Shown here: piece by piece, positions 1 to 57,391 of the stretch | How the letters are laid out: every line of letters starts with the position of its first letter | Numbering within the stretch: the first letter of the stretch is position 1 | Assembly: GCA_963714275.1 (NCBI GenBank) | Contig: CAVQNT010000010.1 | Coordinates: 1-57,391, forward strand | Length of the DNA stretch: 57,391 bases | Origin: Candidatus Bathyarchaeota archaeon | Lineage (GTDB): Archaea > Thermoproteota > Bathyarchaeia > Bathyarchaeales > DTEX01 | Direction of reading: 5' to 3' | Made by a program: the position numbers and the translations under genes | The notes under the pieces: model-generated | Seen by the model: the letters and a program-made list of their open reading frames with translations, nothing else | The model's database searches: none | Told to the model about the DNA's origin: nothing

Positions 1-174
1 AGCATGCGTGAGAAAGAAGCGTTTGAAGAGTTGATGAACCACTGCCGCAGGCACACCATGGCTGCAGGAGCCTCCGTTAGACCAATCGTATCAGATGCCA
101 TGTTCATGTCCATTCTTCTAGCTCACGAAAAAGAACTGAGAAAAATCAAGGCTTCACTAGAAAAACTTAGCTAA
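1..174 (+). CDS. 3' part of small helical protein of the PolB2-operon-associated family (paralog of 12843..13163)
   Basis: Frame +1 reads EKEAFEELMNHCRRHTMAAGASVRPIVSDAMFMSILLAHEKELRKIKASLEKLS*, close to 12843..13163; not in the ORF track. Confidence 0.85.
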   Translation, partial: SMREKEAFEELMNHCRRHTMAAGASVRPIVSDAMFMSILLAHEKELRKIKASLEKLS

Positions 175-332
175 CTAAAGAGGAAGAACTGAGTTAAACA
201 GCCATTTCAAAACAAAAACCTAAAGTAGAATTATTTCATCAAAGCTGTGAACTCATTAGAGGAGAAACAGTTACCTCGCTAGCGCACGCTTCACAGAAAG
301 TCTTTTCAGAAGTCTAAACTATAGGATAGTTC

Positions 333-1061
333 ATGAGACCTGAAGAAGATGCATATGGTCAAGAGATATGGGCTCATTATAATGGAGAAGGAAGTTTTGA
401 ATTAGTCGAAAGGGATGACAGTTATATTGACACAGGACCAGAGACGAGAGTTTATTTTTCAAGTTATGAAGAATGGGCTCCTCAAGAAAAGAAGGCAATG
501 GAATTTGTCAATGGAAGAATTTTAGATATAGGTTGTGGAGCTGGCAGGCACTCATTATATCTACAGGAGAAAGGCTTTGATGTCCTTGGCATAGATGTCT
601 CACCCCTTGCCATAAAGGTCTGCATGCTTAGGGGATTGAAGAAAACTGAAAATATATCAATAGATGAGGTCAGTTTCAAATCAAACTCGTTTGACACGAT
701 TATTATGATGGGAAACAATTTTGGTTTGTTTGGAAGCTCCATAAAAGCTAAGAGACTGCTTAAAAGATTTCATAAAATGACTTCTAAAAGTGCTTTGATT
801 ATTGCTGATACTATTGATCCATATAAGACTAAGAATCCATTCCATTTAGAGTACCAGGAATTCAATAGGAAAAGAGGTAGGATGAGTGGACAATTAAGGA
901 TTAGAGTGAGATATAAAAAATATGCCACGAAGTGGTTCGACTATTTGATAGTTTCCAAAGATGAAATGAAAGAAATACTAAGAGGAACAGGATGGAAGAC
1001 TAAGGAATTCATAGATTCTGAAAATTCACAATATATAGCCATTATCGAAAAAGTTTCTTAG
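333..1061 (+). CDS. Class I SAM-dependent methyltransferase
   Basis: ILDIGCGAG motif I, GIDVS motif II. Confidence 0.9.
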
Positions 1062-1201
1062 TGAGAGATAAGGTTTGCATGATTTTTTGTAATGATAGAC
1101 TAAAGCATATCATTGACTTAACCTTGAGATTTATCGAGTAGCTAATTTAAATGAGATTTAGGCAAATATCTAGTTAGCGGTCCATGTGGGAGACGTGGTT
1201 T

Positions 1202-2103
1202 ATGGAATATGCTATCAACGTCAGGAATTTTATTTTAGGTGATGAGGACACATGGTTTCGACTTTTGAGAGAGCTTACGGAAACCTTGAATCCAGGTCTA
1301 TTGACGACATAAGAAATCTAGTTACGTCGAAGAGTTTCTCTTCAGATTGGGTCTTTTTTGGGGAAGCAAATCAGGAAATTGTTGGCAGCATAAGAGTAAA
1401 GCCTCTGCCGCATCGAGATTATTATGAACTCTGGGACCTGGCAGTCTCAAAGGAACATCAGTGAAGCCAAGTGATGAGCCTTCTGATACAGACTGCTCTC
1501 TCATACCTCAATAAAGAGAACGCCAAGTACGTCAAGGGATACACCTTGTCCATAGAGCCGTATGTTTCAGCCTATGTCAACCATGGCTTCAAGCCCATCA
1601 GGCGAATTTTACGGATTGATTGGGATCTTGATGATATGTTGCCTATCATGGGAACGCGTGACGACATCAACGTTAAAGATGCCTCTTTTTATGAGCCTGA
1701 GAAGATTGCCAGCATATTTGTCAAGTCTCTCGCGCCCTTCTGGAACTGGTGGATAGAAGAGGAGGGAGGACCAGAGGAAGTCACTAAACAAATCAAGGAA
1801 TGGCTGAGACAGCAACAATGGTTTGCGGCCGAGTTGAATCAAGAGGTGGTGGGCTTGACTGGTTTCTCAGTGGGAGACGGAAAGATGGGGAAATTCATAG
1901 GAGTAGTGGTTCTTCCAGAGCACAGGATGAAAAGAGTAGGCTCAACCCTAATGCAAAACGTTCTCAAAGAGGCTAGAAAAGCTGGACTAAAAAGCCTAAG
2001 AGTGTACACCATGGCTTACCTAGACCGCTTAGCGCCAGGAGCAGTCTTATACCTCAAATCAGGAGGACGAATAACAGCAGAATACCTCCAACTTGAGAAA
2101 TAA
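1202..2103 (+). pseudogene. Tandem-domain GNAT acetyltransferase, interrupted (frameshift ~1250, in-frame TGA 1462-1464)
   Basis: ORFs 1252..1464 and 1471..2103 share a frame; GNAT motifs LAVSKEHQ* and VVLPEHRMKRVG; upstream ATG 1202 gives MEYAINVRNF. Confidence 0.75.
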
Positions 2104-2194
2104 GAGACATTGAAACTTAGCGCAGCGCTTGCAATCCAAATTACGAAAGACATTTTTCTGTCTATGAGTGAGCTAATTATGGCACAGGGAACTC

Positions 2195-2530
2195 TTGATG
2201 ACTAAGAAGGTTTTGTTTGTTTGTACTGGGAATTTTGACCGTTCGCCGACAGCTGAAAACATGTACAAAAATGTTGAGGGCTTGGAGGTTAAGTCAGCCG
2301 GGATTTCGGTTGCCGCACAGAAACCACTTTCAAAGGAGCTTGCGGAATGGGCTGACGCCATTTATGCCATGGAAGAACTACACAAAAAAGTCATTGTTAA
2401 GCTTGATCCCTCAGCAAAAAACAAGACAACAGTCTTAGACATTCCTGACATTTACTATAGAGACCAACCTGAATTGAAAACAATCTTAAAACAGAAACTG
2501 GATCCCCTTTTAAAACAGCCAAAGTCCTAA
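2195..2530 (+). CDS. Low-molecular-weight protein-tyrosine-phosphatase-like protein
   Basis: P-loop FVCTGNFDRSPTAE, DIPD motif. Confidence 0.85.
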   Translation: MMTKKVLFVCTGNFDRSPTAENMYKNVEGLEVKSAGISVAAQKPLSKELAEWADAIYAMEELHKKVIVKLDPSAKNKTTVLDIPDIYYRDQPELKTILKQKLDPLLKQPKS

Positions 2531-2546
2531 ATATGACGGCTGGGAT

Positions 2547-2581
2547 CCCTCCTTCCCCTATTTTCACAGACTGCTTAAGTA
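2547..2581 (+). promoter_or_regulatory. C-rich/CACAGA-N4-TTAA promoter-like box, copy 1 (no downstream + strand gene)
   Basis: ccctccttcccctattttCACAGActgcTTAAGTA aligns with copies at 12763, 17064 and 19940. Confidence 0.5.
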
Positions 2582-2920
2582 AGTTTCAGAGTTAGGCTCT
2601 GGTCTGTCATGTTGACTGCTAAAAATAGAAAATATCTGCAAGAAGCTAAGATATTTTATTTCTATGAGTTGCATGGCTTCTTGGAAGTAGTTGAGCACGT
2701 TCGTGCCTTTGTCTGTGATCTTGTAGGTTATGTGGCATCCCAACTCTTCTGAAGTAATCAGCTTTTGCTCTATCATTGTGTCGAGAACATGCGTAAGAGG
2801 TTTCCAAGAAAGATTAGTTCGATACATAATTCGTGTTGGCTTGTTGACGCCTTTCTTTATTGCCTGTAAAATGTCGAGGTAAATTTCAATCCGTGAACGT
2901 TTAGTACTCACATTAAACAC
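2564..2920 (-). CDS. Archaeal winged-helix transcriptional regulator
   Basis: KRSRIEIYLDIL...KPTRIMYRTNLSW...YKITDKG pattern; C-terminal tail may be read-through. Confidence 0.85.
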   Translation of the reverse strand: MFNVSTKRSRIEIYLDILQAIKKGVNKPTRIMYRTNLSWKPLTHVLDTMIEQKLITSEELGCHITYKITDKGTNVLNYFQEAMQLIEIKYLSFLQIFSIFSSQHDRPEPNSETYLSSL

Positions 2921-3175
2921 CTACTAGCTAATTTTTTCTTATTGAGTTTTAACCGAGAAACACATGTAATTACAATTAACATTAAGATTATGAACCAAAG
3001 GGACAGACGTTGGATCTTTCTTAAGGGTCGCTAACAATGTGCATCCCTCTACACAACACAAAAACATTCTTTTTCTTTAGTTTTGAATTGTATAGTGCAG
3101 CTGGAGGAGAAAAGAGTACTAAACCTTTAAATATTACGGCGTTATGTGGAGTGGGTTTACGTGGTGATTGAAGAA

Positions 3176-3277
3176 ATGAAAAGTGAAACAAAAGGTTATT
3201 TGGAGATGGCTGTGTTAACTGTCTTCGGAAATACTGCTGCATACGCCATTATTCTATACCTGCTTAGGGCAATCTGA
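3176..3277 (+). CDS. Small single-TM protein (33 aa)
   Basis: MKSETKGYLEMAVLTVFGNTAAYAIILYLLRAI*, preceded by TATA-like ctttaaata (~3125) and ggtga; below ORF-track cutoff. Confidence 0.45.
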   Translation: MKSETKGYLEMAVLTVFGNTAAYAIILYLLRAI

Positions 3278-3398
3278 AAGCCTAAGCGCGTATGCCATTA
3301 ATTAAAAACTTATTAGATTTTTAATTCTTCTCAACTTAGCGCATGTGCCATTCAGAGATGCTGACTTGCTGGAACAAGAGAAAAAGAAACCATCAATG

Positions 3399-3674
3399 TC
3401 AAGCTCTTTTGTGTTCGATCTGCCATACTGCCACTAGATTCACAACTATGATGGCGAGGATTATTGTGAAACTCCAATGATCTATCCAAACATGTCCATC
3501 TACTATAACGGGAACAGTGCCACCGAACCAAATCTGAGTACGCAGCAAAGTCCAACTAATAGCACTTACTAACGGAAGGTCTAACAGTCTACCCCACTCG
3601 AAATAGCTCAAGACCGAATATAGCAACAACAATGTAAGATTGATGAAACATATCTTAACAAATACTTTAGGCAT
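3399..3674 (-). CDS. Hypothetical membrane protein
   Basis: Hydrophobic segments; ggtga SD-like element upstream. Confidence 0.6.
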   Translation of the reverse strand: MPKVFVKICFINLTLLLLYSVLSYFEWGRLLDLPLVSAISWTLLRTQIWFGGTVPVIVDGHVWIDHWSFTIILAIIVVNLVAVWQIEHKRA

Positions 3675-3867
3675 GCCTATTCACCATCAACTAGAGTGTT
3701 TGTATACTGATTTAATGCCATGCTTTAGAACATTCATGTTCTAACATTAGAACACAGTAGCGCGCGCTAAGAGTCTCCTATTGACCCTTCCTTGCTTCTC
3801 CCAAAGTTTCATGTTTCCATAAAATATATATCTGTTAACAATAGAAGTAATATTTGGAAGGGGAAAA

Positions 3868-4059
3868 ATGCCTTCTCTCTATCTTAAATGCAAGAGCTGT
3901 GGCGTAACGTTCTCATCAAAAATGAGCATGGACACAGAGAAATTCAAAAAGGAAATCATGAAGTATAATACGCATAAATGCCCAAAAGGGCACGTGAACA
4001 CTTATAATAAAGAGGACTATTTCTTTCAACAAGCACTTTCGGAATTACTGACGACATAA
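3868..4059 (+). CDS. Small Zn-ribbon-like protein
   Basis: CKSC...CPKGH; SD-like ggaagggg; last codons lie inside the 126-bp repeat. Confidence 0.7.
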   Translation: MPSLYLKCKSCGVTFSSKMSMDTEKFKKEIMKYNTHKCPKGHVNTYNKEDYFFQQALSELLTT

Positions 4060-4167
4060 AAAAACATATATCACTTAATCCGCATATCTTTGTTGTTCGG
4101 GGAGCCCAACCTGTCTAAATATACCCCCTTCTCATCTCCCCGGCAGCTTGGGCTTCCCGGGCAACTT
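4042..4167 (+). repeat. 126-bp dispersed repeat, copy 1 (promoter + hairpin RNA + start of T tract)
   Basis: Near-identical to 15687..15812; differences only in the hairpin loop. Confidence 0.95.
4092..4165 (+). ncRNA. Putative 74-nt hairpin small RNA, copy 1
   Basis: 24-position terminal stem (19 WC, 4 G-U, 1 C.C), 26-nt C/U-rich loop, aaaaaaacatatat BRE/TATA ~26 nt upstream, T-rich tract downstream. Confidence 0.65.
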
Positions 4168-4306
4168 TTCTTTGCAAGTTTTACAAGTCAACTTTTAAAG
4201 TATTTCTAAAAAACAAAACAGTGACAAAAAGACCATGTAATGAATTTTTTATTCTGATAATGGTGAAACCAGAAGCCCATGCCGGAAGCGACACCCAGCT
4301 GCTGGG

Positions 4307-4822
4307 CTACCTTTTCTTATGGAATCTCTTATACGCAGAAGAGACCAGCAAATATCCATAGAATACTATGCCCAGTATTCCCATCCACACACAAAAACTA
4401 TACACTTCTGAAGTCAAAGATGGATTATAAAGCGGATTTATCGTCAGTGGATAGAATGGTCTTATGTCGCTATACAGCGGAGAATCTAGCAAGACGTGAA
4501 ATAGGGTGCCAAGAACTCCAGGAACCAAGAAAGACCTGAGATTAAGGGTCTGATCCTTCTCTAGTAGGAGTATCTTGTGAAGTGGATACAAAATCTTCTC
4601 AAGAAGAAACATCGCGTAACCTAAAGCAAGGCCAACAAAGAAAGCTGAGAAGAATGTATGCAAATAGCCATGTAAGGGATATCTCAAACCTAGAAAAAGG
4701 ACTAGAAAAGGCTCAACATCAACAATGACATTAGCTACTACGAATGTGGGCGCATGCATATATTTTCTGAGTGGAAGCCCAAAACCTAGAGCTGGACCTA
4801 GATGAAACGGTGTAAACGGCAT
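4307..4822 (-). CDS. Membrane-bound metal-dependent hydrolase-like protein
   Basis: MPFTPFHLGP start; DVEP, HGYLHT and HVLLD motifs. Confidence 0.85.
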   Translation of the reverse strand: MPFTPFHLGPALGFGLPLRKYMHAPTFVVANVIVDVEPFLVLFLGLRYPLHGYLHTFFSAFFVGLALGYAMFLLEKILYPLHKILLLEKDQTLNLRSFLVPGVLGTLFHVLLDSPLYSDIRPFYPLTINPLYNPSLTSEVYSFCVWMGILGIVFYGYLLVSSAYKRFHKKR

Positions 4823-4961
4823 GTTTTCTTCACATATCTGTAACTTTGATTCCTTTTTGCTTATCTGGACAGCTGAGCTAGATATCCATAATTTGACTTT
4901 AGGTTTGTTCTTTGAGACATGTCAAAGCTAGGTCTTGGTACTTTGTTTCCTGCGCATTACT

Positions 4962-6025
4962 TCAAACGTGAGTGTTGCGAAGGCCAGTGTAAGAACTGCG
5001 CCCACAGCGATGCCAACTAGAAGAAAGTAGGCAGCGTATAATTGTGAGCTGAATCGAATCATCTTGGCTAGGGTTCTCTGGCTCTTTCTCAACCATTATT
5101 GAAGATTCAGAAATCACAAAATCCTTTGTTAGCCAGCTCATTGGACCTTCATACTCCATAACGGTTAACCACGCGCCTTTCGGAAACAATTCACCTATTC
5201 TAAGGTCGATGATGCTTCAGCTGGCCTTTTGTTAAATTGAGATTCGATTGGAGCCCACAGGCTAGCACTTCGGAAATACGCTCTCACAATCGGTGTATAT
5301 TGAGATAAGACAAAATTATCCTGAATCTTGCCATTGGTCAGCAGGAAGAGAGTAATCTTAGTGTCTCCAGAGATTGGAGACGAAATCCTTAACGGATAAT
5401 AAAGAAAATTGGTTTCAAACTGGTACAGAATAGGTTCAACGCTCTTCTGGTCAGCTGACAACTGGATAATATCAAGGGCAAAGAACCGGAACCCTAGAGC
5501 CATGTAATCTTCGATCACGGCTTCAAATTTTTTCAGCGAAATCCCGCCAGTAACATTGTTAGATTCCAGGAACTCTCCAGCCCAAGATGTAAGCTCCGAG
5601 GCGTCTCCTGCTTTAACGACTGTAACATCGTGGGCTCCTATCTTCTCGTGGAACGTAACCTCTATGCTCCCAATGCTTTCAGACTGATAGTTATCACCTA
5701 AAACTGCTCGTGCATGTACCCCTAGTAATTCCTGAATTGTGATAAAGGATTCAAAGCTAGCCTTCTCAATCTTCTTAGGGTTTGAGGGAAGAGGCATTAT
5801 CTGAAGAACTAACGTCTCGCTTGCTGCGCTTACATCGGTGGAAAGAATCAATATCTCCTCTTGTCCATTCCAAGCAATGATGGCTTTCTGCCCAGGCTCA
5901 TAAACCGAGATGCTGGGGACCACAGGTACCATTCCCATATCTGCAAGACCAATAGAAATATACGGCAAGAACAATGCGAAAAGCAAAGCAAAAGAAAGAC
6001 TCCGATATAACTGTCTCTTATCCAA
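4962..6025 (-). CDS. DUF2330-like exported protein (frameshifted near 5190-5250)
   Basis: Signal peptide, ADMG...QKAIIAWNGQEEILILS, YYPLRISS; C-terminus continues in 4962..5189. Confidence 0.65.
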
Positions 6026-6227
6026 GACTAACTCCCACCATAACTAATTATTCTATACACATAATAAGTCTACATTTCAGAACAGCTAAGCTAGCTAAGA
6101 TAACTTTAATATTTTGGTCAGAACCTTGAAGTTATTCATTACTTCTAGTCTAGGTGCACTAGCATGTAGCCTTTTTGCTACATATTTAGGTGCTGGTGGT
6201 GGATGGGCTGTATTTGCTAGTTATATG

Positions 6228-6446
6228 TCAGCGCGCGTGCGCTTCACAGAGTCTCTTTATTTTTTCAGATATTAGGAAGCCTGCGAGTATAATTGCTCCA
6301 CCCAATATGTAAACAAGGATTTTTTGATACTGATTTATATCAATAGAATATACTGCCAAAATGCCCACTATCACCCCAGCCATGGCTATGGGTAAGTAAG
6401 CCTCTGTGATATGACGAGTTTTCATTTTTTGCCACCTTCTGCACAT
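6228..6446 (-). CDS. Small two-TM membrane protein
   Basis: Two hydrophobic helices; stop codon lies in a GCGC junction motif. Confidence 0.55.
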   Translation of the reverse strand: MCRRWQKMKTRHITEAYLPIAMAGVIVGILAVYSIDINQYQKILVYILGGAIILAGFLISEKIKRLCEAHAR

Positions 6447-6483
6447 ATTAATATTTAATGGTTAGAGCTAGTTAGCTAATCGG

Positions 6484-6774
6484 TTAAGGATTCTTCAAAG
6501 CTTTGTAAAGAAGATACGAAACCAAAGTGGAAAGAAACGTTTCAAAACCAATAACAATTACAACCCGCTCTAAAACCTCACTCATGCCATAAGGAACCCA
6601 GATAGTTATCGGAATTTCATGTGGCGTCATATCAGGCTCGTTATGTCCCAAAAAGAAACTACGGACATATGGAGAAAGCGCAATATTCCCTAGAAACCAC
6701 AACATCAACAGCACAAATGGCACAACAAAAAACCAACGACCCCTCAACCACATTCCCCTTACCCATAACAACAA
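6484..6774 (-). CDS. Hypothetical membrane protein
   Basis: Two hydrophobic segments; flanked on both sides by AGCTAG motifs. Confidence 0.5.
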   Translation of the reverse strand: MLLWVRGMWLRGRWFFVVPFVLLMLWFLGNIALSPYVRSFFLGHNEPDMTPHEIPITIWVPYGMSEVLERVVIVIGFETFLSTLVSYLLYKALKNP

Positions 6775-7002
6775 AAACTTGGAGACCCTGCCATATAAGC
6801 TAGCTAGCTGTTTGGTTCATACAAAATATTGTCATAATCTTGTGTTCATAAAAACTTAAATCCGTCTTACCTCTCTGTATTATTTGGGGAGTCTATTGCC
6901 TTCAAAAAATGCATAAAAGGAACATGCAAATAAAATCCGCACCCAACTAGTTCAGTAATAACTTTGAGTTTAGAAATAGGTTTTATGGGGCTATGATGCA
7001 GA

Positions 7003-8148
7003 ATGAATAAGACCTTTTTTGTTTCGTATGCAGTTTGGGGGCTGTTTTTAGGGCTTTTCTTGATAACGGTCTCAATGTTTGGAAAGGCGAATCCAAGTGT
7101 GGTTACAATGACTGCCACAATCAAGGGGACGTGGGATTTCGATGTGGATACTGGGCAAAATACTGCATCGATGGCGGATTTATTTTGGGACCAGGTTACT
7201 GAGACTGAAAGACATATAGTGCCTCGAAACGGAGCAAAGTATGCAAACCTTGGCATTGTTGATTTTGATTCAGTCGTTAATTTCTCTTCTTATTCTATGT
7301 CTGAAGACATAATTGACGGCAGCGTTGACCACAACGCAATACCTGATGGTACAGTCCTCGCAATCAAGACCGATATTGGAAACTATGCAAAAATGAGGAT
7401 TGACAATTATGGCAATAACCTAACTGTAACAATAGTAGTATACCGGAACCCCGCCACCACAACTCCCATTCTTCACGTTATTTATTACCAAATTTTATGG
7501 CTTATACCATTTACCTTGATTACATTTGTGCTTTTTGAGAGAAGACCTCGTACATTTGAAGAAAAATTTTTGCGTCCACTTGATGGTGAACGCTTCATCA
7601 TGGATGTTTCACCTACGCCCAGTTTCAAGAGTTATGTAATGGCTAATGTCATGCTACATGGGCTTCCTCTTTTGGCTATGTTCAATGTAATGATTGCTAT
7701 GGTCGTCTATTTGGCGACTGGTGGTGCCCCAATCAGCGAAGTAGGCATGGTTCCTCTACTCCAAACCTACGCCATTTTATATCTTATTTTCGCTGCCACC
7801 GTCATCGGATTAACGTTTATTCTTGCCAACTTAATGTACAATAAATATCATTACTGGATCACAGACCGGCGAGTGATCTGGAAGCACGGAATAATAGGCT
7901 ACAGCATAACAAGCGTTCCCCTCGAGAAAATCTCGGATGTTGCTCTAAGCAGGACGTTTTTAGAAACAACATGTGGCGTAGGCGGGCTAATTGTGAAGGA
8001 AACGATGGGAGAAGTAAAATATGGTTGGTACGGACCAAGCGGACGCGTTTTCCCAACCATGATCGCTGTACCGAACCCTGAAGAAATGCAAAGGCAAATC
8101 CTCGAATTAATAAGCAAAAAAGGAAAAGAGAATAAACTCACCGTTTAA
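7003..8148 (+). CDS. Membrane protein with extracellular beta domain and C-terminal bacterial PH (bPH_2-like) domain
   Basis: YWITDRRVIWKHGIIG...VPLEKISDV pattern; several TM helices. Confidence 0.7.
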   Translation: MNKTFFVSYAVWGLFLGLFLITVSMFGKANPSVVTMTATIKGTWDFDVDTGQNTASMADLFWDQVTETERHIVPRNGAKYANLGIVDFDSVVNFSSYSMSEDIIDGSVDHNAIPDGTVLAIKTDIGNYAKMRIDNYGNNLTVTIVVYRNPATTTPILHVIYYQILWLIPFTLITFVLFERRPRTFEEKFLRPLDGERFIMDVSPTPSFKSYVMANVMLHGLPLLAMFNVMIAMVVYLATGGAPISEVGMVPLLQTYAILYLIFAATVIGLTFILANLMYNKYHYWITDRRVIWKHGIIGYSITSVPLEKISDVALSRTFLETTCGVGGLIVKETMGEVKYGWYGPSGRVFPTMIAVPNPEEMQRQILELISKKGKENKLTV

Positions 8149-8262
8149 GCCAGTCAGCTATCTCTTGTATCAAGTCTAGAAGCCGGAAAAGGCATACACA
8201 ACATAGTCTCGAGGCGCCTCTGATCGTGGGTTCTGCTGCTTGGTTCAAGGTTGATACAAGAG

Positions 8263-8922
8263 TCAAGAAGGACCAAAAAAAGTAGATGCACCTGATTTAA
8301 AGTATTTCGAAAAAGAGTGAACATAGGTTTTTCTTCTTTTAGCAATCCAAAGAAGAGACAGAGGTGTGCCAAAGGCAATTAGAGCTGCGCTTGGAACTGT
8401 TGAATAGTCCTTTGAAATTAGAGCAGAAATTAGGCTGATCCTGTAAGATACCGCGCCCGTTGTATTATGAGGGTTGGAAATGAGTACTGTGGCGTTAGTG
8501 AGCTTCCAAGGAAAGTAGTCTACTGATTGATATCCAGGTATTGTTGCATTAAGTAAAATGGTTTCCATATGCGATTGTAGGAATTGATTTATGACTTCTG
8601 GACTAGTCATTTTATTCCAAATCTCGAATCTGCTTAAGTCAGGAAATTGACTGCTAACCCAGTCTTCAATCTCAAGCCTGCTGATTCCAAGAATGAGAGC
8701 TTGTAAAGGACCACTTGCTTGGATATATATCCTTACTCCTATGTGAGGTGACAAAACAAGCGTACTGGAAACTTCATACTGTGGGAAGAAAGAAGACCCT
8801 GACCCCGACTGGGTTTCTCCTAGTGTCATATATGGAATTGAGGAGATAAGAAGAACAGCCAGTCCTACTAACAGAGCAATTAAGCCCGTTCTTCCGAATA
8901 AATAAAGTAACCGCGGATTCAC
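8263..8922 (-). CDS. Hypothetical membrane-anchored protein (ABC operon)
   Basis: N- and C-terminal TM helices; overlaps permease stop. Confidence 0.7.
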   Translation of the reverse strand: MNPRLLYLFGRTGLIALLVGLAVLLISSIPYMTLGETQSGSGSSFFPQYEVSSTLVLSPHIGVRIYIQASGPLQALILGISRLEIEDWVSSQFPDLSRFEIWNKMTSPEVINQFLQSHMETILLNATIPGYQSVDYFPWKLTNATVLISNPHNTTGAVSYRISLISALISKDYSTVPSAALIAFGTPLSLLWIAKRRKTYVHSFSKYFKSGASTFFGPS

Positions 8923-9748
8923 ACTTCAAGTCTCCGTTCAAAGTAGTAGAATACAAAAATGAAAATAACTGCTACCAATATGTAGCCTGCTCCCAGGTAC
9001 AATGATGCTTCGGAAAAGCTTGGAGACCATATGGCGCCTCCTGTAAAACCTGAAAGCCCTTCCTGTGACGCTTGCATGTAATGTTGCGGGCTTGAACGAT
9101 AATATTGACTCAGGGCAATAACCGGGTTGATTACTGCAAAAAACTTTATGATCAAATTTGAATTCATGGCAGAGGAGAGATACAATGCAAGGGTAACAAG
9201 CATCTCAGACATGAACTGCATAAATATGCCAATGATTAATGCCCAGCCTCCTCGCTTTACAAAAAATGTTAACAATAAAACGATTCCTACAACAAACAAG
9301 GGATAACACAAGGCTGCCATACATGTCAAAGTCACTGTACTCATATGCAGTAAAACAGTGTAGGGCGCCACGATGGATAATACAAAGATTTGGATTCCCA
9401 AGAAAAGAAGAAGTGCGACTCCGACGGATGATAGGAGCTCACTAAAAGGAGGCTTTTCCTACTCAAGGGATACATAAGGTAAGTTTGCATGGTACCTTTT
9501 TCCAGATCGTTTCCTAAGCCAAAAGCGATGTTTTTAACGATCAAAACTAAAATGAAGAAAAGGGGAAGCCCGGATAATACCTCAACCAAATTGAAGGCTA
9601 AGCATTCTTCAGATTTAATGAACTGTGTACCCATACCCGATAGGTTCGCGTTTACAAAGAAAATTGTCGCAATAGTATAGAAAAAGGCGAAAATTTCTAG
9701 AACTGGAAATCTGTAGTCTTCCTTCAACGAGAGGGCTAGAACTTCCAT
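8919..9748 (-). CDS. ABC-2 type permease (frameshifted ~9440)
   Basis: DLEKGTMQTYLMYPLSR motif; halves in 9341..9817 and 8919..9401. Confidence 0.75.
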
Positions 9749-9770
9749 AAAACCTTGACCTTTACGCAAT

Positions 9771-10697
9771 TCATCTCTCCTTCCTAGGTGATATGGCACG
9801 GTTGTAGAGTTCCTCAAGAGAAGCGGTGCTGCTATCTATTCCGGAGATTTCAACCTTGATTTCCTTGGAAATTCTAATAATGTCTTCGTAGAGCTGCTGA
9901 CGCTTTCCTTCGGGCACATCCAATGATATGCCTTTCAAATCCACTTTAGCCAGCTTGACATAGCTTAGTGTACTAATGGCTTTAGCGAGTTTTTCGGGCT
10001 CATTTGTTGACACTCTAGTGGCTCCAATGCTGAGTTTTTCGCACAGTCTAGAACCCCTCCTTGAGCCCAAACCTTGCCTTCGTTTATTATGGCAATTGAT
10101 TCGCAAACCCTACTTAACTCAGGCAAGATATGGGAAGAAATGAAAAAAGTTGTTCCCGTTTCATGGTGTAACTTCAAGAATAAATCTAAAATCTCGGTTC
10201 TTGCTTGAGGATCCAAATTAGATGTTGGCTCATCAGCGATTATTAACTTTGGCTCATGAATTAATGCGTGTGCTATAGCAAACTTTTGCAGCATGCCTGC
10301 TGAAAGCCCCTTAATCGCCCTGTCATATGCTTCTTCTTGAAGCCCGACAGTTTCCAACATTTCTTTTGCCCTAGACACGGGTACACCATATATTCTGCAT
10401 GTTTTCTCAAGAAAATCCTGAACCTCATTATGAATTGGGAAGTTCTGTTTTTCAAAAACAACGCCTATTCTTGATCTAATGTCAGGATTGTCCCATGGAT
10501 TTTGACCAAAAACCTCAACCTTACCTCTATCAGGCTTTAGAAGACCCAGAATAACCTTGATAGTGGTTGTTTTTCCTGCTCCGTTTGGTCCAATCAAGCC
10601 TAACATGTTTCCATATGTGACCGTCAAAGAAAGTCCATTAATGGCTACGACTTTGCCATAACTCTTCAGCTAGATTTTCAATTAGAATAGCCGTCAA
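9771..10697 (-). CDS. ABC transporter ATP-binding protein (frameshifted ~10665 and ~10055)
   Basis: GPNGAGKTT, LSAGM, IIADEP, SSH; C-terminal SLEELY. Confidence 0.9.
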
Positions 10698-10848
10698 TAC
10701 TAAATCTCCCACTACTATAAATAGCAACGCAAGCTACCAAGATATATAATTTTTGGAAAGATCATAAAAGTCAAGTCTGCCTATTTTTTTTCTCCTCTAT
10801 AGTTTTTCTTTGTTTCTTTCATCCATGGAATGTGATTTGGATTGTTAG

Positions 10849-11376
10849 TTAACTTGTATCTTTTCTTATCCAGTCTGCGAGTACGATCTTTTTGGAATTT
10901 CCGTATTGCCTTCTTTCAATCACGTTTCTGCCTTCGAGCTCCTGCAAAGTTCGTGAAATTTTGGCTTTAGAGTAACCTGTTTCCAAACACAGGTCTTTCT
11001 GCAATATTTCACCTCCCTTCTCGACGATGACGTCAAAAACCTTCCGCCTAGAACCTGACAAAACCTTCAATGTTGTGTCTACTTTGACAAGACTCCTCAA
11101 GTCACTATTAGGTTCTGACGAAAAAGCTTGTTCAGAAACATGTTTTTCAAGCCTAACAACAGGCTCCCTTGCTTCCTTGTAAAGATATGAAGCGGACACT
11201 CCAGCTGCGATAGAACATATTATGATGACTGCTACCTCGGTTGCTTGATAAAGTATCGGAGTGTAAATTGTGGTGACGATTTCTCCTTCTACGACAATGT
11301 TTATGGGCTGCGACCTTGCCAACGTATTTGCTAAAATAAAGCATGAAATGGCCAGAATGACTGCGGAAGCTGCCAT
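10849..11376 (-). CDS. Membrane-anchored protein with C-terminal wHTH domain
   Basis: Two TMs then GGEILQKDL...SKAKISRTLQELEGRNVIERR. Confidence 0.8.
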   Translation of the reverse strand: MAASAVILAISCFILANTLARSQPINIVVEGEIVTTIYTPILYQATEVAVIIICSIAAGVSASYLYKEAREPVVRLEKHVSEQAFSSEPNSDLRSLVKVDTTLKVLSGSRRKVFDVIVEKGGEILQKDLCLETGYSKAKISRTLQELEGRNVIERRQYGNSKKIVLADWIRKDTS

Positions 11377-11458
11377 AGATTTATTTATTTTCGTAACCGT
11401 AGGCTCCCAGCCCCATATGATTATCCACCGTAAGATTAAAAAATTTTACTTTAAGAAG

Positions 11459-12667
11459 TTACTCGCCGACATCAGCAACCACGGATATCTTAGCCGCCTG
11501 AATCCCTGCAAATTCGATGAGCTCTTCATTAGTCACATAAACGCCTTGTTTTATTGCTTCAAAACGATACGTTCCACAAATCATGACCACCAGATTGTGT
11601 TCCCTGAAAACAACAAAGGATCCACTTGCAAGACCGGTCCAATCGTCCCAACCACTCCATGACAGGTCGCGTCTTTCAAATTGGTCAACGAGGAACCCCG
11701 AATCCCCTATTTCCTGCATTGTGACTCTACAGTGTCCATATTTTTCCGTTAGCAGCATACCTTCCATCCTACTTTCAAGGTACTGAGCCGCAACCTCATC
11801 ATTCACAAACTGGATGATCTCAATTGTGATATCCTTAGCAAAGCCGTTATCTGGTTTAGTGAAGGATCTACTGCTCATGCCAAACCCTTCAATCGTTGTT
11901 TCGTTAAGCCTCCCCTCCCCAGCAACAACCCAACCTTCCGGCAAATCCTCTGAGCCTATTATCACGAGCCTTGGATGAATCGATATTGGATAAGGAACTG
12001 CAGGAGGAGGACCAACAGTAAAGTTCACAATGGTCTCAGATGAGTCAACAAGTCCACTAAGCAATTCTTTCACACTAGCTTTTAGCGTGTAGATTCCAGG
12101 AACCCAGTCATAGGATACAAGTATGCAATATCCTCTGTATGAAAAAACGCTTGAAACATTAGTTGAACTACTTAATCCCTCTACACCACTAAAACCCCGT
12201 AAATCACTTGTATTAGCCACTAAAATTCCCTGAGAATCATACAGTGCTAAAGACATTTTAAAATAGGCAAACAAAACTTCATCATAAAATACATACTCAC
12301 TATCTTTTTCGCCTAGATTGCTTGATTCCCAGATTCCAGCGCCCTGCGGGGTTGAATAGAAATAAGTATAATTTAGCATGATTCCCATAATGTCTCCTTG
12401 CCTGAATTCTTCCTGTGGGATGGTGCTGATTGGAAATTGGGTTGGAAATTGTTGGGTAATATCAAATTTTATTGTACCCAACGACGTTATCTTTAAAGAC
12501 TCTACAGGAAATAGTGACCTGGCAGTAGCTTCCGGATTTAACTCTATAACCACAGGTGTGTGTGGAAAAATCCGTTGATTTGTTTCAGCAGCAGCTAATC
12601 CTAAGACTGCTGACCCAATAACTAACATCATGGTCATAACAATAACTTTACGATTCATGTCCTTCAC
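11459..12667 (-). CDS. Hypothetical secreted protein
   Basis: 402-aa ORF with signal peptide. Confidence 0.75.
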   Translation of the reverse strand: MKDMNRKVIVMTMMLVIGSAVLGLAAAETNQRIFPHTPVVIELNPEATARSLFPVESLKITSLGTIKFDITQQFPTQFPISTIPQEEFRQGDIMGIMLNYTYFYSTPQGAGIWESSNLGEKDSEYVFYDEVLFAYFKMSLALYDSQGILVANTSDLRGFSGVEGLSSSTNVSSVFSYRGYCILVSYDWVPGIYTLKASVKELLSGLVDSSETIVNFTVGPPPAVPYPISIHPRLVIIGSEDLPEGWVVAGEGRLNETTIEGFGMSSRSFTKPDNGFAKDITIEIIQFVNDEVAAQYLESRMEGMLLTEKYGHCRVTMQEIGDSGFLVDQFERRDLSWSGWDDWTGLASGSFVVFREHNLVVMICGTYRFEAIKQGVYVTNEELIEFAGIQAAKISVVADVGE

Positions 12668-12762
12668 AAGTCCAAGCTTTGATGAAACAGTATAAACAAT
12701 TTAGGTGAAAAATCGACCCTTCTCGTTTCATTTTTTGAAAACAAGACTTATTATTATTACAA

Positions 12763-12800
12763 CCCCCTCTCTCCCCTTGTTTGCACGGATTCTTTAAAAG
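12763..12800 (+). promoter_or_regulatory. C-rich/CACGGA-N4-TTAA promoter-like box, copy 2
   Basis: ccccctctctccccttgtttgCACGGAttctTTAAAAG upstream of 12843. Confidence 0.6.
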
Positions 12801-12842
12801 GGTTTTGAGTCAGCTCTAATGCCCCTATAGGGTGGTTGTGTT

Positions 12843-13163
12843 TTGGGTAAGACTGTTCCTTCCTTTCGTATGAAGCTTGAAAGCGAGATTGCTAAATGGA
12901 AAGAATTCATGAAGGCTCTTCCAGGCAACTCAGACAAAGAAGCTTTTGAAGAGTTAATGAATTATTGTCGCAGTTACGCGTCAGCTGCGGGAGCTGCTGT
13001 AAGGCCGATCGTGTCAGATGCTATGTTCATGTCCATTCTTCTAGCTCAAGAAAAAGAACTGAGAGAGATCATGGCTTTACTTGAAAAACTTAACAACGAG
13101 AAGGAGAAGCAGCAGGATGAAAATTCACAGCTGGGTCTCAAGAAAGAAGTACCTGCACAATAA
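12843..13163 (+). CDS. Small helical protein of the family encoded next to archaeal PolB2 (arCOG07300-like)
   Basis: MGKTVPSFR...W..F.KAL...DKEAFEELM...A.G....P.....MSILL..EK pattern; family recalled from memory. Confidence 0.75.
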   Translation: MGKTVPSFRMKLESEIAKWKEFMKALPGNSDKEAFEELMNYCRSYASAAGAAVRPIVSDAMFMSILLAQEKELREIMALLEKLNNEKEKQQDENSQLGLKKEVPAQ

Positions 13164-13365
13164 GGCCGCATACGAATATGAAAGGTTCTGCGTACCTGTA
13201 CCTAAACGGTTACAAAGCATCGTGAAACCCTTCGCCAACAGAGAAGTCAATATCAAAATAGAACCACACAAAGACGGCTTCACAATGCAAGTCCACCTTT
13301 CCTCCCGCCCCAAAACTTCTAAAGACAAGAAAAATAGCGAAGAAAAGCCTTCACGAACCCCGTAA
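13117..13365 (+). CDS. Small basic protein, possibly AbrB/SpoVT-like (paralog of 17947..18159)
   Basis: YEYERFCVPVPKRLQSIVKPF vs YQYEQIVMPIPRKFHDLVKPY; ATG at 13117. Confidence 0.65.
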   Translation: MKIHSWVSRKKYLHNKAAYEYERFCVPVPKRLQSIVKPFANREVNIKIEPHKDGFTMQVHLSSRPKTSKDKKNSEEKPSRTP

Positions 13366-13569
13366 AAACGTTTATGCGCACCGAAAAACACCCCGTCAAA
13401 ATCCCCACTTCTATACATACCTAAGCCATGAATTTAACAGGAAAATGTACATCAATCCTAAATACGGTTCCCAACTGCGATTTTGCTATAGGCATTTCTG
13501 TACACAGAAACGTTTTCGCCTATAGAACTCCTTGTTGCATAAAAATGTGTAAAAAGCTGAAAAACCCCA
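13358..13569. promoter_or_regulatory. Conserved intergenic control region, module A
   Basis: ccccgtaaaaacgttt (16 nt) and tgtgtaaaaagctgaaaaacccca (24 nt) are identical in module B; inverted aaaacgttt...gaaa / tttctgtacacagaaacgtttt pair. Confidence 0.7.
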
Positions 13570-13638
13570 AGCCCAAAAATTCGTCATTCATGCAGCCTTG
13601 ATGGCTAAAGCTTGTCTGTTTAAGGGCTTGTTAAGGAC

Positions 13639-14025
13639 ATGACAAGAAATGGGAAACCAGGACTTTCGGTCTTTAAGGGTAGAGAAGCAAGACTGAACAG
13701 AATGATCCTTCTCTTTCTTTGCAAAGAATGTTGTTTGAACATTTGGCAAGTCTATAAGAGAGTAAGAGAAACCCGAGGTTTTCGGCATCTAAGATACCAT
13801 GTTATTAATAGACGCATAAGAGACTTGGAACAAGAAGGATTCATCGAAGTAACGACTGTAAGAGAGATGCCTCAAGGACAAAAAGTGAAATTCTTCCAGC
13901 CTACCACAAAAACCTACCTCGCCTTCCTCCTAGATATCATTAATTTTGACCAACTCATACAGTCAGCAAACAACACAGACATCATCACATTACTAGCAGC
14001 CTTATCAGCCGCAACTATGACTTAG
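13639..14025 (+). CDS. Winged-helix DNA-binding protein (paralog of 18432..18809)
   Basis: LSVFKGREARLN...YHVINRRIRDLEQEGFIE. Confidence 0.8.
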   Translation: MTRNGKPGLSVFKGREARLNRMILLFLCKECCLNIWQVYKRVRETRGFRHLRYHVINRRIRDLEQEGFIEVTTVREMPQGQKVKFFQPTTKTYLAFLLDIINFDQLIQSANNTDIITLLAALSAATMT

Positions 14026-14104
14026 AATCCTTATTTTCTTAAGAAGGACATCTTCCATAACTTCTAATTACTCCTATACTCATAGAATTATTGTGGGGAT
14101 ATTG

Positions 14105-14251
14105 ATGGGCGATAGATCCCAATGGAGCGAGTTGATCGAGGCATCAGAGGAACTGCTCAATGCATACGCTCAATTGAGGGCAAAAGCAGCCAATGTATCT
14201 GATGCAAGAGAGTCAAGCATGGAAACCGAAAATAGCCGACTTCTTAACTAG
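14105..14251 (+). CDS. Possible small helical protein (48 aa)
   Basis: MGDRSQWSELIEASEELLNAYAQLRAKAANV..., gggga upstream. Confidence 0.3.
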   Translation: MGDRSQWSELIEASEELLNAYAQLRAKAANVSDARESSMETENSRLLN

Positions 14252-14275
14252 CCTTTTTCATGTCTTAATACTTAG

Positions 14276-14599
14276 CTATTTTCGCTCTAGCTTGAAGATC
14301 ACTGGTCTTAATCCGTCTGGGCAACACGCTACTGCAACTCCAGTTTCATCAAAATACTCAGGATACCAGGGATTGCCACCAAACCTGAGCGTCATAATTA
14401 TCGCGAACATTGCCTCCCAAGCCCAGGTGCAAAACTCGTTTGGCCTACAACAGTATTCATCAACCTGGAATACCTGTCCTTCTTTGAAGACGGGACATGG
14501 ACCACTATACTTTGCCTTGATTGGAGGATCTTTGAATACTTCTTTGGTGTCAAAACGCTTGAGCACTGTAATCTCTAAGTAACTTTCCTTCCTCTTCAA
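14276..14599 (-). CDS. TIGR04076-family protein
   Basis: GPCPVFKEGQVF...FCTWAW...CCPDGLRPVIFKLER. Confidence 0.85.
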   Translation of the reverse strand: MKRKESYLEITVLKRFDTKEVFKDPPIKAKYSGPCPVFKEGQVFQVDEYCCRPNEFCTWAWEAMFAIIMTLRFGGNPWYPEYFDETGVAVACCPDGLRPVIFKLERK

Positions 14600-14658
14600 A
14601 TAAACGCCTCACACATTGTCTAGCCCGCGCACTTTTATGGCTTATGGAAGGACCTTCG

Positions 14659-14700
14659 TTTGGGTTTGGTGTTAAATTTTAATCCAAACCCAAACCCAAA
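14659..14700. repeat. Inverted repeat tttgggtttgg-N14-ccaaacccaaa containing a recurrent motif
   Basis: Perfect 11-bp arms; right half recurs at 16274 and 18805. Confidence 0.7.
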
Positions 14701-14881
14701 CAGGCTATCTAACAGAGCCTAATAGCATAGCTAGTAGAGGGTGTAGGGGGTACACCTACACCTAGACCTACACCTACAAACAAAACAAATAAAAAAAACA
14801 CACACAAAAACACACAAAAACAAAAACTTTATACGAACAGAAAAAGAGGGGAAGCTGAAATCAGAATACGATTTGTGGTGG

Positions 14882-15292
14882 TTATTTTTCCTTCTTCGGC
14901 GTGGGTATTTCTTTAAGACCGAGTTGCCGCATCAAGTCCAAAGCACTATATTCACCATGGTCTTCCACGATCTTGCCACCAGCAAAGCGGTCGATGAAGA
15001 TCAACGAAATCGTCACCTTCTTATTGGTAGGAGGGATGCCCATAAATTCACCTTTGTGTGTGCCAGTCCACGTCGTGCGCGCTGCTACCTTGTCTCCTTC
15101 GGCGACCATGTCATCAATGGTTACATGCATGTCGGGAAACGCGTCGTACATCTCGCTCTCCATTTGTTTGAAGTCCTTGAGGTCGCCGCGCATATCGATC
15201 GATCGATCGATTGCTGCCATGGCGGCTGCCTTCCCCTTGTTAAACTCCTCAAGGAAACGATGCACAAGCTCCTTATTTTCTTTTGCTGACAT
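14882..15292 (-). CDS. SnoaL-like ester/polyketide cyclase (internally deleted paralog of 16552..16990)
   Basis: AFPDMHVTIDDMVAEGDKVAARTTWTGTHKGEFMGIPPTNK. Confidence 0.85.
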   Translation of the reverse strand: MSAKENKELVHRFLEEFNKGKAAAMAAIDRSIDMRGDLKDFKQMESEMYDAFPDMHVTIDDMVAEGDKVAARTTWTGTHKGEFMGIPPTNKKVTISLIFIDRFAGGKIVEDHGEYSALDLMRQLGLKEIPTPKKEK

Positions 15293-15391
15293 GACAAATC
15301 ACCCGCTAAGAATAAGTGAGTGCGCGTGAATATTTAAGCTTAAATAATTCATTGAGCAGAAGAAAAAAAGAAAAGAAATTCTCGATAGAAG

Positions 15392-15686
15392 TTAGAAATC
15401 AAAATTAGGCGTTCTGGGAATCCATGTTTCTCTTTCGCTACGTAAATACTTAGCAAATAATAATGCTTCTTCGTTAATTAGGGGTTCAAGGGTTTGTCTT
15501 TGACCGTGTTTTATTCTGGGGACATCAACCTTAGACTCGAAATAGCTGTTAAGCTTCCTCATCAAATCTGATGTTTTAGGATCGTTCAAGTATTCACGTT
15601 TAGCCATCTTGCTTCTGGAAAGTCTTTCAGTCTTAACTGTGAAGTCTTTAACCCTGAGACCTTGACAATATTGGATTAAAAAATCA
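15392..15686 (-). pseudogene. cas1: 3' remnant of a stand-alone Cas1-like gene
   Basis: DFLIQYCQ...KDFTVKTE...REYLND...PRIKHGQRQTLEPLINEEALLFAKYLR...WIPR resembles, from memory, the C-terminus of Bathyarchaeia solo Cas1; truncated at the 126-bp repeat. Confidence 0.6.
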
Positions 15687-15812
15687 GAATTACTGACGAC
15701 ATAAAAAAACATATATCACTTAATCCGCATATCTTTGTTGTTCGGGGAGCCCAACCTGTCTAAATATTTCCCTTCTCATCTCCCCGGGCAGCTTGGGCTT
15801 CCCGGGCAACTT
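15687..15812 (+). repeat. 126-bp dispersed repeat, copy 2
   Basis: Near-identical to 4042..4167. Confidence 0.95.
15737..15810 (+). ncRNA. Putative 74-nt hairpin small RNA, copy 2
   Basis: Stem identical to copy 1, loop variant, same promoter, T-rich tail. Confidence 0.65.
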
Positions 15813-15952
15813 CTTTTCATCATTCATCCTGCTTTAGATATCTGAAGCCTAAAATTTTTAATAGCTCGCCAGCCATGGGACAAAAAATGTTGCCTCTTTT
15901 TTGTGCGCAATTCTAAGATAAACCTTTAAACGAGGAGAACAACTGTAAATTT

Positions 15953-16198
15953 GTGGGAGTTGATTCTGTGCCTGTCGCTTTTGTCCTTATAAACACAGAG
16001 ATTGACGCTATGGAAAAAGTCTTGAAAGCCTTAGAGAACGTCGAAAACGTAAAAGAAGCTTATAGCACATTTGGAGTATACGACGTAATTGTTAAGGTTG
16101 AAGCACCGTCTATGGACAAGATCAAAGATTTAGTAACTTACCGAATAAGAAGGCTGGATGGCGTTAGATCAAGCTTAACGATGATAGTTATTGAGTAA
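15953..16198 (+). CDS. Stand-alone Lrp/AsnC ligand-binding domain protein
   Basis: AFVLINTE...FGVYDVIVKVEA...IRRLDGVRSSLTMIV. Confidence 0.9.
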   Translation: MGVDSVPVAFVLINTEIDAMEKVLKALENVENVKEAYSTFGVYDVIVKVEAPSMDKIKDLVTYRIRRLDGVRSSLTMIVIE

Positions 16199-16280
16199 AT
16201 AAAAATAGAATTCCAAAAGGCACTAGCTGGCTAGCGGTATTTTTCTAGCTCAGCTAGAAACATGGTAAAACTATAAAATT

Positions 16281-16520
16281 TTAATCCCAAACCCCAAATA
16301 GAGATAGAGAAAATTGACCAGTTAATTTATTTACATTTCTTTGTATAAGCTCAATATAGCCGCATTTCTTACAATAAAGCGGAATAATTTTATCGCCATA
16401 CCAGTCACCTTTCTTTGAGAAAAGGACTTCCCAAAAATGTGCATGGGTAGCAATCAAACTCCTGCCTTTTTCCATTTCTCCATTACATTTGGGGCATTTC
16501 TTGACTTCGTTTTCACTCAT
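16281..16520 (-). CDS. Small Zn-ribbon protein
   Basis: MSENEVKKCPKCNGEMEKG...YCKKCGYIEL; start reassigned to ATG 16520. Confidence 0.75.
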   Translation of the reverse strand: MSENEVKKCPKCNGEMEKGRSLIATHAHFWEVLFSKKGDWYGDKIIPLYCKKCGYIELIQRNVNKLTGQFSLSLFGVWD

Positions 16521-16551
16521 GGTTACTCCCGCTAAAATAGTATCAGTAAGG

Positions 16552-16990
16552 TTATGTTTCCTTTCCCTGCGTGGGTATAAGGCCGAGTTGTTGCATAAAG
16601 CCATAGGTATCATACCTAACCCATTCCTCCACAAACTTGCCATCAGCAATGCGGTCAATGATGATCTGCGATATCGTTACTTTCTTATTGGTAGAACCGG
16701 TATCACCCATTTTTCCACTATAGGTGCCAGTCATTGTTAAGCGAACTGCCACCTTATCCTCTTCAACAATCATATCATCAATAGTGGAATGAGCGTCTGG
16801 AATCTCGTTGAATGATTCGTCATTAGCTTGCTTGAAGTCCTTAAGACCACGTATATCCTTGCTGTGCGGGCAATGTAACACGATGTTGGTGTCATATAAC
16901 TCGTCTATTACGGTCATGGCAGCCGTCTTTCCTTTATTGGTCTCCTCAATTAGACGACGCACAAGCGCCTTAATTTCTTTCACAGACAAA
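16552..16990 (-). CDS. SnoaL-like ester/polyketide cyclase
   Basis: IPDAHSTIDDMIVEEDKVAVRLTMTGT...GKFVEEW; start approximate. Confidence 0.85.
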
Positions 16991-17063
16991 CCAAACCACC
17001 CGCTAATCGCCAATATAATTTTTATTCTAAAATTAAAAATAAGCCTTATTAAGCTATAAGATT

Positions 17064-17098
17064 CCCCTCTCCCTCTGTCTTCACAGACCTCTTAAATA
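17064..17098 (+). promoter_or_regulatory. C-rich/CACAGA-N4-TTAA promoter-like box, copy 3
   Basis: cccctctccctctgtcttCACAGAcctcTTAAATA upstream of the RadA-like gene. Confidence 0.6.
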
Positions 17099-17153
17099 CG
17101 TTTTTGCCGAGTTAGGTGCACGCTGGATTTCGCAATTCCTAGAGGAAGATGCT

Positions 17154-17906
17154 ATGTTGAAGCTCATCATGCCATTCACGGGCGTTCATCAAACAGCCGT
17201 CCACGGCGCGGAGTCCTTAACCTTCGGCGTCGAAATCATAGACAAGCTTTTCGGAGAGCTGAAAATGGGAGAACTCGTCGTCCTTCACGGTTCGCAAGTG
17301 TGCCACTTTCTTTCGGAACTGCTGTGTATCCGAAGCCAGCTTCCCACGGCTGAAGGGGGATTAAACTCGTCTGCTGTCTTCATCGACGGCAGCAACCGCT
17401 TCGATTTGTACCTGATCTCAGAAAACGCGCGTCTGCTTGGACTGGATCCTGAGGAAACCTTGAAAAACATCTGGGTATCCAGAGCGTTCACGAGTTACCA
17501 GCTCACCGCCCTAATCACTGAGAAGTTATCCGAACTTCTCAACCGGTTAAACTCGAGACTCGTCGTGATCTCGGACATCGCCACCCTGTACTGCGACTCA
17601 GACATCGAGCTGTTTGAAGCGAAGAGAACGTTTAACCGCGTCGTCCGTTTCCTCTGGAACCTCGTAAGAGAAAAAAACCTGCTTTTGGTGGTAACCTCTT
17701 TCTCCTCCAAAAACAGGCGAAAACGGCTACTTGAACAGTACCTTTTCGGACGATCCGACGTCTCAGCCAGGCTTGAGGAAGGAAACCCGCACGTAAAATT
17801 AACATTAGAGAAACATCCGTCTAAACCCGCAGTTTCAGTTGACCTGTTTTTTAACAAACCGAGGAACCAGTTTCTGCTGGAAGAGTTCATGGATGTTAAA
17901 GAATGA
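17154..17906 (+). CDS. Inactivated RadA/RecA-fold protein (PolB2-operon type)
   Basis: QLPTAEGGLNSSAVFIDGSNRFD, NIWVSRAFTSYQL, LVVISD; Walker A degenerate (HGSQVCHF). Confidence 0.85.
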   Translation: MLKLIMPFTGVHQTAVHGAESLTFGVEIIDKLFGELKMGELVVLHGSQVCHFLSELLCIRSQLPTAEGGLNSSAVFIDGSNRFDLYLISENARLLGLDPEETLKNIWVSRAFTSYQLTALITEKLSELLNRLNSRLVVISDIATLYCDSDIELFEAKRTFNRVVRFLWNLVREKNLLLVVTSFSSKNRRKRLLEQYLFGRSDVSARLEEGNPHVKLTLEKHPSKPAVSVDLFFNKPRNQFLLEEFMDVKE

Positions 17907-17946
17907 ATGTTACCGATTCTTTAAAATGAGGTAAGGAGGAAAGTGT

Positions 17947-18159
17947 TTGAGGCTTCGCCGCTGCGTTTTGAAGCAGCACTACCATAAGAAAGGTTCTTAC
18001 CAGTATGAACAGATCGTTATGCCTATTCCTAGAAAGTTTCATGATCTCGTGAAGCCTTATCTTAACAAGGACTTTGAGGTGTCTGTCCAAGTTCCCCCGC
18101 CCCCACATGAAGGATTAATGATAATTTTAAAGCCTAAGAAGAGTTCCAAACCCCCGTAA
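17947..18159 (+). CDS. Small basic protein, possibly AbrB/SpoVT-like (paralog of 13117..13365)
   Basis: YQYEQIVMPIPRKFHDLVKPYLNKDFEV; ggagga SD upstream. Confidence 0.7.
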   Translation: MRLRRCVLKQHYHKKGSYQYEQIVMPIPRKFHDLVKPYLNKDFEVSVQVPPPPHEGLMIILKPKKSSKPP

Positions 18160-18393
18160 AAACGTTTCTATATATAGAAAAATGCCCTTCTAAAACCAGA
18201 AAAAACCATGCCTTGCAATCCTGAAAATCAACAGTTTAAACATAAAAATGATTAATCTCCTTATATTGCTGGAATTTTCTACATGTAGAAAAAGTTTGCC
18301 TTATAGTATTTTTCTATGTATAGAAACGAATTCACCGCAGTCTTGCACGAAAATTATGATACATAAATCTGTGTAAAAAGCTGAAAAACCCCA
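18152..18393. promoter_or_regulatory. Conserved intergenic control region, module B, with three TTTCT-N6-AGAAA palindromes
   Basis: tttctatatatagaaa 18165, ttttctacatgtagaaaa 18275, tttctatgtatagaaa 18311. Confidence 0.75.
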
Positions 18394-18431
18394 CTCGTCA
18401 ACCTCACGGATAAAGAGCGTGGGAGGGAATA

Positions 18432-18809
18432 GTGAAACCAAGGCTCTCCGTCTTCACAGGACGAGAGGCAAAGCTAAACAAAGCTATCTTTCAAGTACTT
18501 GCCACAGAGGGCGCACTGACAATTTACGAGATCAGCAAGAAAGTAAGAACCCACAGATCATTAAGGTACAATAAATATTCAGTGATAAACCGCCGAGTCA
18601 GAAGCCTAACCGACAAGGGATATATCGAGACAATTAGCGCCAAAAGAACACAAACTGGCTTTCAAGCGCAACTCTACCAACTAACACTAAGAGCCTATCT
18701 TGCCATCACATTAAGCAAGATCGACTTAGACAGGTTCATTGAAGAAGCCAGTGAAAAGAACATCATAAATGCCTTAACTTCTATAACACCTCTCCTAGAT
18801 GAAGGTTAA
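18432..18809 (+). CDS. Winged-helix DNA-binding protein (paralog of 13639..14025)
   Basis: LSVFTGREAKLN...YSVINRRVRSLTDKGYIE...LYQLTLRAYLA. Confidence 0.8.
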   Translation: MKPRLSVFTGREAKLNKAIFQVLATEGALTIYEISKKVRTHRSLRYNKYSVINRRVRSLTDKGYIETISAKRTQTGFQAQLYQLTLRAYLAITLSKIDLDRFIEEASEKNIINALTSITPLLDEG

Positions 18810-18922
18810 ATTTTAACCCCCAAACCCAAAAAATATTGGCACAATAGCAAGCTAGCTAGATATCACACAAAACGATATTAAGAAACAATACAAAATTGAA
18901 GAAAAATGTTACTACTAGGGTG

Positions 18923-19443
18923 ATGGATCTTAACGGAAATCAAGATTCGCAGAGCAGAACTGTTAGACTTGAATAAGATCATCAGAGCTACAGTTAGACC
19001 TACAGAGCCACCTTGAAAAATCTAGCTCCCGCATATGGAGATACACCGACGAAAGAAAAGGAAACTTAAGACAACAATTTAAGAATGACATCCAGAATGA
19101 AAATGTTCTACTTTTAGTAGCTGAAGCTAAAAAAAAGACTGTCGGATTCGCGCAAGGAATTATAATGCACAGAACGGATTATTTGCCTAACATTATTGGA
19201 ATGCTGTCCACAATATATGTAGACCAAAAGTTCAGAAGGCAAGGTATTGGAAGAAAACTGGTCTATGAAATCTGTAAATTTTTTAAAGCCAATAAAGTTG
19301 AAAAGATCTATCTAAGATATGTTTTAGGAAACATTGAAGGCGAGAAATTCTGGAAAGACCTAGGATTCAAAAAGATTCTAGTGACCGCTGGAACTGACAT
19401 CAACAAAGTGGAGAAAAACTTGCAGAGAAAAGTAAAAATTTAA
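18923..19443 (+). CDS. GNAT acetyltransferase (frameshifted 5' part)
   Basis: IYVDQKFRRQGIGRKL, NIEGEKFWKDLGF; upstream frames give EIKIRRAELLDL and LLVAEAKKKTVGF. Confidence 0.8.
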
Positions 19444-19474
19444 TTCCTTCCTTCCCAAACCTAAACATATTGAA

Positions 19475-19873
19475 TTAAGACTTTTCATTACCAATCACTT
19501 TTCCCTCTGAATCCGTTAATAGAACACCTTTACTGAGATCAAGAAGGACAAGACGATTACCCCAAGGATCTTCCACAATTGCACACTTACCCACATCGAT
19601 GTCAAATGGCTGTACGATCACTCTAGAACCCGCATCCACAAGATACTTGACACTTAATACAACCGATTCAACGAGAAGATCGGTCTCCTGCCCCTTTCGA
19701 GAAGTTTGAATGACTATTTCGGTGTCAGATTCTGGCATCTGAAAACCAGCCGAATCGTCTTTTCTCCACTTGAGTTTATGTCCCAAAGTATTTTGATAGA
19801 ATTTTATACCTGATTCGAGGTCTGAAACATGAAACAGTACACAGTCAACTTTCCTTATTAATGGAAAATTCAT
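19475..19873 (-). CDS. VOC/glyoxalase family protein
   Basis: VSDLESGIKFYQNTLG...EDPWGNRLVL. Confidence 0.9.
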   Translation of the reverse strand: MNFPLIRKVDCVLFHVSDLESGIKFYQNTLGHKLKWRKDDSAGFQMPESDTEIVIQTSRKGQETDLLVESVVLSVKYLVDAGSRVIVQPFDIDVGKCAIVEDPWGNRLVLLDLSKGVLLTDSEGKVIGNEKS

Positions 19874-19939
19874 CGTTCAATCACCCAGTCTACCTACTAT
19901 AATTGCACACGCATTTGAAATTTAAAAAAGCTAGCCAAA

Positions 19940-19974
19940 CCCCCCTGCCCCTACTCTCACAGATTGCTTATATT
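19940..19974 (+). promoter_or_regulatory. C-rich/CACAGA-N4-TTAT promoter-like box, copy 4
   Basis: cccccctgcccctactctCACAGAttgcTTATATT; followed by ggagg and only a short or degraded ORF. Confidence 0.55.
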
Positions 19975-20245
19975 CAATTTTTGTAAAGGTTTTTGCGGAG
20001 GTTGCTAAGGTTGGTGGACAGACTAATAGAAAACCATATTTCCCCCACAAATTGCCCGACTGCTTCCATTTTATGGATACCGTTGCAACCTCCAATTAGG
20101 CAAAGACCACCATAACCTGCATATGTGATCTTAAACAGTTAGCAAGCGGATGGCTTGAGAAGACGATAATAAACGCTGTTGTGAACCGTATGGAAAAAGG
20201 TTTAGCTGTCTCCTAAGTGCGCGCGTTAATATACCCAATCCAAAA

Positions 20246-20827
20246 TTATAGATTTTTTTCCATGAACATGCAGTATGGTCGAAGCCATTCTGGGGTTTCA
20301 CCACCAGTGTATTCAGCGATTTCCTTGAATCCTGCGGATCGGTAAACATGATGAGCTGTGGTTGAAAAGTCTGCAGTTTCAAGTCGAAGTGTAGAGTATC
20401 CAAGTTCCCTAGCTTTCCCTATCAACCTGTTGAGCATCTCTTTTCCATAACCTTTCCCCTGATGCTCTGGACGAATGTACATACGCTTGATTTCTCCAAC
20501 TCCTTCCTCCAGCTTTATTAATGCTCCCATCCCTTCCACTTTGCCATCGATTTCGAGCAAATACGTTATTCCCTCGGACGACCGAATGTTCGTAAAGTTG
20601 CCAATGACAGTCCTAACGTATTCTTGGACCGACTTGCCCAAGATCGATACAATATCAATGTTGTGTCGCGCAAAATATTTCTCAGCAAACCAGGAAGCAT
20701 ACTCCACATTCAACTCGAAAAACTGTGCTTGATGAACAGAGTCATCATAAGGAACAAAGTTTGCCACCAACCTCTTAGACCTCCTATAAAAACAATAAAG
20801 GTGAAGAACATAATAAAAATTCAACAA
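20246..20827 (-). CDS. GNAT acetyltransferase
   Basis: EIKRMYIRPEHQGKGYG, YRSAGF; true start probably ~20770. Confidence 0.9.
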   Translation of the reverse strand: MLNFYYVLHLYCFYRRSKRLVANFVPYDDSVHQAQFFELNVEYASWFAEKYFARHNIDIVSILGKSVQEYVRTVIGNFTNIRSSEGITYLLEIDGKVEGMGALIKLEEGVGEIKRMYIRPEHQGKGYGKEMLNRLIGKARELGYSTLRLETADFSTTAHHVYRSAGFKEIAEYTGGETPEWLRPYCMFMEKNL

Positions 20828-20882
20828 TAATTAAGCCGTAACTTAACCGTGCACTTCGGTAAGGACCAGCAGTGTATATCCG

Positions 20883-21083
20883 CTAAGTAAAATCCTTGCC
20901 AAACTTGGACATCGACGAAAGACCTTGTTTATTGACTCTTATTACATTGTAGTTCCTATCGAAATAAACTTTAATGACTTCACATTTTGAATTCGGACAC
21001 ATAAAACCCCGTTTCTGTTTAACCAGTTTTGAACCGCAAACCGGGCATTTTGGCTCAGCCTTCTTCAATTGACGAACCCCCAT
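20883..21083 (-). CDS. Small Zn-ribbon protein
   Basis: CPVCGSKL...FMCPNSKC; start reassigned to ATG 21083. Confidence 0.65.
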   Translation of the reverse strand: MGVRQLKKAEPKCPVCGSKLVKQKRGFMCPNSKCEVIKVYFDRNYNVIRVNKQGLSSMSKFGKDFT

Positions 21084-21176
21084 TAAGGAACAGAAACAAA
21101 AGATATTAGAGTTTCGAACATTTACCATGCTAGTTTCTAAATCATCAATAACTAGTAAAGTTATAACTTGATTATG

Positions 21177-21241
21177 TACTTTGAAGGGGTCTCCAAAGTA
21201 TAGTATACTTTGAAGAGGCTCCCAAAGTATAGTATACTTTG
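21177..21241. repeat. 29-bp tandem repeat forming two perfect 19-bp palindromes (caaagtata-g-tatactttg)
   Basis: Palindromes at 21194-21212 and 21223-21241 in the divergent intergenic region upstream of the integrase operon. Confidence 0.9.
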
Positions 21242-21296
21242 CGGGCGCCAGAAATGTCTTATAGTTTTGTTTCAACAAATGTTCAAGGTGACATAA

Positions 21297-21557
21297 TTGG
21301 TTAGTTTAGTGGAGTCTTGGGAAGACCTAGAAGAGTACGCACAGTGGTGCAGAACCGGAGCCTACCAGATGCGGGAAACGGTTGAAGGCATCGAACTTCG
21401 GGTCTTCACAGGCAGGTATGGCTTTGTAAAATGCTTTGGGAACACGCAGGATCCCCTGTTTAGCCACATCTTAGACTTCTGCAAGACTGAAGGCTTCATA
21501 AAAGTCCTGGGCAACGTGCCAGACGACCTCTTCTTTTCATTGCACAGAGAAGCCTAA
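21297..21557 (+). CDS. Hypothetical protein upstream of integrase
   Basis: 86-aa ORF with aggtga SD. Confidence 0.7.
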   Translation: MVSLVESWEDLEEYAQWCRTGAYQMRETVEGIELRVFTGRYGFVKCFGNTQDPLFSHILDFCKTEGFIKVLGNVPDDLFFSLHREA

Positions 21558-21570
21558 TCTTTAGGCAATA

Positions 21571-22831
21571 ATGGGCAGGGGAGTGGCTGGCTTCCACGAT
21601 GCTTCGTTCAGAAACGCGTATTTCACCAACAAGCGGGTTAACCAAGAAGGGAAGTACGGCGAGTATGGCGTCGTCCTACACCAGCCCCCCACATGCCCAG
21701 AATGTGGTCAACAAAAGTTTGGAAAGACGGATTCCGAAGTGACAGTCTTATTCCTATTCAGAGGCGGCTTTGCCGTGACTGCGGCTACCGGTTTTCTGAC
21801 CATGTTCAAACTAATAAAAAGGAGAACCAGCATAGTAGTGAGTGCCTAGTACGCGTTTCGGACAACGAGATGATAAACTTGGCCACAGTGGAACCCCGAA
21901 TTCAAGAAAAGGCTGCGGGAGCCACAGTCAATGATGCAAAAAGTCTAATCTTTGAGTATGCGTGGATGCTTAAGAAACAAGGCTATCGAGAAGGAACAAT
22001 CAGGGAATACGCGAATCAAATAGCGCTCTTAAAAAAATATGGCGCTGACATATTCAACCCAGAATCAGTAAAATCTGTTCTAGCACAAGCAAGCTGGAAA
22101 GAATCAACCAAGGCTGTAATTACAAAAATCTATTCCAATTTTCTTTCATTCCACAACTTGACTTGGCATGAACCAACATATAAACAAAGAAAAACGCTTA
22201 AATTCATACCGACAGAAAAGGAAATCAACGATCTAATTAGCTGTTGCGGAAAAATCACAAGCTTAGCCTTAAGAATAGCGAAAGAAACTGGAGCTCGAAT
22301 CGGTGAAATAGCAAAGTTAAGATGGATCGATATAGACCGAGAAAAAAGAATCCTGAGAATCAGCGAAGCTGAGAAAGGCAGCAATCCAAGAATATTGAGC
22401 ATATCTAACGACCTTATAGCACTCTCGACCACATGCAAAAGAAAGGCGAATACGTCTTCATGACAAATGGCAAACCTATGGTCGCAACACACTTGAGCGG
22501 ACTTCTTCTAAACGGCAGAAAAACAGCAGCCAGAAAACTCATAAATCCAAGACTACTAGAAATCTCGTTTCACACTATGAGGCATTGGAAAGCCACAATG
22601 GAATACCACAAAACCAGAGACATACTGCACGTGAAAGAAGTGCTGGGACATAAATGCATTGAAAACACCATGATTTACATTGACATGGAGAAAGCGTTAT
22701 TCCGTGAAGGAAACGAAGACTTCATAGTTAAAGCCGCTGCAAATTTGGATGAAGCATGCAAACTCCTTGAGGTGGGATTTGAATATGTCTGTGAAATGGA
22801 CGGAAAGAAGCTGTTTAGAAAGAGAAACTAA
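21571..22831 (+). CDS. Tyrosine recombinase/integrase with N-terminal Zn ribbon (frameshifts ~21708 and ~22430)
   Basis: TGARIGE, EKG, HTMRH, LGH, TMIY catalytic set; N-terminal CPECG..KVWKDG...QRRLCRDCGYRF. Confidence 0.9.
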
Positions 22832-22944
22832 AAACAACAAACATAAGCTGAAAATAACTAAAATAAGACTTATATGCTTCTTTTCCATTAAAGGCATAAA
22901 CAAACTATGTGCAGTAAATATCCATTTATGAAGAGGGGTTAAAA

Positions 22945-23223
22945 ATGGTTAGCAAAAAGAAACAGCAAGAATACGACGAAAGAATCAAACAAGCCGTGTT
23001 CATTCTGGGTCAGGTTTCTGAAGACAACACGACCCCTCGAAACATCAGAAGAGCAGCAAAGAACTCGTTGGACACGCTGCAGTCACTGGGAAATACGGTC
23101 GGCATCAGAACATCCAACGCTATCTCAATCCTCGACGAGATTCTTCAAGACCCCAACATGCCACCTTACACGCGCGTGAAACTCTGGAACGTCATGAGCC
23201 TTCTTGAAGCAATAAAGGACTAA
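22945..23223 (+). CDS. UPF0147 family protein
   Basis: DNTTPRNIRRAA...DPNMPPYTR. Confidence 0.9.
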   Translation: MVSKKKQQEYDERIKQAVFILGQVSEDNTTPRNIRRAAKNSLDTLQSLGNTVGIRTSNAISILDEILQDPNMPPYTRVKLWNVMSLLEAIKD

Positions 23224-23322
23224 CCTCCAATTTCATTTATCATGCAAGTCTATGGGAATACTTTATATCATCGACAGAAAATAATGTAGCACCTCAAAAC
23301 CGTATTTACAGACTCACAAAAA

Positions 23323-24381
23323 ATGGTGTCTGACATGCCCAAAGAACTGATTGCTACCGCACCAGAGCATCTAGCCTTCAGGGAATACCAAGATCCGCCT
23401 TTGAAACCAAACCAGATACGCATAAAAAGCCAACTTTCTGCCGAAAAACACGGGACAATGCTGCCCATATTCTTGGGAGTGTCTTCATTCACAAATAAAA
23501 GATACGACGCTGAATCAGGCTTGTTTCTTCCAGAAAGTACAGGAAAAGGCTGGACACCCACGTTCCCGATGACTCTGGGAAACATGACCGTTGGCACAGT
23601 CACAGAAATCGGAGCCAAAGCTAAAAACGTAAAGGTCGGAGACAGAGTCTACGGTTACCTTCCAATAAGGGAAACTCACACAGTCGGCGAGGAAGCCGTG
23701 AATGTGGCGCCAATGGAACTGGGCGACAAAGACATAGTATGTATGGACCCCTCAGTAGTCGCATTCATGGCTGTCCGCGAAGGCCGCGTCAGAATCGGAG
23801 ACACGGTGGCAGTCTTCGGTCTCGGAGCAATAGGGCTCATGGCGGTTCAGCTAGCCGAGCTCTCTGGCGTCTTAACAGTTATCGGCGTTGAACCTATTCA
23901 GAAACGGAGGAACCTTGCTGAAACATATGGTGCTGATGTAACGTTGAATCCGCTTGAATGTGACATCGGATTGGCAGTTAAAAAAATGACTGGCAGTAAA
24001 GGCGTGGACATCTCTTTAGAGACAAGCGGATCATACAAGGCTCTACACGAAGCCATAAGAACCACAAGGTTTGGTGGTTCAGTCGTACCCGTTTCGTGGT
24101 ATCATGGCGAAACGAAGGGTCTGAATCTCGGTGAAGAATGGCACTTCAACCGTCAGGTTTTGGTTTCAGGTGCAAGGGTGGAAAGCGAACCATACAGAGA
24201 CTATCCATTGTGGGACAGGAAACGTCTTTACGACACGGTTCTTGAGCTGTTCCGGAAGAAGCGTTTAACGAGCCAAGGTATGCTTACCCCAACAGTGCGG
24301 TTTGAAGATGTTGTTGAAGCTTATCGGATGCTTATTGAAAAGCCTGAAGAAACAATTAAATTGGGCGTAGTTTACAGTTAA
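23323..24381 (+). CDS. MDR-superfamily (Zn-type alcohol) dehydrogenase
   Basis: GLGAIG Rossmann motif, GroES-like N-terminal domain. Confidence 0.85.
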   Translation: MVSDMPKELIATAPEHLAFREYQDPPLKPNQIRIKSQLSAEKHGTMLPIFLGVSSFTNKRYDAESGLFLPESTGKGWTPTFPMTLGNMTVGTVTEIGAKAKNVKVGDRVYGYLPIRETHTVGEEAVNVAPMELGDKDIVCMDPSVVAFMAVREGRVRIGDTVAVFGLGAIGLMAVQLAELSGVLTVIGVEPIQKRRNLAETYGADVTLNPLECDIGLAVKKMTGSKGVDISLETSGSYKALHEAIRTTRFGGSVVPVSWYHGETKGLNLGEEWHFNRQVLVSGARVESEPYRDYPLWDRKRLYDTVLELFRKKRLTSQGMLTPTVRFEDVVEAYRMLIEKPEETIKLGVVYS

Positions 24382-24410
24382 GATATCGGGGAATCCTTAG
24401 AACCCTAGGG

Positions 24411-25478
24411 ATGTGTCTGTTGTTTCCCTTACATGAGGCAATGCTTTACGAAAAAATCGAAGACAACATAACCAGATGCAACCTCTGCAGCCGCCGCTGT
24501 CTAATCCAAGAAGGGCTCACAGGATTCTGCAGAGTCAGAAAAAACGTTTCAGGCAAGCTTTATTCGCTCAACTATGCTAAGGCTTGCGCAGCAAACGTGG
24601 ATCCAATCGGAAAGAAGCCACTTTCCCATTTTCATCCCGGAGCTTCAGTCATCTCCATCGCCACAGTCGGATGCAACTTCAGGTGCCAGTTCTGCGATAA
24701 TTGGGACATAAGCCAAGAAAAAGAAATCGTCGGGAAAGATTTTCCGCCTGAAAAAGTTGTTAAGACCGCCAAGGACTACGGTTGCCAAGGCATAAGCTAC
24801 ACCTACACTGAGCCTACGATCTTTTTTGAATACGCCTACGACACCTCTGTCTTAGCCCACCAACAGGGACTCTTCAACACGTTCGTGACGAACGGATACA
24901 TGACGCCTGAATCTGTTAGAACCATTTCGCCTTACCTTGACGCTGCGACGGTTGACTTCAAAGGAGGCGGCGACCCACAATTTTACAGAAGGTTTTCGTC
25001 TGTTCCTTCAGTTGAACCGATTTTTGAGACCTTGAAGGAGATGAAGAAATACAACATTCACGTCGAGATCACCAATCTTGTCGTGCCAAAAATAGGCGAC
25101 TCAATCGAACAAATAAAGCAACTTGCTCTGTGGATAAAAAATAACTTGGGCGAAGATACGCCTTTTCATCTTTTAAGGTTCCACCCAAACTACGAATTAA
25201 CAGAAATCAGCTCAACAGAAGTAAAGTCGCTTGAGGATGCTTATGGGGCTGCCAAGGAATCGGGTCTTAATTATGTGTATTTGGGGAACGTTCCGGGTCA
25301 CCGATTCGAAAACACCTATTGCCCTGAATGCAACGAATTGCTTATCAAGAGACAAAGTTTCAGCATAGTCAAATGGAACATAACTGACGAGAAAAAATGC
25401 CCAAACTGCGAAAAAAAAATCGCCATAAAAGGAGACCTCCACAAAGAAGGCTTCTCTTACCCTTACTCCGTTATATAA
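24411..25478 (+). CDS. amrS: AmmeMemoRadiSam system radical SAM enzyme
   Basis: DPIGKKPLSHFHPG, GCNFRCQFCDNW, YTYTEP, NTYCPEC. Confidence 0.88.
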   Translation: MCLLFPLHEAMLYEKIEDNITRCNLCSRRCLIQEGLTGFCRVRKNVSGKLYSLNYAKACAANVDPIGKKPLSHFHPGASVISIATVGCNFRCQFCDNWDISQEKEIVGKDFPPEKVVKTAKDYGCQGISYTYTEPTIFFEYAYDTSVLAHQQGLFNTFVTNGYMTPESVRTISPYLDAATVDFKGGGDPQFYRRFSSVPSVEPIFETLKEMKKYNIHVEITNLVVPKIGDSIEQIKQLALWIKNNLGEDTPFHLLRFHPNYELTEISSTEVKSLEDAYGAAKESGLNYVYLGNVPGHRFENTYCPECNELLIKRQSFSIVKWNITDEKKCPNCEKKIAIKGDLHKEGFSYPYSVI

Positions 25479-25585
25479 ATTATTTATCGTAACATTAATG
25501 ATTGAAAAAAATTTTTGATAAAAGAGACTTGGAAATAGATACGAATTAATAAGATTCTTTAAAATTAATTATTTTTTAGAACCCA

Positions 25586-26678
25586 ATGTGGCGAATTACG
25601 AGAAGAGATGCAGTGACAGTTTTGGAAGACGAGAATGTTAAGGCAAGCTTGTCAAGATACTTCGCTGTGATGAAAGATGAGAAACCAGCCAAATTTCAGA
25701 TTGCTAAAAAGATAGATGTTGACTTCTTCGAAGTCGGTTCTGTCCAAGAATTATGGCGGATCCACGAGCAAAAGTTGAAAGAGTTCGCGCGTCTAGAAAT
25801 GGAATTGGATAATAATCGAATATCGTTGAAAGTGTTTGAAAATCCAAAAACATCTTTCCTTGATCTGAAACAAAAAATAGTCTAATAGAATTCTTGAAAA
25901 CTGCCATTTCTGCACTCGAAGATGCAATATTAATCGTATTCGTGGACAAACGGGTTACTGCCGATGCAGCGACAAAATAAAAGTTTCTTCCATCTTTGAG
26001 CATTTGGGAGAAGAGCCTGAGCTTATTCCTTCAGGCACAATCTTTACACTAGGTTGCACGATATGTTGCCTGCACTGCCAGAACTGGACGATATCTCAAT
26101 GGTTCGAAACAGGAAAGGTTTATTCACCTCAGCAATTGGCATCAGAGGTAGACCGGTTGCGTCGAAATGGCTGCAGGAACATTAACCTCGTAGGCGGGGA
26201 ACCTACGCCTTGGCTTCAACAGTGGCTTCAGACATTCCGACTTGTCGAAGTTAACGTTCCCATCGTCTGGAACTCAAACACCTACTACAGCGAGGAAACA
26301 GCAAATCTCCTAGATGGCTTTGCTGATGTTTTCCTTTTAGATTTCAAGTATGGAGACAATGATTGCGCAGAGAAATTATCCAATGCACCAAACTATTGGG
26401 AAGTTTGCACCCGGAACCACTTGCATGCAATAAAATACGGTGATCTCATAATTCGAGTCTTGGTTTTGCCCGGTCACCTAGAATGCTGCACAAAAGAGAT
26501 TCTGAATTGGATATCGGGGAATTTGGGCAAGAATGTGAGAGTAAACGTGATGTTTCAATACCGACCTGAGTGGAGGGCTCATGAAGTTAATGAACTAAGG
26601 AGGAGACTAACAGCTGAAGAGATGCGAAGAGCAGTGCAACTTGCCAAACAGGCTGGGCTTACGAATTACATAACTTAG
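25586..26678 (+). CDS. PflX-like radical SAM protein (frameshift ~25882)
   Basis: HLGEEPELIPSGTIF, CTICCLHCQNW, NINLVGGEPTP, MFQYRP. Confidence 0.85.
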
Positions 26679-26703
26679 TTTTTTAAAAAAACGTCTTTAA
26701 TCA

Positions 26704-27667
<964 letters not shown>

Positions 27668-28049
27668 GCAACCACCATTAACTGTAATGTTAAAATTATT
27701 TGTATACAGCCTATAAAAGGTTTCTAGGCATATTATTAGTTAATCAGCCAACTGCATAATATTCAGATTAAGATCGTGTTATCTTTTGGGAAATTCTACA
27801 CATTTATTTTAGAATGTTCTGAACCGTTGTCGTCGGTTAAAAAATATGGTGGACAATGTCAATAATTATTGGTTTTTATATCAAAAAATTACACAAAATA
27901 AAGTCCTTGACATCCAAAATCCACTGAAGCAAATGTTGGATATGTTAAATAGCAAAAAGTTACGTACAATAAATGGGTCTGCAGTCCGTGGAAAGGTTGA
28001 AGATGTAATCCGAGAATCGCTGACCTCCAATACTGCTAATGTACTCTTG

Positions 28050-28486
28050 CTAGTTATTCACTTTTGTTTCAATGAATTCTGCAACTTTATCTTCGCTATA
28101 TTTTATGGATTCTACCTGTTTCTTTAGATGCTCCTCGATTTTCTCAAAAAGTGCACTCATGTTAACAGGTTTTATGAGATAGCCATCAACGCCTTTGTTT
28201 ACAGCATCGATGGCGTTCTTCAGCGCCGGGATATCCGGTGAGGATGATTTTTATCATTTTTGGAGTTGAGTTTTTGAGTATTATTAACCGCTTCGGTGCA
28301 TTCCATGTCAGGAAGCCGAATGTCGATTAAGGCTAAGTTAAAAAAGTTGTTCTTGGTTTTCTCTATGACTTCCTCTCCGTTCTTGGCTGTATCAACTTCG
28401 TATCCCTTGTCTTTTAGTATACTGAACAATACTCTTCTTATGCCTTCATCATCATCGATAACAAGTATTCTGAAACTATTCTCATA
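28050..28486 (-). CDS. Stand-alone response regulator receiver protein (frameshifted; start uncertain)
   Basis: ILVIDDDEG, ALIDIRLPD, GYLIKP. Confidence 0.8.
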
Positions 28487-28748
28487 ACTTGTCGTACTCC
28501 CTGTTTACACTGAAAAATTTCGGTTGATAATTTCCGAAAATATAAGTCTATTAATAAATCGTTTATGAATTTTAAATTCTTTTTATAAATACAGTTATAA
28601 AATTAATGAGCAAGTCTTCTTTCAAATTTGGTTTACAGGTGTTTAAAAGTTTCCATAATGAAAAAATGAAAAAGATATAGTAAAGATCATTAAGTCAAAC
28701 TATGCTAACTGAATAATAAACAACATCTCATTTTACGAGTCGGTAAGA

Positions 28749-29648
28749 ATGCTTGAGGAAGAAACTTTAGAGAAGTATCGTCGCGCAGGAAAGATAGCTG
28801 CAAAAGTCAGAGAAGAAATGAAACGAAGGACCAAAGAAGGGATGCCGTTACTCGAAATCTGCGAAAAAACAGAACACCTAATTACCAGCATGGGTGGTAA
28901 GCCAGCGTTTCCCTGCAATGTTTCAGTTAATGAGGTTGCAGCACACTATACGTCTCCTCCTGACGACGCCCAAACGGTCCCAAATGACTCGTTGGTTAAG
29001 ATTGATATTGGTGTCCACATCGATGGCTACGTTGCTGACACCGCAGTTACAGTATGTTTCAATCCTGAACTTGAAGGCATGGTTCACGCGTCCGAGGCAG
29101 CGTTAGAAACAGCCGTCAAAACCATTCGGCCAGGCATGCACACGTCTGACTTAGGCTCAGAAATACAGAGAACCATCGAACGCCGCGGATACAAACCTAT
29201 TTCAAATTTAACTGGTCACCAAGTTGGACGATACATTATTCATACAGGAAAGTCGCTGCCGAATGTTACGCACATTTCCTTTACGAAGATTAATGCTGGA
29301 GATGTCTGCGCCATTGAACCTTTCGTGACTCTTAGGGACGCAGCTGGCAGAGTGGAGGATGGACCGGAAGCCTTCATTTTCAGGTTCGTTAAGCGGAAAC
29401 CAGTTAAAGACCTTGAGGCAGCGCAACTCTTGAAATTTATCGAGGAAGAATACCGAACGTTGCCTTTTGCTGAAAGGTGGCTAAAAACACACAATAAAGG
29501 TCACGGGTACAAAGCAGCATTCGCGAAACTGTTGGCTTCTAAGTGTATAATGTCTTACCCAGTTTTCATTGAGGCTAGTCAGAAACCCGTAGCCCAATCT
29601 GAACACACACTCTACATTGACAGAAATTCAGCTGTCGTTCTCACATGA
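28749..29648 (+). CDS. map: Methionine aminopeptidase type II
   Basis: AFPCNVSVNEVAAHY, KIDIGVHIDGYVADTA, NLTGH, AIEPF, SEHT. Confidence 0.95.
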   Translation: MLEEETLEKYRRAGKIAAKVREEMKRRTKEGMPLLEICEKTEHLITSMGGKPAFPCNVSVNEVAAHYTSPPDDAQTVPNDSLVKIDIGVHIDGYVADTAVTVCFNPELEGMVHASEAALETAVKTIRPGMHTSDLGSEIQRTIERRGYKPISNLTGHQVGRYIIHTGKSLPNVTHISFTKINAGDVCAIEPFVTLRDAAGRVEDGPEAFIFRFVKRKPVKDLEAAQLLKFIEEEYRTLPFAERWLKTHNKGHGYKAAFAKLLASKCIMSYPVFIEASQKPVAQSEHTLYIDRNSAVVLT

Positions 29649-29670
29649 TTATAATTGAACCAACGTATGG

Positions 29671-30090
29671 TTATTTTTTCTCTTCTTCTGCTGTTGCTTC
29701 TCTGTATATTGAGGATATGAAGGTTGGGATGTTGCATTTTGGGCAAAGCTCAACTTTTTTTAGGATAAAGTCTCCGTTTTGAAATTCTCTAGTGTTTTTG
29801 TGATCGCAATTTGAGCATTGCACGGTCGTGAAGACTTTTAGTGGTTCAAATCCTAGCTTCATCGGTTTTTGTCTCGCCTGAATCACTAAATACGACGATA
29901 ACGCAATGGCGCTTGCGCTTAACGTTACAGTTATGTAATCTGTGGCTCCTGTCTTTCTGTAGGTTTCGAAAGCTTGGAACAGAGAAATGAAAGAAAGCGT
30001 GAACAACACGAAAATTATAGCAATAAAGAAATAGGAAACTCTTTTCGCTGCAGACGCAGTTTCTTTCACAATCATCCCTCTATTGCGCAA
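29671..30090 (-). CDS. Membrane protein with C-terminal Zn ribbon
   Basis: Two TMs, CSNC...CPKC. Confidence 0.75.
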   Translation of the reverse strand: MRNRGMIVKETASAAKRVSYFFIAIIFVLFTLSFISLFQAFETYRKTGATDYITVTLSASAIALSSYLVIQARQKPMKLGFEPLKVFTTVQCSNCDHKNTREFQNGDFILKKVELCPKCNIPTFISSIYREATAEEEKK

Positions 30091-31218
30091 TTCCCATGGT
30101 ATTCCCTATTCCAGCAATTATGACTAGGTCTCCCTCTTTCGTGGTCTCACGCAATATCCTGCGAACACGAACGGAAACTTCGTCCACGCTGTCAGAAATC
30201 TCCTTTCTCATGGCGGATACGACGTCTCCTACGCCTTCTTTTATCAGAATAACATTCAGGGGAACCTTGTATTTGGCTGCAACCTCTTCAACCTTGAACT
30301 TGTCAACTTCTGGTCCGCCTATCGCAACTCCTGTTCCTTCCATGACTTCACCGGGTTTCTCGCCTTCAAGCTTCTGAGCTGCGTCAATGATTATTACACG
30401 GGCTATTTTCCCCTCTTTTTCCTCAAGAATCTGTTTTATTGCCTCGCCGGGTTTGCCGACATTACCTCCTGGTCCTTTAGCCTTCAAAACGTAGGCTGTT
30501 CGTCCCTCGATTTGGACTTCGCTCATCACGATGTCTCTGGCAATCTCATGGCTTTCGTTTCCGTTCATCAGTTTGGCTGCTGCTAGGGCACCGATTCCGT
30601 CACCTATTGGTTGTCCAGCCTTGAAAGCGGTTAAGGCGTTTGCGTAGGCTTCTGACTCCTTCATTATATCAGGCAAAATCATTTGGAGCTGCATTATTAT
30701 GTAGAAGCTGGATGTTTTTTTGCCAGACAAGTAAAAGTGCTTGACAATCTTGTAGATTTGATTGAGTACAAGCGCCGCATCAATCATGTTAGTCAAATTG
30801 TTTACTTGTGTTTCGTCAGCTTGCGGAACCATCAGCTTCACTTCGTCCTTAAACCTAAAGTCCCGAATATCAACAATGTGTTCCAACCTTCTGATTATGC
30901 CAGAAGGATCCAACTCGACCGGCGGTATATACAAGTGCTCGAGAAGGCGGTCAACTCTTGCCTCCAAATCACCGTCTGTTTTGCCTACCTCTTTGATTGT
31001 GGAAATCGTTAAAGCCCGTCCCTTGTCCTTGATGAGCTGCACTTGTAAAGCGAGCTCTCGATTTCTTTAAGCATAATTTTTATCTGAAGGCGCTGTCCGT
31101 AAAACATGTAAAATACGAAGAATCCTAGCCAACCAATCTGAAGAATTAGGCCTATGACATCGTTTCCTGGAGATAGGCTTGTCCCAGCGGTTGAAAGGGC
31201 TTCAGCTTTCATCGACAT
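30080..31218 (-). CDS. DUF1512 family protein (frameshift ~31045)
   Basis: PIGDGIG, KAKGPGGNVGKPG, GIGNTMGIAQ. Confidence 0.85.
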
Positions 31219-31407
31219 AACACCGTTGATAAAGAAGGTAAAAACACTTTATTAATAAATGTTGAGGAAAAAACAGCAATAAAATTTTACACAAAAAACC
31301 TTTTTTATTATTCTTTGCTTCAGTCCGGAAAGAATTCGTTTAATTACACAAGCTTTTTGGACAAGGTTTTAATAATCTCCGCCGTTCATATGATTTGAAG
31401 GGAAAAA

Positions 31408-31695
31408 ATGCGAGTAAAAATCGTTTATCTTGGCTTGATTAGGAGTAGAGTTGGAAAAAACGAAGAGCAATACGATGTTGCGGATGGTTCTTCACTAGGT
31501 GACCTTTTAAAAATATTAGTAAAAAATTATGGAGAAAAACTTCATTCTCTTTTAGAAGTAAGGAACGAAAGCCGTTTAGACCCAACTTTCATAACGACGG
31601 TTAACGGAATTCTTAAAGACCCACTCAGGGGAAGCAGTGTTACGCTTAAGGACGGAGACATCGTAACGTTCATGACATTGATAAGCGGTGGTTAG
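31408..31695 (+). CDS. MoaD/ThiS ubiquitin-like protein
   Basis: VNG...LKDGDIV...ISGG C-terminus. Confidence 0.9.
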   Translation: MRVKIVYLGLIRSRVGKNEEQYDVADGSSLGDLLKILVKNYGEKLHSLLEVRNESRLDPTFITTVNGILKDPLRGSSVTLKDGDIVTFMTLISGG

Positions 31696-31709
31696 ATGTC
31701 CTAATTCAA

Positions 31710-32817
31710 TTAGCTGTGTGGTAGATTGTTCCGTTCAATATCTTCTTCGATTGTTCTGTTCAGTGTGACTTCAGAAATGTCTATGGTGTATTCCATGATA
31801 CGCCTCGTATTGTCCAGAATTAGACTGAAAATTGACGAGACGTTCGGGTCCAGCTTCTTGCTGAATATTATGGTTGTAAGGTCGCTTTCTCTGATTGACA
31901 AGGATTCGATCTGGGAAATTATGTTGTCGGCATGTTCGTAGTCTCTTTTGAACATGGCACTTAAAGATTCCTCGAACAATTTGTGTGCAAGAGAGTTTAA
32001 CTCCAAAATCTGGGAATACGTCTCTTCGTCGACGTTTTCTTTCAAGAAAAGCGTTTGGTCTTTAATCAATTTTTTGAAATTATTGATATTGCGGGATATG
32101 ATCATCGCGTTGTCAGCGATGCTCTTAATATCATTCACTACAATTCGGTATCCCAGAAACTCTTTTGGGCTTCTAAATCCCAGTTCCTTAAACCAGTTTT
32201 CTTCTACACCGAATTTCAGCTGCCGAATCACGTAAAGGTTGAGTCTGGACACGTCATTTTTGGACTCGGAAACTTCAGAGAATGTGTCTTCATTTTTTTT
32301 GCCTAACGACAACAAAGTCTATTTCATTGGCTGAAAGCGCCATGATTGCCATTCTTCTTATGGCTTTTTCAACTGGAAATTCAGGATGATTAATGAGGAT
32401 TTGGATAGTCATATCGTTGCTTGACTCGTCTATAATTTCTGCTCCTAGAAGAGTCTTTTTTACGAGATTGTTTATTGCGGCTTTGTGTTCAGCGACGTGG
32501 AGGTTGTTTTTGAAACGAACATGGATGAGGTCTGCGTTTATGACGTACAACGATATTATCTTTCGGCAGATCGATCTCGGGTCGTCTTTCTCATGCACAT
32601 AAACCCAATAATCCTTAAGTTCAGGCTTGGGTTCCGAAATTTTTTCTTCCAGCATTTTGCTTGGAGTCAAGATTAACGATGAATCGTCGCGGAGTTTGAA
32701 GGCAACTTCGCTTCCTTTTTCCACTCCAATCTCATTTACCCATTCTTTCGGCAGCGAAATTATGTATGACCCTCTTCCTGTGCTTTGGACTCTTCTATAT
32801 CCGAGGTCTTTCTCCAT
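31710..32817 (-). CDS. AbrB-PhoU type phosphate uptake regulator (frameshift ~32315)
   Basis: RRVQSTGRGSYIISLPKEWV N-terminal domain; PhoU helical repeats. Confidence 0.85.
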
Positions 32818-32951
32818 ATACCATCACGTAACAGGCAAATGTTTCATATAGATCACATATTTCCTAATCTTACATATAAATGATTTTCGTCAGAGTTATA
32901 TAAACTATTAGCTCAAAACCTAAACAATAACTCACAACGGATGCGGATGTT

Positions 32952-33323
32952 ATGACAGTAAGATCATGTAGGGACTGCGCTAATTATGAGGAAAGAAGAG
33001 ACATAGATGGAACTTCTCTTTGTGCCAAAAAAATAGGTCCTTACGTTTGTTGCGAAGAGTTCAAACTCAAAGACGATACATTAAACAGCCAAAAATTTTT
33101 CAACAAGTTCTGCGTCGAATGCACGAATTTTGATTATTTAGCTAAAGTCGCCTTATGTTCAAAGAAACATTCGCCGGGAACTGGTTGCGACTCGTTCAGA
33201 AGCAGAATAGTTAAACTAGATGCGACCCGACAGAACAACCGATTTAAAACAGCGATTCTAGCGCATGTTGCCAAGGAAAACTCCGATTGTGAAGCGTTGC
33301 CAGACTTACGTGACAGTAATTAA
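32952..33323 (+). CDS. Cys-rich hypothetical protein
   Basis: Two CxxC...C...C..F repeats. Confidence 0.7.
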   Translation: MTVRSCRDCANYEERRDIDGTSLCAKKIGPYVCCEEFKLKDDTLNSQKFFNKFCVECTNFDYLAKVALCSKKHSPGTGCDSFRSRIVKLDATRQNNRFKTAILAHVAKENSDCEALPDLRDSN

Positions 33324-33455
33324 ACGAAAGATCAAGTGGTGAAAAGGAAAAAACAGCTTTATTCTGGCGTGATCGTGCTCCTTTCATTGTATACGAAGTT
33401 GGATGGGATCTCGGGGTCAGTCAGGCTTTATCTGTAAAATTGGACGTGATGTAGG

Positions 33456-33908
33456 ATGAGAAGAATTCTTGTCTTCGAAGAGTACTGCATGGGATGTGGT
33501 CTATGCGAAGTCTACTGTAAAGTCCAGCATTCGCGGTCAAAAGACATCGTTAAAGCTTACAATAAGGAACAGCCTAAACCGCTCAGCCGTACAAAATTGG
33601 TTAAAGCTAAGCCAGTTTCGTTCGCTGTTCAGTGCCGACATTGCGAGAATCCTCCCTGCGTCACGGCGTGCCTGTCAGGAGCCATGCATCAAGATGAAGA
33701 AAGCGGACTTGTGGTCCACGATCAAGTCAAATGCATCGGCTGCTGGACCTGCATCATGGTTTGCCCGTATGGCGCCATTTCTATGGATGTTTCTAGTAGT
33801 GGCGTTGTTGCCAAGTGCGATTTGTGTCAGACGCTGGATATTCCAGCATGCGTTGCCAATTGTCCGAACGAAGCCCTGGTTTTCGAGGAGGTTGTTCCTG
33901 AACAATGA
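33456..33908 (+). CDS. 4Fe-4S dicluster protein
   Basis: Multiple CxxCxxCxxxC motifs. Confidence 0.9.
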   Translation: MRRILVFEEYCMGCGLCEVYCKVQHSRSKDIVKAYNKEQPKPLSRTKLVKAKPVSFAVQCRHCENPPCVTACLSGAMHQDEESGLVVHDQVKCIGCWTCIMVCPYGAISMDVSSSGVVAKCDLCQTLDIPACVANCPNEALVFEEVVPEQ

Positions 33909-35200
33909 GATACGTAATCGTCGGTGGCTCAGCGGGAGGCATAGGCGCATGCGAATCAATCAGAGAAGTGGACCCTGTTAATGAACTTGTTTTGATTTCT
34001 GATGAGCCTTTCCCTCAGTATTCGCGTCCTATGATTTCGGACTTCTTAGCAGGAAAAGCCACTTTTGACAAAATGATGTACCGTGACGATAACTTCTGGC
34101 AAAAAAATCGTGTTGATTTGAAAGCAGGACGGAAGGTGGTTCATCTTAACTTAAACGAAAGGCTCGTGGAGCTTGACGATGAAGAAAAAATCGGTTTCGA
34201 AAAGCTCTTGATAGCCACTGGCGGCAAACCTATTGTTCCAAAGACCGATGGGATAGATAAAAAGGGGGTCTTCACGTTCACAACGATTTCTGACGCTGAA
34301 CGTCTCGTAGCAACCGTAAAAAAGAACCAAAAAGCAGTTGTCATTGGCGGCGGGTTAATCGGAATAAGCGTTGCTGACGCTTTGGTTAAACAAGGAGTTA
34401 CAGTCACAATCATCGAACTTAAGGACAGAATCCTTAATCTCATCCTAGACGAGGTAGCTTCGAGAATCATTGGAGACTTCATGGAAGATTCAGGAGTCGC
34501 TATAATTACAGGTAAAACAGTAAAAACCATAATCGGCAGGTTAGACGACGATACGGCTGTTGGAGGAGTTGTTCTAAGCAACGGCAAAGAGATACAGTGC
34601 GACATGGTGGTTTTCGCCATCGGCGTAATTCCGCGCACTGAACTGGTCGCAGGCACCGATGTGAAGACCAATCGAGGCATCATCGTGGACAGACACATGC
34701 ATACGAACATCCCGGATGTTTACGCTTGTGGGGATGTCGCTGAAGTTTTCGACTTTGTCTTCGGAGAAAACCGAGTATTGCCGCTTTGGCCTACTGCACA
34801 CCTCGGTGGTAGAGTGGCAGGATACAACATGGCGGGAAAGAAGGCTGAGTTTCCTGGTGGGACAGCCATGAGTGCCCTGAAGTATTTCGGTGCTTCCGTC
34901 ATTTCGGTTGGACTGGTTAATCCAGTGAATGGCGACGAATATGATGTGATGATTCAGCATGACTCTGCAAGAAACATCTACCGGAAGGTTGTCTTCAGAA
35001 ATGAAGTTATCATGGGTTTCACGCTAGTAAATGACATTGAAAGAGCTGGAATACTATTCTACCTGATGCACAGCCGATTAGATGCTAAAAATTTTGGTAG
35101 CCAGCTCGTTTCTGACGATTTCAGTCTTGCATCTTTGCCTTCTGATATTAGAAGAAAATTGTTTTTGGAGGGAACAAAATGGACAGCATCACTAGTTTAA
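33905..35200 (+). CDS. NAD(P)/FAD-dependent oxidoreductase
   Basis: LLIATGG, VIGGGLIG, YACGD. Confidence 0.9.
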   Translation: MRYVIVGGSAGGIGACESIREVDPVNELVLISDEPFPQYSRPMISDFLAGKATFDKMMYRDDNFWQKNRVDLKAGRKVVHLNLNERLVELDDEEKIGFEKLLIATGGKPIVPKTDGIDKKGVFTFTTISDAERLVATVKKNQKAVVIGGGLIGISVADALVKQGVTVTIIELKDRILNLILDEVASRIIGDFMEDSGVAIITGKTVKTIIGRLDDDTAVGGVVLSNGKEIQCDMVVFAIGVIPRTELVAGTDVKTNRGIIVDRHMHTNIPDVYACGDVAEVFDFVFGENRVLPLWPTAHLGGRVAGYNMAGKKAEFPGGTAMSALKYFGASVISVGLVNPVNGDEYDVMIQHDSARNIYRKVVFRNEVIMGFTLVNDIERAGILFYLMHSRLDAKNFGSQLVSDDFSLASLPSDIRRKLFLEGTKWTASLV

Positions 35201-36300
35201 ACTGCAGATTCGGCGACGACAAGGACTTCGCGGGCTGCTCAATATTCGGCATGATGAACCTGCAGGGAAAACGGTTCTCTTCAAAAGACCCAGTCAGAGG
35301 CATATCGAACATGCATGAAAGGGGAAACGGTCTCGGTGGAGGATTCGCCGTCTACGGCATTTATCCTGAGCACTTGGATGATTACGCCCTTCACATAATG
35401 TATCTAAGCGGAGAAGCAAAGAAGAAAACCGACAAACTACTCAAAGAATCTTTCGAGGTCATTCAGGACGAAGAACTACCCACAAAAGAGGCGAATGTCT
35501 GTGACCCTCCGCAAGTATGGCGGTACTTTGTGCAACCCAATGCCAAAAAATTGTCAACCAAAACTGCGGATGACTACGTGCTGGAACAGGTTATGCGAAT
35601 CAACACGGAGACAGGTAAAGCCTTTGTTTTTTCAAGCGGTAGAAACATGGGCGTATTTAAAGGCGTCGGGTTTCCGGAAGACGTTGCTGAGTTCTTCTGT
35701 CTTGAAGAGTACGAAGGATATATGTGGGTTTGTCATGGGCGGTTTCCAACGAACACGCCGGGCTGGTGGGGAGGAGCGCATCCCTTCAATATTCTTGACT
35801 GGACGGTAGTCCATAACGGGGAACTTTCGTCTTACGGGATAAATCGCCGTTATCTGGAAATGTTTGGTTACAAGTGCACGATGCAGACGGACACTGAAGT
35901 TCTAGCCTATGCCTTTGACCTTCTTATGCGTCGGCAAAAATTGCCAATTAACATAGTTGCCCAGATTGTGGCTGCTCCGCTTTGGGATGAAATCGACAGT
36001 TTAGAACCTGAGAAAGCCCGCGTTCTGAAGGCTCTTCGGCAAACATACGGCAGCTTGTTAATGAATGGTCCCTTCAGCGTTGTCGTTGCGAATCACGGAG
36101 AAATGATTGGGTTAACTGACCGCATCAAGCTTCGTCCACTAAGCGCGGGAACACGAGACGATTTACTTTACCTTTCGTCAGAGGAATCCGCCATTCGGCT
36201 CGTTTCTCCGACACTTGACAGGTCGTGGAATCCTCGGGGTGGAGAGCCCGTTGTTGGCAGGCTGAAAGCAATTAAAGTCTTGGAGGTTCTGTCAAAATGA
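35179..36300 (+). CDS. Class II glutamine amidotransferase (glutamate synthase domain 1)
   Basis: GCSIFG, ERGNGLGGG, HGRFPTNT, HNGE, TDTEV. Confidence 0.9.
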   Translation: MDSITSLNCRFGDDKDFAGCSIFGMMNLQGKRFSSKDPVRGISNMHERGNGLGGGFAVYGIYPEHLDDYALHIMYLSGEAKKKTDKLLKESFEVIQDEELPTKEANVCDPPQVWRYFVQPNAKKLSTKTADDYVLEQVMRINTETGKAFVFSSGRNMGVFKGVGFPEDVAEFFCLEEYEGYMWVCHGRFPTNTPGWWGGAHPFNILDWTVVHNGELSSYGINRRYLEMFGYKCTMQTDTEVLAYAFDLLMRRQKLPINIVAQIVAAPLWDEIDSLEPEKARVLKALRQTYGSLLMNGPFSVVVANHGEMIGLTDRIKLRPLSAGTRDDLLYLSSEESAIRLVSPTLDRSWNPRGGEPVVGRLKAIKVLEVLSK

Positions 36301-37808
36301 GGAGCTACCTTACTCCCGAATACATGGTGCACAGAGACCAAGAACGATGTATAAGATGCAAGGTCTGCGTCAACCAGTGTACGTATGAGACTCACTATTA
36401 CGACGCTGAAGACGACAAAATTTACAGCAAAGACATGAGCTGCACAAACTGCCAACGCTGCGTCGTCTTCTGCCCCACAAACGCCATAACCATAACAAAA
36501 AACCTAAACGCCTACAAGGAGAACGACAACTGGACACAAGAAGCCGTAATAGCTGTGAAGAAGCAGGCTGAAACTGGGGGCGTAATTCTTACAGGAATGG
36601 GCTGCGACAAGCCAAATTTCACGTTCTGGGACCGACTTGTCTTGAATGCCAGCCAAGTTACGAATCCTTCGATTGATCCGCTCAGAGAACCCATGGAGAC
36701 CAGAACTTATCTGGGTTCAAAGCCTGACCATCTTGAGCTGGAAAACAGAGAAGGAGACGTTGTGCTTATGACGGAGCTCGCCCCTCAGCTCTGTCTCGAA
36801 ACGCCCATCATGTTTTCAGCCATCTCGTACGGCGCGACAAGCCTTAACGTTCACGAGTCTTTAGCCCGAGCGGCAACCGAATTTGGCACCTATTTCAACA
36901 CTGGCGAGGGAGGACTGGACCCGAGACTATACAAGTACGGAAACCACACAATCGTTCAGGTTGCTTCTGGACGTTTCGGCGTGGATCCAAAATACCTCGA
37001 CGTGGGAGCAGCCATCGAAATCAAGATCGGTCAAGGGGCAAAGCCTGGCATAGGAGGACATCTGCCGGGAGAGAAAGTGACTGAGGACATTTCTAGGACG
37101 CGAATGATTCCCGTGGGCACGGATGCGCTTTCACCTGCACCTCAACATGACATCTACTCGATCGAGGACCTACGGCAGCTCATCTATGCGTTAAAGGAGG
37201 CAACGAACTATTCGAAGCCTATTTCGGTAAAGATCGCTGCGGTTCACAATTCAGCTGCGATTGCAAGCGGGATGGTTCGGGCTGGAGCAGACATCATTGC
37301 GTTGGATGGCGTGAGAGGTTCGACGGGCGCTGCGCCTAGGGTAATCCGCGATAACGTGGGGATACCTATTGAGATAGCTATTGCATCTGTTGATCAGCGG
37401 TTACGTGACGAAGGCATACGGAACAAGGCTTCAATTGTGGCTGCTGGGGGCATAAGAAGCAGCGCCGACATTGTTAAGGCAATAGCGCTTGGTGCTGACG
37501 CAGTTTACATTGCAACTTCGGCTCTTGTGGCTATGGGTTGCACGGTTTGCCAGAAATGTTACACTGGCAAGTGCCCGTGGGGAATTACGACGACTGACCC
37601 GTGGATAGCCAAGAGGATCAACCCGAATATTGCTTCCAGACGACTCGTTAACCTGCTTCAAGCGTGGAGTCTGGAGATAAAGGAAATGATGGGCGGCATG
37701 GGCATTAACGCCATTGAAAGCCTTCGCGGAAACCGCCTTCACCTACGAGCTGTTGGACTAACTGAAACGGAATGTAGAATTCTCGGAGTCAAGATGGCTG
37801 GAGATTAG
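36297..37808 (+). CDS. Glutamate synthase FMN-binding subunit with N-terminal ferredoxin
   Basis: NTGEGG, QVASGRFGV, IKIGQGAKPGIGGHLPG, SPAPQHDIYSIEDL. Confidence 0.93.
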   Translation: MRSYLTPEYMVHRDQERCIRCKVCVNQCTYETHYYDAEDDKIYSKDMSCTNCQRCVVFCPTNAITITKNLNAYKENDNWTQEAVIAVKKQAETGGVILTGMGCDKPNFTFWDRLVLNASQVTNPSIDPLREPMETRTYLGSKPDHLELENREGDVVLMTELAPQLCLETPIMFSAISYGATSLNVHESLARAATEFGTYFNTGEGGLDPRLYKYGNHTIVQVASGRFGVDPKYLDVGAAIEIKIGQGAKPGIGGHLPGEKVTEDISRTRMIPVGTDALSPAPQHDIYSIEDLRQLIYALKEATNYSKPISVKIAAVHNSAAIASGMVRAGADIIALDGVRGSTGAAPRVIRDNVGIPIEIAIASVDQRLRDEGIRNKASIVAAGGIRSSADIVKAIALGADAVYIATSALVAMGCTVCQKCYTGKCPWGITTTDPWIAKRINPNIASRRLVNLLQAWSLEIKEMMGGMGINAIESLRGNRLHLRAVGLTETECRILGVKMAGD

Positions 37809-38625
37809 GTGTTGATTTACATGGATAATGCGGAAGAATTGGTTGCTGAGATCGGTAGGAAGTTTCTGTCACGAGTGAAGGCGAACGAAAGTACTTACTT
37901 TGTTGATGCTGCTGATTTGCATTATCGGGACCTTAACACTTTGCTTAGAGCCTTAAGCAACAATGGTGCAGAAAAAATTGAGATCCAGAACGTTTATGGG
38001 CAAAGGTATATTGGGACAAATTTGGACAAGAAAATTGGCATCGATATTAATGGTACACCGGGAAACGATCTTGGAGCATTCATGAACGGTCCCACGATGG
38101 TTGTCTACGGGAACGCTCAGGATTGCTGCGGGAACACCATGAATGATGGACGCATAATTATCCATGGGCACGCTGGCGACGTTACGGGTTACTCGATGCG
38201 TGGAGGAAAACTTTTTGTCCGAGACGATGTTGGCTACCGAGTGGGCATCCACATGAAGGAATACCTAGACAAACGACCATGTCTCGTCGTAGGTGGAACA
38301 GCAGGGGATTTTTTGGGCGAATACATGGCAGGCGGAGTGATGCTCGTTCTAGGCTTAAACTTGGGTGAAAAGAAAAGGCATCAAGCGAGATTCGTCGGAA
38401 CAGGAATGCACGGCGGCGTCATCTATGTGCGTGGAGAAGTAGACCACTTAGGCAAAGAGGTTGAGGCTTCAAGTGTTGATGAAAAGGACATGCGTCTCAT
38501 CGGTGAATTGATGTCTGAATTCTGTAAGTATTTTGGTTGTGACTATGAAAGCATCATGAAAGATAGGCTTCACAAAGATTGCCCCAATTTCTTGTAGACC
38601 TTACGGTAATTTGTATGCATACTAG
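37809..38625 (+). CDS. Glutamate synthase GXGXG (domain 3) subunit (C-terminal frameshift)
   Basis: GTPGNDLGAFM, GEYMAGG; alternative frame ends RPYGNLYAY*. Confidence 0.88.
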
Positions 38626-38827
38626 AATGTTGAAGGTAGGTTCTTCTTTCAGCATAATGTTGTAGACTGAACAAATAAATTGAAAGATAATTGCCTAAAA
38701 GAACGTCTAAATGAATGTTTTTCATCTTGTTTATAGGTGGAAACCAAAAACCTTAAAAAATAGTTCTGAAAATGAAGGAAGGGTTCATCACTAAATATTA
38801 GTCTAAGAACCTGAAAGTTGACGAAAT

Positions 38828-40437
38828 ATGCCTGAAAGAGTATTACGGAATTCATCATACCTTAATGGTAAATCGACGACTGGAACGACCACTCGCGTAA
38901 GAGACGTTAGCGGAATAAGCGGAATGTGCCCAATATGTGTTAGAGATTGTCCCGTCCTTTGCGAGATTAGTCTTTCAGCCTTTAGGGGAAGAGAAGCCCT
39001 TTACCCGGATCCTGTGCAGTATGGCTTCAGTACCGCAGACTGCGCTTAAAGACTTCGGTTTGGATTGGTCGCACTTCAACATTCAGTCTGGGCTTTTCGA
39101 GGTTCACGGCGTAGAAGCCGTCTCAGACAAGGCTTTCTTCGAGAACGTGAAAACAGACACCACGATAGGTGGCGTCCCATTAAAGCTTCCAATGTTCATA
39201 GGTGCATTCGGATCGACGGATGTGGCAAGGTTGAATTGGCCCGGTTTAGCAGCTGGAGCAGCCTTGTCTGGCATAGGCATCATCGTCGGAGAAAATGTGT
39301 GCGGAATGGATCCTGACTCAACAATTGTGAAGGGAAAGTTGTCTTATTCTAAGGAGCTTAAACGTAGGGTAGACGTCTTTCGGCAGTTCTGGGACGGGAA
39401 GTACGGCGATGTTATCGTACAAACTAACGTGGAAGATCAGCGCCTCGGTGTGGACGAGTATGCCCTTTCGAAGCTAGAGGTCAACATCATCGAACGTAAG
39501 TGGGGGCAAGGAGTCTAAAGCCATTGGCGGAGAAGTCCGAATTCGAGACTTGGCGAAGGCAATTTTGCTCAAGAAAAGGGGATACCTCGTTTTCCCAGAC
39601 CCAGAAGACCCGGTGGCGCAGGAAGCCTTCAAAGACGGAGTTTTCACTTCGTTTGAAAGGCATAGCCGAGTGGGCATACCTGAAGGGAAAGCCTTCGTTG
39701 AGGACATTGATTGGCTGAGGGACCGAGGTGCAAAACGCGTTTTTCTTAAAACAGGTGCTTATAGGCCGTCTGCAGTGGCTTACACGATGAAGTTGGCTTC
39801 CGAGGCGAAGATTGACGCCGTCACTTTCGACGGTGCTGGCGGGGGAACTGGAATGAGCCCTGTTCCGATGATGGACGAGATGAGCATTCCCACCGTTTAT
39901 CTTGAGGCTTTGGTTTTGAGGTGTGCCCAAATCCTAAAGAAGAAAGGTCGATACGTGCCCGACATCATAGTTGCGGGTGGGTTCATTAACGAGACCCAGA
40001 TTTACAAGGCTCTGGCAATGAGCAACTTCGGGGAAGGACCCTTCATTAAAGGCGTCCTCATGGCTAGGTCGCCATTGACGGCTGTCATGAAGAGCTCATA
40101 TTTCGTTGAACTCTCGCAGTCAGGAAAACTACCCAAATCTTTCAATGACAGCTACGGCAACGACCCGGAGAAATTCTTTATTGCAACACCTGAACTGAAA
40201 AGCAGACTTGGCGAACGGTTCAAAGAGGTTCCATGGGAAGCTGTCGGCTTGTATTCGTACTTGAACGAACGCGTAAAAGTGGGATTGATGCAGATGATGG
40301 CTGGTGCCCGCAAGTGGCGCCTAGACCTACTGGAACGGACCGACCTTATGGCGTTAACTGAGAGGGCAGCGAAAGTAACTGGGATTCCGTTAGCGGAAGA
40401 CGTCGACAACGAAGTTATCAAGAAAATACTTGAATAA
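38828..40437 (+). CDS. Second FMN-binding glutamate synthase family protein (two frameshifts)
   Basis: SGMCPIC, GENVCGMDP, QTNVED, KWGQG, KTGAY, DGAGGGTGMSP. Confidence 0.85.
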
Positions 40438-40506
40438 TAAGCTGAGAATAAAAGCAACCATTTTTTCGATTGTTGCTAAATAAACACGTTTGTCTTCACG
40501 AAAGAC

Positions 40507-41926
40507 CTAGTTACTAATATAAAATAATCTAAGGTCTTGAATGTTTGTGCCTGTGCTTCCAGTGAATATGGTGTCCTCAAGTCTAATCAGAGCTTCGTAG
40601 GTGTTGTGTTCGTAGAGGGCTTTGAAAACGTCGACGTTCAGTTCTTTGGCTCTCTTCATCGTGTAGCCGTCTGCCATTCCCCCCGCGACCTCGGTTGGTC
40701 CGTCTGTTCCATCAGAGTCCACGGAAGCAACCGTTATTCTTTTGCTTCCTTCTATCCTTGTGGCTGAGGCGAGAGCGAACTCTTGGTTACGCCCGCCCTT
40801 CGTCTTCAGATCAGCCTTCCCCATGGTCACTATGAGTTCTCCTCCAGAAATGAGGACGCACGGTGGCTTGAAAGGTCTATTGCGCATATCCACTTCCCGT
40901 GCGACGCTGGCTAAGGTTCTGGCAGCATCCTTCGCTTCTGCGCTTATGCGTTGAGCTGAATATAATAGGGTTTAAGCCAAGTTCGCTTGTCCTTTTCGCC
41001 GCAGCCTGCAGCATGTATTCGCCGTCTATAACGTTGAATGAGAGCGATTCTGTTTTGCTACGGTTCCTTGTTTTCGGAACCTCATATTTTGGGTCAGCGT
41101 CTTCGAAAAACTTTCTGACCGATGACGGAAGCTCGTCCCAAACATCGTACTTTTTTAAAATCCTGACGGCTTCTTTGAAGTTTGCGAGTTCATACGGCAA
41201 ATCCATGTATTCAGTTGTTTCTTCAGGCCACAGCTCCATCGTTGTCAAGTTTATTCTTTGGGCTTGAGAGATAAGCCTGCTAATTTGGTGTCCAGCAGCA
41301 GCTGAAAGGTGATGCCTGACCACGTTGAGTTCCCATATTGGGATTCCGCGGTCAAAATACAGAAGCAAGTAGACTTTACGCAAATCTTCTAGGCTGATGC
41401 TTGGCGGAGGCAAAGCCGTCAACGACGTGGCACCGCCTGAACTCAGATAAAAAACCAAATCGCCCTTCTTGACTTTCCTGGCGATTTCCAGAATTCTTTT
41501 TGCTCCTTCCGCGCATTTTTCGTCAGGTAACGGGTGCCCTCCGAAGCTGACCTCGATCTTTTTTAGTTGTTTTTCGTCGCCCTCTTTAGCGTTGATGTGT
41601 CCCTCCGTTATTCTGTCGCCCAAAACGTCTTCTACTGCCTTAGCCATTCTTTGGACTGCCTTGCCACCTCCGATGACGTAGATGTTCTTGATTTTGGAAA
41701 GGTCGAAAACCGCGAGCTTTTTTTCTGAAGCATCAAAATCCGTGTGACCAACAATGAGTTTTCCGCCTTCCATTCGTATCAGTCTACGTGTATTAGGGTA
41801 AGGATCTGCTGCTTTCAACCCGGCGTTCATGATTTCAAGTAAAATTTTCCGTCCGTCAATGTTACCATGAGATGTCAAGGTAGCAGCGTTTCTGATGATT
41901 CCCGTGTCTTCACCTGCTTCTTTCAT
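40507..41926 (-). CDS. Glycerate 2-kinase / MOFRL family (frameshift ~40945)
   Basis: GGGKA, GGHPLPD, SGGE, GGRNQE, DSDGTDGPT, TGTNIQD. Confidence 0.88.
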
Positions 41927-42150
41927 TTCCGACCATCCGCCACCTTATCGTCTAACAGATGGCTTTTTTATGCTATAAATTCTACATATTTAATTCTTAA
42001 GTAAGTGCAGTTGCCAAAGGCTTTAAAGCTCATCAAAGTCTTTACATGGCTATGCGTTTTCGACACAAGAGAATAGTAATGATCTATTTGGTTCATTTTG
42101 GTACTTTTTAGGTTCTGTTGAACAAATTGAGTCTATATTTTGCGAGCTGT

Positions 42151-42972
42151 CTAATACCAACCTAAAGTTCCTTCTTGTTTGGACCTGGCCACTCCCCACC
42201 GGAATATTTTGTAACCAACAGGAAGGAGTATGACAGCGAATATAGAGCCCTTCAGAAACTCGATTAGGATCTGTAGGTCCAACAGTGAAGGATTAGTCAA
42301 CATAGATAGCCGACAGAGGTGGTAGACCCAGGTTTGAGGAAGGAACCAAGAGATTGTTGAGACTCCTGGGAAGAATATGGTGTCCAGATAGGTCACTGGA
42401 AACATTGCTCCCGCAAAGATGCCCGCGAGGACATTTATCACCCACGTAATAGGGTCATTGGACTTCGTTACGACCATTAAACCTGTAGAGATCATAGCTA
42501 AACCAATCAATATGGCAGCTGAGATTGTGAAAGCAACGATTACAGAAGGTATGTTTGCGTTTAATGTCACATGGAATATGTAAATACCGATGAGAAGATA
42601 AGGGATAAAAGTGATTATTGAGAAGATGTATGTCCACATAACGTTGCCGATAACGAAGACTGAAGTACCTACGCCCGTCATAAGGATTGTTTCAATTGTC
42701 CACGGGTTAAGCTGACCCTGAACCCCTTGTACAAGAGGCATTATGAGGTTGCTGATTGCTATTCCCACTACGAGGAAGGAGATATAAGTAGTTCCAGGTC
42801 CATACATCTGGCTAACAGGTTTATTTACATATGTGGCGGTCACCCCCCATGAGAAGACGCCTATGAAGATGTTGATGATTTGAGTGATTACGACGGTCCT
42901 ATATGTTGTCCAGCTGTGAAAGTCTCGCTTTGTGAAAGCAATAATCTGCTTTAACGCGATTGGAATTTCCAA
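42151..42972 (-). CDS. ABC-2 type permease
   Basis: Six TMs, GAMFPV motif. Confidence 0.88.
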   Translation of the reverse strand: MEIPIALKQIIAFTKRDFHSWTTYRTVVITQIINIFIGVFSWGVTATYVNKPVSQMYGPGTTYISFLVVGIAISNLIMPLVQGVQGQLNPWTIETILMTGVGTSVFVIGNVMWTYIFSIITFIPYLLIGIYIFHVTLNANIPSVIVAFTISAAILIGLAMISTGLMVVTKSNDPITWVINVLAGIFAGAMFPVTYLDTIFFPGVSTISWFLPQTWVYHLCRLSMLTNPSLLDLQILIEFLKGSIFAVILLPVGYKIFRWGVARSKQEGTLGWY

Positions 42973-42976
42973 CTTT

Positions 42977-44101
42977 TTATGACCCCGGTCTATAACTTCT
43001 AAACTCGCCTTGTTGCTCTGTATGTTGTCCTGTGATGGCCATGAATGCGTCCTCCAAAGTCGGTTCCTTAGTGTTTATTATTTTTATCTTCAATCCGCTC
43101 TTCATTATGACCTCTAAAATGCTGGCGAGGTCCATGTTCTTGTCCACTCGGATCGATATTTCATGAAAGTTTTTCTCAGGATCAACCTCAGGAGTGGCAC
43201 CGTGGACACCATGCATTTCCTCTAGATCGTTCACCATCTTCAAATACTTGTCGTTAAAGACTGCATCAATGAATTCGATGACGAAAACCTTCTCATCGAA
43301 CATCATGTACCGAATATTATCCGGCGTATCGCACGCAGTTATTTTCCCACGGTCTAGAATAGCTATACGATCACACATATTCTGGGCCTCGTACAAGTTG
43401 TGCGTGCTGAGAAATATTGTCTTTTTCTCCTCATGAGCCAGCTTTTCATGTAGCATACTTCGAAATTCAGCTGCTGAGGTAGGATCTAAACCCATAGTCG
43501 GTTCATCGAAGAGCAGTGTAGGCGTATTCCGAAGCAAGGCCCTGCAGAGAAGTAGCTTACGCTGCATCCCAGTTGAGTACCGTTGGTAACCGTCATCAGC
43601 CCGTTCCTTCAGCCCCGTAAACTCTAAGAGATAGTTAATCCTCTCTTTCGCCTCCTTGTCCTTTAATCCATAAAGCAGTGCATAGAACTCCAAGTTTTGT
43701 CGTCCTGTCAACCTCCAAGTGAACCCTCTGCTCTCAGGTAGGACAGCTTGAAGGTTCTTTAGTACCTTGCTGGGTTCTTTTTTAACATTTAAGCCATTGA
43801 CGTAGGCTTCACCTTCGTCGTGAATGACCAAGGTGCAGAGGATTTTGATCAACGTTGTCTTTCCAGCACCGTTAGGACCCAGTATGCCAAAGATCTCCCC
43901 CTTCTTAATCTTGAGGTTTACACCTCGAAGTGCCTCGATGAAGGGACCCTTTATTCCCCTAAGGACTTTAAGCATCCCGCCGAAAGATTCTACTCGTCCA
44001 CCACGTCCAAAAAATAAAGCTTCTCTCCCTCTTCTAGCACTCGTAGGATACCTCTTGACAAGATCGATTGTTTCAATAGCAACATCCATATAATAATTCA
44101 C
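42977..44101 (-). CDS. ABC transporter ATP-binding protein
   Basis: GPNGAGKTT, YSTGM, LFDEP, STH. Confidence 0.93.
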   Translation of the reverse strand: MNYYMDVAIETIDLVKRYPTSARRGREALFFGRGGRVESFGGMLKVLRGIKGPFIEALRGVNLKIKKGEIFGILGPNGAGKTTLIKILCTLVIHDEGEAYVNGLNVKKEPSKVLKNLQAVLPESRGFTWRLTGRQNLEFYALLYGLKDKEAKERINYLLEFTGLKERADDGYQRYSTGMQRKLLLCRALLRNTPTLLFDEPTMGLDPTSAAEFRSMLHEKLAHEEKKTIFLSTHNLYEAQNMCDRIAILDRGKITACDTPDNIRYMMFDEKVFVIEFIDAVFNDKYLKMVNDLEEMHGVHGATPEVDPEKNFHEISIRVDKNMDLASILEVIMKSGLKIKIINTKEPTLEDAFMAITGQHTEQQGEFRSYRPGS

Positions 44102-44666
44102 TTCCTTTATCTACAGGTTCAAAACTTTTCCTTATTTCCTCAATTTCGTCAGCAGCTCTTACAAGGATTGAACGGATTTTTTCTTTAGCTTCATCTGTTT
44201 TTTCGCTTCTAAGATAATGGCTGATTTTTTCAAGGGATTCCAGCAGCTTTGCGCTTGATTGGTAAAGGTCTTCGTCCAACTCCCTATGAAGCATATGATC
44301 GAATCTTCTCATATGGTGGAATTTACGTTTAAAGACTTCTCTTTTATTGTCATATTCGGTCAACAATGTTTGCCCTTTAGTGGTTAACTTAAAACGTTTA
44401 AGTCCAGGCTCCTCTGACTCGACCTCTTCAACAAAACCCTCTGCCTGCAATCTTGCTAAAAGCGGATAGATGGATCCTGGACTGGGTCTCCAGCCTGTTT
44501 TCTTTTCGATCTCTTCCATTAGCTCCGAACCAGACGTCGGATTTTGATTCAATATCTTGAGGACACCATAAGACAAGAAGCCTCTTGGAACTCCAACTGA
44601 ACGTTTCATCCAATTTCCATGATGACAATTCATACATATCACTTTTGATATCTCTACTGATATCAT
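44073..44666 (-). CDS. PadR family regulator
   Basis: WRPSPGSIYPLLARL; true start probably ~44609. Confidence 0.88.
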   Translation of the reverse strand: MISVEISKVICMNCHHGNWMKRSVGVPRGFLSYGVLKILNQNPTSGSELMEEIEKKTGWRPSPGSIYPLLARLQAEGFVEEVESEEPGLKRFKLTTKGQTLLTEYDNKREVFKRKFHHMRRFDHMLHRELDEDLYQSSAKLLESLEKISHYLRSEKTDEAKEKIRSILVRAADEIEEIRKSFEPVDKGSELLYGCCY

Positions 44667-44801
44667 TAATGACTATAAAAATATTGCTCTATCTAAATGC
44701 GAATTAACTCACCTTTCAAAAACCTTAAGGCTTCTCAAAACCTTTTACAGCAATTACTTACATGGACACAAGAAAAATTCTATTTATTCTCTATTTTTTT
44801 G

Positions 44802-45080
44802 TTATCCTCCAATCAGCACTGGCATGAATGTTATGAGGTCCCCTTCTTTAAGGACTGTATCATAGCCATCAAGAGCATGGATGTTGCGACCATTTACGAG
44901 AATTATCAATGTTGAATCTTCCACTTTATAGCCACCTAGAAAAGCAATCCCTGAGGCTCTGACTTTTCCTTCCAGTGCCAAGATTAGGTTTCTGATTTTT
45001 GCTCCATCCTTTCACTCAATATTTGACTTATCACTAAGGAACCGCCTCATGTCCCCATAACCCTTTACTATTACCTTCAA
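44802..45080 (-). pseudogene. MoaD/ThiS ubiquitin-like protein, disrupted (two frameshifts and an in-frame TGA)
   Basis: Spliced reading LKVIVKG/YGDMRRFL...ILVNGRNIHALDGYDTVLKEG/DLITFMPVLIGG*; absent from the ORF track. Confidence 0.75.
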
Positions 45081-45149
45081 TTCTCATGAATTCCTTTAGT
45101 TTTTACTTAAGGTTTCAATTTCATAAACCTAAGCGAAAGCTAGCTGCAA

Positions 45150-47018
45150 TTACCGGATCCTGTCTAATGCCTTATTCACATCCTGTAATTTCAGTTTATT
45201 CAGCACCTCGGATCTTGGTATTCCATTCTCGTCCCATCCCATTACCTCATAATATTCCTTTCTTCTCCTATCCATAACTTCTCTACTTATGAATGAACCT
45301 TTGTGGGGTCCTGTGGGTAAAGGTTCGTAGAATCTCGGAGGATTATCATCGTCCTTCGGAGGATCCCATCTTATGTCTGGTCCACCCAGCAATTCAGCTG
45401 CTCTCTGAATGTGAACGATTCTATGGCTCAATTCACGCTTCCATTCTTCCTCTGTAATGTTCCAACCTGTCACTGCTCTCATGAATCTCCAGTCAACGCC
45501 GTTTAATCCTCCTCCCCAAGCAATAACTGCACAGTAAACAGCTGAATCGTGAAAGACAGTACTCATGTCATCGTAGGCGTCTTTTACGGTTGCTGTGTGA
45601 TCACCTCCTTGAACTGAACATGCATAACAAATATCGTGAGTGTAGTCTTCATCGCTTCTGGTTCCGTGAGCACCTATTTCAACTCCTTTGACATGAACTG
45701 CGTAAGGAAGCACATTGATTCCTTTAAGTTCTGAGATTTTTAATGCCGCCCTATAAGTTCCCTCAGCAAGAATATCGAAGTACTTGCTGTCTCTATTTGC
45801 GATTCTTTTCGCCAGTTCAGCAAGTGCGTCTATGTCGCCCCAGTTTAGTTCTAATCCATCTAAATCAGTCTTTGTCAGGATTCCTCTCTGATATAATTCT
45901 GTTGCAAATGCAAGGAGGTTTCCTCCATTTATCCCTGAATAACCAAGGTCTTCGATTAAAGAGCTCAGGTAGATGATGCCGCCTGCGTCGAATACACCTA
46001 CATTTGGACCAAGGTATGCTTCCATCTCATAATCCGGATTATCAGTTATCGCCCCTTTATACGGGCCTGCCTTAATGACTGCTAGCTTCATGCAAGTCAC
46101 TGCGCAACCATAGTCCCCCCAATAACGTTTTACCCAATATCTAAAGTCGAACCTTGGTCCGCCGATTGATTTTTCATCATGCCACTCTTCCTGCCAGTTT
46201 CGAACAGGTTCTGCACTTCTTTCAGCTCCTACTTCGTAGCCAACGTATCCTGTTCCCCACCGGCGTATTCGATCACGGTTTCCAGAAAGTGCGATTTTTT
46301 CGTATTCCTGTATAAGTGTTTCAACTTCTTTAGGGTCTGAAACTGTAGGAAGCGGTCCATTTCCCTTGGCAACTATTGCCTTTAGGTTTTTGGACCCCAT
46401 GACTGCGCCATAACCTCCATACCCAGCTGCGTGGCTCCACTTCTGTTGAACAGCAGCAACCCTCACTTGGTTATCTCCTGCTGGACCCGTATAAAGAATG
46501 CCAGGTTCTTTTTGTATCCCAAACTTTATGTATCGTTTGTCTAGTTCTTCTTTGACTTCTTTTGTTAGAATCCTGAGTGTTGCCTTACCATCTTTTTGCC
46601 ACACATGTTTGGCACTCTTAACCTGTACATTCTCGTTGTCGATAAGAATGTAAACTGGCTCCTCGGCCTTGCCGGAAACAACAACTCCGTCCCATCCTGA
46701 GCATTTAAGTTCAATTGCGAATTCTCCGCTGACTGTGGAACCAATGATGCCGTTACTTTGGGGAGACTTTCCTGTGACGCATATTCGAGCACCATGGAAG
46801 TATCCTGTAAGGGGTCCAGTAAGGGTCATAAAAAGGTTCTCGGGACCTAGAGGGTCGACCTTTTCCCATCTTGAACCCAGACGATCCCATAAAATCTTTG
46901 CCCCTAAACCTCTGCCACCAACATATTGGCGAAGAATTTTATTCTGTATACTTGTTTCAGTTATTTTTTCGTGGCTTAGGTCTATGTCTAAAAGTTTTCC
47001 AGCGTATCCACCGACCAT
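45150..47018 (-). CDS. Tungsten aldehyde:ferredoxin oxidoreductase family, WOR5-like large subunit
   Basis: GGRGLG, GAVMGSKNLKA, PDYE, GAHGTRS, QGGDH. Confidence 0.9.
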   Translation of the reverse strand: MVGGYAGKLLDIDLSHEKITETSIQNKILRQYVGGRGLGAKILWDRLGSRWEKVDPLGPENLFMTLTGPLTGYFHGARICVTGKSPQSNGIIGSTVSGEFAIELKCSGWDGVVVSGKAEEPVYILIDNENVQVKSAKHVWQKDGKATLRILTKEVKEELDKRYIKFGIQKEPGILYTGPAGDNQVRVAAVQQKWSHAAGYGGYGAVMGSKNLKAIVAKGNGPLPTVSDPKEVETLIQEYEKIALSGNRDRIRRWGTGYVGYEVGAERSAEPVRNWQEEWHDEKSIGGPRFDFRYWVKRYWGDYGCAVTCMKLAVIKAGPYKGAITDNPDYEMEAYLGPNVGVFDAGGIIYLSSLIEDLGYSGINGGNLLAFATELYQRGILTKTDLDGLELNWGDIDALAELAKRIANRDSKYFDILAEGTYRAALKISELKGINVLPYAVHVKGVEIGAHGTRSDEDYTHDICYACSVQGGDHTATVKDAYDDMSTVFHDSAVYCAVIAWGGGLNGVDWRFMRAVTGWNITEEEWKRELSHRIVHIQRAAELLGGPDIRWDPPKDDDNPPRFYEPLPTGPHKGSFISREVMDRRRKEYYEVMGWDENGIPRSEVLNKLKLQDVNKALDRIR

Positions 47019-47019
47019 C

Positions 47020-47586
47020 CTAAATCAACTCCTCAGCTTTTTCGCCATAAAGGTTTTCAGCAACATCTCGAGTTATCTCCTCAGGCGTTCTAGCAAAAAG
47101 GCTGTGGGAAACAGATGAAACCTCTCTTACTACACGTAGCGCATTGTATCCGGCTTTAGTGCAGACTTTGGCACATTGGGGATTTCCATCGCACAAATCG
47201 CAGATAAGAACGTAATTTTCCTTTGGATGAATATGAGGTATTTTCCCTGGACAAGCTCTTATGCATGCGCCACAAGCCGTACATTTCTCTCGGTCCACCA
47301 TTACGGCAGATGTTTTCTCATTCACGGAGAGGGCGTTAAAGGAACACGATTTTACACAGTAATATTCTTTGCATTGGGCGCAAAGGTGAGGAACCTCAAC
47401 CCCTGGAACCAGCATGAAAACTCTTACTCTAGATGCTTCAGGCCATATCTGTTTTTCATGAAATAATGAACAGGCTATTTCGCATCTCCTGCACCCCGTA
47501 CATCTAAGATAGTCTCGGCTTATCCACTTCTTCCTTTTCTCTGTCACGTTTCCACCGTAATATCTGAGTGTTATTGGCTTAGTCAA
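47020..47586 (-). CDS. 4Fe-4S small subunit of the WOR5-like enzyme
   Basis: CTGCRRCEIAC, CAQC, CTACGACIRAC, CDLC. Confidence 0.88.
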   Translation of the reverse strand: MTKPITLRYYGGNVTEKRKKWISRDYLRCTGCRRCEIACSLFHEKQIWPEASRVRVFMLVPGVEVPHLCAQCKEYYCVKSCSFNALSVNEKTSAVMVDREKCTACGACIRACPGKIPHIHPKENYVLICDLCDGNPQCAKVCTKAGYNALRVVREVSSVSHSLFARTPEEITRDVAENLYGEKAEELI

Positions 47587-47640
47587 ACAATAACCTGTGC
47601 AATTATTAATAAACTTTTAAAAGATTCTTTTTAATGATAG

Positions 47641-47715
47641 CGGGCCCGGCGGGAATTGAACCCACGACCACCGGATTAAAAGTCCGGTGCTCTATCCTGA
47701 CTGAGCTACGGGCCC
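47641..47715 (-). tRNA. tRNA-Lys(UUU)
   Basis: GGGCCCGTAGCTCAG...CCGGA-CTTTTAA-TCCGG...GGTTCAATTCC...CGGGCCCG cloverleaf. Confidence 0.97.
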
Positions 47716-47829
47716 ATGCTGTTTTCTTTAGGGCGCTTCGGGAAATAAAGTTTATCGAGGTTATTTAGAGCTTGCTGTTTAGACAAACAAAATATAGTTC
47801 CGAGAGCTAAAGTATCTGTCAGAAAGGGT

Positions 47830-48447
47830 ATGTCCATTAAAGTTGTATTAGAAAAACTTGTGCCAGAAAAAATGGTTGGACCGTCCCCAGCTTTCACGGT
47901 TTTCGACGTCATAAAAATGCTGGAAACCATTGCAGAGTCAGGTTCGATCGGTCGAGGCTCACTTTCTGAAAAACTCGAGCTCGGCGAAGGCACGACCAGA
48001 ACCCTGATTTCACGGCTGAAAAAGGCGCAGCTAATGACCTCTTCCAGAAAGGGATGTACATTAACTGAGAAGGGCACAAAAGTTTGGAGCCAAATCAAAA
48101 CCTTAATCCCTATTATGCTCAAGATCGAAGACAACGAGCTGACATTCGCAACTTTCCACGTAGCCATGTTGGTTAAGAATCGAACTGAAAAAGTCAATAA
48201 AGGTCTAGAGCAACGGGACGCAGCGGTCAGGGCGGGAGCTTCAGGCGCAACCACCTTAATCTTTAGGGATGGCAGACTCATTCTTCCAACAATAAGTGAC
48301 GACGTTTCGAAAGATTACCCGAAAGCCTTCCGCCAGATAATGCAGCTCATGGATCCGAAAGAAAACGACGTGGTGATCATAAGCTGCGGAACAACGCTAA
48401 AAGCTGCTGAATACGGCGCGTTGGCAGCGTCTTGGACATTACTTTAA
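47830..48447 (+). CDS. DUF4443-like wHTH protein
   Basis: IGRGSLSEKLELGEGTTRTL, GLEQRDAAVRAGASGATT. Confidence 0.8.
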   Translation: MSIKVVLEKLVPEKMVGPSPAFTVFDVIKMLETIAESGSIGRGSLSEKLELGEGTTRTLISRLKKAQLMTSSRKGCTLTEKGTKVWSQIKTLIPIMLKIEDNELTFATFHVAMLVKNRTEKVNKGLEQRDAAVRAGASGATTLIFRDGRLILPTISDDVSKDYPKAFRQIMQLMDPKENDVVIISCGTTLKAAEYGALAASWTLL

Positions 48448-48468
48448 GCTGAGTTAAATGTTGCTGGT

Positions 48469-49234
48469 TTAGTATGTAATTTTTTCTCCGCCCGTAAAGA
48501 CACGTTCTAACGTAGCGTTCAGTTCAATTAAGCCCTCGTTGGTCTTCGCTGAAACAGGAATCAGTGGAAAACTGAGGTCTAAATCATGAATTACCTCGGT
48601 CATTCTCTGGCTCAGCAGCCTCTTTGTTCCCTCTAAGCTTCTCGTTGATCGCCAACTCTAAAGCTTCAGAGCTTTCAGACCATTCCAGAACTGACTCCAA
48701 GTCCGTTTCGGGCAGCAAATCACACTTAGATAGAACATGAAATTGGGGTAGCAAGAACCGCGTGTAAACGGCGGCAGAAAGCAGCATGTTCGAGACGTAA
48801 TTCAGCGGGTTCGACGAAAAAACGGAGTCAAAAAGGTACACGATGGCTTTAGGCTCGTCGCTGATGTTTTGGGCAATGTATGGTCCGCTGACCCTGAAGG
48901 CGAACAGCTCTATCTGTCCAGGCGTGTCGATTATGAGCATGTCTGGTTCTATGTTCTCAATATCTCCTTTCACCCTTTCAATCTCACCCGCAATCAGGTC
49001 AGCTGCCATGAGAAGCGCCCCGTTTGGTCCAAGCTTGTATTCTTCCATGACGGCTTCGATCGTGATGTAGTCCCGAATGTCGATGTCAGGCGAGTAAGGT
49101 AATGAGGCAACGCCAGGGTCAAGGTTCAACGTGGCAACCTTCTGTTTCTCTCCCCTCATCCTTTCCACAAAAGCCGAAGTCAGCTGAGACTTGCCGGAAC
49201 CAGCAGTTCCAATTATGAACGTAGTAAAAACCAT
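48469..49234 (-). CDS. GPN-loop GTPase (frameshift ~48630)
   Basis: GTAGSGKS, NLDPG, LGPNG, DTPGQIE, SKCD; alternative frame PVSAK...*. Confidence 0.9.
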
Positions 49235-50145
49235 ATCATCAATCTCCAAACAATACATTCACTTAACATCATACATGTGCAGTTTATTAATGAATAAAGC
49301 AGTGAGCTAGCTGCAACAGGCTTGACTTTGCCGCCTTTTTCCTGAATCATTTCCGAAATCTGAATAACTACGCGTCCGATTCTTTGGCGGGCAGTTTTCG
49401 GGTCATCCGAAGTTGTCGAAAGGTGAATCTCCAAATGCGGAACCTTCTCGGAAGCCTGCGGGTGAGACTTGATGTAAACGTAGGGGTTGTCGCGCATGAC
49501 CTCGTCAATCATTGGCGCTAACTGCGACTCAGGCATCTCCTTAACGTCGAGGCTTGCCTCAAAAAACATCATATCGCCTGAAACCTGCCTTAACAAAGGT
49601 TCAACCGACCCGTCGAAAATAGCCATCATCTCCGAAGGCACACCGGGAAGCATAATCAACTTTACGTTGCCTTCTCCAACCAAGACGCCGGGAGCAGTGC
49701 CAACGGGATTAACCAAAACAGTTGCGTCTTCGGGAAGCCTAGCCATCTTTGCCCTGTGAGGAGTCATCTCGAACTTTTCTACTCGGCCTTCGTCAACATA
49801 CTGCTTGTATTTCTTTTTCACCATGTCCAAAGCTTCTTTGTTATCCTCGAGTCCGCGTCCAAGACCCTTAGCGACTCCTTCAAGAGTCATGTCGTCAAAC
49901 GTTGGACCCAACCCGCCTGTTGTGATGACAAAACATGGCTTACGTTGAACCGCCTCTTTTACCGCTGCGGAGATGTCGTCAAGATTGTCGCCGACCACTG
50001 TTACCCTCTTGACGTTTAAGCCTAGAGACGTGATTCTTTTTGCCAGCCAATGCGCGTTACTGTTCAGGGTTTTTCCGATTAAGAGTTCGTTTCCGACGCA
50101 TAAAATTTCAACATTAGGGTTTGTCAACTTTTGTCCTCCAAACAA
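49213..50145 (-). CDS. CinA-like molybdopterin-binding domain protein
   Basis: VGNELLIG, TTGGLGPTFDD, NPVGTAPG, LPGVPSEM, YIKSHP; true stop probably ~49300. Confidence 0.88.
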   Translation of the reverse strand: MFGGQKLTNPNVEILCVGNELLIGKTLNSNAHWLAKRITSLGLNVKRVTVVGDNLDDISAAVKEAVQRKPCFVITTGGLGPTFDDMTLEGVAKGLGRGLEDNKEALDMVKKKYKQYVDEGRVEKFEMTPHRAKMARLPEDATVLVNPVGTAPGVLVGEGNVKLIMLPGVPSEMMAIFDGSVEPLLRQVSGDMMFFEASLDVKEMPESQLAPMIDEVMRDNPYVYIKSHPQASEKVPHLEIHLSTTSDDPKTARQRIGRVVIQISEMIQEKGGKVKPVAASSLLYSLINCTCMMLSECIVWRLMIWFLLRS

Positions 50146-50251
50146 ATGATAGGTGATGTAATCTTAACCTTCATTTTATTTGATGAGTTAATTTAAAACT
50201 ATATTGCATTAAAAAGCCTAAGTTAACGAGCTGCAGACTCCAATGGTCGTT

Positions 50252-50458
50252 TTACTTCTTTTTTGAGAGCCACCACTCGAGGTATTCTTTTCGAACCTTC
50301 TTCCGTTCGTCTTCTTCAGGTTCAGCACGATCCCTTTGGCGGTCACGTATCTCCATCAGCTCCTGATGAGTGAGAGTTAACCCGCAGCTCTTACACGAAT
50401 AACGTTTCGTAAGGCTCGTGTAATGCATTTCGCCTCCACATTCTGGACAGTAAGGCAT
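50252..50458 (-). CDS. Small Zn-ribbon protein
   Basis: CPECGG...CKSCG. Confidence 0.8.
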   Translation of the reverse strand: MPYCPECGGEMHYTSLTKRYSCKSCGLTLTHQELMEIRDRQRDRAEPEEDERKKVRKEYLEWWLSKKK

Positions 50459-50593
50459 GCTTTCACTCCGACCGTGAACTGACGATTATAGAAGAATCCT
50501 GAGAGAAATACCTTTTGGAACGGAACTTTCGTCTGAAAACGAACAAAAACTTTAAAGAGCCAAAAAACGCTTTTGAATCTGGAATTGAATCAA

Positions 50594-50720
50594 GCCGGGA
50601 GTAGACCCGTTGCCAAGCCCATCAATAGGCTCAATAAGGGGTGGCAGAGCGGTAATGCGCTGGACTCGAGATCCAGTGACTCTTCGAGTCGCAAGGGTTC
50701 GAATCCCTTCCCCGGCGCCA
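50594..50720 (+). tRNA. tRNA-Ser(CGA) with a 41-nt insertion in the acceptor stem
   Basis: GCC at 50594 + GGGGTGGCAGAGCGG from 50638; CTGGA-CTCGAGA-TCCAG; long variable arm; ends CCCCGGCGCCA. Confidence 0.85.
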
Positions 50721-50766
50721 TATTTTATGTCAAATCTATCTAGCTTGGCTAGACTAGATTTAAATT

Positions 50767-52032
50767 TCATTCGATGCGAATTATTTTATTCATAAAACCT
50801 AAAATGTTCCTCTCAATTTGTTTTTTATGATTTCGGATTTTTTCCAGCGTTTCGTTGTAGACTTTTTTTACTGTTTTTTTCTCTGATTCAACGCTTTCCG
50901 TTCTTCTCTCTAGTTTTTTTATGCTTTCTTGAAGACTTGATAAGATACTTTTTGTTTCCGTAAACTTTATTGATGTTGAAAGTTGCTTTTTTCGCATTAT
51001 GACATCAATGCTTTTTTGATGAAGACTCGCCAAGGAATTCATGTTTAATATTTTGTCTATGGCTTGCTCTGCCTTTCGCTCTTTATCCGGCTTAAGTTTT
51101 AGTTTTCCGTTGGACATTGAATGGGTTATTTTTTGGAGAATCTGCTTTAGCACCGGATAGTCAGCATCTTCTGTTGCAAGTGCTTCGAAAGGATTTTCCA
51201 CGTACCGATTAAGTTTGTTGAATTCTATTGGTGTTAAGTCGCTTACTTCGTCGTGAAGTTTTAGTGACTGAAGTTTTATGAAGGGTTTTTGAAGATGCTG
51301 TAAACTATGCTTTACTTCCATGCTTAACGCTTCTATTTCCATATCTATTTGGTCTAGCTGGCTTATTCCTCCTTCACTTTTTAAATCAGCCATTCTTTGT
51401 TGCGTTTCAACAATTTCCTTCTCAAATAAGGCCTTTTCATCTTCGGACTTTTTCTTCTGCTTACTCAAGTTTGCAAGTTGTTCTTCAATTTTTTTGAGTC
51501 CATCTATGAGTTGGAATGTTTCTTCCAGTGTTTTTATTTTAACACATTCTTTTGTTATGAGATCGTTAATTTCTTTCAGCGATTCCTTAGCTTTTCCAAA
51601 AACTGTTAGGAATTCTCCTCTGTCAAAGGCGAAGAAAGGCGAGATCCTCGGAAACCAGTTTTTTACATCAACCTCAGTAACTACAAATGCTTTTTGGGTT
51701 TCTCGGGCAAATTCGAGGAGGCTATCGCAAGAAACCTGATCTGGGACTTCAATCTGCCTTATTCTCTCTAGGAACAAGTGTGCAAGCTTGTTCAAGCCTC
51801 GGGCTTTACCATAAGGCTTCATATTCCCTTCGTCAATCTCTTTTCTACTGCTTTCCAGAAGCATTTTACTGGCATCTGCAAGATTTTCGAGCGCTCTAAT
51901 CATTTCATCGCGTAATTTCTTGGCTTTCGTGTGAAATGGAATAAAAATTGGACTGGTTTCGTTTTCAAGCCAACCTTTAATTTCGCTAGAAGAAATTTTT
52001 AAGATTTCAGACAAGGGGCTACTACCTTCCAT
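50767..52032 (-). CDS. Hypothetical coiled-coil protein
   Basis: 421-aa K/E-rich helical ORF. Confidence 0.75.
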   Translation of the reverse strand: MEGSSPLSEILKISSSEIKGWLENETSPIFIPFHTKAKKLRDEMIRALENLADASKMLLESSRKEIDEGNMKPYGKARGLNKLAHLFLERIRQIEVPDQVSCDSLLEFARETQKAFVVTEVDVKNWFPRISPFFAFDRGEFLTVFGKAKESLKEINDLITKECVKIKTLEETFQLIDGLKKIEEQLANLSKQKKKSEDEKALFEKEIVETQQRMADLKSEGGISQLDQIDMEIEALSMEVKHSLQHLQKPFIKLQSLKLHDEVSDLTPIEFNKLNRYVENPFEALATEDADYPVLKQILQKITHSMSNGKLKLKPDKERKAEQAIDKILNMNSLASLHQKSIDVIMRKKQLSTSIKFTETKSILSSLQESIKKLERRTESVESEKKTVKKVYNETLEKIRNHKKQIERNILGFMNKIIRIE

Positions 52033-52187
52033 ACATTTAGTTAGTTAGTCAGTTATGTCGTTGAAGAATATTTATATTGACTTTTACTTATCTCCATTAA
52101 CAAAATTTATAGAGAGCCACGTATTGGATTAATTTTAAAATGGAAGATACCTTTTAAGAAAATTATGAATATAGGTGATTATAAATA

Positions 52188-53408
52188 ATGGGATTTGCAG
52201 GCATTAGGGAAAGATTCTATCTTCCGACCGACGCTTGGGTTCTTGCATTTAGTGCGGCCATTTGGAGTATCGGTGGTTCTATGGTTAACCCCTATCAGTC
52301 TATTTACTTTTTTGCTGTTGGTGCAAACTCACTTTTCATCGGTTATCTTTTAGCTGTAAGCTCAGCTGTAACAGCTTTGATGCAATTAATTGGCGGATAT
52401 ATGGCGGATGCTTGGGGAAGAAGGAAAGTAATTATCGTCTTTAGTTTTATCAGTGTGTTGTCCGCCTTTGTGTATATCTTCATTGCGCAATATCAGCTTC
52501 TCATAATTCCGATCATTTTGGCCTCAATCGCTGGAGTATACGGTCCTGCCTTCAATGCTCTGCTTACTGACTCGATGCGACCAGAACTCCGTGCCAGAGG
52601 AATAGCGTGCTTCACTCTCGTCACCTCATTACCCTCAATGCTCTTCCCGTATGTTGGAGGTATTTTAATGCGTAATTATGGCACATTAACAGGTTTGCGC
52701 ATAGCCTATTTCGTGAGTGGACTTTTCGGTCTTATCGGTGTTTCGTATAGGGCATTAAAGCTGAAGGAGACGTATTCAGGAGCGAAAACTAGTAAGCCGA
52801 TGAAATTTCTCAGTTTTATCTCGGGTTTTTTTACTGATAATCTTTACATTCTTAAAAACGCAGGCAGTGGAACTAAGATGCTTCTTGTTTACTCAGTCAT
52901 AATTAGCCTAGGAACAGGTATGACTGTGCCTTATACATCGCTTTACGTGGTCAATACATTAGGGTTACAGCCTGACCTTTATGGCATTGTTACAAACATC
53001 GCTGGGGTGATAAGCGTGGTTCTTCTTCTTCCTGCAACTAGAATAGTTGAAAAAGTTGGATTGAGGAAAAGCGTAATCTATGCTTCGCTTTCAATACCGA
53101 TATATCAATTAATATTCGTTAGGGCAAGTGGAATGGATGACCTTGTAGCTTGGGGTGTTCTAGGAAGTGCAAGCAACGCGCTGTTGGGTCCTTCATTAAC
53201 AGCTTTACAAGCTAACTTATCGACTCTAGAGACTCGCGGCAGGATAATGGCGTTATTCAGTGTGTTCTCCTTGGTCTCAACGATCCCTGCTCAAATATTC
53301 GGAGGATATCTGTATAACAACGTGGGTTCAAGCATACCCTTCTTAGCCTCAATACCCATGTTTATTTTAGCTGCTGTTGCGCTCGTAAGAGTGAAAGAGA
53401 CGCGCTAG
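52188..53408 (+). CDS. MFS transporter
   Basis: GGYMADAWGRRK motif A; about 12 TMs. Confidence 0.92.
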   Translation: MGFAGIRERFYLPTDAWVLAFSAAIWSIGGSMVNPYQSIYFFAVGANSLFIGYLLAVSSAVTALMQLIGGYMADAWGRRKVIIVFSFISVLSAFVYIFIAQYQLLIIPIILASIAGVYGPAFNALLTDSMRPELRARGIACFTLVTSLPSMLFPYVGGILMRNYGTLTGLRIAYFVSGLFGLIGVSYRALKLKETYSGAKTSKPMKFLSFISGFFTDNLYILKNAGSGTKMLLVYSVIISLGTGMTVPYTSLYVVNTLGLQPDLYGIVTNIAGVISVVLLLPATRIVEKVGLRKSVIYASLSIPIYQLIFVRASGMDDLVAWGVLGSASNALLGPSLTALQANLSTLETRGRIMALFSVFSLVSTIPAQIFGGYLYNNVGSSIPFLASIPMFILAAVALVRVKETR

Positions 53409-53494
53409 CTAGTTATAGTCCTAATTCCTTAACTTTATTAATGGATTCAATTTTTGTCTTTGATTATTTCAGCAAGGCTGGTCGTGTTATCTGA

Positions 53495-54370
53495 TTGACT
53501 TCGAAGGTTGCAATTGTTAAGGGCGAAAGAGGTCATAAGCCTGTTTTCAAGGCTTTAGAATTAGTTGATTATGAAAGTGTCTTGTCCGGTTGTACCAGTG
53601 TGCTCATAAAAGTTAACTTCATAACGGTTCAAACATGGGACACGGGAGCGACTACAGATCCGATGGTGGTTGAAGCTATAATAAAGAAACTCGAGAATCT
53701 GCCTGTCAAGATTTACGTTGCTGAATCAGACGCTACAATGACTAATGCCGATAAGGCTTTCGAGGTGACAGGTATGAGGCAGATGGCTGAAAGCAATGGT
53801 GTTGAATGTATAAACCTGAGATATGCCAAGGACCGGGTTAAAATAAAGATTCCTAATGGTGAAGCATTAGACAGTATTACAGTTCCTCGCATTGTCTTGG
53901 ATTCTGCGATAGTAAACGCAGCTAAACTCAAGACCCATATGTCGACAACTGTCACATTAGGCATGAAAAATATGTTTGGTCTTCTGCCTGACAAACTGAA
54001 AGGAAAATACCATATGAAGAGCATAAACAAAGTCATAATAGACATTAATACAGTGCTAAAACCAGCATTGACAGTAATCGACGGATTTGTGGGGATGGAA
54101 GGTCAAGGTCCTTCTAATGGAACACCTGTTAAGATGGACTTGATAATCGCTGGAACTGATATAGTTGCGACTGATGCAACAGCATGTAGGATCATGGGGT
54201 TCGACCCGCATAAAATAAGCCACGTCTGTAAGGCCTATGAGAAAGGATTAGGCAACATCGATGACATACAAATTCTAGGTGAAAAACTTGAAGATGTTAC
54301 TCGACCATTCCGAAAAACAAACAAAAAAGAGTCTCAAAGGCTTCCTAAATCGAAGTCGGTTTTTCAATAA
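53495..54370 (+). CDS. DUF362 domain protein
   Basis: VLIKVN, KLKTH, TLGMKN, GMEGQGP. Confidence 0.88.
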   Translation: MTSKVAIVKGERGHKPVFKALELVDYESVLSGCTSVLIKVNFITVQTWDTGATTDPMVVEAIIKKLENLPVKIYVAESDATMTNADKAFEVTGMRQMAESNGVECINLRYAKDRVKIKIPNGEALDSITVPRIVLDSAIVNAAKLKTHMSTTVTLGMKNMFGLLPDKLKGKYHMKSINKVIIDINTVLKPALTVIDGFVGMEGQGPSNGTPVKMDLIIAGTDIVATDATACRIMGFDPHKISHVCKAYEKGLGNIDDIQILGEKLEDVTRPFRKTNKKESQRLPKSKSVFQ

Positions 54371-54552
54371 TATGCGCATTGAATATTGAAATATGCTTGA
54401 AAAAGCTTCACACAGCATTGTATTGATTATTCGTCCATAATAACTTGGGTTTATGGGTAAAATTATACCTTAAATGATTTATAGTGTGATTAGTTGATGT
54501 TGATAAAGGAAACTTTAATTCTTCGTTCTTTAACACTATTTTCAGTAGGGAA

Positions 54553-55044
54553 ATGCTTATGGTTAAGCGAACTCGTAAGGGTCAAGTTTTCGTTCTAATT
54601 CTACTCGTTTTGATAGGAATAATCTTATTTTTTGCGTTGCTTCCTACATTCTTTTATCGAGTTAGAGGGAAGGTTCCTGTTGTTCAAGAGGTTTTTTGGC
54701 GGGTGAACGGTCAAAGAGTTGCAGTTGCCAGTGTTGGCGTTGAGGTTGAGGCACATGTGGTTATAAGAGTCAGTCAGGATTATGTGGGTTCAATAACGAT
54801 AAAGATAAGAAAGGACATTTCTTTTTGGTTTGACTCTGACTACAGCATTAAAACTGAGCCTGTAAATCTCATGAGCGGTCAAGAGATTAATTTAGTATTA
54901 AGGTTTACTCCTGATCAAGCAAGTAGAGGCGGTCTGTTTAGTCTGCGCGGCTACTTTGTCGAGGTTGATTTCTCAGCTACGCACACAAAATGGGTGATGG
55001 AAAGCTCTTATCCTCCGAGGCTTAGGGCACAGAAATTAGATTAG
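54553..55044 (+). CDS. Membrane-anchored hypothetical protein
   Basis: N-terminal TM, beta-rich remainder. Confidence 0.7.
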   Translation: MLMVKRTRKGQVFVLILLVLIGIILFFALLPTFFYRVRGKVPVVQEVFWRVNGQRVAVASVGVEVEAHVVIRVSQDYVGSITIKIRKDISFWFDSDYSIKTEPVNLMSGQEINLVLRFTPDQASRGGLFSLRGYFVEVDFSATHTKWVMESSYPPRLRAQKLD

Positions 55045-55210
55045 GAAGTCTTGAGTTGAGACAAGAATATGTTGATTGCAGTTCTGTGCCCAGCGTGGGG
55101 AATTTAATTAGCCCCATGTATCTTTAGCCTGTGGGCAGCTTCTGCATTGTCAAGTCCCTTTGCTTGAGGTATTAAGCTCTGCAAAAAGGTCTTCTTTCCG
55201 CAGCTCAGTT
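55041..55210 (-). pseudogene. Remnant of a P-type cation ATPase N-terminal domain
   Basis: EDLFAELNTSSK/GLDNAEAAHRLKIHGAN*IP...TAINIFLSQLK with a frameshift and a stop. Confidence 0.6.
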
Positions 55211-55300
55211 AACTTAGCTCAGCTATTCCTTCAACTTTTTTGAAGTGGAAAATGTGATATACGGACCGTTTACAATATTCTGAAACGTAAGTACGTACAC

Positions 55301-56601
55301 ATGTTGAATATTATGGAATTGAAACGGACTCTGAACCTGTTTGACGCTACATCCATCGGAATTGGAGCCATAATAGGCGCTGGAATTTTTGTGGTATTAG
55401 GCATAGCCACTGGTTATGCTGGTCCATCCGTCATCGTTTCGATGATAATTGCTGGCATTGTAGCCTCTTTCACTGCTTTTAGTTTTGCGGAGTTAGGTTC
55501 AGCGATTCCAAGGGAAGGCGGTGCCTATGCATTCGCATATGAACTGATTTCTCCTGTTGTCGCTTTCGTAGTAGGTTGTTTGTGGTTGTTTGCACAGGTA
55601 GTGGCTGGAGCAGCGATAAGCCTGGGATTTGCAGGTTACTTTGTGACCATGTTCCCCATCCTTCCAGTTAGAATCATAGCTGTCCTAGCGGCATTAACAT
55701 TGACTGGCCTAAATGTTGTCGGAATCAAGCAGTCTGCAATGTCAACGATATACTGGTTTTGATAAAGATTGCGATTCTATACTTTTTTGTAGGGTTTGGA
55801 TTATTCCACATTGATTTACAGAATTTTTCTTCGTTTAGTCCTAATGGCGTATTTGGAATTTTGGAAGGAGCAGGTTTCATCTTTTTGGCTTATATAGGTT
55901 TTGGGAGAATAGCAACTTTAGGCGAGGAAGTTAAGAATCCACAGCAGACCTTATCTCTATCGATTCTGCTGGCATTAACATTATCTGTTATAATCTATAT
56001 TCTAACAGGATTCACCGCAACTGGGCTTCTGGATTATAGAGTCCTGGCACAGTCAGGATCACCGATTGCTGATGCTGCAAAAGTCATTGGCAACAATGCA
56101 TTAGTAGCAGCTGTTTCTTTAGGTGCTCTCATAGCCACCGTCAGCGTTCTCTTGACTAACCTTATTGGTCTGTCTAGAGTTTCATTTGCGATGGCTAGGG
56201 ATGGTCAGCTTCCGAAAACTGCAGCAAAAATGTCGTCAAGATTTGGTACGCCATATATTTCCATCCTCATCAAGGGTGCAATTACAGCCTTTTTGCCGCT
56301 TGTTTTGGATTTGAAGCAGGCAGTGGCAATGACAAGTTTCGGAATTTTATTCACGCATGTGGTCGTAAACTTTTCCGCGATAAGGCTTAGAAAGAAGATG
56401 TCGCATTCAACTACATTTAGAGCTCCTCTTTACCCATTAATTCCTTTTTTAGGTATACTTCACTGTATTATTCTGATGTTCTCCTTACCTGAAGAATCAT
56501 GGATTGTTGCAGCTATGATAATTGTTGCTAGTGCTGGTTTCTATTATCTAAGATCAAAGCGGAGACTTAAGAAGGCGACTTTAGCATTAAAGAATCGTTG
56601 A
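55301..56601 (+). CDS. APC-family amino acid permease (frameshift ~55745)
   Basis: GAIIGAGIF, FAELGSAIPREGG, EEVKNP, AMARDG. Confidence 0.9.
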
Positions 56602-56607
56602 ACATTA

Positions 56608-56770
56608 CTATTCCGAGGTTGCTTCAAACTCGACTTTTAGCGGTATTGGCTCCTTAAATATTGACAGTACAGGGCAGTTTGCTTCTGTTCTTCTCCATGC
56701 TGCATCCAACAGCCCCTTTCTTGCCTTTGCAGAAGTACGGACTTTTATGTTCACGCAAGTCTGTCCAGCT
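56608..56770 (-). pseudogene. 3' remnant of an OsmC-like gene
   Basis: VNIKVRTS...LLDAAWRRTEANCPVLSIFKEPIPLKVEF*. Confidence 0.5.
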
Positions 56771-56783
56771 TTCTATTAACTCA

Positions 56784-57259
56784 CTAATGAAACTGGAAAA
56801 TTCCCCTATTATTCTGGTAGTGTCTTCGAACCCGAGATAGATAGTAAAACTGCAGTATTAACAGTAGTAGCCAAACAACCAGGAAGGCGACAGACACTAT
56901 TCTTAATTCCCAGCTCTGAACGAAGAAGTTCACAATCAAGATAATGATGGAGAGAGCGACCGTAACCAACTGAATTAGTCTCAATGTCATGATTTTTTTC
57001 TTGGATTCCGTGCTTCACTTTCTGTGGATCGCAGTTTTTCTAGCTGCTGTAACTTATCCTCCGAAAGATAGTACTTGCCGTCTACTTCCACGAAAATTCC
57101 TAAACGACCTAGCCTTCTCTTCATTGCCTCTTCGAACCTTGGCGGAAGACTTAGCTCCTCAGCTGTCATCGCCTTTTCAGGACTGACGGCTCCTTTTTGA
57201 CGAAATTTCTCTATAATCTCTAGTAGTCGCTCTCTAATCTCAGCCCGCCTTCGAAACAC
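56784..57259 (-). CDS. Hypothetical protein, wHTH-like N-terminus plus two TMs (possibly one frameshifted gene)
   Basis: Abutting ORFs 56987..57259 and 56784..56990. Confidence 0.6.
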
Positions 57260-57391
57260 TTAATCACCCATATTATTTGACTGTGTCTTATGATTATTTT
57301 CAATATTGACTGATTAAGGATGCAGCTTATACGCATTAATGTATTCTTCTGCAAACTTGTTTGCATATTTCTCTGTACCCTTATGTTTTGA

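Follow-up and report, generated by a model that had tools for sequence, protein, structure and literature searches.

Integrons, in the features that we take from Ghaly et al. (2022, PMC9668308), have folded attC sites, ORFs that mostly point the same way, and an IntI bearing an additional domain. Measured against those features, the locus described here is integron-like in that accessory genes (GNAT, VOC and SnoaL) form an array whose units are separated by a short recurring sequence, a tyrosine recombinase lies at the edge, and module order varies between copies and populations. It is unlike integrons so described in that the recurring sequences are AGCT runs of 8-25 bases without conserved flanks, found on a single copy, which cut through genes and occur genome-wide, and in that the integrase is disrupted and scores well short of the IntI cut-off.

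REP sequences are conserved, imperfectly palindromic stretches of about 20-40 bases that are linked to a Y1 (RAYT) transposase. AGCT runs resemble REP and BIME sequences as short, numerous, palindromic intergenic repeats near gene ends and rearrangement-prone spots, but they carry no information beyond about 3 bases from the run, and the genome has no Y1_Tnp match; these two absences rule against a REP/BIME-like repeat. Elements of the IS5 type use 4-base YTAR targets, and IS481 uses NCTAGN. Like transposon footprints, AGCT runs have the form of a short palindromic target present twice in tandem, in some cases with one base added, where DNA has entered or left, but no DDE_Tnp_1, rve, TnpB-type or Y1_Tnp match accompanies them, and one run lies at a deletion joint. 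Known end-joining filler DNA and templated insertions vary in sequence. As in filler DNA, the deletion joint has extra bases that are absent from either parent flank, and joints cut genes; unlike filler DNA, the runs show one and the same repeat, AGCT, at hundreds of sites. We lean, narrowly, towards the reading that AGCT runs are junction-associated and are made or used by an undescribed break-and-join process.

The island and the AGCT-run family

The window is the whole stretch of 57,391 nucleotides that was analysed, from a Bathyarchaeia genome (G000) that is 91% complete. Its first part, positions 1-22831, is an accessory island: relatives match 1-20000 merely as scattered gene-sized pieces, and long synteny with them begins at about 22847, just past an integrase. 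The features referred to below are as follows.

167..178, TTAGCTAACTAA, a loose variant where a truncated gene copy has its stop
1252, 1471, 19165 and 20246, GNAT genes and fragments (Pfam)
2924..2929, CTAGCT directly upstream of a wHTH gene module
4871..4884, AGCTGAGCTAGATA run, with a paralog boundary at 4914 and a joint of environmental contig X4 that reaches 4904
6084..6102, AGCTAAGCTAGCTAAGATA run at the edge of a module
6466..6477, AGCTAGTTAGCT, with a paralog boundary at 6473
6798..6809, (AGCT)3 run, exactly where the paralog alignment 6663-6798 stops
12765..14683, three gene-sized paralog modules (12765-13096, 13100-14046 and 14240-14683)
14672..14701, palindrome-cored repeat TTAAATTTTAATCC(A)AACCC, with more copies at 16274-16298 and 18808-18835
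14728..14734, TAGCTAG, 27 bases past the palindrome-cored repeat; a joint departs from 14701
15392..15712, minus strand, Cas1 C-terminal remnant (BLAST 15447-15686 against C7:144239-144478)
16223..16260, CTAGCTGGCTAG then TTTCTAGCTCAGCTAGAAA, where the paralog alignment 15872-16226 stops
18850..18862, AGCTAGCTAGATA run, within the stretch skipped by a joint from 18814 to 19909 (X1 and X3)
19929..19934, AGCTAG just ahead of a 79-base repeat copy, with a boundary at 19939
21571..22831, plus strand, pseudogene of a tyrosine integrase, interrupted by two frameshifts, whose zinc ribbon (CPEC...CRDC) is split
45138..45145, AGCTAGCT, lying in the core (22832-50634)

A preliminary description reported AGCT-based motifs between island genes, cargo typical of cassettes, and mixed gene orientation. 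The motifs are real and above chance. All 13 cited sites are present in the window sequence as described, those at 167, 1167 and 55201 being loose variants in which the strict 6-mer is absent. AGCTAGCT occurs six times in the window against 0.95 expected, and CTAGCT/AGCTAG 40 times against 22.84 +/- 4.63; none of 100 shuffles reaches either count. Gene calls agree with the mixed orientation, and Pfam confirms the methyltransferase, GNAT, VOC/glyoxalase and SnoaL cargo, with one VOC/glyoxalase gene and two SnoaL genes, and adds wHTH regulators and an ABC ATPase.

With intergenic DNA defined by crude gene calls made in the present analysis, the island holds 12 intergenic motif sites in 7,086 bases (1.69 per kb), the core (22832-50634) one in 3,450, and the DNA after tRNA-Ser one in 1,328. 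The whole-genome intergenic rate is 0.82 per kb, so the island is about twofold enriched (Poisson P = 0.016). Its density is not extreme, since among 491 sliding windows of 22.8 kb, 5.7% have as many sites or more, and the AGCTAGCT copy at 45138 means that the motif is not confined to the island.

Across the genome, 361 strong AGCT runs (AGCT, 0-1 base, AGCT) were found, 284 of them intergenic. Runs comprise two to six AGCT units, mostly two (246 of 295), with a spacer of 0 or 1 base, the single base being mostly C or G. Periodic (AGCT)n 8-mers occur at 0.806 per kb outside genes and 0.019 inside, a difference of about 40-fold; GCTAGC, AGCTAG and TAGCTA rank with the hexamers most enriched in intergenic DNA; and AGCT alone among ten 4-base words shows intergenic self-spacing peaks at 4 (138), 5 (146), 8 and 9 bases. 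In repeat-free 10-kb bins, intergenic DNA has 0.37 motif sites per kb, which is the chance level, against 1.19 in bins with more than 20% repeat. The motif is therefore 3.2x denser in paralog-rich than in repeat-free intergenic DNA, as expected if it is commoner in accessory regions. Tandem, divergent and convergent spacers have similar run densities, and runs keep no fixed distance to gene starts or stops. Windows of 17 bases on runs carry stops in 3.86 of six frames, against 1.58 for random intergenic DNA, and all six frames are stopped in 7.7% of run windows against 0.1% of random intergenic windows. Motif coverage also has a mild peak at gene stops (7.8 versus 3.7 far away; gene starts, 2.5 versus 5.1). 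The mild peak after stop codons and the stop-rich runs would fit a selected function as well.

The distribution among class genomes is uneven. The (AGCT)3 form has 70 sites in G138, 40 in G084, 33 in G102, 25 in G143 and 17 in G000, and is absent from 177 of 201 class genomes; AGCTAGCTAG is absent from the same-genus genomes G001, G005 and G006. G021 has 26 GATCGATCGA sites. AGCT runs are thus a genome-wide, lineage-patchy family of short repeats concentrated in variable, paralog-rich regions.

The palindrome-cored repeat is a second such element in the same genome. Like AGCT runs, it is clustered in variable regions at points that differ among relatives. Several joints of environmental contigs fall on its copies, including those in the window (14672, 16274 and 18808), which lie 16-35 bases from AGCT runs. 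It differs from the runs in sequence, consisting of TTAAATTTTAA with a C-rich arm. The core lies within 150 bases of 23 of 284 intergenic runs, compared to 2.9% of random intergenic positions, and the two repeats are mostly independent.

Runs at the edges of rearranged DNA

With BLAST alignment ends taken as approximate breakpoint positions, motif coverage is 35.0 per 1000 in the first 0 to +14 bases outside homology breakpoints, 8.6 at +40 to +100, and 6.0 at the intergenic baseline. Six control words have no such peak (peak versus far: GCGCGC 3.5/2.2, TATATA 3.0/4.0, TGTGTG 11.8/8.7, TTTAAA 4.5/7.4, AAGCTT 2.9/2.3 and GATC 7.5/7.6). The share of breakpoints with the motif climbs with the recency of the duplicates, as graded by their identity: 9 of 387 (2.3%) below 75% identity, 37 of 664 at 75-85%, 68 of 513 at 85-95%, and 25 of 134 (18.7%) at 95% or above.

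The window offers individual examples. Matches to 10-169 in three paralogs and to 89-169 in a C4 copy all stop at 169, within the loose variant at 167. The wHTH module (2652-3064) has at least eight paralogs, five of whose alignments stop at 2921-2930, by the run directly ahead of its ribosome-binding site. The C5 paralog of 4914-6087 stops at 6087, by the AGCTAAGCTAGCTAAGATA run, and joints of environmental contigs X1 and X3 depart from 6086. At 6798, the other paralog copy has no run. Environmental contigs also have joints at 16274, 16294 and 16298, near the CTAGCTGGCTAG/TTTCTAGCTCAGCTAGAAA site, and connect island modules differently; in X1, GCTAGCTAG replaces window positions 2649-3382 (734 bases reduced to 9). 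Copies of the three paralog modules, 83-95% identical, stand in another order at C2:300661-302500 and C6:364814-367290. A Cas1 gene is cut off exactly at an AGCT run, and C7:144239-144478, which the window's Cas1 remnant matches, shares bases with a full Cas1 match at its 3' end.

Comparison with G002 extends this to orthologous DNA. The G000 DNA in synteny gaps holds 13 strong runs in 26.3 kb, four of them no more than 17 bases from a gap edge, versus four runs in about 180 kb of aligned DNA, and runs are not conserved between orthologous spacers of the two genomes. At a PIN toxin locus, G002 retains a weak VapB-like ORF and the PIN gene (Pfam E = 1.5e-16), whose sequence over about 470 bases is replaced in G000 by AGCTCAGCTAGCT; the ancestral left end has no AGCT. 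This deletion is the one polarised event, the other cases being equally explicable as insertions into pre-existing runs.

Runs therefore lie right at the borders of DNA segments that have undergone duplication, truncation, deletion or reshuffling, and the earlier proposal that the motif coincides with homology and synteny breakpoints holds, but most breakpoints have no motif. It is absent at 1524 of 1641 paralog breakpoints, and a run is absent at about 30 of 34 orthologous gaps, so that the process, should it exist, accounts for no more than a minority of rearrangements. When the test is restricted to the island, the boundary association is not significant: 10 of 102 boundaries have the motif where 6.76 +/- 2.52 would be expected, and 258 of 2000 permutations do as well. 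Among 1068 boundary pairs, the motif is on a single copy in 146 and on both in 13, and thus does not travel with a cassette. Repeat segments flanked by runs at both ends number 16 of 1192, against 7.7 expected, although flanks that consist of an AGCT repeat will match trivially. Pieces that are run-bounded on both sides, from 84 bases to 1.9 kb long, have run-free partners, several inside a longer homologous stretch, and are often gene fragments, such as an 84-base fragment, a Cas1 tail, and the remainder of the PIN gene.

Alternative readings

The alternative that survives best, although rather unlikely, is that a transposase or a Cas1-like integrase makes staggered cuts of 4 bases at AGCT, leaving the insert flanked by AGCT, and that excision or reuse produces footprints of the AGCTAGCT type, some of them one base longer. 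The tandem unit, a 4-base palindrome whose copies are spaced by 0-1 base, is consistent with this, as is the excess of segments flanked at both ends, with its caveat of trivial sharing. Patchy run abundance across families would point to a horizontally moving agent. Runs are also 2.2-2.6x denser within 5-20 kb of six Cas1 loci, but this excess is largely gone against windows of like repeat content (loci 0.69-1.92 per kb, class means 0.44-0.82). Cas1 does not track run-rich genomes, with hits in three of six other run-rich genomes versus 64 of 201 overall, and several genomes with three or four Cas1 hits have no runs. Of the transposase families searched in the 91% complete G000, none of DDE_Tnp_1, rve, TnpB-type or Y1 was found. 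The PIN-locus deletion, with its AGCT-free ancestral left end, and the X1 variant, a 9-for-734-base replacement rather than a simple empty site, also argue against target duplication.

A run could instead be a selected element, kept beside genes and moving with them, that acts as a multi-frame translation stop or insulator, or as a protein-binding or termination site. The stop-rich run windows, the mild peak after stop codons, and the run directly before the wHTH ribosome-binding site fit such a role. It is nonetheless decidedly improbable, as density is at the chance level in repeat-free intergenic DNA, spacers of all orientations are alike with no fixed start or stop distance, the runs are not conserved in G000/G002 orthologous spacers, and AGCTAGCTAG is absent from G001, G005 and G006 of the same genus, as is (AGCT)3 from 177 of 201 class genomes.

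Ordinary microsatellite slippage, expanding AGCT in non-coding DNA, would make the link to variable regions a matter of more and younger non-coding DNA. Unit-length polymorphism does occur at orthologous sites, with (AGCT)3 in G002 and (AGCT)2 in G000 at one and AGCTGAGCT versus AGCT-AGCT at a second, and (GC)n, (TG)n and (TA)n words are likewise intergenic-enriched. Those words, however, lack the roughly fourfold breakpoint peak of AGCT runs; a run appears de novo at the deletion joint; and short, mostly two-unit runs with irregular 4-or-5 spacing are untypical of slippage arrays. This makes slippage a very doubtful source of the runs.

The preliminary description had read the motifs as recombination sites or scars of integron-like gene capture driven by a zinc-ribbon tyrosine integrase family. 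That they mark junctions of variable DNA stands, having withstood both of the refuting conditions set in that description; that an integrase drives them is not supported, and the integron-like reading is barely credible. In its favor, gene-sized modules are reshuffled among at least five loci, several beside integrase paralogs (79-86% identity, on C2, C4 and C6), most gene units in dense regions are separated by runs, and modules are joined differently in environmental contigs. The integrase at the island end does have the zinc ribbon, but with two frameshifts the gene is not intact, and on the IntI model TIGR02249, which has a cut-off of 265 bits, its two pieces reach 29.8 and 27. Nor do runs gather around the 13 tyrosine-integrase loci, where their density is 0.32-0.36 per kb (distances of 5-20 kb) versus 0.50-0.53 elsewhere. 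The motif is one-sided, run-bounded pieces are gene fragments, gene orientation is mixed, about 90% of breakpoints lack the motif, and the boundary association is not significant within the island. The runs, of 8-25 bases and without conserved flanks, include no fold-sized site of the kind that attC requires, an imperfect inverted repeat able to fold single-stranded in each cassette, and Rfam gives no relevant match in 1-24000. None of IntI, attC sites, a site travelling with whole-ORF cassettes, and an array beside the integrase was found. The island motifs are not an integron, and nothing ties the neighbouring broken integrase to the runs.

A candidate break-and-join process

The break-and-join reading, which we hold to by a small margin of belief, treats the island as one of several variable regions, mosaic and rich in pseudogenes, that the process has shaped. 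Runs would be made or used when DNA ends are joined: breaking and joining may mark the joint with a self-complementary AGCT repeat, which would be filler or else a favoured point for joining or insertion. Afterwards the run would decay by mutation, and its length would slip; stop codons in most reading frames would be a by-product. Searches of the genome found no enzyme for the proposed process and no Ku gene.

More broadly, and tentatively, some Bathyarchaeia lineages may host an undescribed break-and-join or paste activity that joins ends via a self-complementary AGCT repeat. The patchy abundance of runs would then suggest an agent that moves horizontally, and other lineages, as the GATCGATCGA sites of G021 hint, may use another 4-base palindrome. 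If so, it would leave a scar recognisable wherever genes were deleted, copied or pasted, and one that, because it decays, would date recent rearrangements.

AGCT runs in the island and across the genome

A lineage-patchy family of AGCT runs, in which AGCT units follow one another with zero or one base between them, marks the borders of DNA that was recently duplicated, deleted or reshuffled. The preliminary description cited 13 sequences of the motif in the window, and all 13 match at their coordinates. The window has 6 copies of AGCTAGCT, where 0.95 are expected, and 40 of CTAGCT/AGCTAG, where 22.84 ± 4.63 are expected; 0 of 100 shuffles reach either count. The island (1-22831) holds 12 intergenic sites in 7,086 intergenic bases, or 1.69 sites per kb against a genome intergenic rate of 0.82 per kb (Poisson P = 0.016), and the core part of the window holds 1 site in 3,450 intergenic bases. 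This island density is not extreme, in that 5.7% of 491 same-size sliding windows hold as many sites. Inside the island alone, the association of the motif with boundaries is not significant (10 of 102, with 6.76 ± 2.52 expected; 258 of 2000 permutations).

The island is accessory: relatives match 1-20000 solely in scattered gene-sized pieces, and long synteny with them, at 75-91% identity, extends from about 22847 onward. It is a mosaic of gene-sized modules, with paralogs of 70-97% identity in differing order on contigs C2, C4, C5, C6 and C7 of the source genome, including copies of the integrase region. The cargo originally proposed is recovered by Pfam as a methyltransferase, several GNAT genes and fragments, a VOC gene and two SnoaL genes, to which wHTH regulators, an ABC ATPase and a Rad51/RadA-like gene can be added. 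The Rad51/RadA-like paralog (window 17154-17906, + strand, 250 aa) scores far under the RadA cut-offs; it has an 85% identity copy at C7:156378-157221, and further copies in two relatives, G002 and G005. A simple-repeat patch of the (GATC)n/(CG)n type, at 15143-15218, lies inside the coding DNA of one SnoaL gene (14882-15292), and environmental contigs omit 66-96 bases there or add CGCGCGCGC. A search of 1-24000 against Rfam returned a single spurious Xist match, below threshold. A 130-base repeat, present in two copies that are 96% identical (4039-4167 and 15684-15812), has no Rfam match. Its 63-base core (4098-4160) is found at 84-95% identity in many genus and family relatives and is conserved far beyond its surroundings; the repeat may represent an uncharacterised small RNA or an element terminus.

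The survey was extended to the whole source assembly (2.64 Mb, 10 contigs), with genes called by a simple codon-usage scorer; the remaining 21.7% was taken as intergenic, which is probably too high a figure. Outside genes, periodic (AGCT)n 8-mers reach 0.806 per kb and CTAGCT 1.30 per kb, and the corresponding densities within genes are 0.019 and 0.21 per kb. The most intergenic-enriched hexamers include GCTAGC, AGCTAG and TAGCTA, alongside GCGCGC, TGTGTG and TATA-like words. In intergenic DNA, the next AGCT lies at +4 in 138 cases and at +5 in 146, with echoes at +8 and +9, a self-spacing that is absent for GATC, TCGA, ACGT, TGCA, CATG and AATT. When a single base separates the units, it is generally C (96) or G (65). 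Runs of two or more units number 295 (246 of two units, 47 of three, one of four and one of six), and a slightly wider definition yields 361 strong runs, of which 284 lie between genes.

The 883 site clusters comprise 412 in genes, 272 in tandem, 109 in divergent and 89 in convergent spacers, and 1 at a contig end. A promoter or terminator at a set distance was rejected, given that the motif keeps no well-defined spacing from starts or stops and that tandem, divergent and convergent spacers are alike in density (0.78, 0.85 and 0.97 per kb). The run flanks carry no information past about 3 bases, which argues against the run as part of a larger conserved element. A AAGTATAAAAA-type box near one indel between G002 and the source genome was discarded as a partner of the runs, being rare (10 copies, 2 near runs). 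Stop codons are found in 3.86 of 6 frames at runs, against 1.58 in random intergenic DNA, and this stop-rich make-up may have arisen incidentally or as a bonus favoured by selection.

Intergenic motif density climbs with the dispersed-repeat share of 10-kb bins, from 0.37 per kb in repeat-free bins, which is estimated to be near the base-composition expectation, to 0.67, 0.97 and 1.19 per kb. Therefore, the contrast between accessory and core DNA drawn from the window holds as a threefold gradient genome-wide.

Runs at the joints of duplicated and deleted DNA

Whole-genome self-comparison gives 1,641 distinct homology breakpoints, and motif coverage peaks immediately outside them. Where the DNA beyond the breakpoint is intergenic, the motif covers 35.0 per 1000 at positions 0 to +14 and 8.6 at +40 to +100, with an intergenic baseline of 6.0. 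The peak is absent for six control words; gene stops reach only 7.8 against 3.7, and gene starts have no peak. The motif lies within -8 to +20 of 117 of the 1,641 breakpoints, and about nine in ten breakpoints are run-free wherever examined. Motif-bearing breakpoints become commoner as duplicate identity increases, from 9 of 387 below 75%, through 37 of 664 (75-85%) and 68 of 513 (85-95%), to 25 of 134 among duplicates of at least 95% identity.

Among 1,068 boundary pairs, 146 carry a run on one copy and 13 on both copies (6.9 of the latter expected), and 16 segments have runs at both ends where 7.7 are expected. The partners of segments flanked at both ends have run-free edges, and several continue as a longer homologous stretch (e.g. 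C6:366552). Three such pieces between runs resemble excerpts:

C2:298270, excerpt-like piece between runs, 84 bases
C2:366774, excerpt-like piece between runs, 107 bases
C7:188396, excerpt-like piece between runs, 166 bases, 100% identity to its partner

No empty site for the fragment at C2:366774 was found in five same-genus genomes, and relatives hold different content at the spot of C7:188396. A 1-kb four-copy repeat considered as an insertion sequence proved to encode DUF2341 rather than a transposase. The DUF2341 copies at C2:344251-345239 and C7:28053-29044 share 98.8% identity across exactly 992 bases between unrelated flanks, and are a very recent one-gene duplication in the source genome.

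Comparison with the closest relative, G002, covered 392 kb of that genome and 34 collinear gaps. The gap DNA of the source genome (26.3 kb) holds 13 strong runs, 4 of them no more than 17 bases from a gap edge, and the aligned DNA (about 180 kb) holds 4. The gap DNA of G002 itself (85 kb) holds 9 runs, the nearest 63 bases from any edge. Of the strong G002 sites, 5 of 18 lie within 10 bases and 7 of 18 within 35 bases of edges of the alignment to the source genome, these being selected sites without a formal control. Orthologous runs differ in length between the two genomes. The single event that could be polarised is a deletion: G002 retains a PIN gene (E = 1.5e-16) and a weak VapB-like ORF, of which about 470 bases are replaced by AGCTCAGCTAGCT in the source genome. 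The AGCTCAGCTAGCT run of the joint is absent from both G002 flanks.

One indel between the two genomes, adjoining a run, was rejected as run-related, as it is bounded by duplicated tRNA-like 3' ends instead. At C1:77972-79801 of the source genome, compared with a locus on G002:C17 (L021), a 1.8-kb insertion lies between duplicated tRNA-like 3' ends. The first 60 kb of contig C1 of G002 (L031-L033) shares with the source genome no block that is 300 bases or longer and at least 80% identical, and could be a large island, an extrachromosomal element or DNA foreign to that assembly.

Logan environmental contigs were placed on 1-20000, with interpretation confined to joints rather than uncovered stretches. 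Joints leave from 6086, beside the run at 6084, in two sequencing runs; the joints 12749 to 17064, 13567 to 18400 and 18814 to 19909 were each seen in two sequencing runs; and in one contig of the run X1, GCTAGCTAG substitutes for window 2649-3382. Separately, a TTAAATTTTAATCC(A)AACCC repeat has copies at window 14672-14701, 16274-16298 and 18808-18835, and several alternative environmental joints coincide exactly with these copies.

A break-and-join step probably makes or uses the runs. They may be filler scars, a reading favoured by the polarised deletion and by the higher motif share at recent duplicates, or else preferred insertion targets.

Candidate agents

The preliminary description proposed gene capture driven by the family of the Zn-ribbon tyrosine integrase that caps the island. 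The window integrase does have a CPEC...CRDC zinc ribbon, and is broken across three frames (21571-21849, 21693-22463 and 22433-22831). Its pieces score 29.8 and 27 bits against an IntI model with a cut-off of 265. An intact paralog has a 415-aa open frame at C2:557968. The proposed link to capture was not borne out: run density is 0.32-0.36 per kb within 5-20 kb of 13 integrase loci and 0.50-0.53 per kb elsewhere. On these data, the integrase family is not the run agent. By the features set out in PMC9668308, the AGCT runs are not an integron, and the motif is no evidence for one.

Cas1 sequences in the source genome comprise two complete genes and five fragments, all of them divergent (66-82% identity), and one remnant lies in the island:

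window 15392-15712, - strand, Cas1 C-terminal remnant

Run density is 2.2-2.6 times higher near six Cas1 loci. Cas1 was rejected as the agent because this local excess reflects repeat content, matching windows of similar repeat content, and because runs do not track Cas1 across 201 class genomes. Cas1 copies were also rejected as transposon ends, since homology stops at the stop codon of the gene and terminal repeats were not seen. A Cas1 gene on C2 is truncated exactly at AGCTAAGCTAGCT, within a region rich in split and truncated genes where runs separate most units. Among enzyme candidates, no match to DDE_Tnp_1, rve, TnpB-type, Y1_Tnp (IS200/RAYT), Ku or C5-methylase was found in the source genome.

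Distribution among lineages and significance

Of 201 class genomes, 24 carry (AGCT)3, and the few rich genomes, with 70, 40, 33, 25, 17, 9 and 7 sites, are spread across at least three families. Run-rich lineages include the source genome with G002, and the genus of G138, G084 and G130. Motif counts against the control are 80 to 7 in the source genome and 23 to 1 in G002, the second-highest among the 30 nearest relatives, and AGCTAGCTAG is absent from the same-genus genomes G001, G005 and G006. Runs of alternative 4-base palindromes are found in other relatives, with GATCGATCGA at 26 sites in G021 and 10 in G027, and TCGATCGATCGA at 8 sites in G088; these three genomes have few or no AGCT runs.

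Literature searches for AGCTAGCT in intergenic DNA, CTAGCTAG in archaea and palindromic intergenic repeats of Bathyarchaeia found nothing relevant, and no description of such AGCT runs. Motif-rich stretches can flag variable regions rich in pseudogenes, and (AGCT)3 is a cheap marker for choosing lineages and strain pairs in which to polarise the process and seek its agent by phylogenetic profiling. If the runs are scars, they would point to a kind of repair or integration that has yet to be described in archaea, and this in genomes that yielded no match to Ku, DDE_Tnp_1, rve, TnpB-type or Y1 proteins. As scars of a specific joining reaction, they would let the sequence itself be read for the places, and the approximate times, at which an uncultivated archaeon acquired, lost or shuffled DNA.

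Follow-up and report, generated by a model that had tools for sequence, protein, structure and literature searches.

A hairpin-forming element of a Candidatus Bathyarchaeota archaeon occurs twice on one contig, and the question it raises is whether these repeats are genes, what they might do and how they came to be repeated. The window, i.e., the whole 57,391-nt stretch of DNA that was analyzed, is contig C10 of a 2.64-Mb, 10-contig genome, and the two copies, hereafter a and b, lie on its + strand at 4042-4167 and 15687-15812. The original prediction had read them as a duplicated, self-contained small-RNA (sRNA) gene that is mobile and acts in trans, as an antitoxin or as a guide. Bathyarchaeia are abundant and largely uncultured, and among the papers listed in a full-text search on small or non-coding RNA of Bathyarchaeota we found no described regulatory RNA.

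Anatomy and Folding of the Repeat Pair

Copy a extends from a promoter to a T tract (full repeat unit 4039-4167), and its 4085-4175 region scores 103.1 bits in the covariance model. An A-run with a TATA-like element (AAAAAAACATATAT, 4058-4071, + strand) precedes the hairpin, the ATATAT starting 32 nt ahead of C4098, the first strong stem pair. The 24-nt 5' arm (4092-4115, + strand), delimited by sequence, fold and pair counts in the family, leads into a 26-nt loop (4116-4141, + strand) that consists of a variable A/U-rich spacer followed by a conserved pyrimidine run, CCCCCUUCUCAUCUCCCC (4124-4141). The 24-nt 3' arm (4142-4165, + strand) is the more conserved of the two and is followed by a T-rich tract (TTTTCTTTG, 4166-4174, + strand), a likely termination signal. 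Counted by hand, the stem of copy a comprises 19 Watson-Crick pairs, 4 G-U pairs and one C.C mismatch, which, together with a reading of the coordinates, confirms the hairpin anatomy as it was first described. Copy b (full repeat unit 15684-15812, + strand; 92.6 bits) is built from the same parts, with the A-run/TATA-like element at 15703-15716, the 5' arm at 15737-15760, the loop at 15761-15786 and the 3' arm at 15787-15810, all on the + strand.

The two copies form 129-bp direct repeats of 96-97% identity. Both are complete and their promoters are identical; the sole differences are an AC-to-TT change and a shortening by one C in the 5' part of the loop, plus one additional G where loop and stem meet. 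Because the flanks of the two copies are unrelated, a misassembly is unlikely, and the duplication that had been proposed is real at this level of identity. The two length differences may nevertheless be sequencing errors, since they lie in homopolymer runs and the assembly carries several indel-type split genes. On the + strand the folding energies are -35.3 kcal/mol for copy a and -36.4 kcal/mol for copy b, with z scores of -5.9 and -5.4 and none of 200 shuffles as good, whereas the - strand gives z scores of only -0.7 and -2.0, respectively. The loop is unpaired in the minimum free energy and centroid folds.

Two neighboring features accompany copy a. A 63-aa ORF (3868-4059, + strand), hydrophilic and without a family match, has its final 21 nt within the repeat unit and also precedes a truncated copy on contig C5. 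On the other side, a conserved stretch of about 110 nt (4168-4277, + strand) follows copy a and is also found after the genome copy C2:256 and in the metagenome contigs L168, L182, L214 and L177.

A Family of Structured RNA Genes

Searches of the organism's own contigs recovered six full sRNA copies: the window pair (C10:4085-4175 and C10:15730-15820), C2:653400-653490 on the minus strand, C2:256043-256134, C6:365781-365870 and C2:374249-374334. What remains of the truncated copy (C5:84896-84964) is the upstream ORF, the promoter and the beginning of the 5' arm alone. The first covariance model was built from these six copies. Among 36 genomes of the same Bathyarchaeia family, 28 contain the sRNA as a single copy by covariance model, the second match per genome in the table being the reverse strand of the same site. 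The sRNA was not found with a covariance model in 24 genomes from eleven other families of the order, nor in 144 other genomes of the class with a second covariance model and stricter filters; this second model recovers it in five of six sampled family members, and absence is to be read throughout as not found in the genomes searched. An 18-mer from the loop matches 45 stretches of a collection of species-representative genomes. Twenty of these are Bathyarchaeota/Bathyarchaeia MAGs, every one confirmed by covariance model, and one is a Thermoplasmata MAG that the model did not confirm. The other 24 are bacterial matches to the 18-mer, about 17 chance matches being expected in the collection by a rough estimate. 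Viral contigs gave no match to a 22-nt sRNA pattern. Among the genomes searched, the sRNA is confined to a single Bathyarchaeia family.

The stem covaries. In alignments that were fitted to the covariance model, and among relatives that are not independent of each other, 96.2% of cells pair in 35 distinct sequences, with both sides changed at 10 of the 19 pairs; with metagenome members, which were retrieved by a 22-nt pattern and are thereby constrained in part of the loop and 3' arm, the 73 distinct sequences pair in 96.7% of cells and show such double changes at 11 of the 19 pairs. For this larger set the covariation score was reached by none of 500 shuffles, and pairing fell to 22-55% when the partner was slid by 1-3 columns. 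CCGGG/CCCGG to CCAAG/CUUGG and CUGUC/GGCAG to CCGCC/GGCGCG are typical compensatory exchanges. Covariation among homologs, the check named in the original prediction, is hence present in the stem, and the family as a whole retains the C.C mismatch, which lies five to six pairs down the stem from the loop. Of the two arms the 3' one is better conserved, the 5' arm often pairing with it through G-U, and many stem G-U pairs would become C.A on the opposite strand. On the opposite strand the model scores about 25 bits, compared with 93-103 bits for the window copies. Because of this asymmetry between the arms and the weak reverse-strand scores, the functional strand is the + strand, in line with the single-stranded structure proposed earlier.

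Promoter and terminator signals keep their positions as well. Counted from the first strong pair of the stem, TATA-like hexamers cluster at -33 to -31 (74 motif hits among 71 distinct upstream flanks), and the AT content across the 71 flanks is at least 0.92 at -37 to -35 and at -31 to -28. A run of three or more T residues occurs within 20 nt downstream in 55 of 71 distinct family members. Paralogs from metagenomes form subfamilies with promoters of their own, and subfamilies whose upstream sequence is otherwise unrelated hold the TATA-like box at the same distance, which argues that each of them has been kept as an expressed gene. We infer that the sRNA is an independent + strand transcription unit with its own promoter and T tract.

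The hairpin does not belong to a known class. At gathering score, Rfam 15 matches only two tRNAs in the whole window, both elsewhere, and within 3950-4300 the best match on the hairpin with E values up to 10 is mir-28 (16.5 bits against a gathering score of 64, E 2.2). A tRNA identity was rejected, as ARAGORN and Rfam place tRNAs only at 47640-47715 and 50635-50716. An H/ACA sRNA was rejected on the grounds that the stem is continuous but for the one C.C and that the 3' tail, CUUUU, lacks an ACA; the sole H/ACA row with E up to 10 (snoR99) falls on the opposite strand, outside the hairpin. A C/D box sRNA was rejected likewise, with neither a C box (RUGAUGA) nor a D box (CUGA) in 4085-4175 and no C/D family with E up to 10. 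ARAGORN, the Rfam scans and our reading of the boxes thus agree with the original view that no tRNA, C/D, H/ACA or other Rfam pattern is present. Covariation, the positionally fixed TATA-like box and the T tract all point to a self-contained small-RNA gene, as had been suggested, and the hairpins very probably represent a real, previously uncatalogued family of structured sRNA genes. With no match in Rfam 15, this well-supported RNA family of clear anatomy is new to that collection.

The Founding Copy Lies Tail-to-Tail with nob1

The minus-strand copy at C2:653 kb corresponds to the single copy of the relatives. It lies tail-to-tail with a gene for a 178-aa protein with a PIN domain and a zinc ribbon, which matches Pfam PIN_6 at 1.5e-16 and has PDB 2LCQ as its best solved relative (1.2e-22), followed by human and yeast NOB1. 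By sequence, this protein is archaeal Nob1. The gene order in this genome is aIF5A - NAD kinase - Nob1 - (sRNA, on the opposite strand) - Pelota. Among relatives, nob1 is convergent to the sRNA in 27 of 28 loci, the exception being an sRNA at a contig end, and Pelota is adjacent in 19 of the 28. In metagenomes, nob1 adjoins the sRNA in 35 of the 56 contigs with the motif. No comparable hairpin after nob1 was seen by eye in 22 genomes of other families. In one of these families, f7, a tRNA-Ser(CGA) gene occupies the place after nob1. Judged from its setting, the founding copy is a vertically inherited, single-copy locus of housekeeping type.

Nob1 is the endonuclease that makes the 3' end of 16S rRNA; archaeal Dim2 binds this end, and Nob1 cuts there.

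Extra Copies Reside in Mosaic Accessory Islands

The five further copies, both window copies included, lie in mosaic accessory islands. The window itself is such an island from 1 to 22.8 kb, with GNAT acetyltransferases, wHTH regulators, an ABC ATPase, many unknowns and a split integrase, and beyond 22.8 kb the remainder is core metabolism. The integrase, a XerA-like tyrosine integrase (21571-22831, + strand) split in two frames (21693-22463 and 22433-22831), lies at the inner edge of the island. Mosaic paralogous blocks are shared between this island and at least six other genome regions, and some of the blocks stop exactly at repeat borders, e.g., at 15685/6. The 11.5-11.6-kb accessory segment between the copies (4168-15686) encodes YdjM-like, DUF2330 and bPH_2 proteins, an ABC ATPase, a MarR/DUF7343 regulator and unknowns. 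No integrase was found within 4168-15686, the nearest being the split one, outside the segment and 5.8 kb past copy b.

A metagenome contig, L204, carries a single sRNA copy whose left flank is that of copy a and whose right flank, over about 25 nt, is that of copy b. The block at 15872-16005 follows further on, and the 4168-15686 segment is absent between the same flanks. Because L204 joins the outer flanks around one copy, the 11.5-11.6 kb between the window copies is an indel bounded by the repeats, which we read as the outcome of recombination, site-specific or homologous, at the repeated gene.

The remaining island copies have diverse settings. C2:256 lies among GmrSD, Mrr and AbiV genes, C6:365 near a type I restriction R subunit and an intact 406-aa integrase, and C2:374 directly after a PIN-domain gene. 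In metagenomes, 21 of the 56 contigs lack an adjoining nob1, and in 13 of these 21 nob1 is missing even though the downstream flank extends over at least 700 nt. Beside three of the 21 paralogs without nob1 (L196, L216 and L168), a divergent 320-aa tyrosine integrase begins at a distance of 50-320 nt, and a fourth (L167) is about 800 nt from a tyrosine integrase. The L168 copy, next to its integrase, is followed by the sequence that also stands downstream of copy a. The mobility that had been proposed is partly supported: the extra copies sit in integrase-bearing mosaic islands, but the founding, nob1-linked copy is vertically inherited.

The Loop Resembles the 3' Tail of 16S rRNA

The pyrimidine run CCCCCUUCUCAUCUCCCC is near-invariant, unlike the spacer ahead of it, whose length and sequence both vary. 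The exposed loop had been described as variable; this part of the original prediction has to be reversed, as variation is confined to the 5' spacer. The 14-18 nt at the 3' end of the loop are the best conserved bases of the whole sRNA family. CCCCCUUCUCAUCUCCCC is identical in most orthologs, across genera whose neighboring proteins are just 50-60% identical, and the variants UCUCGUCUCC, UCUUGUCUCC and UUUAUCUCCCC are transitions.

The 16S rRNA of the organism ends in GAUCACCUCCU. Within the loop, UCAUCUCC can pair with GGAGGUGA with one G-U and resembles UCACCUCC of the 16S anti-Shine-Dalgarno (SD) tail at 7 of 8 bases, a likeness with a roughly estimated chance of 10-30% in a pyrimidine-rich loop. 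The sRNA motif differs from the 16S tail in lying in the hairpin loop of a separate RNA of about 80 nt, and functional mimicry is putative. The loop of the paralog C2:256 reproduces the final 10 nt of 16S exactly (AUCACCUCCU). It carries eight substitutions, of which three are just those required for this match, and we roughly estimate the chance of such an exact tail, five paralogs allowed for, at about 1 in 100. SD-type pentamers (GGAGG, AGGAG and GGTGA) are about 4-fold enriched ahead of start codons in this genome, a sign that the organism makes use of SD motifs, with ORFs taken from a crude longest-ORF script and gene starts that are approximate.

Target Searches and a Possible Mode of Action

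Complements of the loop with up to 4 mismatches were found genome-wide only on the antisense strands of the copies themselves, and 11-mers that tolerate G-U gave 142 hits in the genome with no pattern. The loop had been described as complementary to an SD-like run plus AUG. It is indeed complementary to GGAG[G/A]UGA, but the AUGAGAAGG sites, checked as gene starts, belong to ORFs that are short or internal and are not real starts. An RNAduplex scan of the genome, with partial coverage of C6-C10, returned many equally good G-rich sites. At translation starts the loop showed a shift of -0.70 kcal/mol over coding controls, compared with -0.39 to -0.44 for shuffled pyrimidine probes; because the shuffled probes behave alike, this energy test does not discriminate. 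No positionally conserved loop site was found in the neighboring nadK, nob1 and pelota mRNAs, and a -28 kcal/mol site in this genome's pelota is not retained within the genus.

The explanation that we tentatively favor for the locus as a whole combines the identity of the sRNA with a mechanism. The window repeats would be paralogs of recent origin, each a small gene whose structured RNA is transcribed independently, and the predicted RNA of about 80-90 nt would consist of a short 5' leader, a 23-bp stem with the conserved C.C, a 21-31-nt loop and a U tail. From a single founding copy tail-to-tail with nob1, five more copies would have spread into islands of this genome via recombination at or around the sRNA gene. 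The working part may be the exposed, near-invariant loop run CCCCCUUCUCAUCUCCCC, pairing in trans with purine-rich, SD-like or start-region sequences (GGAG[G/A]UGA...), and this anti-ribosome-binding-site (anti-RBS) loop would mask ribosome binding. We favor a role in trans-pairing since the loop resembles the 16S tail, SD pentamers are enriched and C2:256 holds the exact tail; as the mode of action of the sRNA, anti-RBS pairing is a possibility that we hold with some reserve. The near-invariance of the 18-nt loop run and the 3' arm exceeds the need of a generic SD-binding role and would also fit a protein-binding site. Either way, the family combines a conserved single-stranded motif like the ribosomal tail with a fixed linkage to a ribosome-maturation gene and an expansion into mobile regions, and would offer a testable entry to post-transcriptional or ribosome-biogenesis control in Bathyarchaeia. 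If it is merely another trans-acting sRNA, it would be a useful yet ordinary addition to the catalogues of RNA families.

Alternative Readings of the Locus

The fit to a protein-binding site leads to a different role for the RNA, in which the loop would mimic the 16S 3' tail in ribosome biogenesis and bind, titrate or be cut by Nob1 or the KH protein Dim2/Pno1 and not act on mRNAs. The tail-to-tail arrangement in 27 of 28 loci and 35 of 56 contigs, the translation-related neighborhood of aIF5A, Nob1 and Pelota, the likeness of UCAUCUCC to UCACCUCC, the exact 10-nt tail in one paralog and the strong conservation of loop and 3' arm are all consistent with such a mimic. We consider it unlikely, given that gene linkage by itself is weak evidence, that island paralogs have no nob1 nearby and that the geometry differs, the 16S tail lying 3' of helix 45 and the loop motif 5' of the 3' arm. 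The same linkage to nob1 would suit a snoRNA-like guide for the folding of pre-16S, with loop CCUUCUCAUCU pairing with 16S nt ~160-170 (AGGUGAGAAGG), the 5' strand of a 16S hairpin. In this genome the complement spans 11 bp with one G-U, in G020 the 16S site (AGGCGAGAGGG) and the loop (CCCUCUCGUCU) both differ at two paired positions, and G024 is also compatible. However, the 16S site is changed in G007, G022, G008 and G013 with internal mismatches and no compensation in the loop, a loop G goes with a 16S C in just two genomes out of five, which share a genus, the site is itself engaged in base pairing within the 16S fold, and a chance 11-mer match in the rRNAs has an estimated probability of about 0.04-0.1 (from the 142 hits per genome); we regard this role as very unlikely. 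Two roles that the original prediction had offered, antitoxin in a toxin-antitoxin system and guide RNA (with a loop that can be programmed), are highly unlikely in our judgment. Extra copies do lie in islands rich in defense and toxin-antitoxin-type genes (GmrSD, Mrr, AbiV and the type I R subunit), a PIN gene is just upstream of C2:374, and the SD region GGAAGGGG of the small ORF ahead of copy a can pair with loop CCCCUUCU. A type I antitoxin, which would adjoin a co-inherited gene for a toxic peptide, was rejected, as the founding locus has no small-ORF partner and the 63-aa ORF accompanies only copies a and C5. Neither a toxin-like ORF nor a nuclease or effector gene travels with the family, the loop is conserved and not variable, and no unique complementary target was found in the genome.

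Might there be no gene at all, the hairpin being a chance structure, a terminator or an assembly artifact? Between the convergent genes of the founding locus it could end nob1 transcripts, and the assembly has indel-type split genes; but the stem covaries, the loop is invariant, the promoter keeps its distance, each copy has flanks of its own and the element is conserved over genomes with such divergent neighbor proteins, which leaves this reading hardly credible. A role at the level of DNA deserves more weight and is compatible with an RNA function of the founding copy. tRNA genes serve as integration targets of archaeal integrative elements, and the sRNA gene may be an attachment or recombination site of the same kind, with the window pair as attL/attR-like junctions. 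Like a tRNA gene, it is small and highly conserved with a strong promoter; the 129-bp direct repeats bound the accessory segment 4168-15686, L204 resembles the empty site, paralogous blocks end at the repeat borders, and some copies lie beside tyrosine integrases, including the L168 copy that shares its following sequence with copy a. Unlike in a tRNA target, both junction copies are whole genes with identical promoters, not one whole and one partial. An integrase inside the element by the junction is missing from the window, the nearest being split and beyond copy b, and such adjacency is seen in 3-4 of the 21 environmental paralog contigs. The integrase of the L196 type was not found in this genome (tblastn, E 1e-8), and an integrase of the genome's own type adjoins a tRNA-like 3' end at C2:557.7 kb, which suggests tRNA targets. 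No insertion occupies the nob1-linked copy at any of the 27 and 35 loci seen, and plain homologous recombination between the 129-bp repeats explains the indel equally well. We think a DNA-level role improbable as the main explanation; the family is also a candidate case of a small RNA gene, other than a tRNA gene, at which recombination is concentrated. It is tempting to speculate further that the sRNA is a lineage-specific anti-SD mimic, an abundant hairpin that shows a 16S-tail-like copy, is coupled to nob1 and competes with or replaces the tail, acting on mRNAs as a global SD sponge or on Nob1/Dim2. Its capture and multiplication would be the work of integrative elements, with one captured copy evolving the exact tail, either to tilt host translation or as a landing site. 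We rate this composite picture as rather improbable.

Relation to Known sRNAs

Among bacterial sRNAs, those of the RsaE/RoxS type bind SD sequences with C/U-rich loops. The resemblance lies in exposed C-rich loop motifs that could pair with G-rich SD regions; these sRNAs belong to another domain of life and are not known to be homologous, whereas the Bathyarchaeia RNA is predicted to be one 23-bp stem with a 26-nt loop. Within archaea, sRNA154 (in its loop 2) and sRNA41 of Methanosarcina mazei have anti-RBS sequences proposed to mask ribosome-binding sites (review, PMC5867862). As described there, they share with the favored anti-RBS reading an intergenic position, an own promoter and a single-stranded loop complementary to an RBS, features that are predicted from sequence in the present case. 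No sequence relation to them is known, and neither appeared in the Rfam scans. The Bathyarchaeia RNA differs further in being one long hairpin, confined to one family, linked to nob1 and present in multiple copies in islands.

Variant copies of the small-RNA gene

Another copy of the predicted hairpin small-RNA (sRNA) gene in the same genome, a diverged paralog at positions 256043-256134 of contig C2 (locus L005:1486-1577), carries AUCACCUCCU within its loop, a 10-nt stretch identical to the 3' end of the genome's own 16S rRNA, the anti-Shine-Dalgarno tail. Contig C2 also holds strong duplex partners of the sRNA loop, namely the G/C-run palindromes CCCCCTCCCCTCGCGGGAGGGG..GGGGAGGGGG, which are repeated several times in about 20 kb (C2:24885-46400, e.g., at C2:33434 and C2:36186); this pairing is probably unspecific. 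A truncated copy was found on contig C5 (C5:84896-84964, locus L004), which still has the 63-aa ORF and, behind it, the promoter and the first part of the 5' arm; from there the sequence skips to the homolog of window position 4914. The C5 copy is the product of a deletion that removed the loop and the 3' arm together with the adjoining membrane-protein gene.

In genomes of another family (f7; loci L107, L113 and L121), the sRNA's place downstream of nob1 is taken by a tRNA-Ser(CGA) gene, likewise convergent to nob1 and intron-containing in two of the three loci. The tRNA-Ser(CGA) gene of the window's own genome lies at 50635-50716 of the window.

Sequences accompanying the island copies

Several of the sRNA copies in accessory islands have a gene for a small wHTH (HTH_45) regulator 0.2-2.4 kb upstream, in divergent orientation (window 2564-2920, L098:5562-5831, L100:3113-3382, L101:5372-5641 and L204:1799-2068), and the two may form a co-travelling module. 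On the 3' side of copy a, a stretch of about 110 nt (window 4168-4277, GCAAGTTTTACAAGTCAACTTTTAAAGTATTTCT...) is kept after the paralogs at C2:256 kb and on the metagenome contigs L168, L182, L214 and L177. It has no match in Rfam and may represent a second promoter or RNA. A further block of 160-330 nt, which includes a small ORF region, is present at window 10-186 and 12933-13109 and recurs with 80-97% identity at no fewer than five other sites in the genome (C2:257 kb, C2:301 kb, C6:365 kb, C4:2.7 kb and C7:156 kb), often with sRNA paralogs close by; this block belongs to the mosaic island repertoire.

Directly upstream of the integrase region, two 29-nt units stand in tandem (window 21177-21234), each an imperfect palindrome (TACTTTGAAG...CCAAAGTA), and could serve as a protein-binding or recombination site. 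The island integrase itself (21693-22831) is broken into two ORFs, as is an amino-acid permease gene (55301-56601), while a phosphofructokinase gene (26704-27667) is broken into three. These split ORFs are either pseudogenes or the result of indel errors in the assembly, a choice that is relevant to the homopolymer differences between sRNA copies a (4042-4167) and b (15687-15812).

Follow-up and report, generated by a model that had tools for sequence, protein, structure and literature searches.

What is the gene arrangement that occurs twice in a 57,391-nucleotide stretch of contig CAVQNT010000010.1 (hereafter the window) from a Candidatus Bathyarchaeota archaeon? An earlier note, made from the letters of the DNA, had offered an undescribed two-regulator switch and a non-autonomous mobile unit as the two readings. 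All genes, promoter boxes, TATA-like segments and 24-nt blocks of the window given below lie on the forward (+) strand.

Two sub-types of one cassette

Module A (12763-14025) and module B (17064-18809) have the same gene order and strand, and each encodes one small protein and one winged-helix (wHTH) protein, as the earlier note had described. Its observation that non-coding blocks are identical despite diverged coding DNA (52-59%) holds as well: an exact 16-nt block, CCCCGTAAAAACGTTT, is found at 13358-13373 in A and 18152-18167 in B, and an exact 24-nt block, TGTGTAAAAAGCTGAAAAACCCCA, at 13546-13569 in A and 18370-18393 in B. Over aligned columns, the DNA identity between the modules is 59% in the small gene, 55% in the spacer and 52% in the wHTH gene, with longest exact runs of 8, 24 and 7 nt, respectively; when one spacer was shuffled, the longest shared spacer word was at most 14 nt in 1000 of 1000 shuffles. 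At the protein level, the modules agree at 20 of 66 aligned residues in the small protein and at 47 of 124 in the wHTH protein. Duplication of one module from the other was considered and rejected, since each has closer copies on other contigs: the nearest copy of A is C2:301553-302500 (90% identity), and those of B are on C4, C6 and C5 (84-86%). By these alignments, A and B are two sub-types, or diverged copies, of one cassette.

Small protein A (82 aa, 13117-13365), which has no Pfam family, and small protein B (70 aa, 17947-18159) are matched alike by one family profile, and the small-protein model (pLDDT 79) has the order strand-strand-helix-strand-strand, as noted for A. Of 301 Bathyarchaeia genomes, 30 contain the family; the source genome has eight matches, versus one to three elsewhere. 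The best fold matches are C56 of pSSVi, C68 of pSSVx (which we take to be AbrB-like), VapB and MazE. C68 (PDB 3o27) and C56 (PDB 7xi6) are likewise small beta-rich proteins of archaeal mobile elements, pSSVi and pSSVx being Sulfolobus integrative plasmid-viruses, but they have no sequence similarity to the small protein, and their scores (Foldseek TM 0.50-0.52, target-normalised; VIA Z 3.0) are in the range of chance. With the AbrB/SpoVT/MazE/VapB swapped-hairpin domain (PF04014), the small protein shares the order of secondary-structure elements, although its strands are longer; hhalign of the family against 17 PF04014 domains from the source genome puts xVPVPKRF...G.ELKV in register on their IPK...GD motif (P 0.0011; probability 20%). 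The term AbrB-like, used by the earlier note, is thus plausible only: fold order and hhalign register speak for it, and the VIA Z values (3.0/2.6), the 20% probability and the failure of all 80 family members to reach any Pfam family with hmmscan speak against it.

The wHTH proteins of A (128 aa, 13639-14025, N-terminal signature SVFKGREAxLN) and B (125 aa, 18432-18809) are PadR/MarR-like. The wHTH model (pLDDT 91) matches PadR, MarR and LmrR with a Foldseek probability of 1.0, and PadR- and ST1710-DNA complexes are among its fold matches. This protein is patchily distributed, being found in 9 of 61 relatives.

Promoters and first genes

Promoter box A (12763-12802) consists of a C-run (12763-12776), GCACGGATTC (12783-12792) and a TATA-like TTTAAAA from 12793, and homology among nine aligned copies begins exactly at the C-run. 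Box B (17064-17100) consists of a C-run (17064-17075), the palindrome TCTGTCTTCACAGA (17074-17087) and the TATA-like CTTAAATACG (17091-17100); a second TATA-like box, GATTCTTTAAAATG (17915-17928), resembles the TATA of box A and is located directly 5′ of the small gene of B. The CACAGA box named in the earlier note is real, but is better described as a promoter class in which a C-run (CCCCTCYCCC) is followed by CACRGA and a TATA-like (C/T)TTAAAT, with 16 genomic sites versus 0-3 in shuffles. The C-run promoter is found only in the taxonomic family of the source, and its strict pattern in 1 of 41 GTDB loci scanned.

In most relatives, the cassette opens with a gene for a MarR-like protein. The first slot of A instead encodes a PPB2 paralogue (106 aa, 12843-13163; phrog_30126 match at 4e-7), and that of B an iRadA paralogue (250 aa, 17154-17906; Pfam Rad51 at 2.3e-15); the labels PolB2-neighbour protein and inactive RadA given by the earlier note were correct. 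The former retains the N-terminal MGKT arm, described for PPB2 in section 3.3.1 of PMC11791011, and Arg9, and the Rad51 domain of the latter lacks the GKT P-loop. According to the available parts of PMC11791011, an MG[K/R]T arm with R9 in PPB2 and a degenerate P-loop in iRadA are also features of the PolB2 mutasome; the slot-1 genes differ in that, as read from their sequences, they are intact orphan paralogues without a polymerase gene. That study, by its available text, analysed polB2 neighbourhoods only. Positions 17061-17901 match C7:157221-156378, a segment with the promoter and gene of the chromosomal iRadA, at 85% identity, and the iRadA paralogue has 85% amino-acid identity to C7:156382-157125.

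The promoter class is common to the cassette and the host iRadA-PPB2-PolB2 operon; it precedes the iRadA-PolB2 operon in nine genomes of the same family and is found at 10 of the 17 loci listed, one of which is module B. This sharing, together with two loci (L087 and L104) where 1-3.5 kb separate the cassette from a complete iRadA-PPB2-PolB2 operon, would suit a small-wHTH pair that belongs to the host, regulates its PolB2 damage-tolerance operon and tends to be situated in variable regions. Such a role is nevertheless very unlikely: iRadA is present in 17 of 61 relatives versus nine for the wHTH protein, four of the nine genomes with the promoter-bearing operon (G001, G002, G008 and G012) have no wHTH match, and the pair is multi-copy, has an integrase linked to it in at least 18 of the 42 loci and belongs to an island missing in congeners.

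Paired sites in the spacer

About 290 nt of spacer are conserved; mean column identity across eight genomes is 73%. Candidate operator site 1 of A (13365-13386) has a AAAACGTTT arm and a degenerate palindrome, and candidate site 2 (13495-13516), in the opposite orientation, has the palindrome TTTCTGTACACAGAAA and a CGTTTT arm. The putative TATA-like CCTAAATACGG (13457-13467) between them is conserved in other loci as T[TA]AAATA about 50 nt 5′ of arm 2. The corresponding sites of B are AAAACG plus TTTCTATATATAGAAA (18159-18180) and TTTCTATGTATAGAAA plus CGAATT (18311-18332), and an extra third palindrome, TTTCTACATGTAGAAA (18276-18291), occurs in B-type spacers only. In general form, the paired inverted sites are AAAACGTTTC-N8-GAAA and its reverse complement, with arm starts about 143 nt apart (139-143 nt in 12 loci) and centres about 125 bp apart; of 25 genomic occurrences of TTTCT-N6-AGAAA, 15 are inside cassettes. 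Read against this layout, the 16-nt block is made up of the small gene's last codons, its stop and the arm of site 1, and the 24-nt block is a putative promoter-proximal or 5′-leader element for the wHTH gene, coinciding with the crossover in a recombinant, mosaic copy. With up to three mismatches allowed, the 24-mer has six occurrences genome-wide, all at the six small-wHTH copies. As the earlier note had supposed, the conserved blocks look like functional sites, being kept across genera.

Which protein would use the paired sites? Of the 23 loci that have the small gene, 21 bear the arm motif, versus 4 of the 18 that lack the gene (two of these four have less than 400 nt of upstream sequence), and site type tracks small-protein type rather than wHTH type, an association that is confounded by linkage because site 1 overlaps the 3′ end of the small gene and the crossover is 3′ of site 2. 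A classical autorepressor, in which a wHTH dimer binds the palindromes and the small protein is an accessory (anti-repressor, excision helper or nucleoid-type protein), is possible but unlikely. The 16-bp palindromes are upstream of the wHTH gene and of a kind that PadR/MarR dimers bind, and the recognition helix (R54, R55) is nearly invariant, as are the outer half-sites TTTC/GAAA. However, the arm motif is absent from 14 of the 18 wHTH loci without the small gene, seven of these bear different repeats, GGACA(C/G)TATCC, and the recombinant C6 copy pairs an A-type wHTH protein with a B-type small protein and B-type sites.

The conservation of the spacer could also reflect an RNA (a structured leader or small RNA) or a DNA switch inverted by the integrase between the inverted arms. 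Both are improbable. The RNA could draw on a long hairpin around site 2, which is lineage-specific and is not kept in the other lineage; RNAalifold gives a covariation term of only -0.87 kcal/mol, and no Rfam family reached its gathering score (one listed match at E 0.74). The inverted arms bracket a TATA-like segment with a tyrosine recombinase in cis, which speaks for an invertible switch, but all aligned spacers are colinear, the TATA-like box being forward in 12 loci and reverse in one.

Integrase-bearing elements and the island

The source genome has six full small-wHTH copies plus remnants, and a p86 gene and an integrase gene are downstream of five of the six. In the window, p86 (21297-21557), a conserved protein of about 85 aa without a family, which may be an excision helper, is encoded between the wHTH gene and the integrase, as in related elements. 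The tyrosine integrase (21571-22831) occupies three ORFs (21571-21849, 21693-22463 and 22433-22831), with Pfam Phage_integrase on two pieces; compared by tblastn with an intact 406-aa copy on C6, it is either broken or affected by assembly frameshifts, and because of this split the island may be immobile. An imperfect 26-nt direct repeat is found at both ends of the island: the attR core AATAACTAAAATAAGACTTATATGCT (22853-22878) at the right end has its partner copy at C6:14404 (- strand). In the congeneric genomes G002 and G001 the site is empty, DNA to the right of window 22847-22861 abutting the homologue of C6:14382-14466 onward. This comparison places both A and B inside an att-flanked island whose right part is window 1-22852 and which includes at least C6:1-14378. 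The integrase of the C4 copy abuts tRNA-Pro; a naive search for att repeats was negative for the C6, C2a and C4 copies.

The same association extends to other Bathyarchaeia. GTDB species genomes contributed 42 wHTH loci, of which at least 23 have the small gene upstream, at least 19 p86 downstream and at least 18 an integrase downstream, all lower bounds because many loci are cut by contig ends. Minimal elements (L046 and L043) have the order small-wHTH-p86-p120-integrase, with the wHTH gene first of the same-strand run wHTH, p86, p120, integrase, and in L044 a wHTH-98aa-integrase unit terminates a tailed provirus (TerL at 6e-36). A PPB2-like gene adjoins the cassette in seven of the 42 loci. 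Homologous pairs elsewhere thus keep the conserved blocks, and both the integrase and the damage-polymerase links recur; the lack of either would have told against the earlier note.

The module of about 1.3-1.9 kb is most improbably a non-autonomous, cassette-like unit moved in trans, as the earlier note had also proposed. Its homology edges are sharp at the C-run, its segments are reshuffled among contigs, a 107-aa gene unit is permuted relative to the module (it follows the wHTH gene in C10 and precedes the box in C2 and C6), and an att-like AAAATAAGCCTTAT is situated just 5′ of box B. Neither terminal inverted or direct repeats nor target duplications bound a module, however, and homologous recombination at the conserved blocks accounts for the mosaicism.

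A probable regulatory head with variable cargo

A and B are probably sub-types of the regulatory head of tyrosine-integrase integrative elements in Bathyarchaeia. Of the two-regulator switch, the two regulators, small protein and wHTH protein, and the conserved sites stand; a free-standing chromosomal switch does not. The special-class promoter would drive the variable first gene and the small protein. The latter, probably an AbrB-like dimer or tetramer on the paired sites, would set transcription of the wHTH and integrase genes, probably by looping, and the wHTH protein would be the maintenance regulator of the element. The signal that tips the cassette towards excision may be DNA damage, because operon 1 has a promoter of the PolB2-operon type, and PolB2 operons of archaea outside Bathyarchaeia are reported to be damage-induced (PMC11791011, available parts). 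Protein-site binding and damage induction of the cassette are both inferred.

Such an arrangement has counterparts. In temperate phages and integrative-conjugative elements, immunity or regulatory regions adjoin the integrase (lambda CI/Cro, ICEBs1 ImmR, SXT SetR), and in coliphage 186 Tum is under a LexA promoter. These systems likewise have two small regulators with operators between them, beside the integration genes of an integrated element, and by analogy a regulator of a mobile element may sit under a host damage-type promoter. The cassette differs in its unrelated proteins (a family absent from Pfam and a PadR/MarR-like wHTH), its archaeal TATA-type promoters and the apparent lack of a cleavable repressor. 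The cryptic integrated elements of Thaumarchaeota, a different host class, are also att-flanked islands with a terminal tyrosine integrase and mostly non-viral, non-plasmid cargo, as presented in the available parts of PMC6563490; the small-wHTH-p86-p120-integrase core was not found in the available parts of a Bathyarchaeia virus paper (PMC10848311). The PPB2 and iRadA paralogues would be cargo that might join the host's PolB2 complex, and are on mobile DNA like the plasmid-borne Pol V homologues mucAB and rumAB named in the available text of PMC11791011.

Module anatomy and recombination between copies

Modules A (12763–14025) and B (17064–18809) lie on contig C10, which is the entire window and makes up 57,391 bp of a 2.64-Mb, 10-contig genome that the names of homologues assign to Bathyarchaeia. 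In module A, the box at 12763 is followed by a 106-aa gene (12843–13163), a small gene (13117–13365), a spacer and a winged-helix (wHTH) gene (13639–14025), and in module B the box at 17064 is followed by a 250-aa gene (17154–17906), a small gene (17947–18159), a spacer and a wHTH gene (18432–18809). The earlier note claimed that the two modules have non-coding blocks of 16 nt and 24 nt in common and that their coding DNA is strongly diverged. Both points hold: the blocks are exact (13358/18152 and 13546/18370), and A and B are 59% identical across the small gene, 55% across the spacer and 52% across the wHTH gene. The longest exact run reaches 24 nt in the spacer, against 8 nt in the small gene and 7 nt in the wHTH gene, and in 1000 shuffles a word shared between the two spacers never exceeded 14 nt.

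The genome contains eight wHTH matches, six of them full length, and nine matches to the small protein. The 24-mer, allowing up to three mismatches, occurs at six sites genome-wide, only at full copies of the small and wHTH genes. The closest relative of A is found at C2:301553–302500 (90%) and those of B on C4, C6 and C5 (84–86%); because these nearest relatives differ, A and B represent two sub-types, neither being a duplicate of the other. Recombination has shaped the C6 copy, which is B-like (58–97%) to the left of A-coordinate 13551 and A-like (78–93%) to the right, and since it switches type at this coordinate the crossover fell on the 24-nt block.

Other repeated units surround the modules. 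A 107-aa cysteine-rich gene with its repeat (14240–14683) is 95% identical to C2:300661–301102 and C6:364814–365255, and the unit is permuted, since it follows the wHTH gene in C10 and precedes the promoter box in C2 and C6. Between the modules stand two SnoaL-like paralogues (14882–15292 and 16552–17013, minus strand) with 69–75% DNA identity, of which more copies occur on C7 and C3. An AT-rich palindrome, TTAAATTTTAA with CCAAACCC/GGGTTTGG arms, is found at 14658–14701, 16276–16298 and 18804–18830; the genome has 68 such cores, 36 with arms.

The cassette and its probable place in integrative elements

The cassette very probably belongs to integrative elements. In the source genome, an 86-aa gene product (p86) and then a tyrosine integrase are encoded on the same strand on C10 (21297–22831) and with the C2a, C2b, C4 and C6 copies. 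Scanning GTDB species genomes by pattern brought up 43 loci, all but one labelled Bathyarchaeia or Bathyarchaeota, and 42 of them carry the wHTH gene. Contig ends interrupt many loci, so that the neighbour counts are lower bounds: the small gene lies upstream of the wHTH gene in at least 23 of the 42, p86 downstream in at least 19, and a ~120-aa gene (p120) is present in at least 11. An integrase lies downstream in at least 18 of the same 42 loci. The minimal element L046 reads small–wHTH–p86–p120–integrase, L043 has the same order with an additional 72-aa gene between the small and wHTH genes, and in L044 a wHTH–98aa–integrase unit closes a tailed provirus in which a large terminase (6e-36) is accompanied by a tail protein. 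L044 and L077 both come from a complete Bathyarchaeia genome (CP122380.1, ~646–658 kb), where an 817-aa gene that looks, from its sequence, like an aminoacyl-tRNA synthetase adjoins this end of the provirus. In some relatives the wHTH gene has beside it a pair resembling Phd/RelE, or a Phd-like gene of 72 aa, both labelled by eye, at L045:11057–11532 and in the region of L043:9699–9998.

The wHTH gene is found in 9 of 61 relatives, the source genome counted, and the small family reaches 30 of the 301 genomes surveyed in the class (13 of 107 genera), with eight matches in the source genome versus one to three elsewhere. The cassette is not described in the available text of a paper on Bathyarchaeia viruses (PMC10848311), nor was a description found by literature search.

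Comparison with relatives places module A and module B inside an island. In the two congeneric genomes (G001 and G002), DNA homologous to the window from 22847–22861 rightwards abuts the homologue of C6:14382–14466 onward, and in a further relative (G004) 1.9 kb of other DNA lies between the same two flanks. A 26-nt imperfect direct repeat (att), AATAACTAAAATAAG(A)CT(T)ATATGCT, occurs at C10:22853–22878 and at C6:14404 (minus strand). Because the repeat stands at both ends and the congeners have an empty site, window positions 1–22852 belong to an att-flanked island, forming its integrase-proximal side, and C6:1–14378, mostly metabolic cargo, makes up the rest. The island spans at least 37 kb if the contig ends of C10 and C6 join, a join that is absent from the assembly, and it fits the class of archaeal integrated elements as far as this is set out in the accessible part of PMC6563490. 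The att was found solely through the empty-site comparison; around the C6, C2a, C2b and C4 copies, a naive att-repeat search gave nothing convincing.

The integrase gene of the island is read as three ORFs (21571–22831), with PF00589 matches on 21693–22460 and 22433–22828, and intact copies of 405–406 aa are encoded on C6 and C2. A phosphofructokinase gene (26707–27667, minus strand) likewise appears as three ORFs in a row, and on C2 a P-type ATPase is split as well (L038:5922–8690). Such split genes reflect either many pseudogenes or indel errors of the assembly, frameshift and decay being indistinguishable here. Further contents of the island are a PPB2 fragment at the contig start (10–171) and an HTH_45 gene (2565–2920; 17 tblastn matches across the genome) with a box-like CACAGACTGCTTAAG core at its end. 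Both are probably remnants of further element heads, so several such heads would have accumulated there.

The two regulatory proteins and the paired sites

The assignment of the downstream protein as a winged helix was upheld by its AlphaFold model (pLDDT 91), a winged helix with three helices at its C-terminal end, and by Foldseek matches to Rv0880, PadR-DNA, LmrR and MarR (probability 1.0, E ~1e-3). No Pfam family reached its cut-off, TrmB scoring 19.4 bits (cut-off 25.6) and HTH_24 remaining below its own, and precomputed Pfam domains were present in 0 of 58 homologues. The protein forms a distinct family, with the N-terminal signature SVFKGREAxLN.

The small protein had been called AbrB-like, a plausible name. 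Its AF2 model (pLDDT 79; E4–12, E17–25, H30–39, E44–51, E54–61) has the strand–strand–helix–strand–strand arrangement of ~50 aa that characterizes the AbrB/SpoVT/MazE superfamily, and in hhalign it aligned to the 17 PF04014 domains of this genome in the expected register (probability 19.9%, P 0.0011), against P 0.36 for a control with the wHTH alignment. The family comprises 213 clusters (50% identity; E <= 0.001 among 1.84 billion representatives), and none of 80 members matched a Pfam family in hmmscan, PF04014 included. Structure scores are weak: the best rows were C56 of pSSVi (VIA Z 3.0) and VapB (Z 2.6), and Foldseek gave E ~1–3 to C56, C68 of pSSVx and MazE. On these grounds the small protein is likely AbrB-like. 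A sequence search of solved structures with the small protein and the wHTH protein gave nothing below E 0.09, and PHROGs contained no family for the small protein or p86. A type II toxin–antitoxin pair was considered and rejected, as the partner of the small protein is the wHTH regulator and no toxin family occurs among the module genes.

The spacers of 17 loci align, and for eight spacers from four genomes mean column identity is 73%, versus 40–66% amino-acid identity of the flanking proteins. The 16-nt block consists of the final codons and stop of the small gene plus AAAACGTTT, the outer arm of site 1. Site 1 reads AAAACGTTTC-N8-GAAA, and site 2 repeats it in inverted form, TTTC-N8-GAAACGTTTT. 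Genome-wide there are 25 occurrences of TTTCT-N6-AGAAA, 15 of them inside cassettes. Among 41 GTDB loci, the arm motif was present at 21 of 23 with the small gene versus 4 of 18 lacking it, two of these four having less than 400 nt of upstream sequence. Arm starts are 139–143 nt apart in 12 loci, with palindrome centres ~125 bp apart (near 12 helical turns), and a TATA-like T[TA]AAATA precedes arm 2 by ~50 nt, facing forward in 12 loci and backward in one. An invertible promoter switch of the fimS kind is unlikely, because the aligned spacers are all colinear and this box faces forward in all but that one locus.

The form of the sites differs with the small protein: TTTCTA..TAGAAA accompanies the B-type and TTTCTG..CAGAAA the A-like one, so that site type tracks small-protein type and not wHTH type. 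Seven wHTH loci without the small gene (L070, L071, L074–L076, L078 and L079) instead carry two or three copies per locus of AAAGGACA(C/G)TATCC, that is GGACA(C/G)TATCC, ~200 nt upstream of the wHTH gene, which may be the wHTH protein's own operator in that lineage. As site type follows the small protein and the wHTH-only loci carry other repeats, we lean slightly towards the small protein as the predicted ligand of the paired sites, with the caveat that physical linkage joins sites and gene.

A wider motif, which in other lineages reads TGTnTAnnAAnGTGAAWAG, follows site 2, and the 24-nt block is its local form. The block probably serves the wHTH gene as a core promoter element or a leader element. 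A small ORF conserved across the block was rejected, since the frames differ between A (13428–13601) and B (18248–18376, with the stop inside the block). Between 12000 and 24000 no known RNA family reached its gathering score, the sole listed hit being Plastid-psbJ-4 (E 0.74), and RNAalifold on the eight spacers gave little covariation.

The promoter box, PolB2 and the proposed switch

Nine upstream regions are alignable from the C-run of the box onward and unrelated before it. The box pattern (C-run, 8–24 nt, (C/T)TTAA(A/G)) has 16 sites in the genome, against 0–3 in three shuffles. They stand upstream of the iRadA–PPB2–PolB2 operon on C7, four PPB2-like genes, the iRadA gene of module B, four genes of a ~103-aa MarR-like family, whether intact, cut or frameshifted, three of a 76–115-aa family and three others; a fifth MarR-like copy, upstream of the C4 cassette, matched only a looser box pattern. 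The C7 operon has the order DUF72, iRadA, PPB2, PolB2, a neighbourhood that agrees with the description in the accessible text of PMC11791011, and window positions 17061–17901 are 85% identical to C7:157221–156378, promoter included. Of the 17 iRadA-operon loci listed, 10, all of one taxonomic family, have a C-run with CTTAAAT upstream; a strict regular expression flagged only four of these ten. In four relatives (G001, G002, G008 and G012) the box is present at the iRadA operon and the genome has no wHTH match, so the box belongs to the host and is shared by the cassettes.

The least expected feature of the cassette is that it is linked to PolB2 accessory genes. PPB2-like genes lie within ~2 kb upstream of the wHTH gene in 7 of the 42 loci, and a full PolB2 stands beside the cassette only in L087 and L104. 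The only full-length PolB2 match in the genome is C7:153885–156140, with none in the window, and the first genes of A and B are not next to polB2 but are orphan paralogues of PPB2 and iRadA. Module A PPB2 (MGKTVPSFR, Arg9) is 60% identical to the PPB2 of the C7 operon, and module-borne copies keep the MG(K/R)T arm and Arg9, while module B iRadA lacks the GKT P-loop. The MGRT arm and Arg9 of PPB2 have been modelled as a contact to PolB2 and iRadA (PMC11791011, section 3.3.1).

In the switch that we propose, operon 1, comprising the box promoter, the first gene and the small gene, would deliver the small protein. Its predicted targets are the two phased sites flanking the internal TATA-like box, and its binding would set expression of wHTH, p86, p120 and the integrase, with wHTH acting as a maintenance regulator. 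Such logic would be similar to that of the immunity regions of phages and integrative-conjugative elements, and to that of the small regulators of Sulfolobus plasmid-viruses, which we take to be AbrB-like and for which PDB titles offer support. In other archaea, damage induces PolB2 operons, according to the accessible text of PMC11791011, and DNA damage may therefore be the trigger here; by this analogy, damage induction of the box itself is a tentative proposal, somewhat doubtful at present. It is unlikely, further, that the elements both sense the host DNA-damage response via the PolB2-operon promoter class and bring their own PPB2 and iRadA, re-equipping or reprogramming the host mutasome. 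If true, archaea would here have their own equivalent of SOS-coupled prophage induction as well as of plasmid-borne mucAB/rumAB, and the C-run/CACRGA/TTAAAT box would be the first candidate damage-response promoter element of an uncultivated class.

Bathyarchaeia are abundant and nearly all uncultivated, and to our knowledge nothing is known of the control of their mobile elements. The analysis defines for them a conserved five-gene core (small protein, wHTH, p86, p120 and integrase), a small-protein family without annotation, a candidate dual-site operator layout with fixed spacing, and a promoter class tying elements to the PolB2 damage-tolerance operon. Through orphan PPB2 and iRadA carried by mobile DNA, the recently modelled PolB2 mutasome gains a possible connection to horizontal transfer.

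Two further observations concern the box within the source genome. It precedes the 76–115-aa family (MAVNAFDVLDVLEKSG...) at C1:84297, C6:438901 and C2:566044. At C2:158662–160031, away from the cassettes, a homologue of the MarR-like 103-aa protein, a box (C2:158985) and a RadA-like gene with 29% identity to iRadA are clustered.
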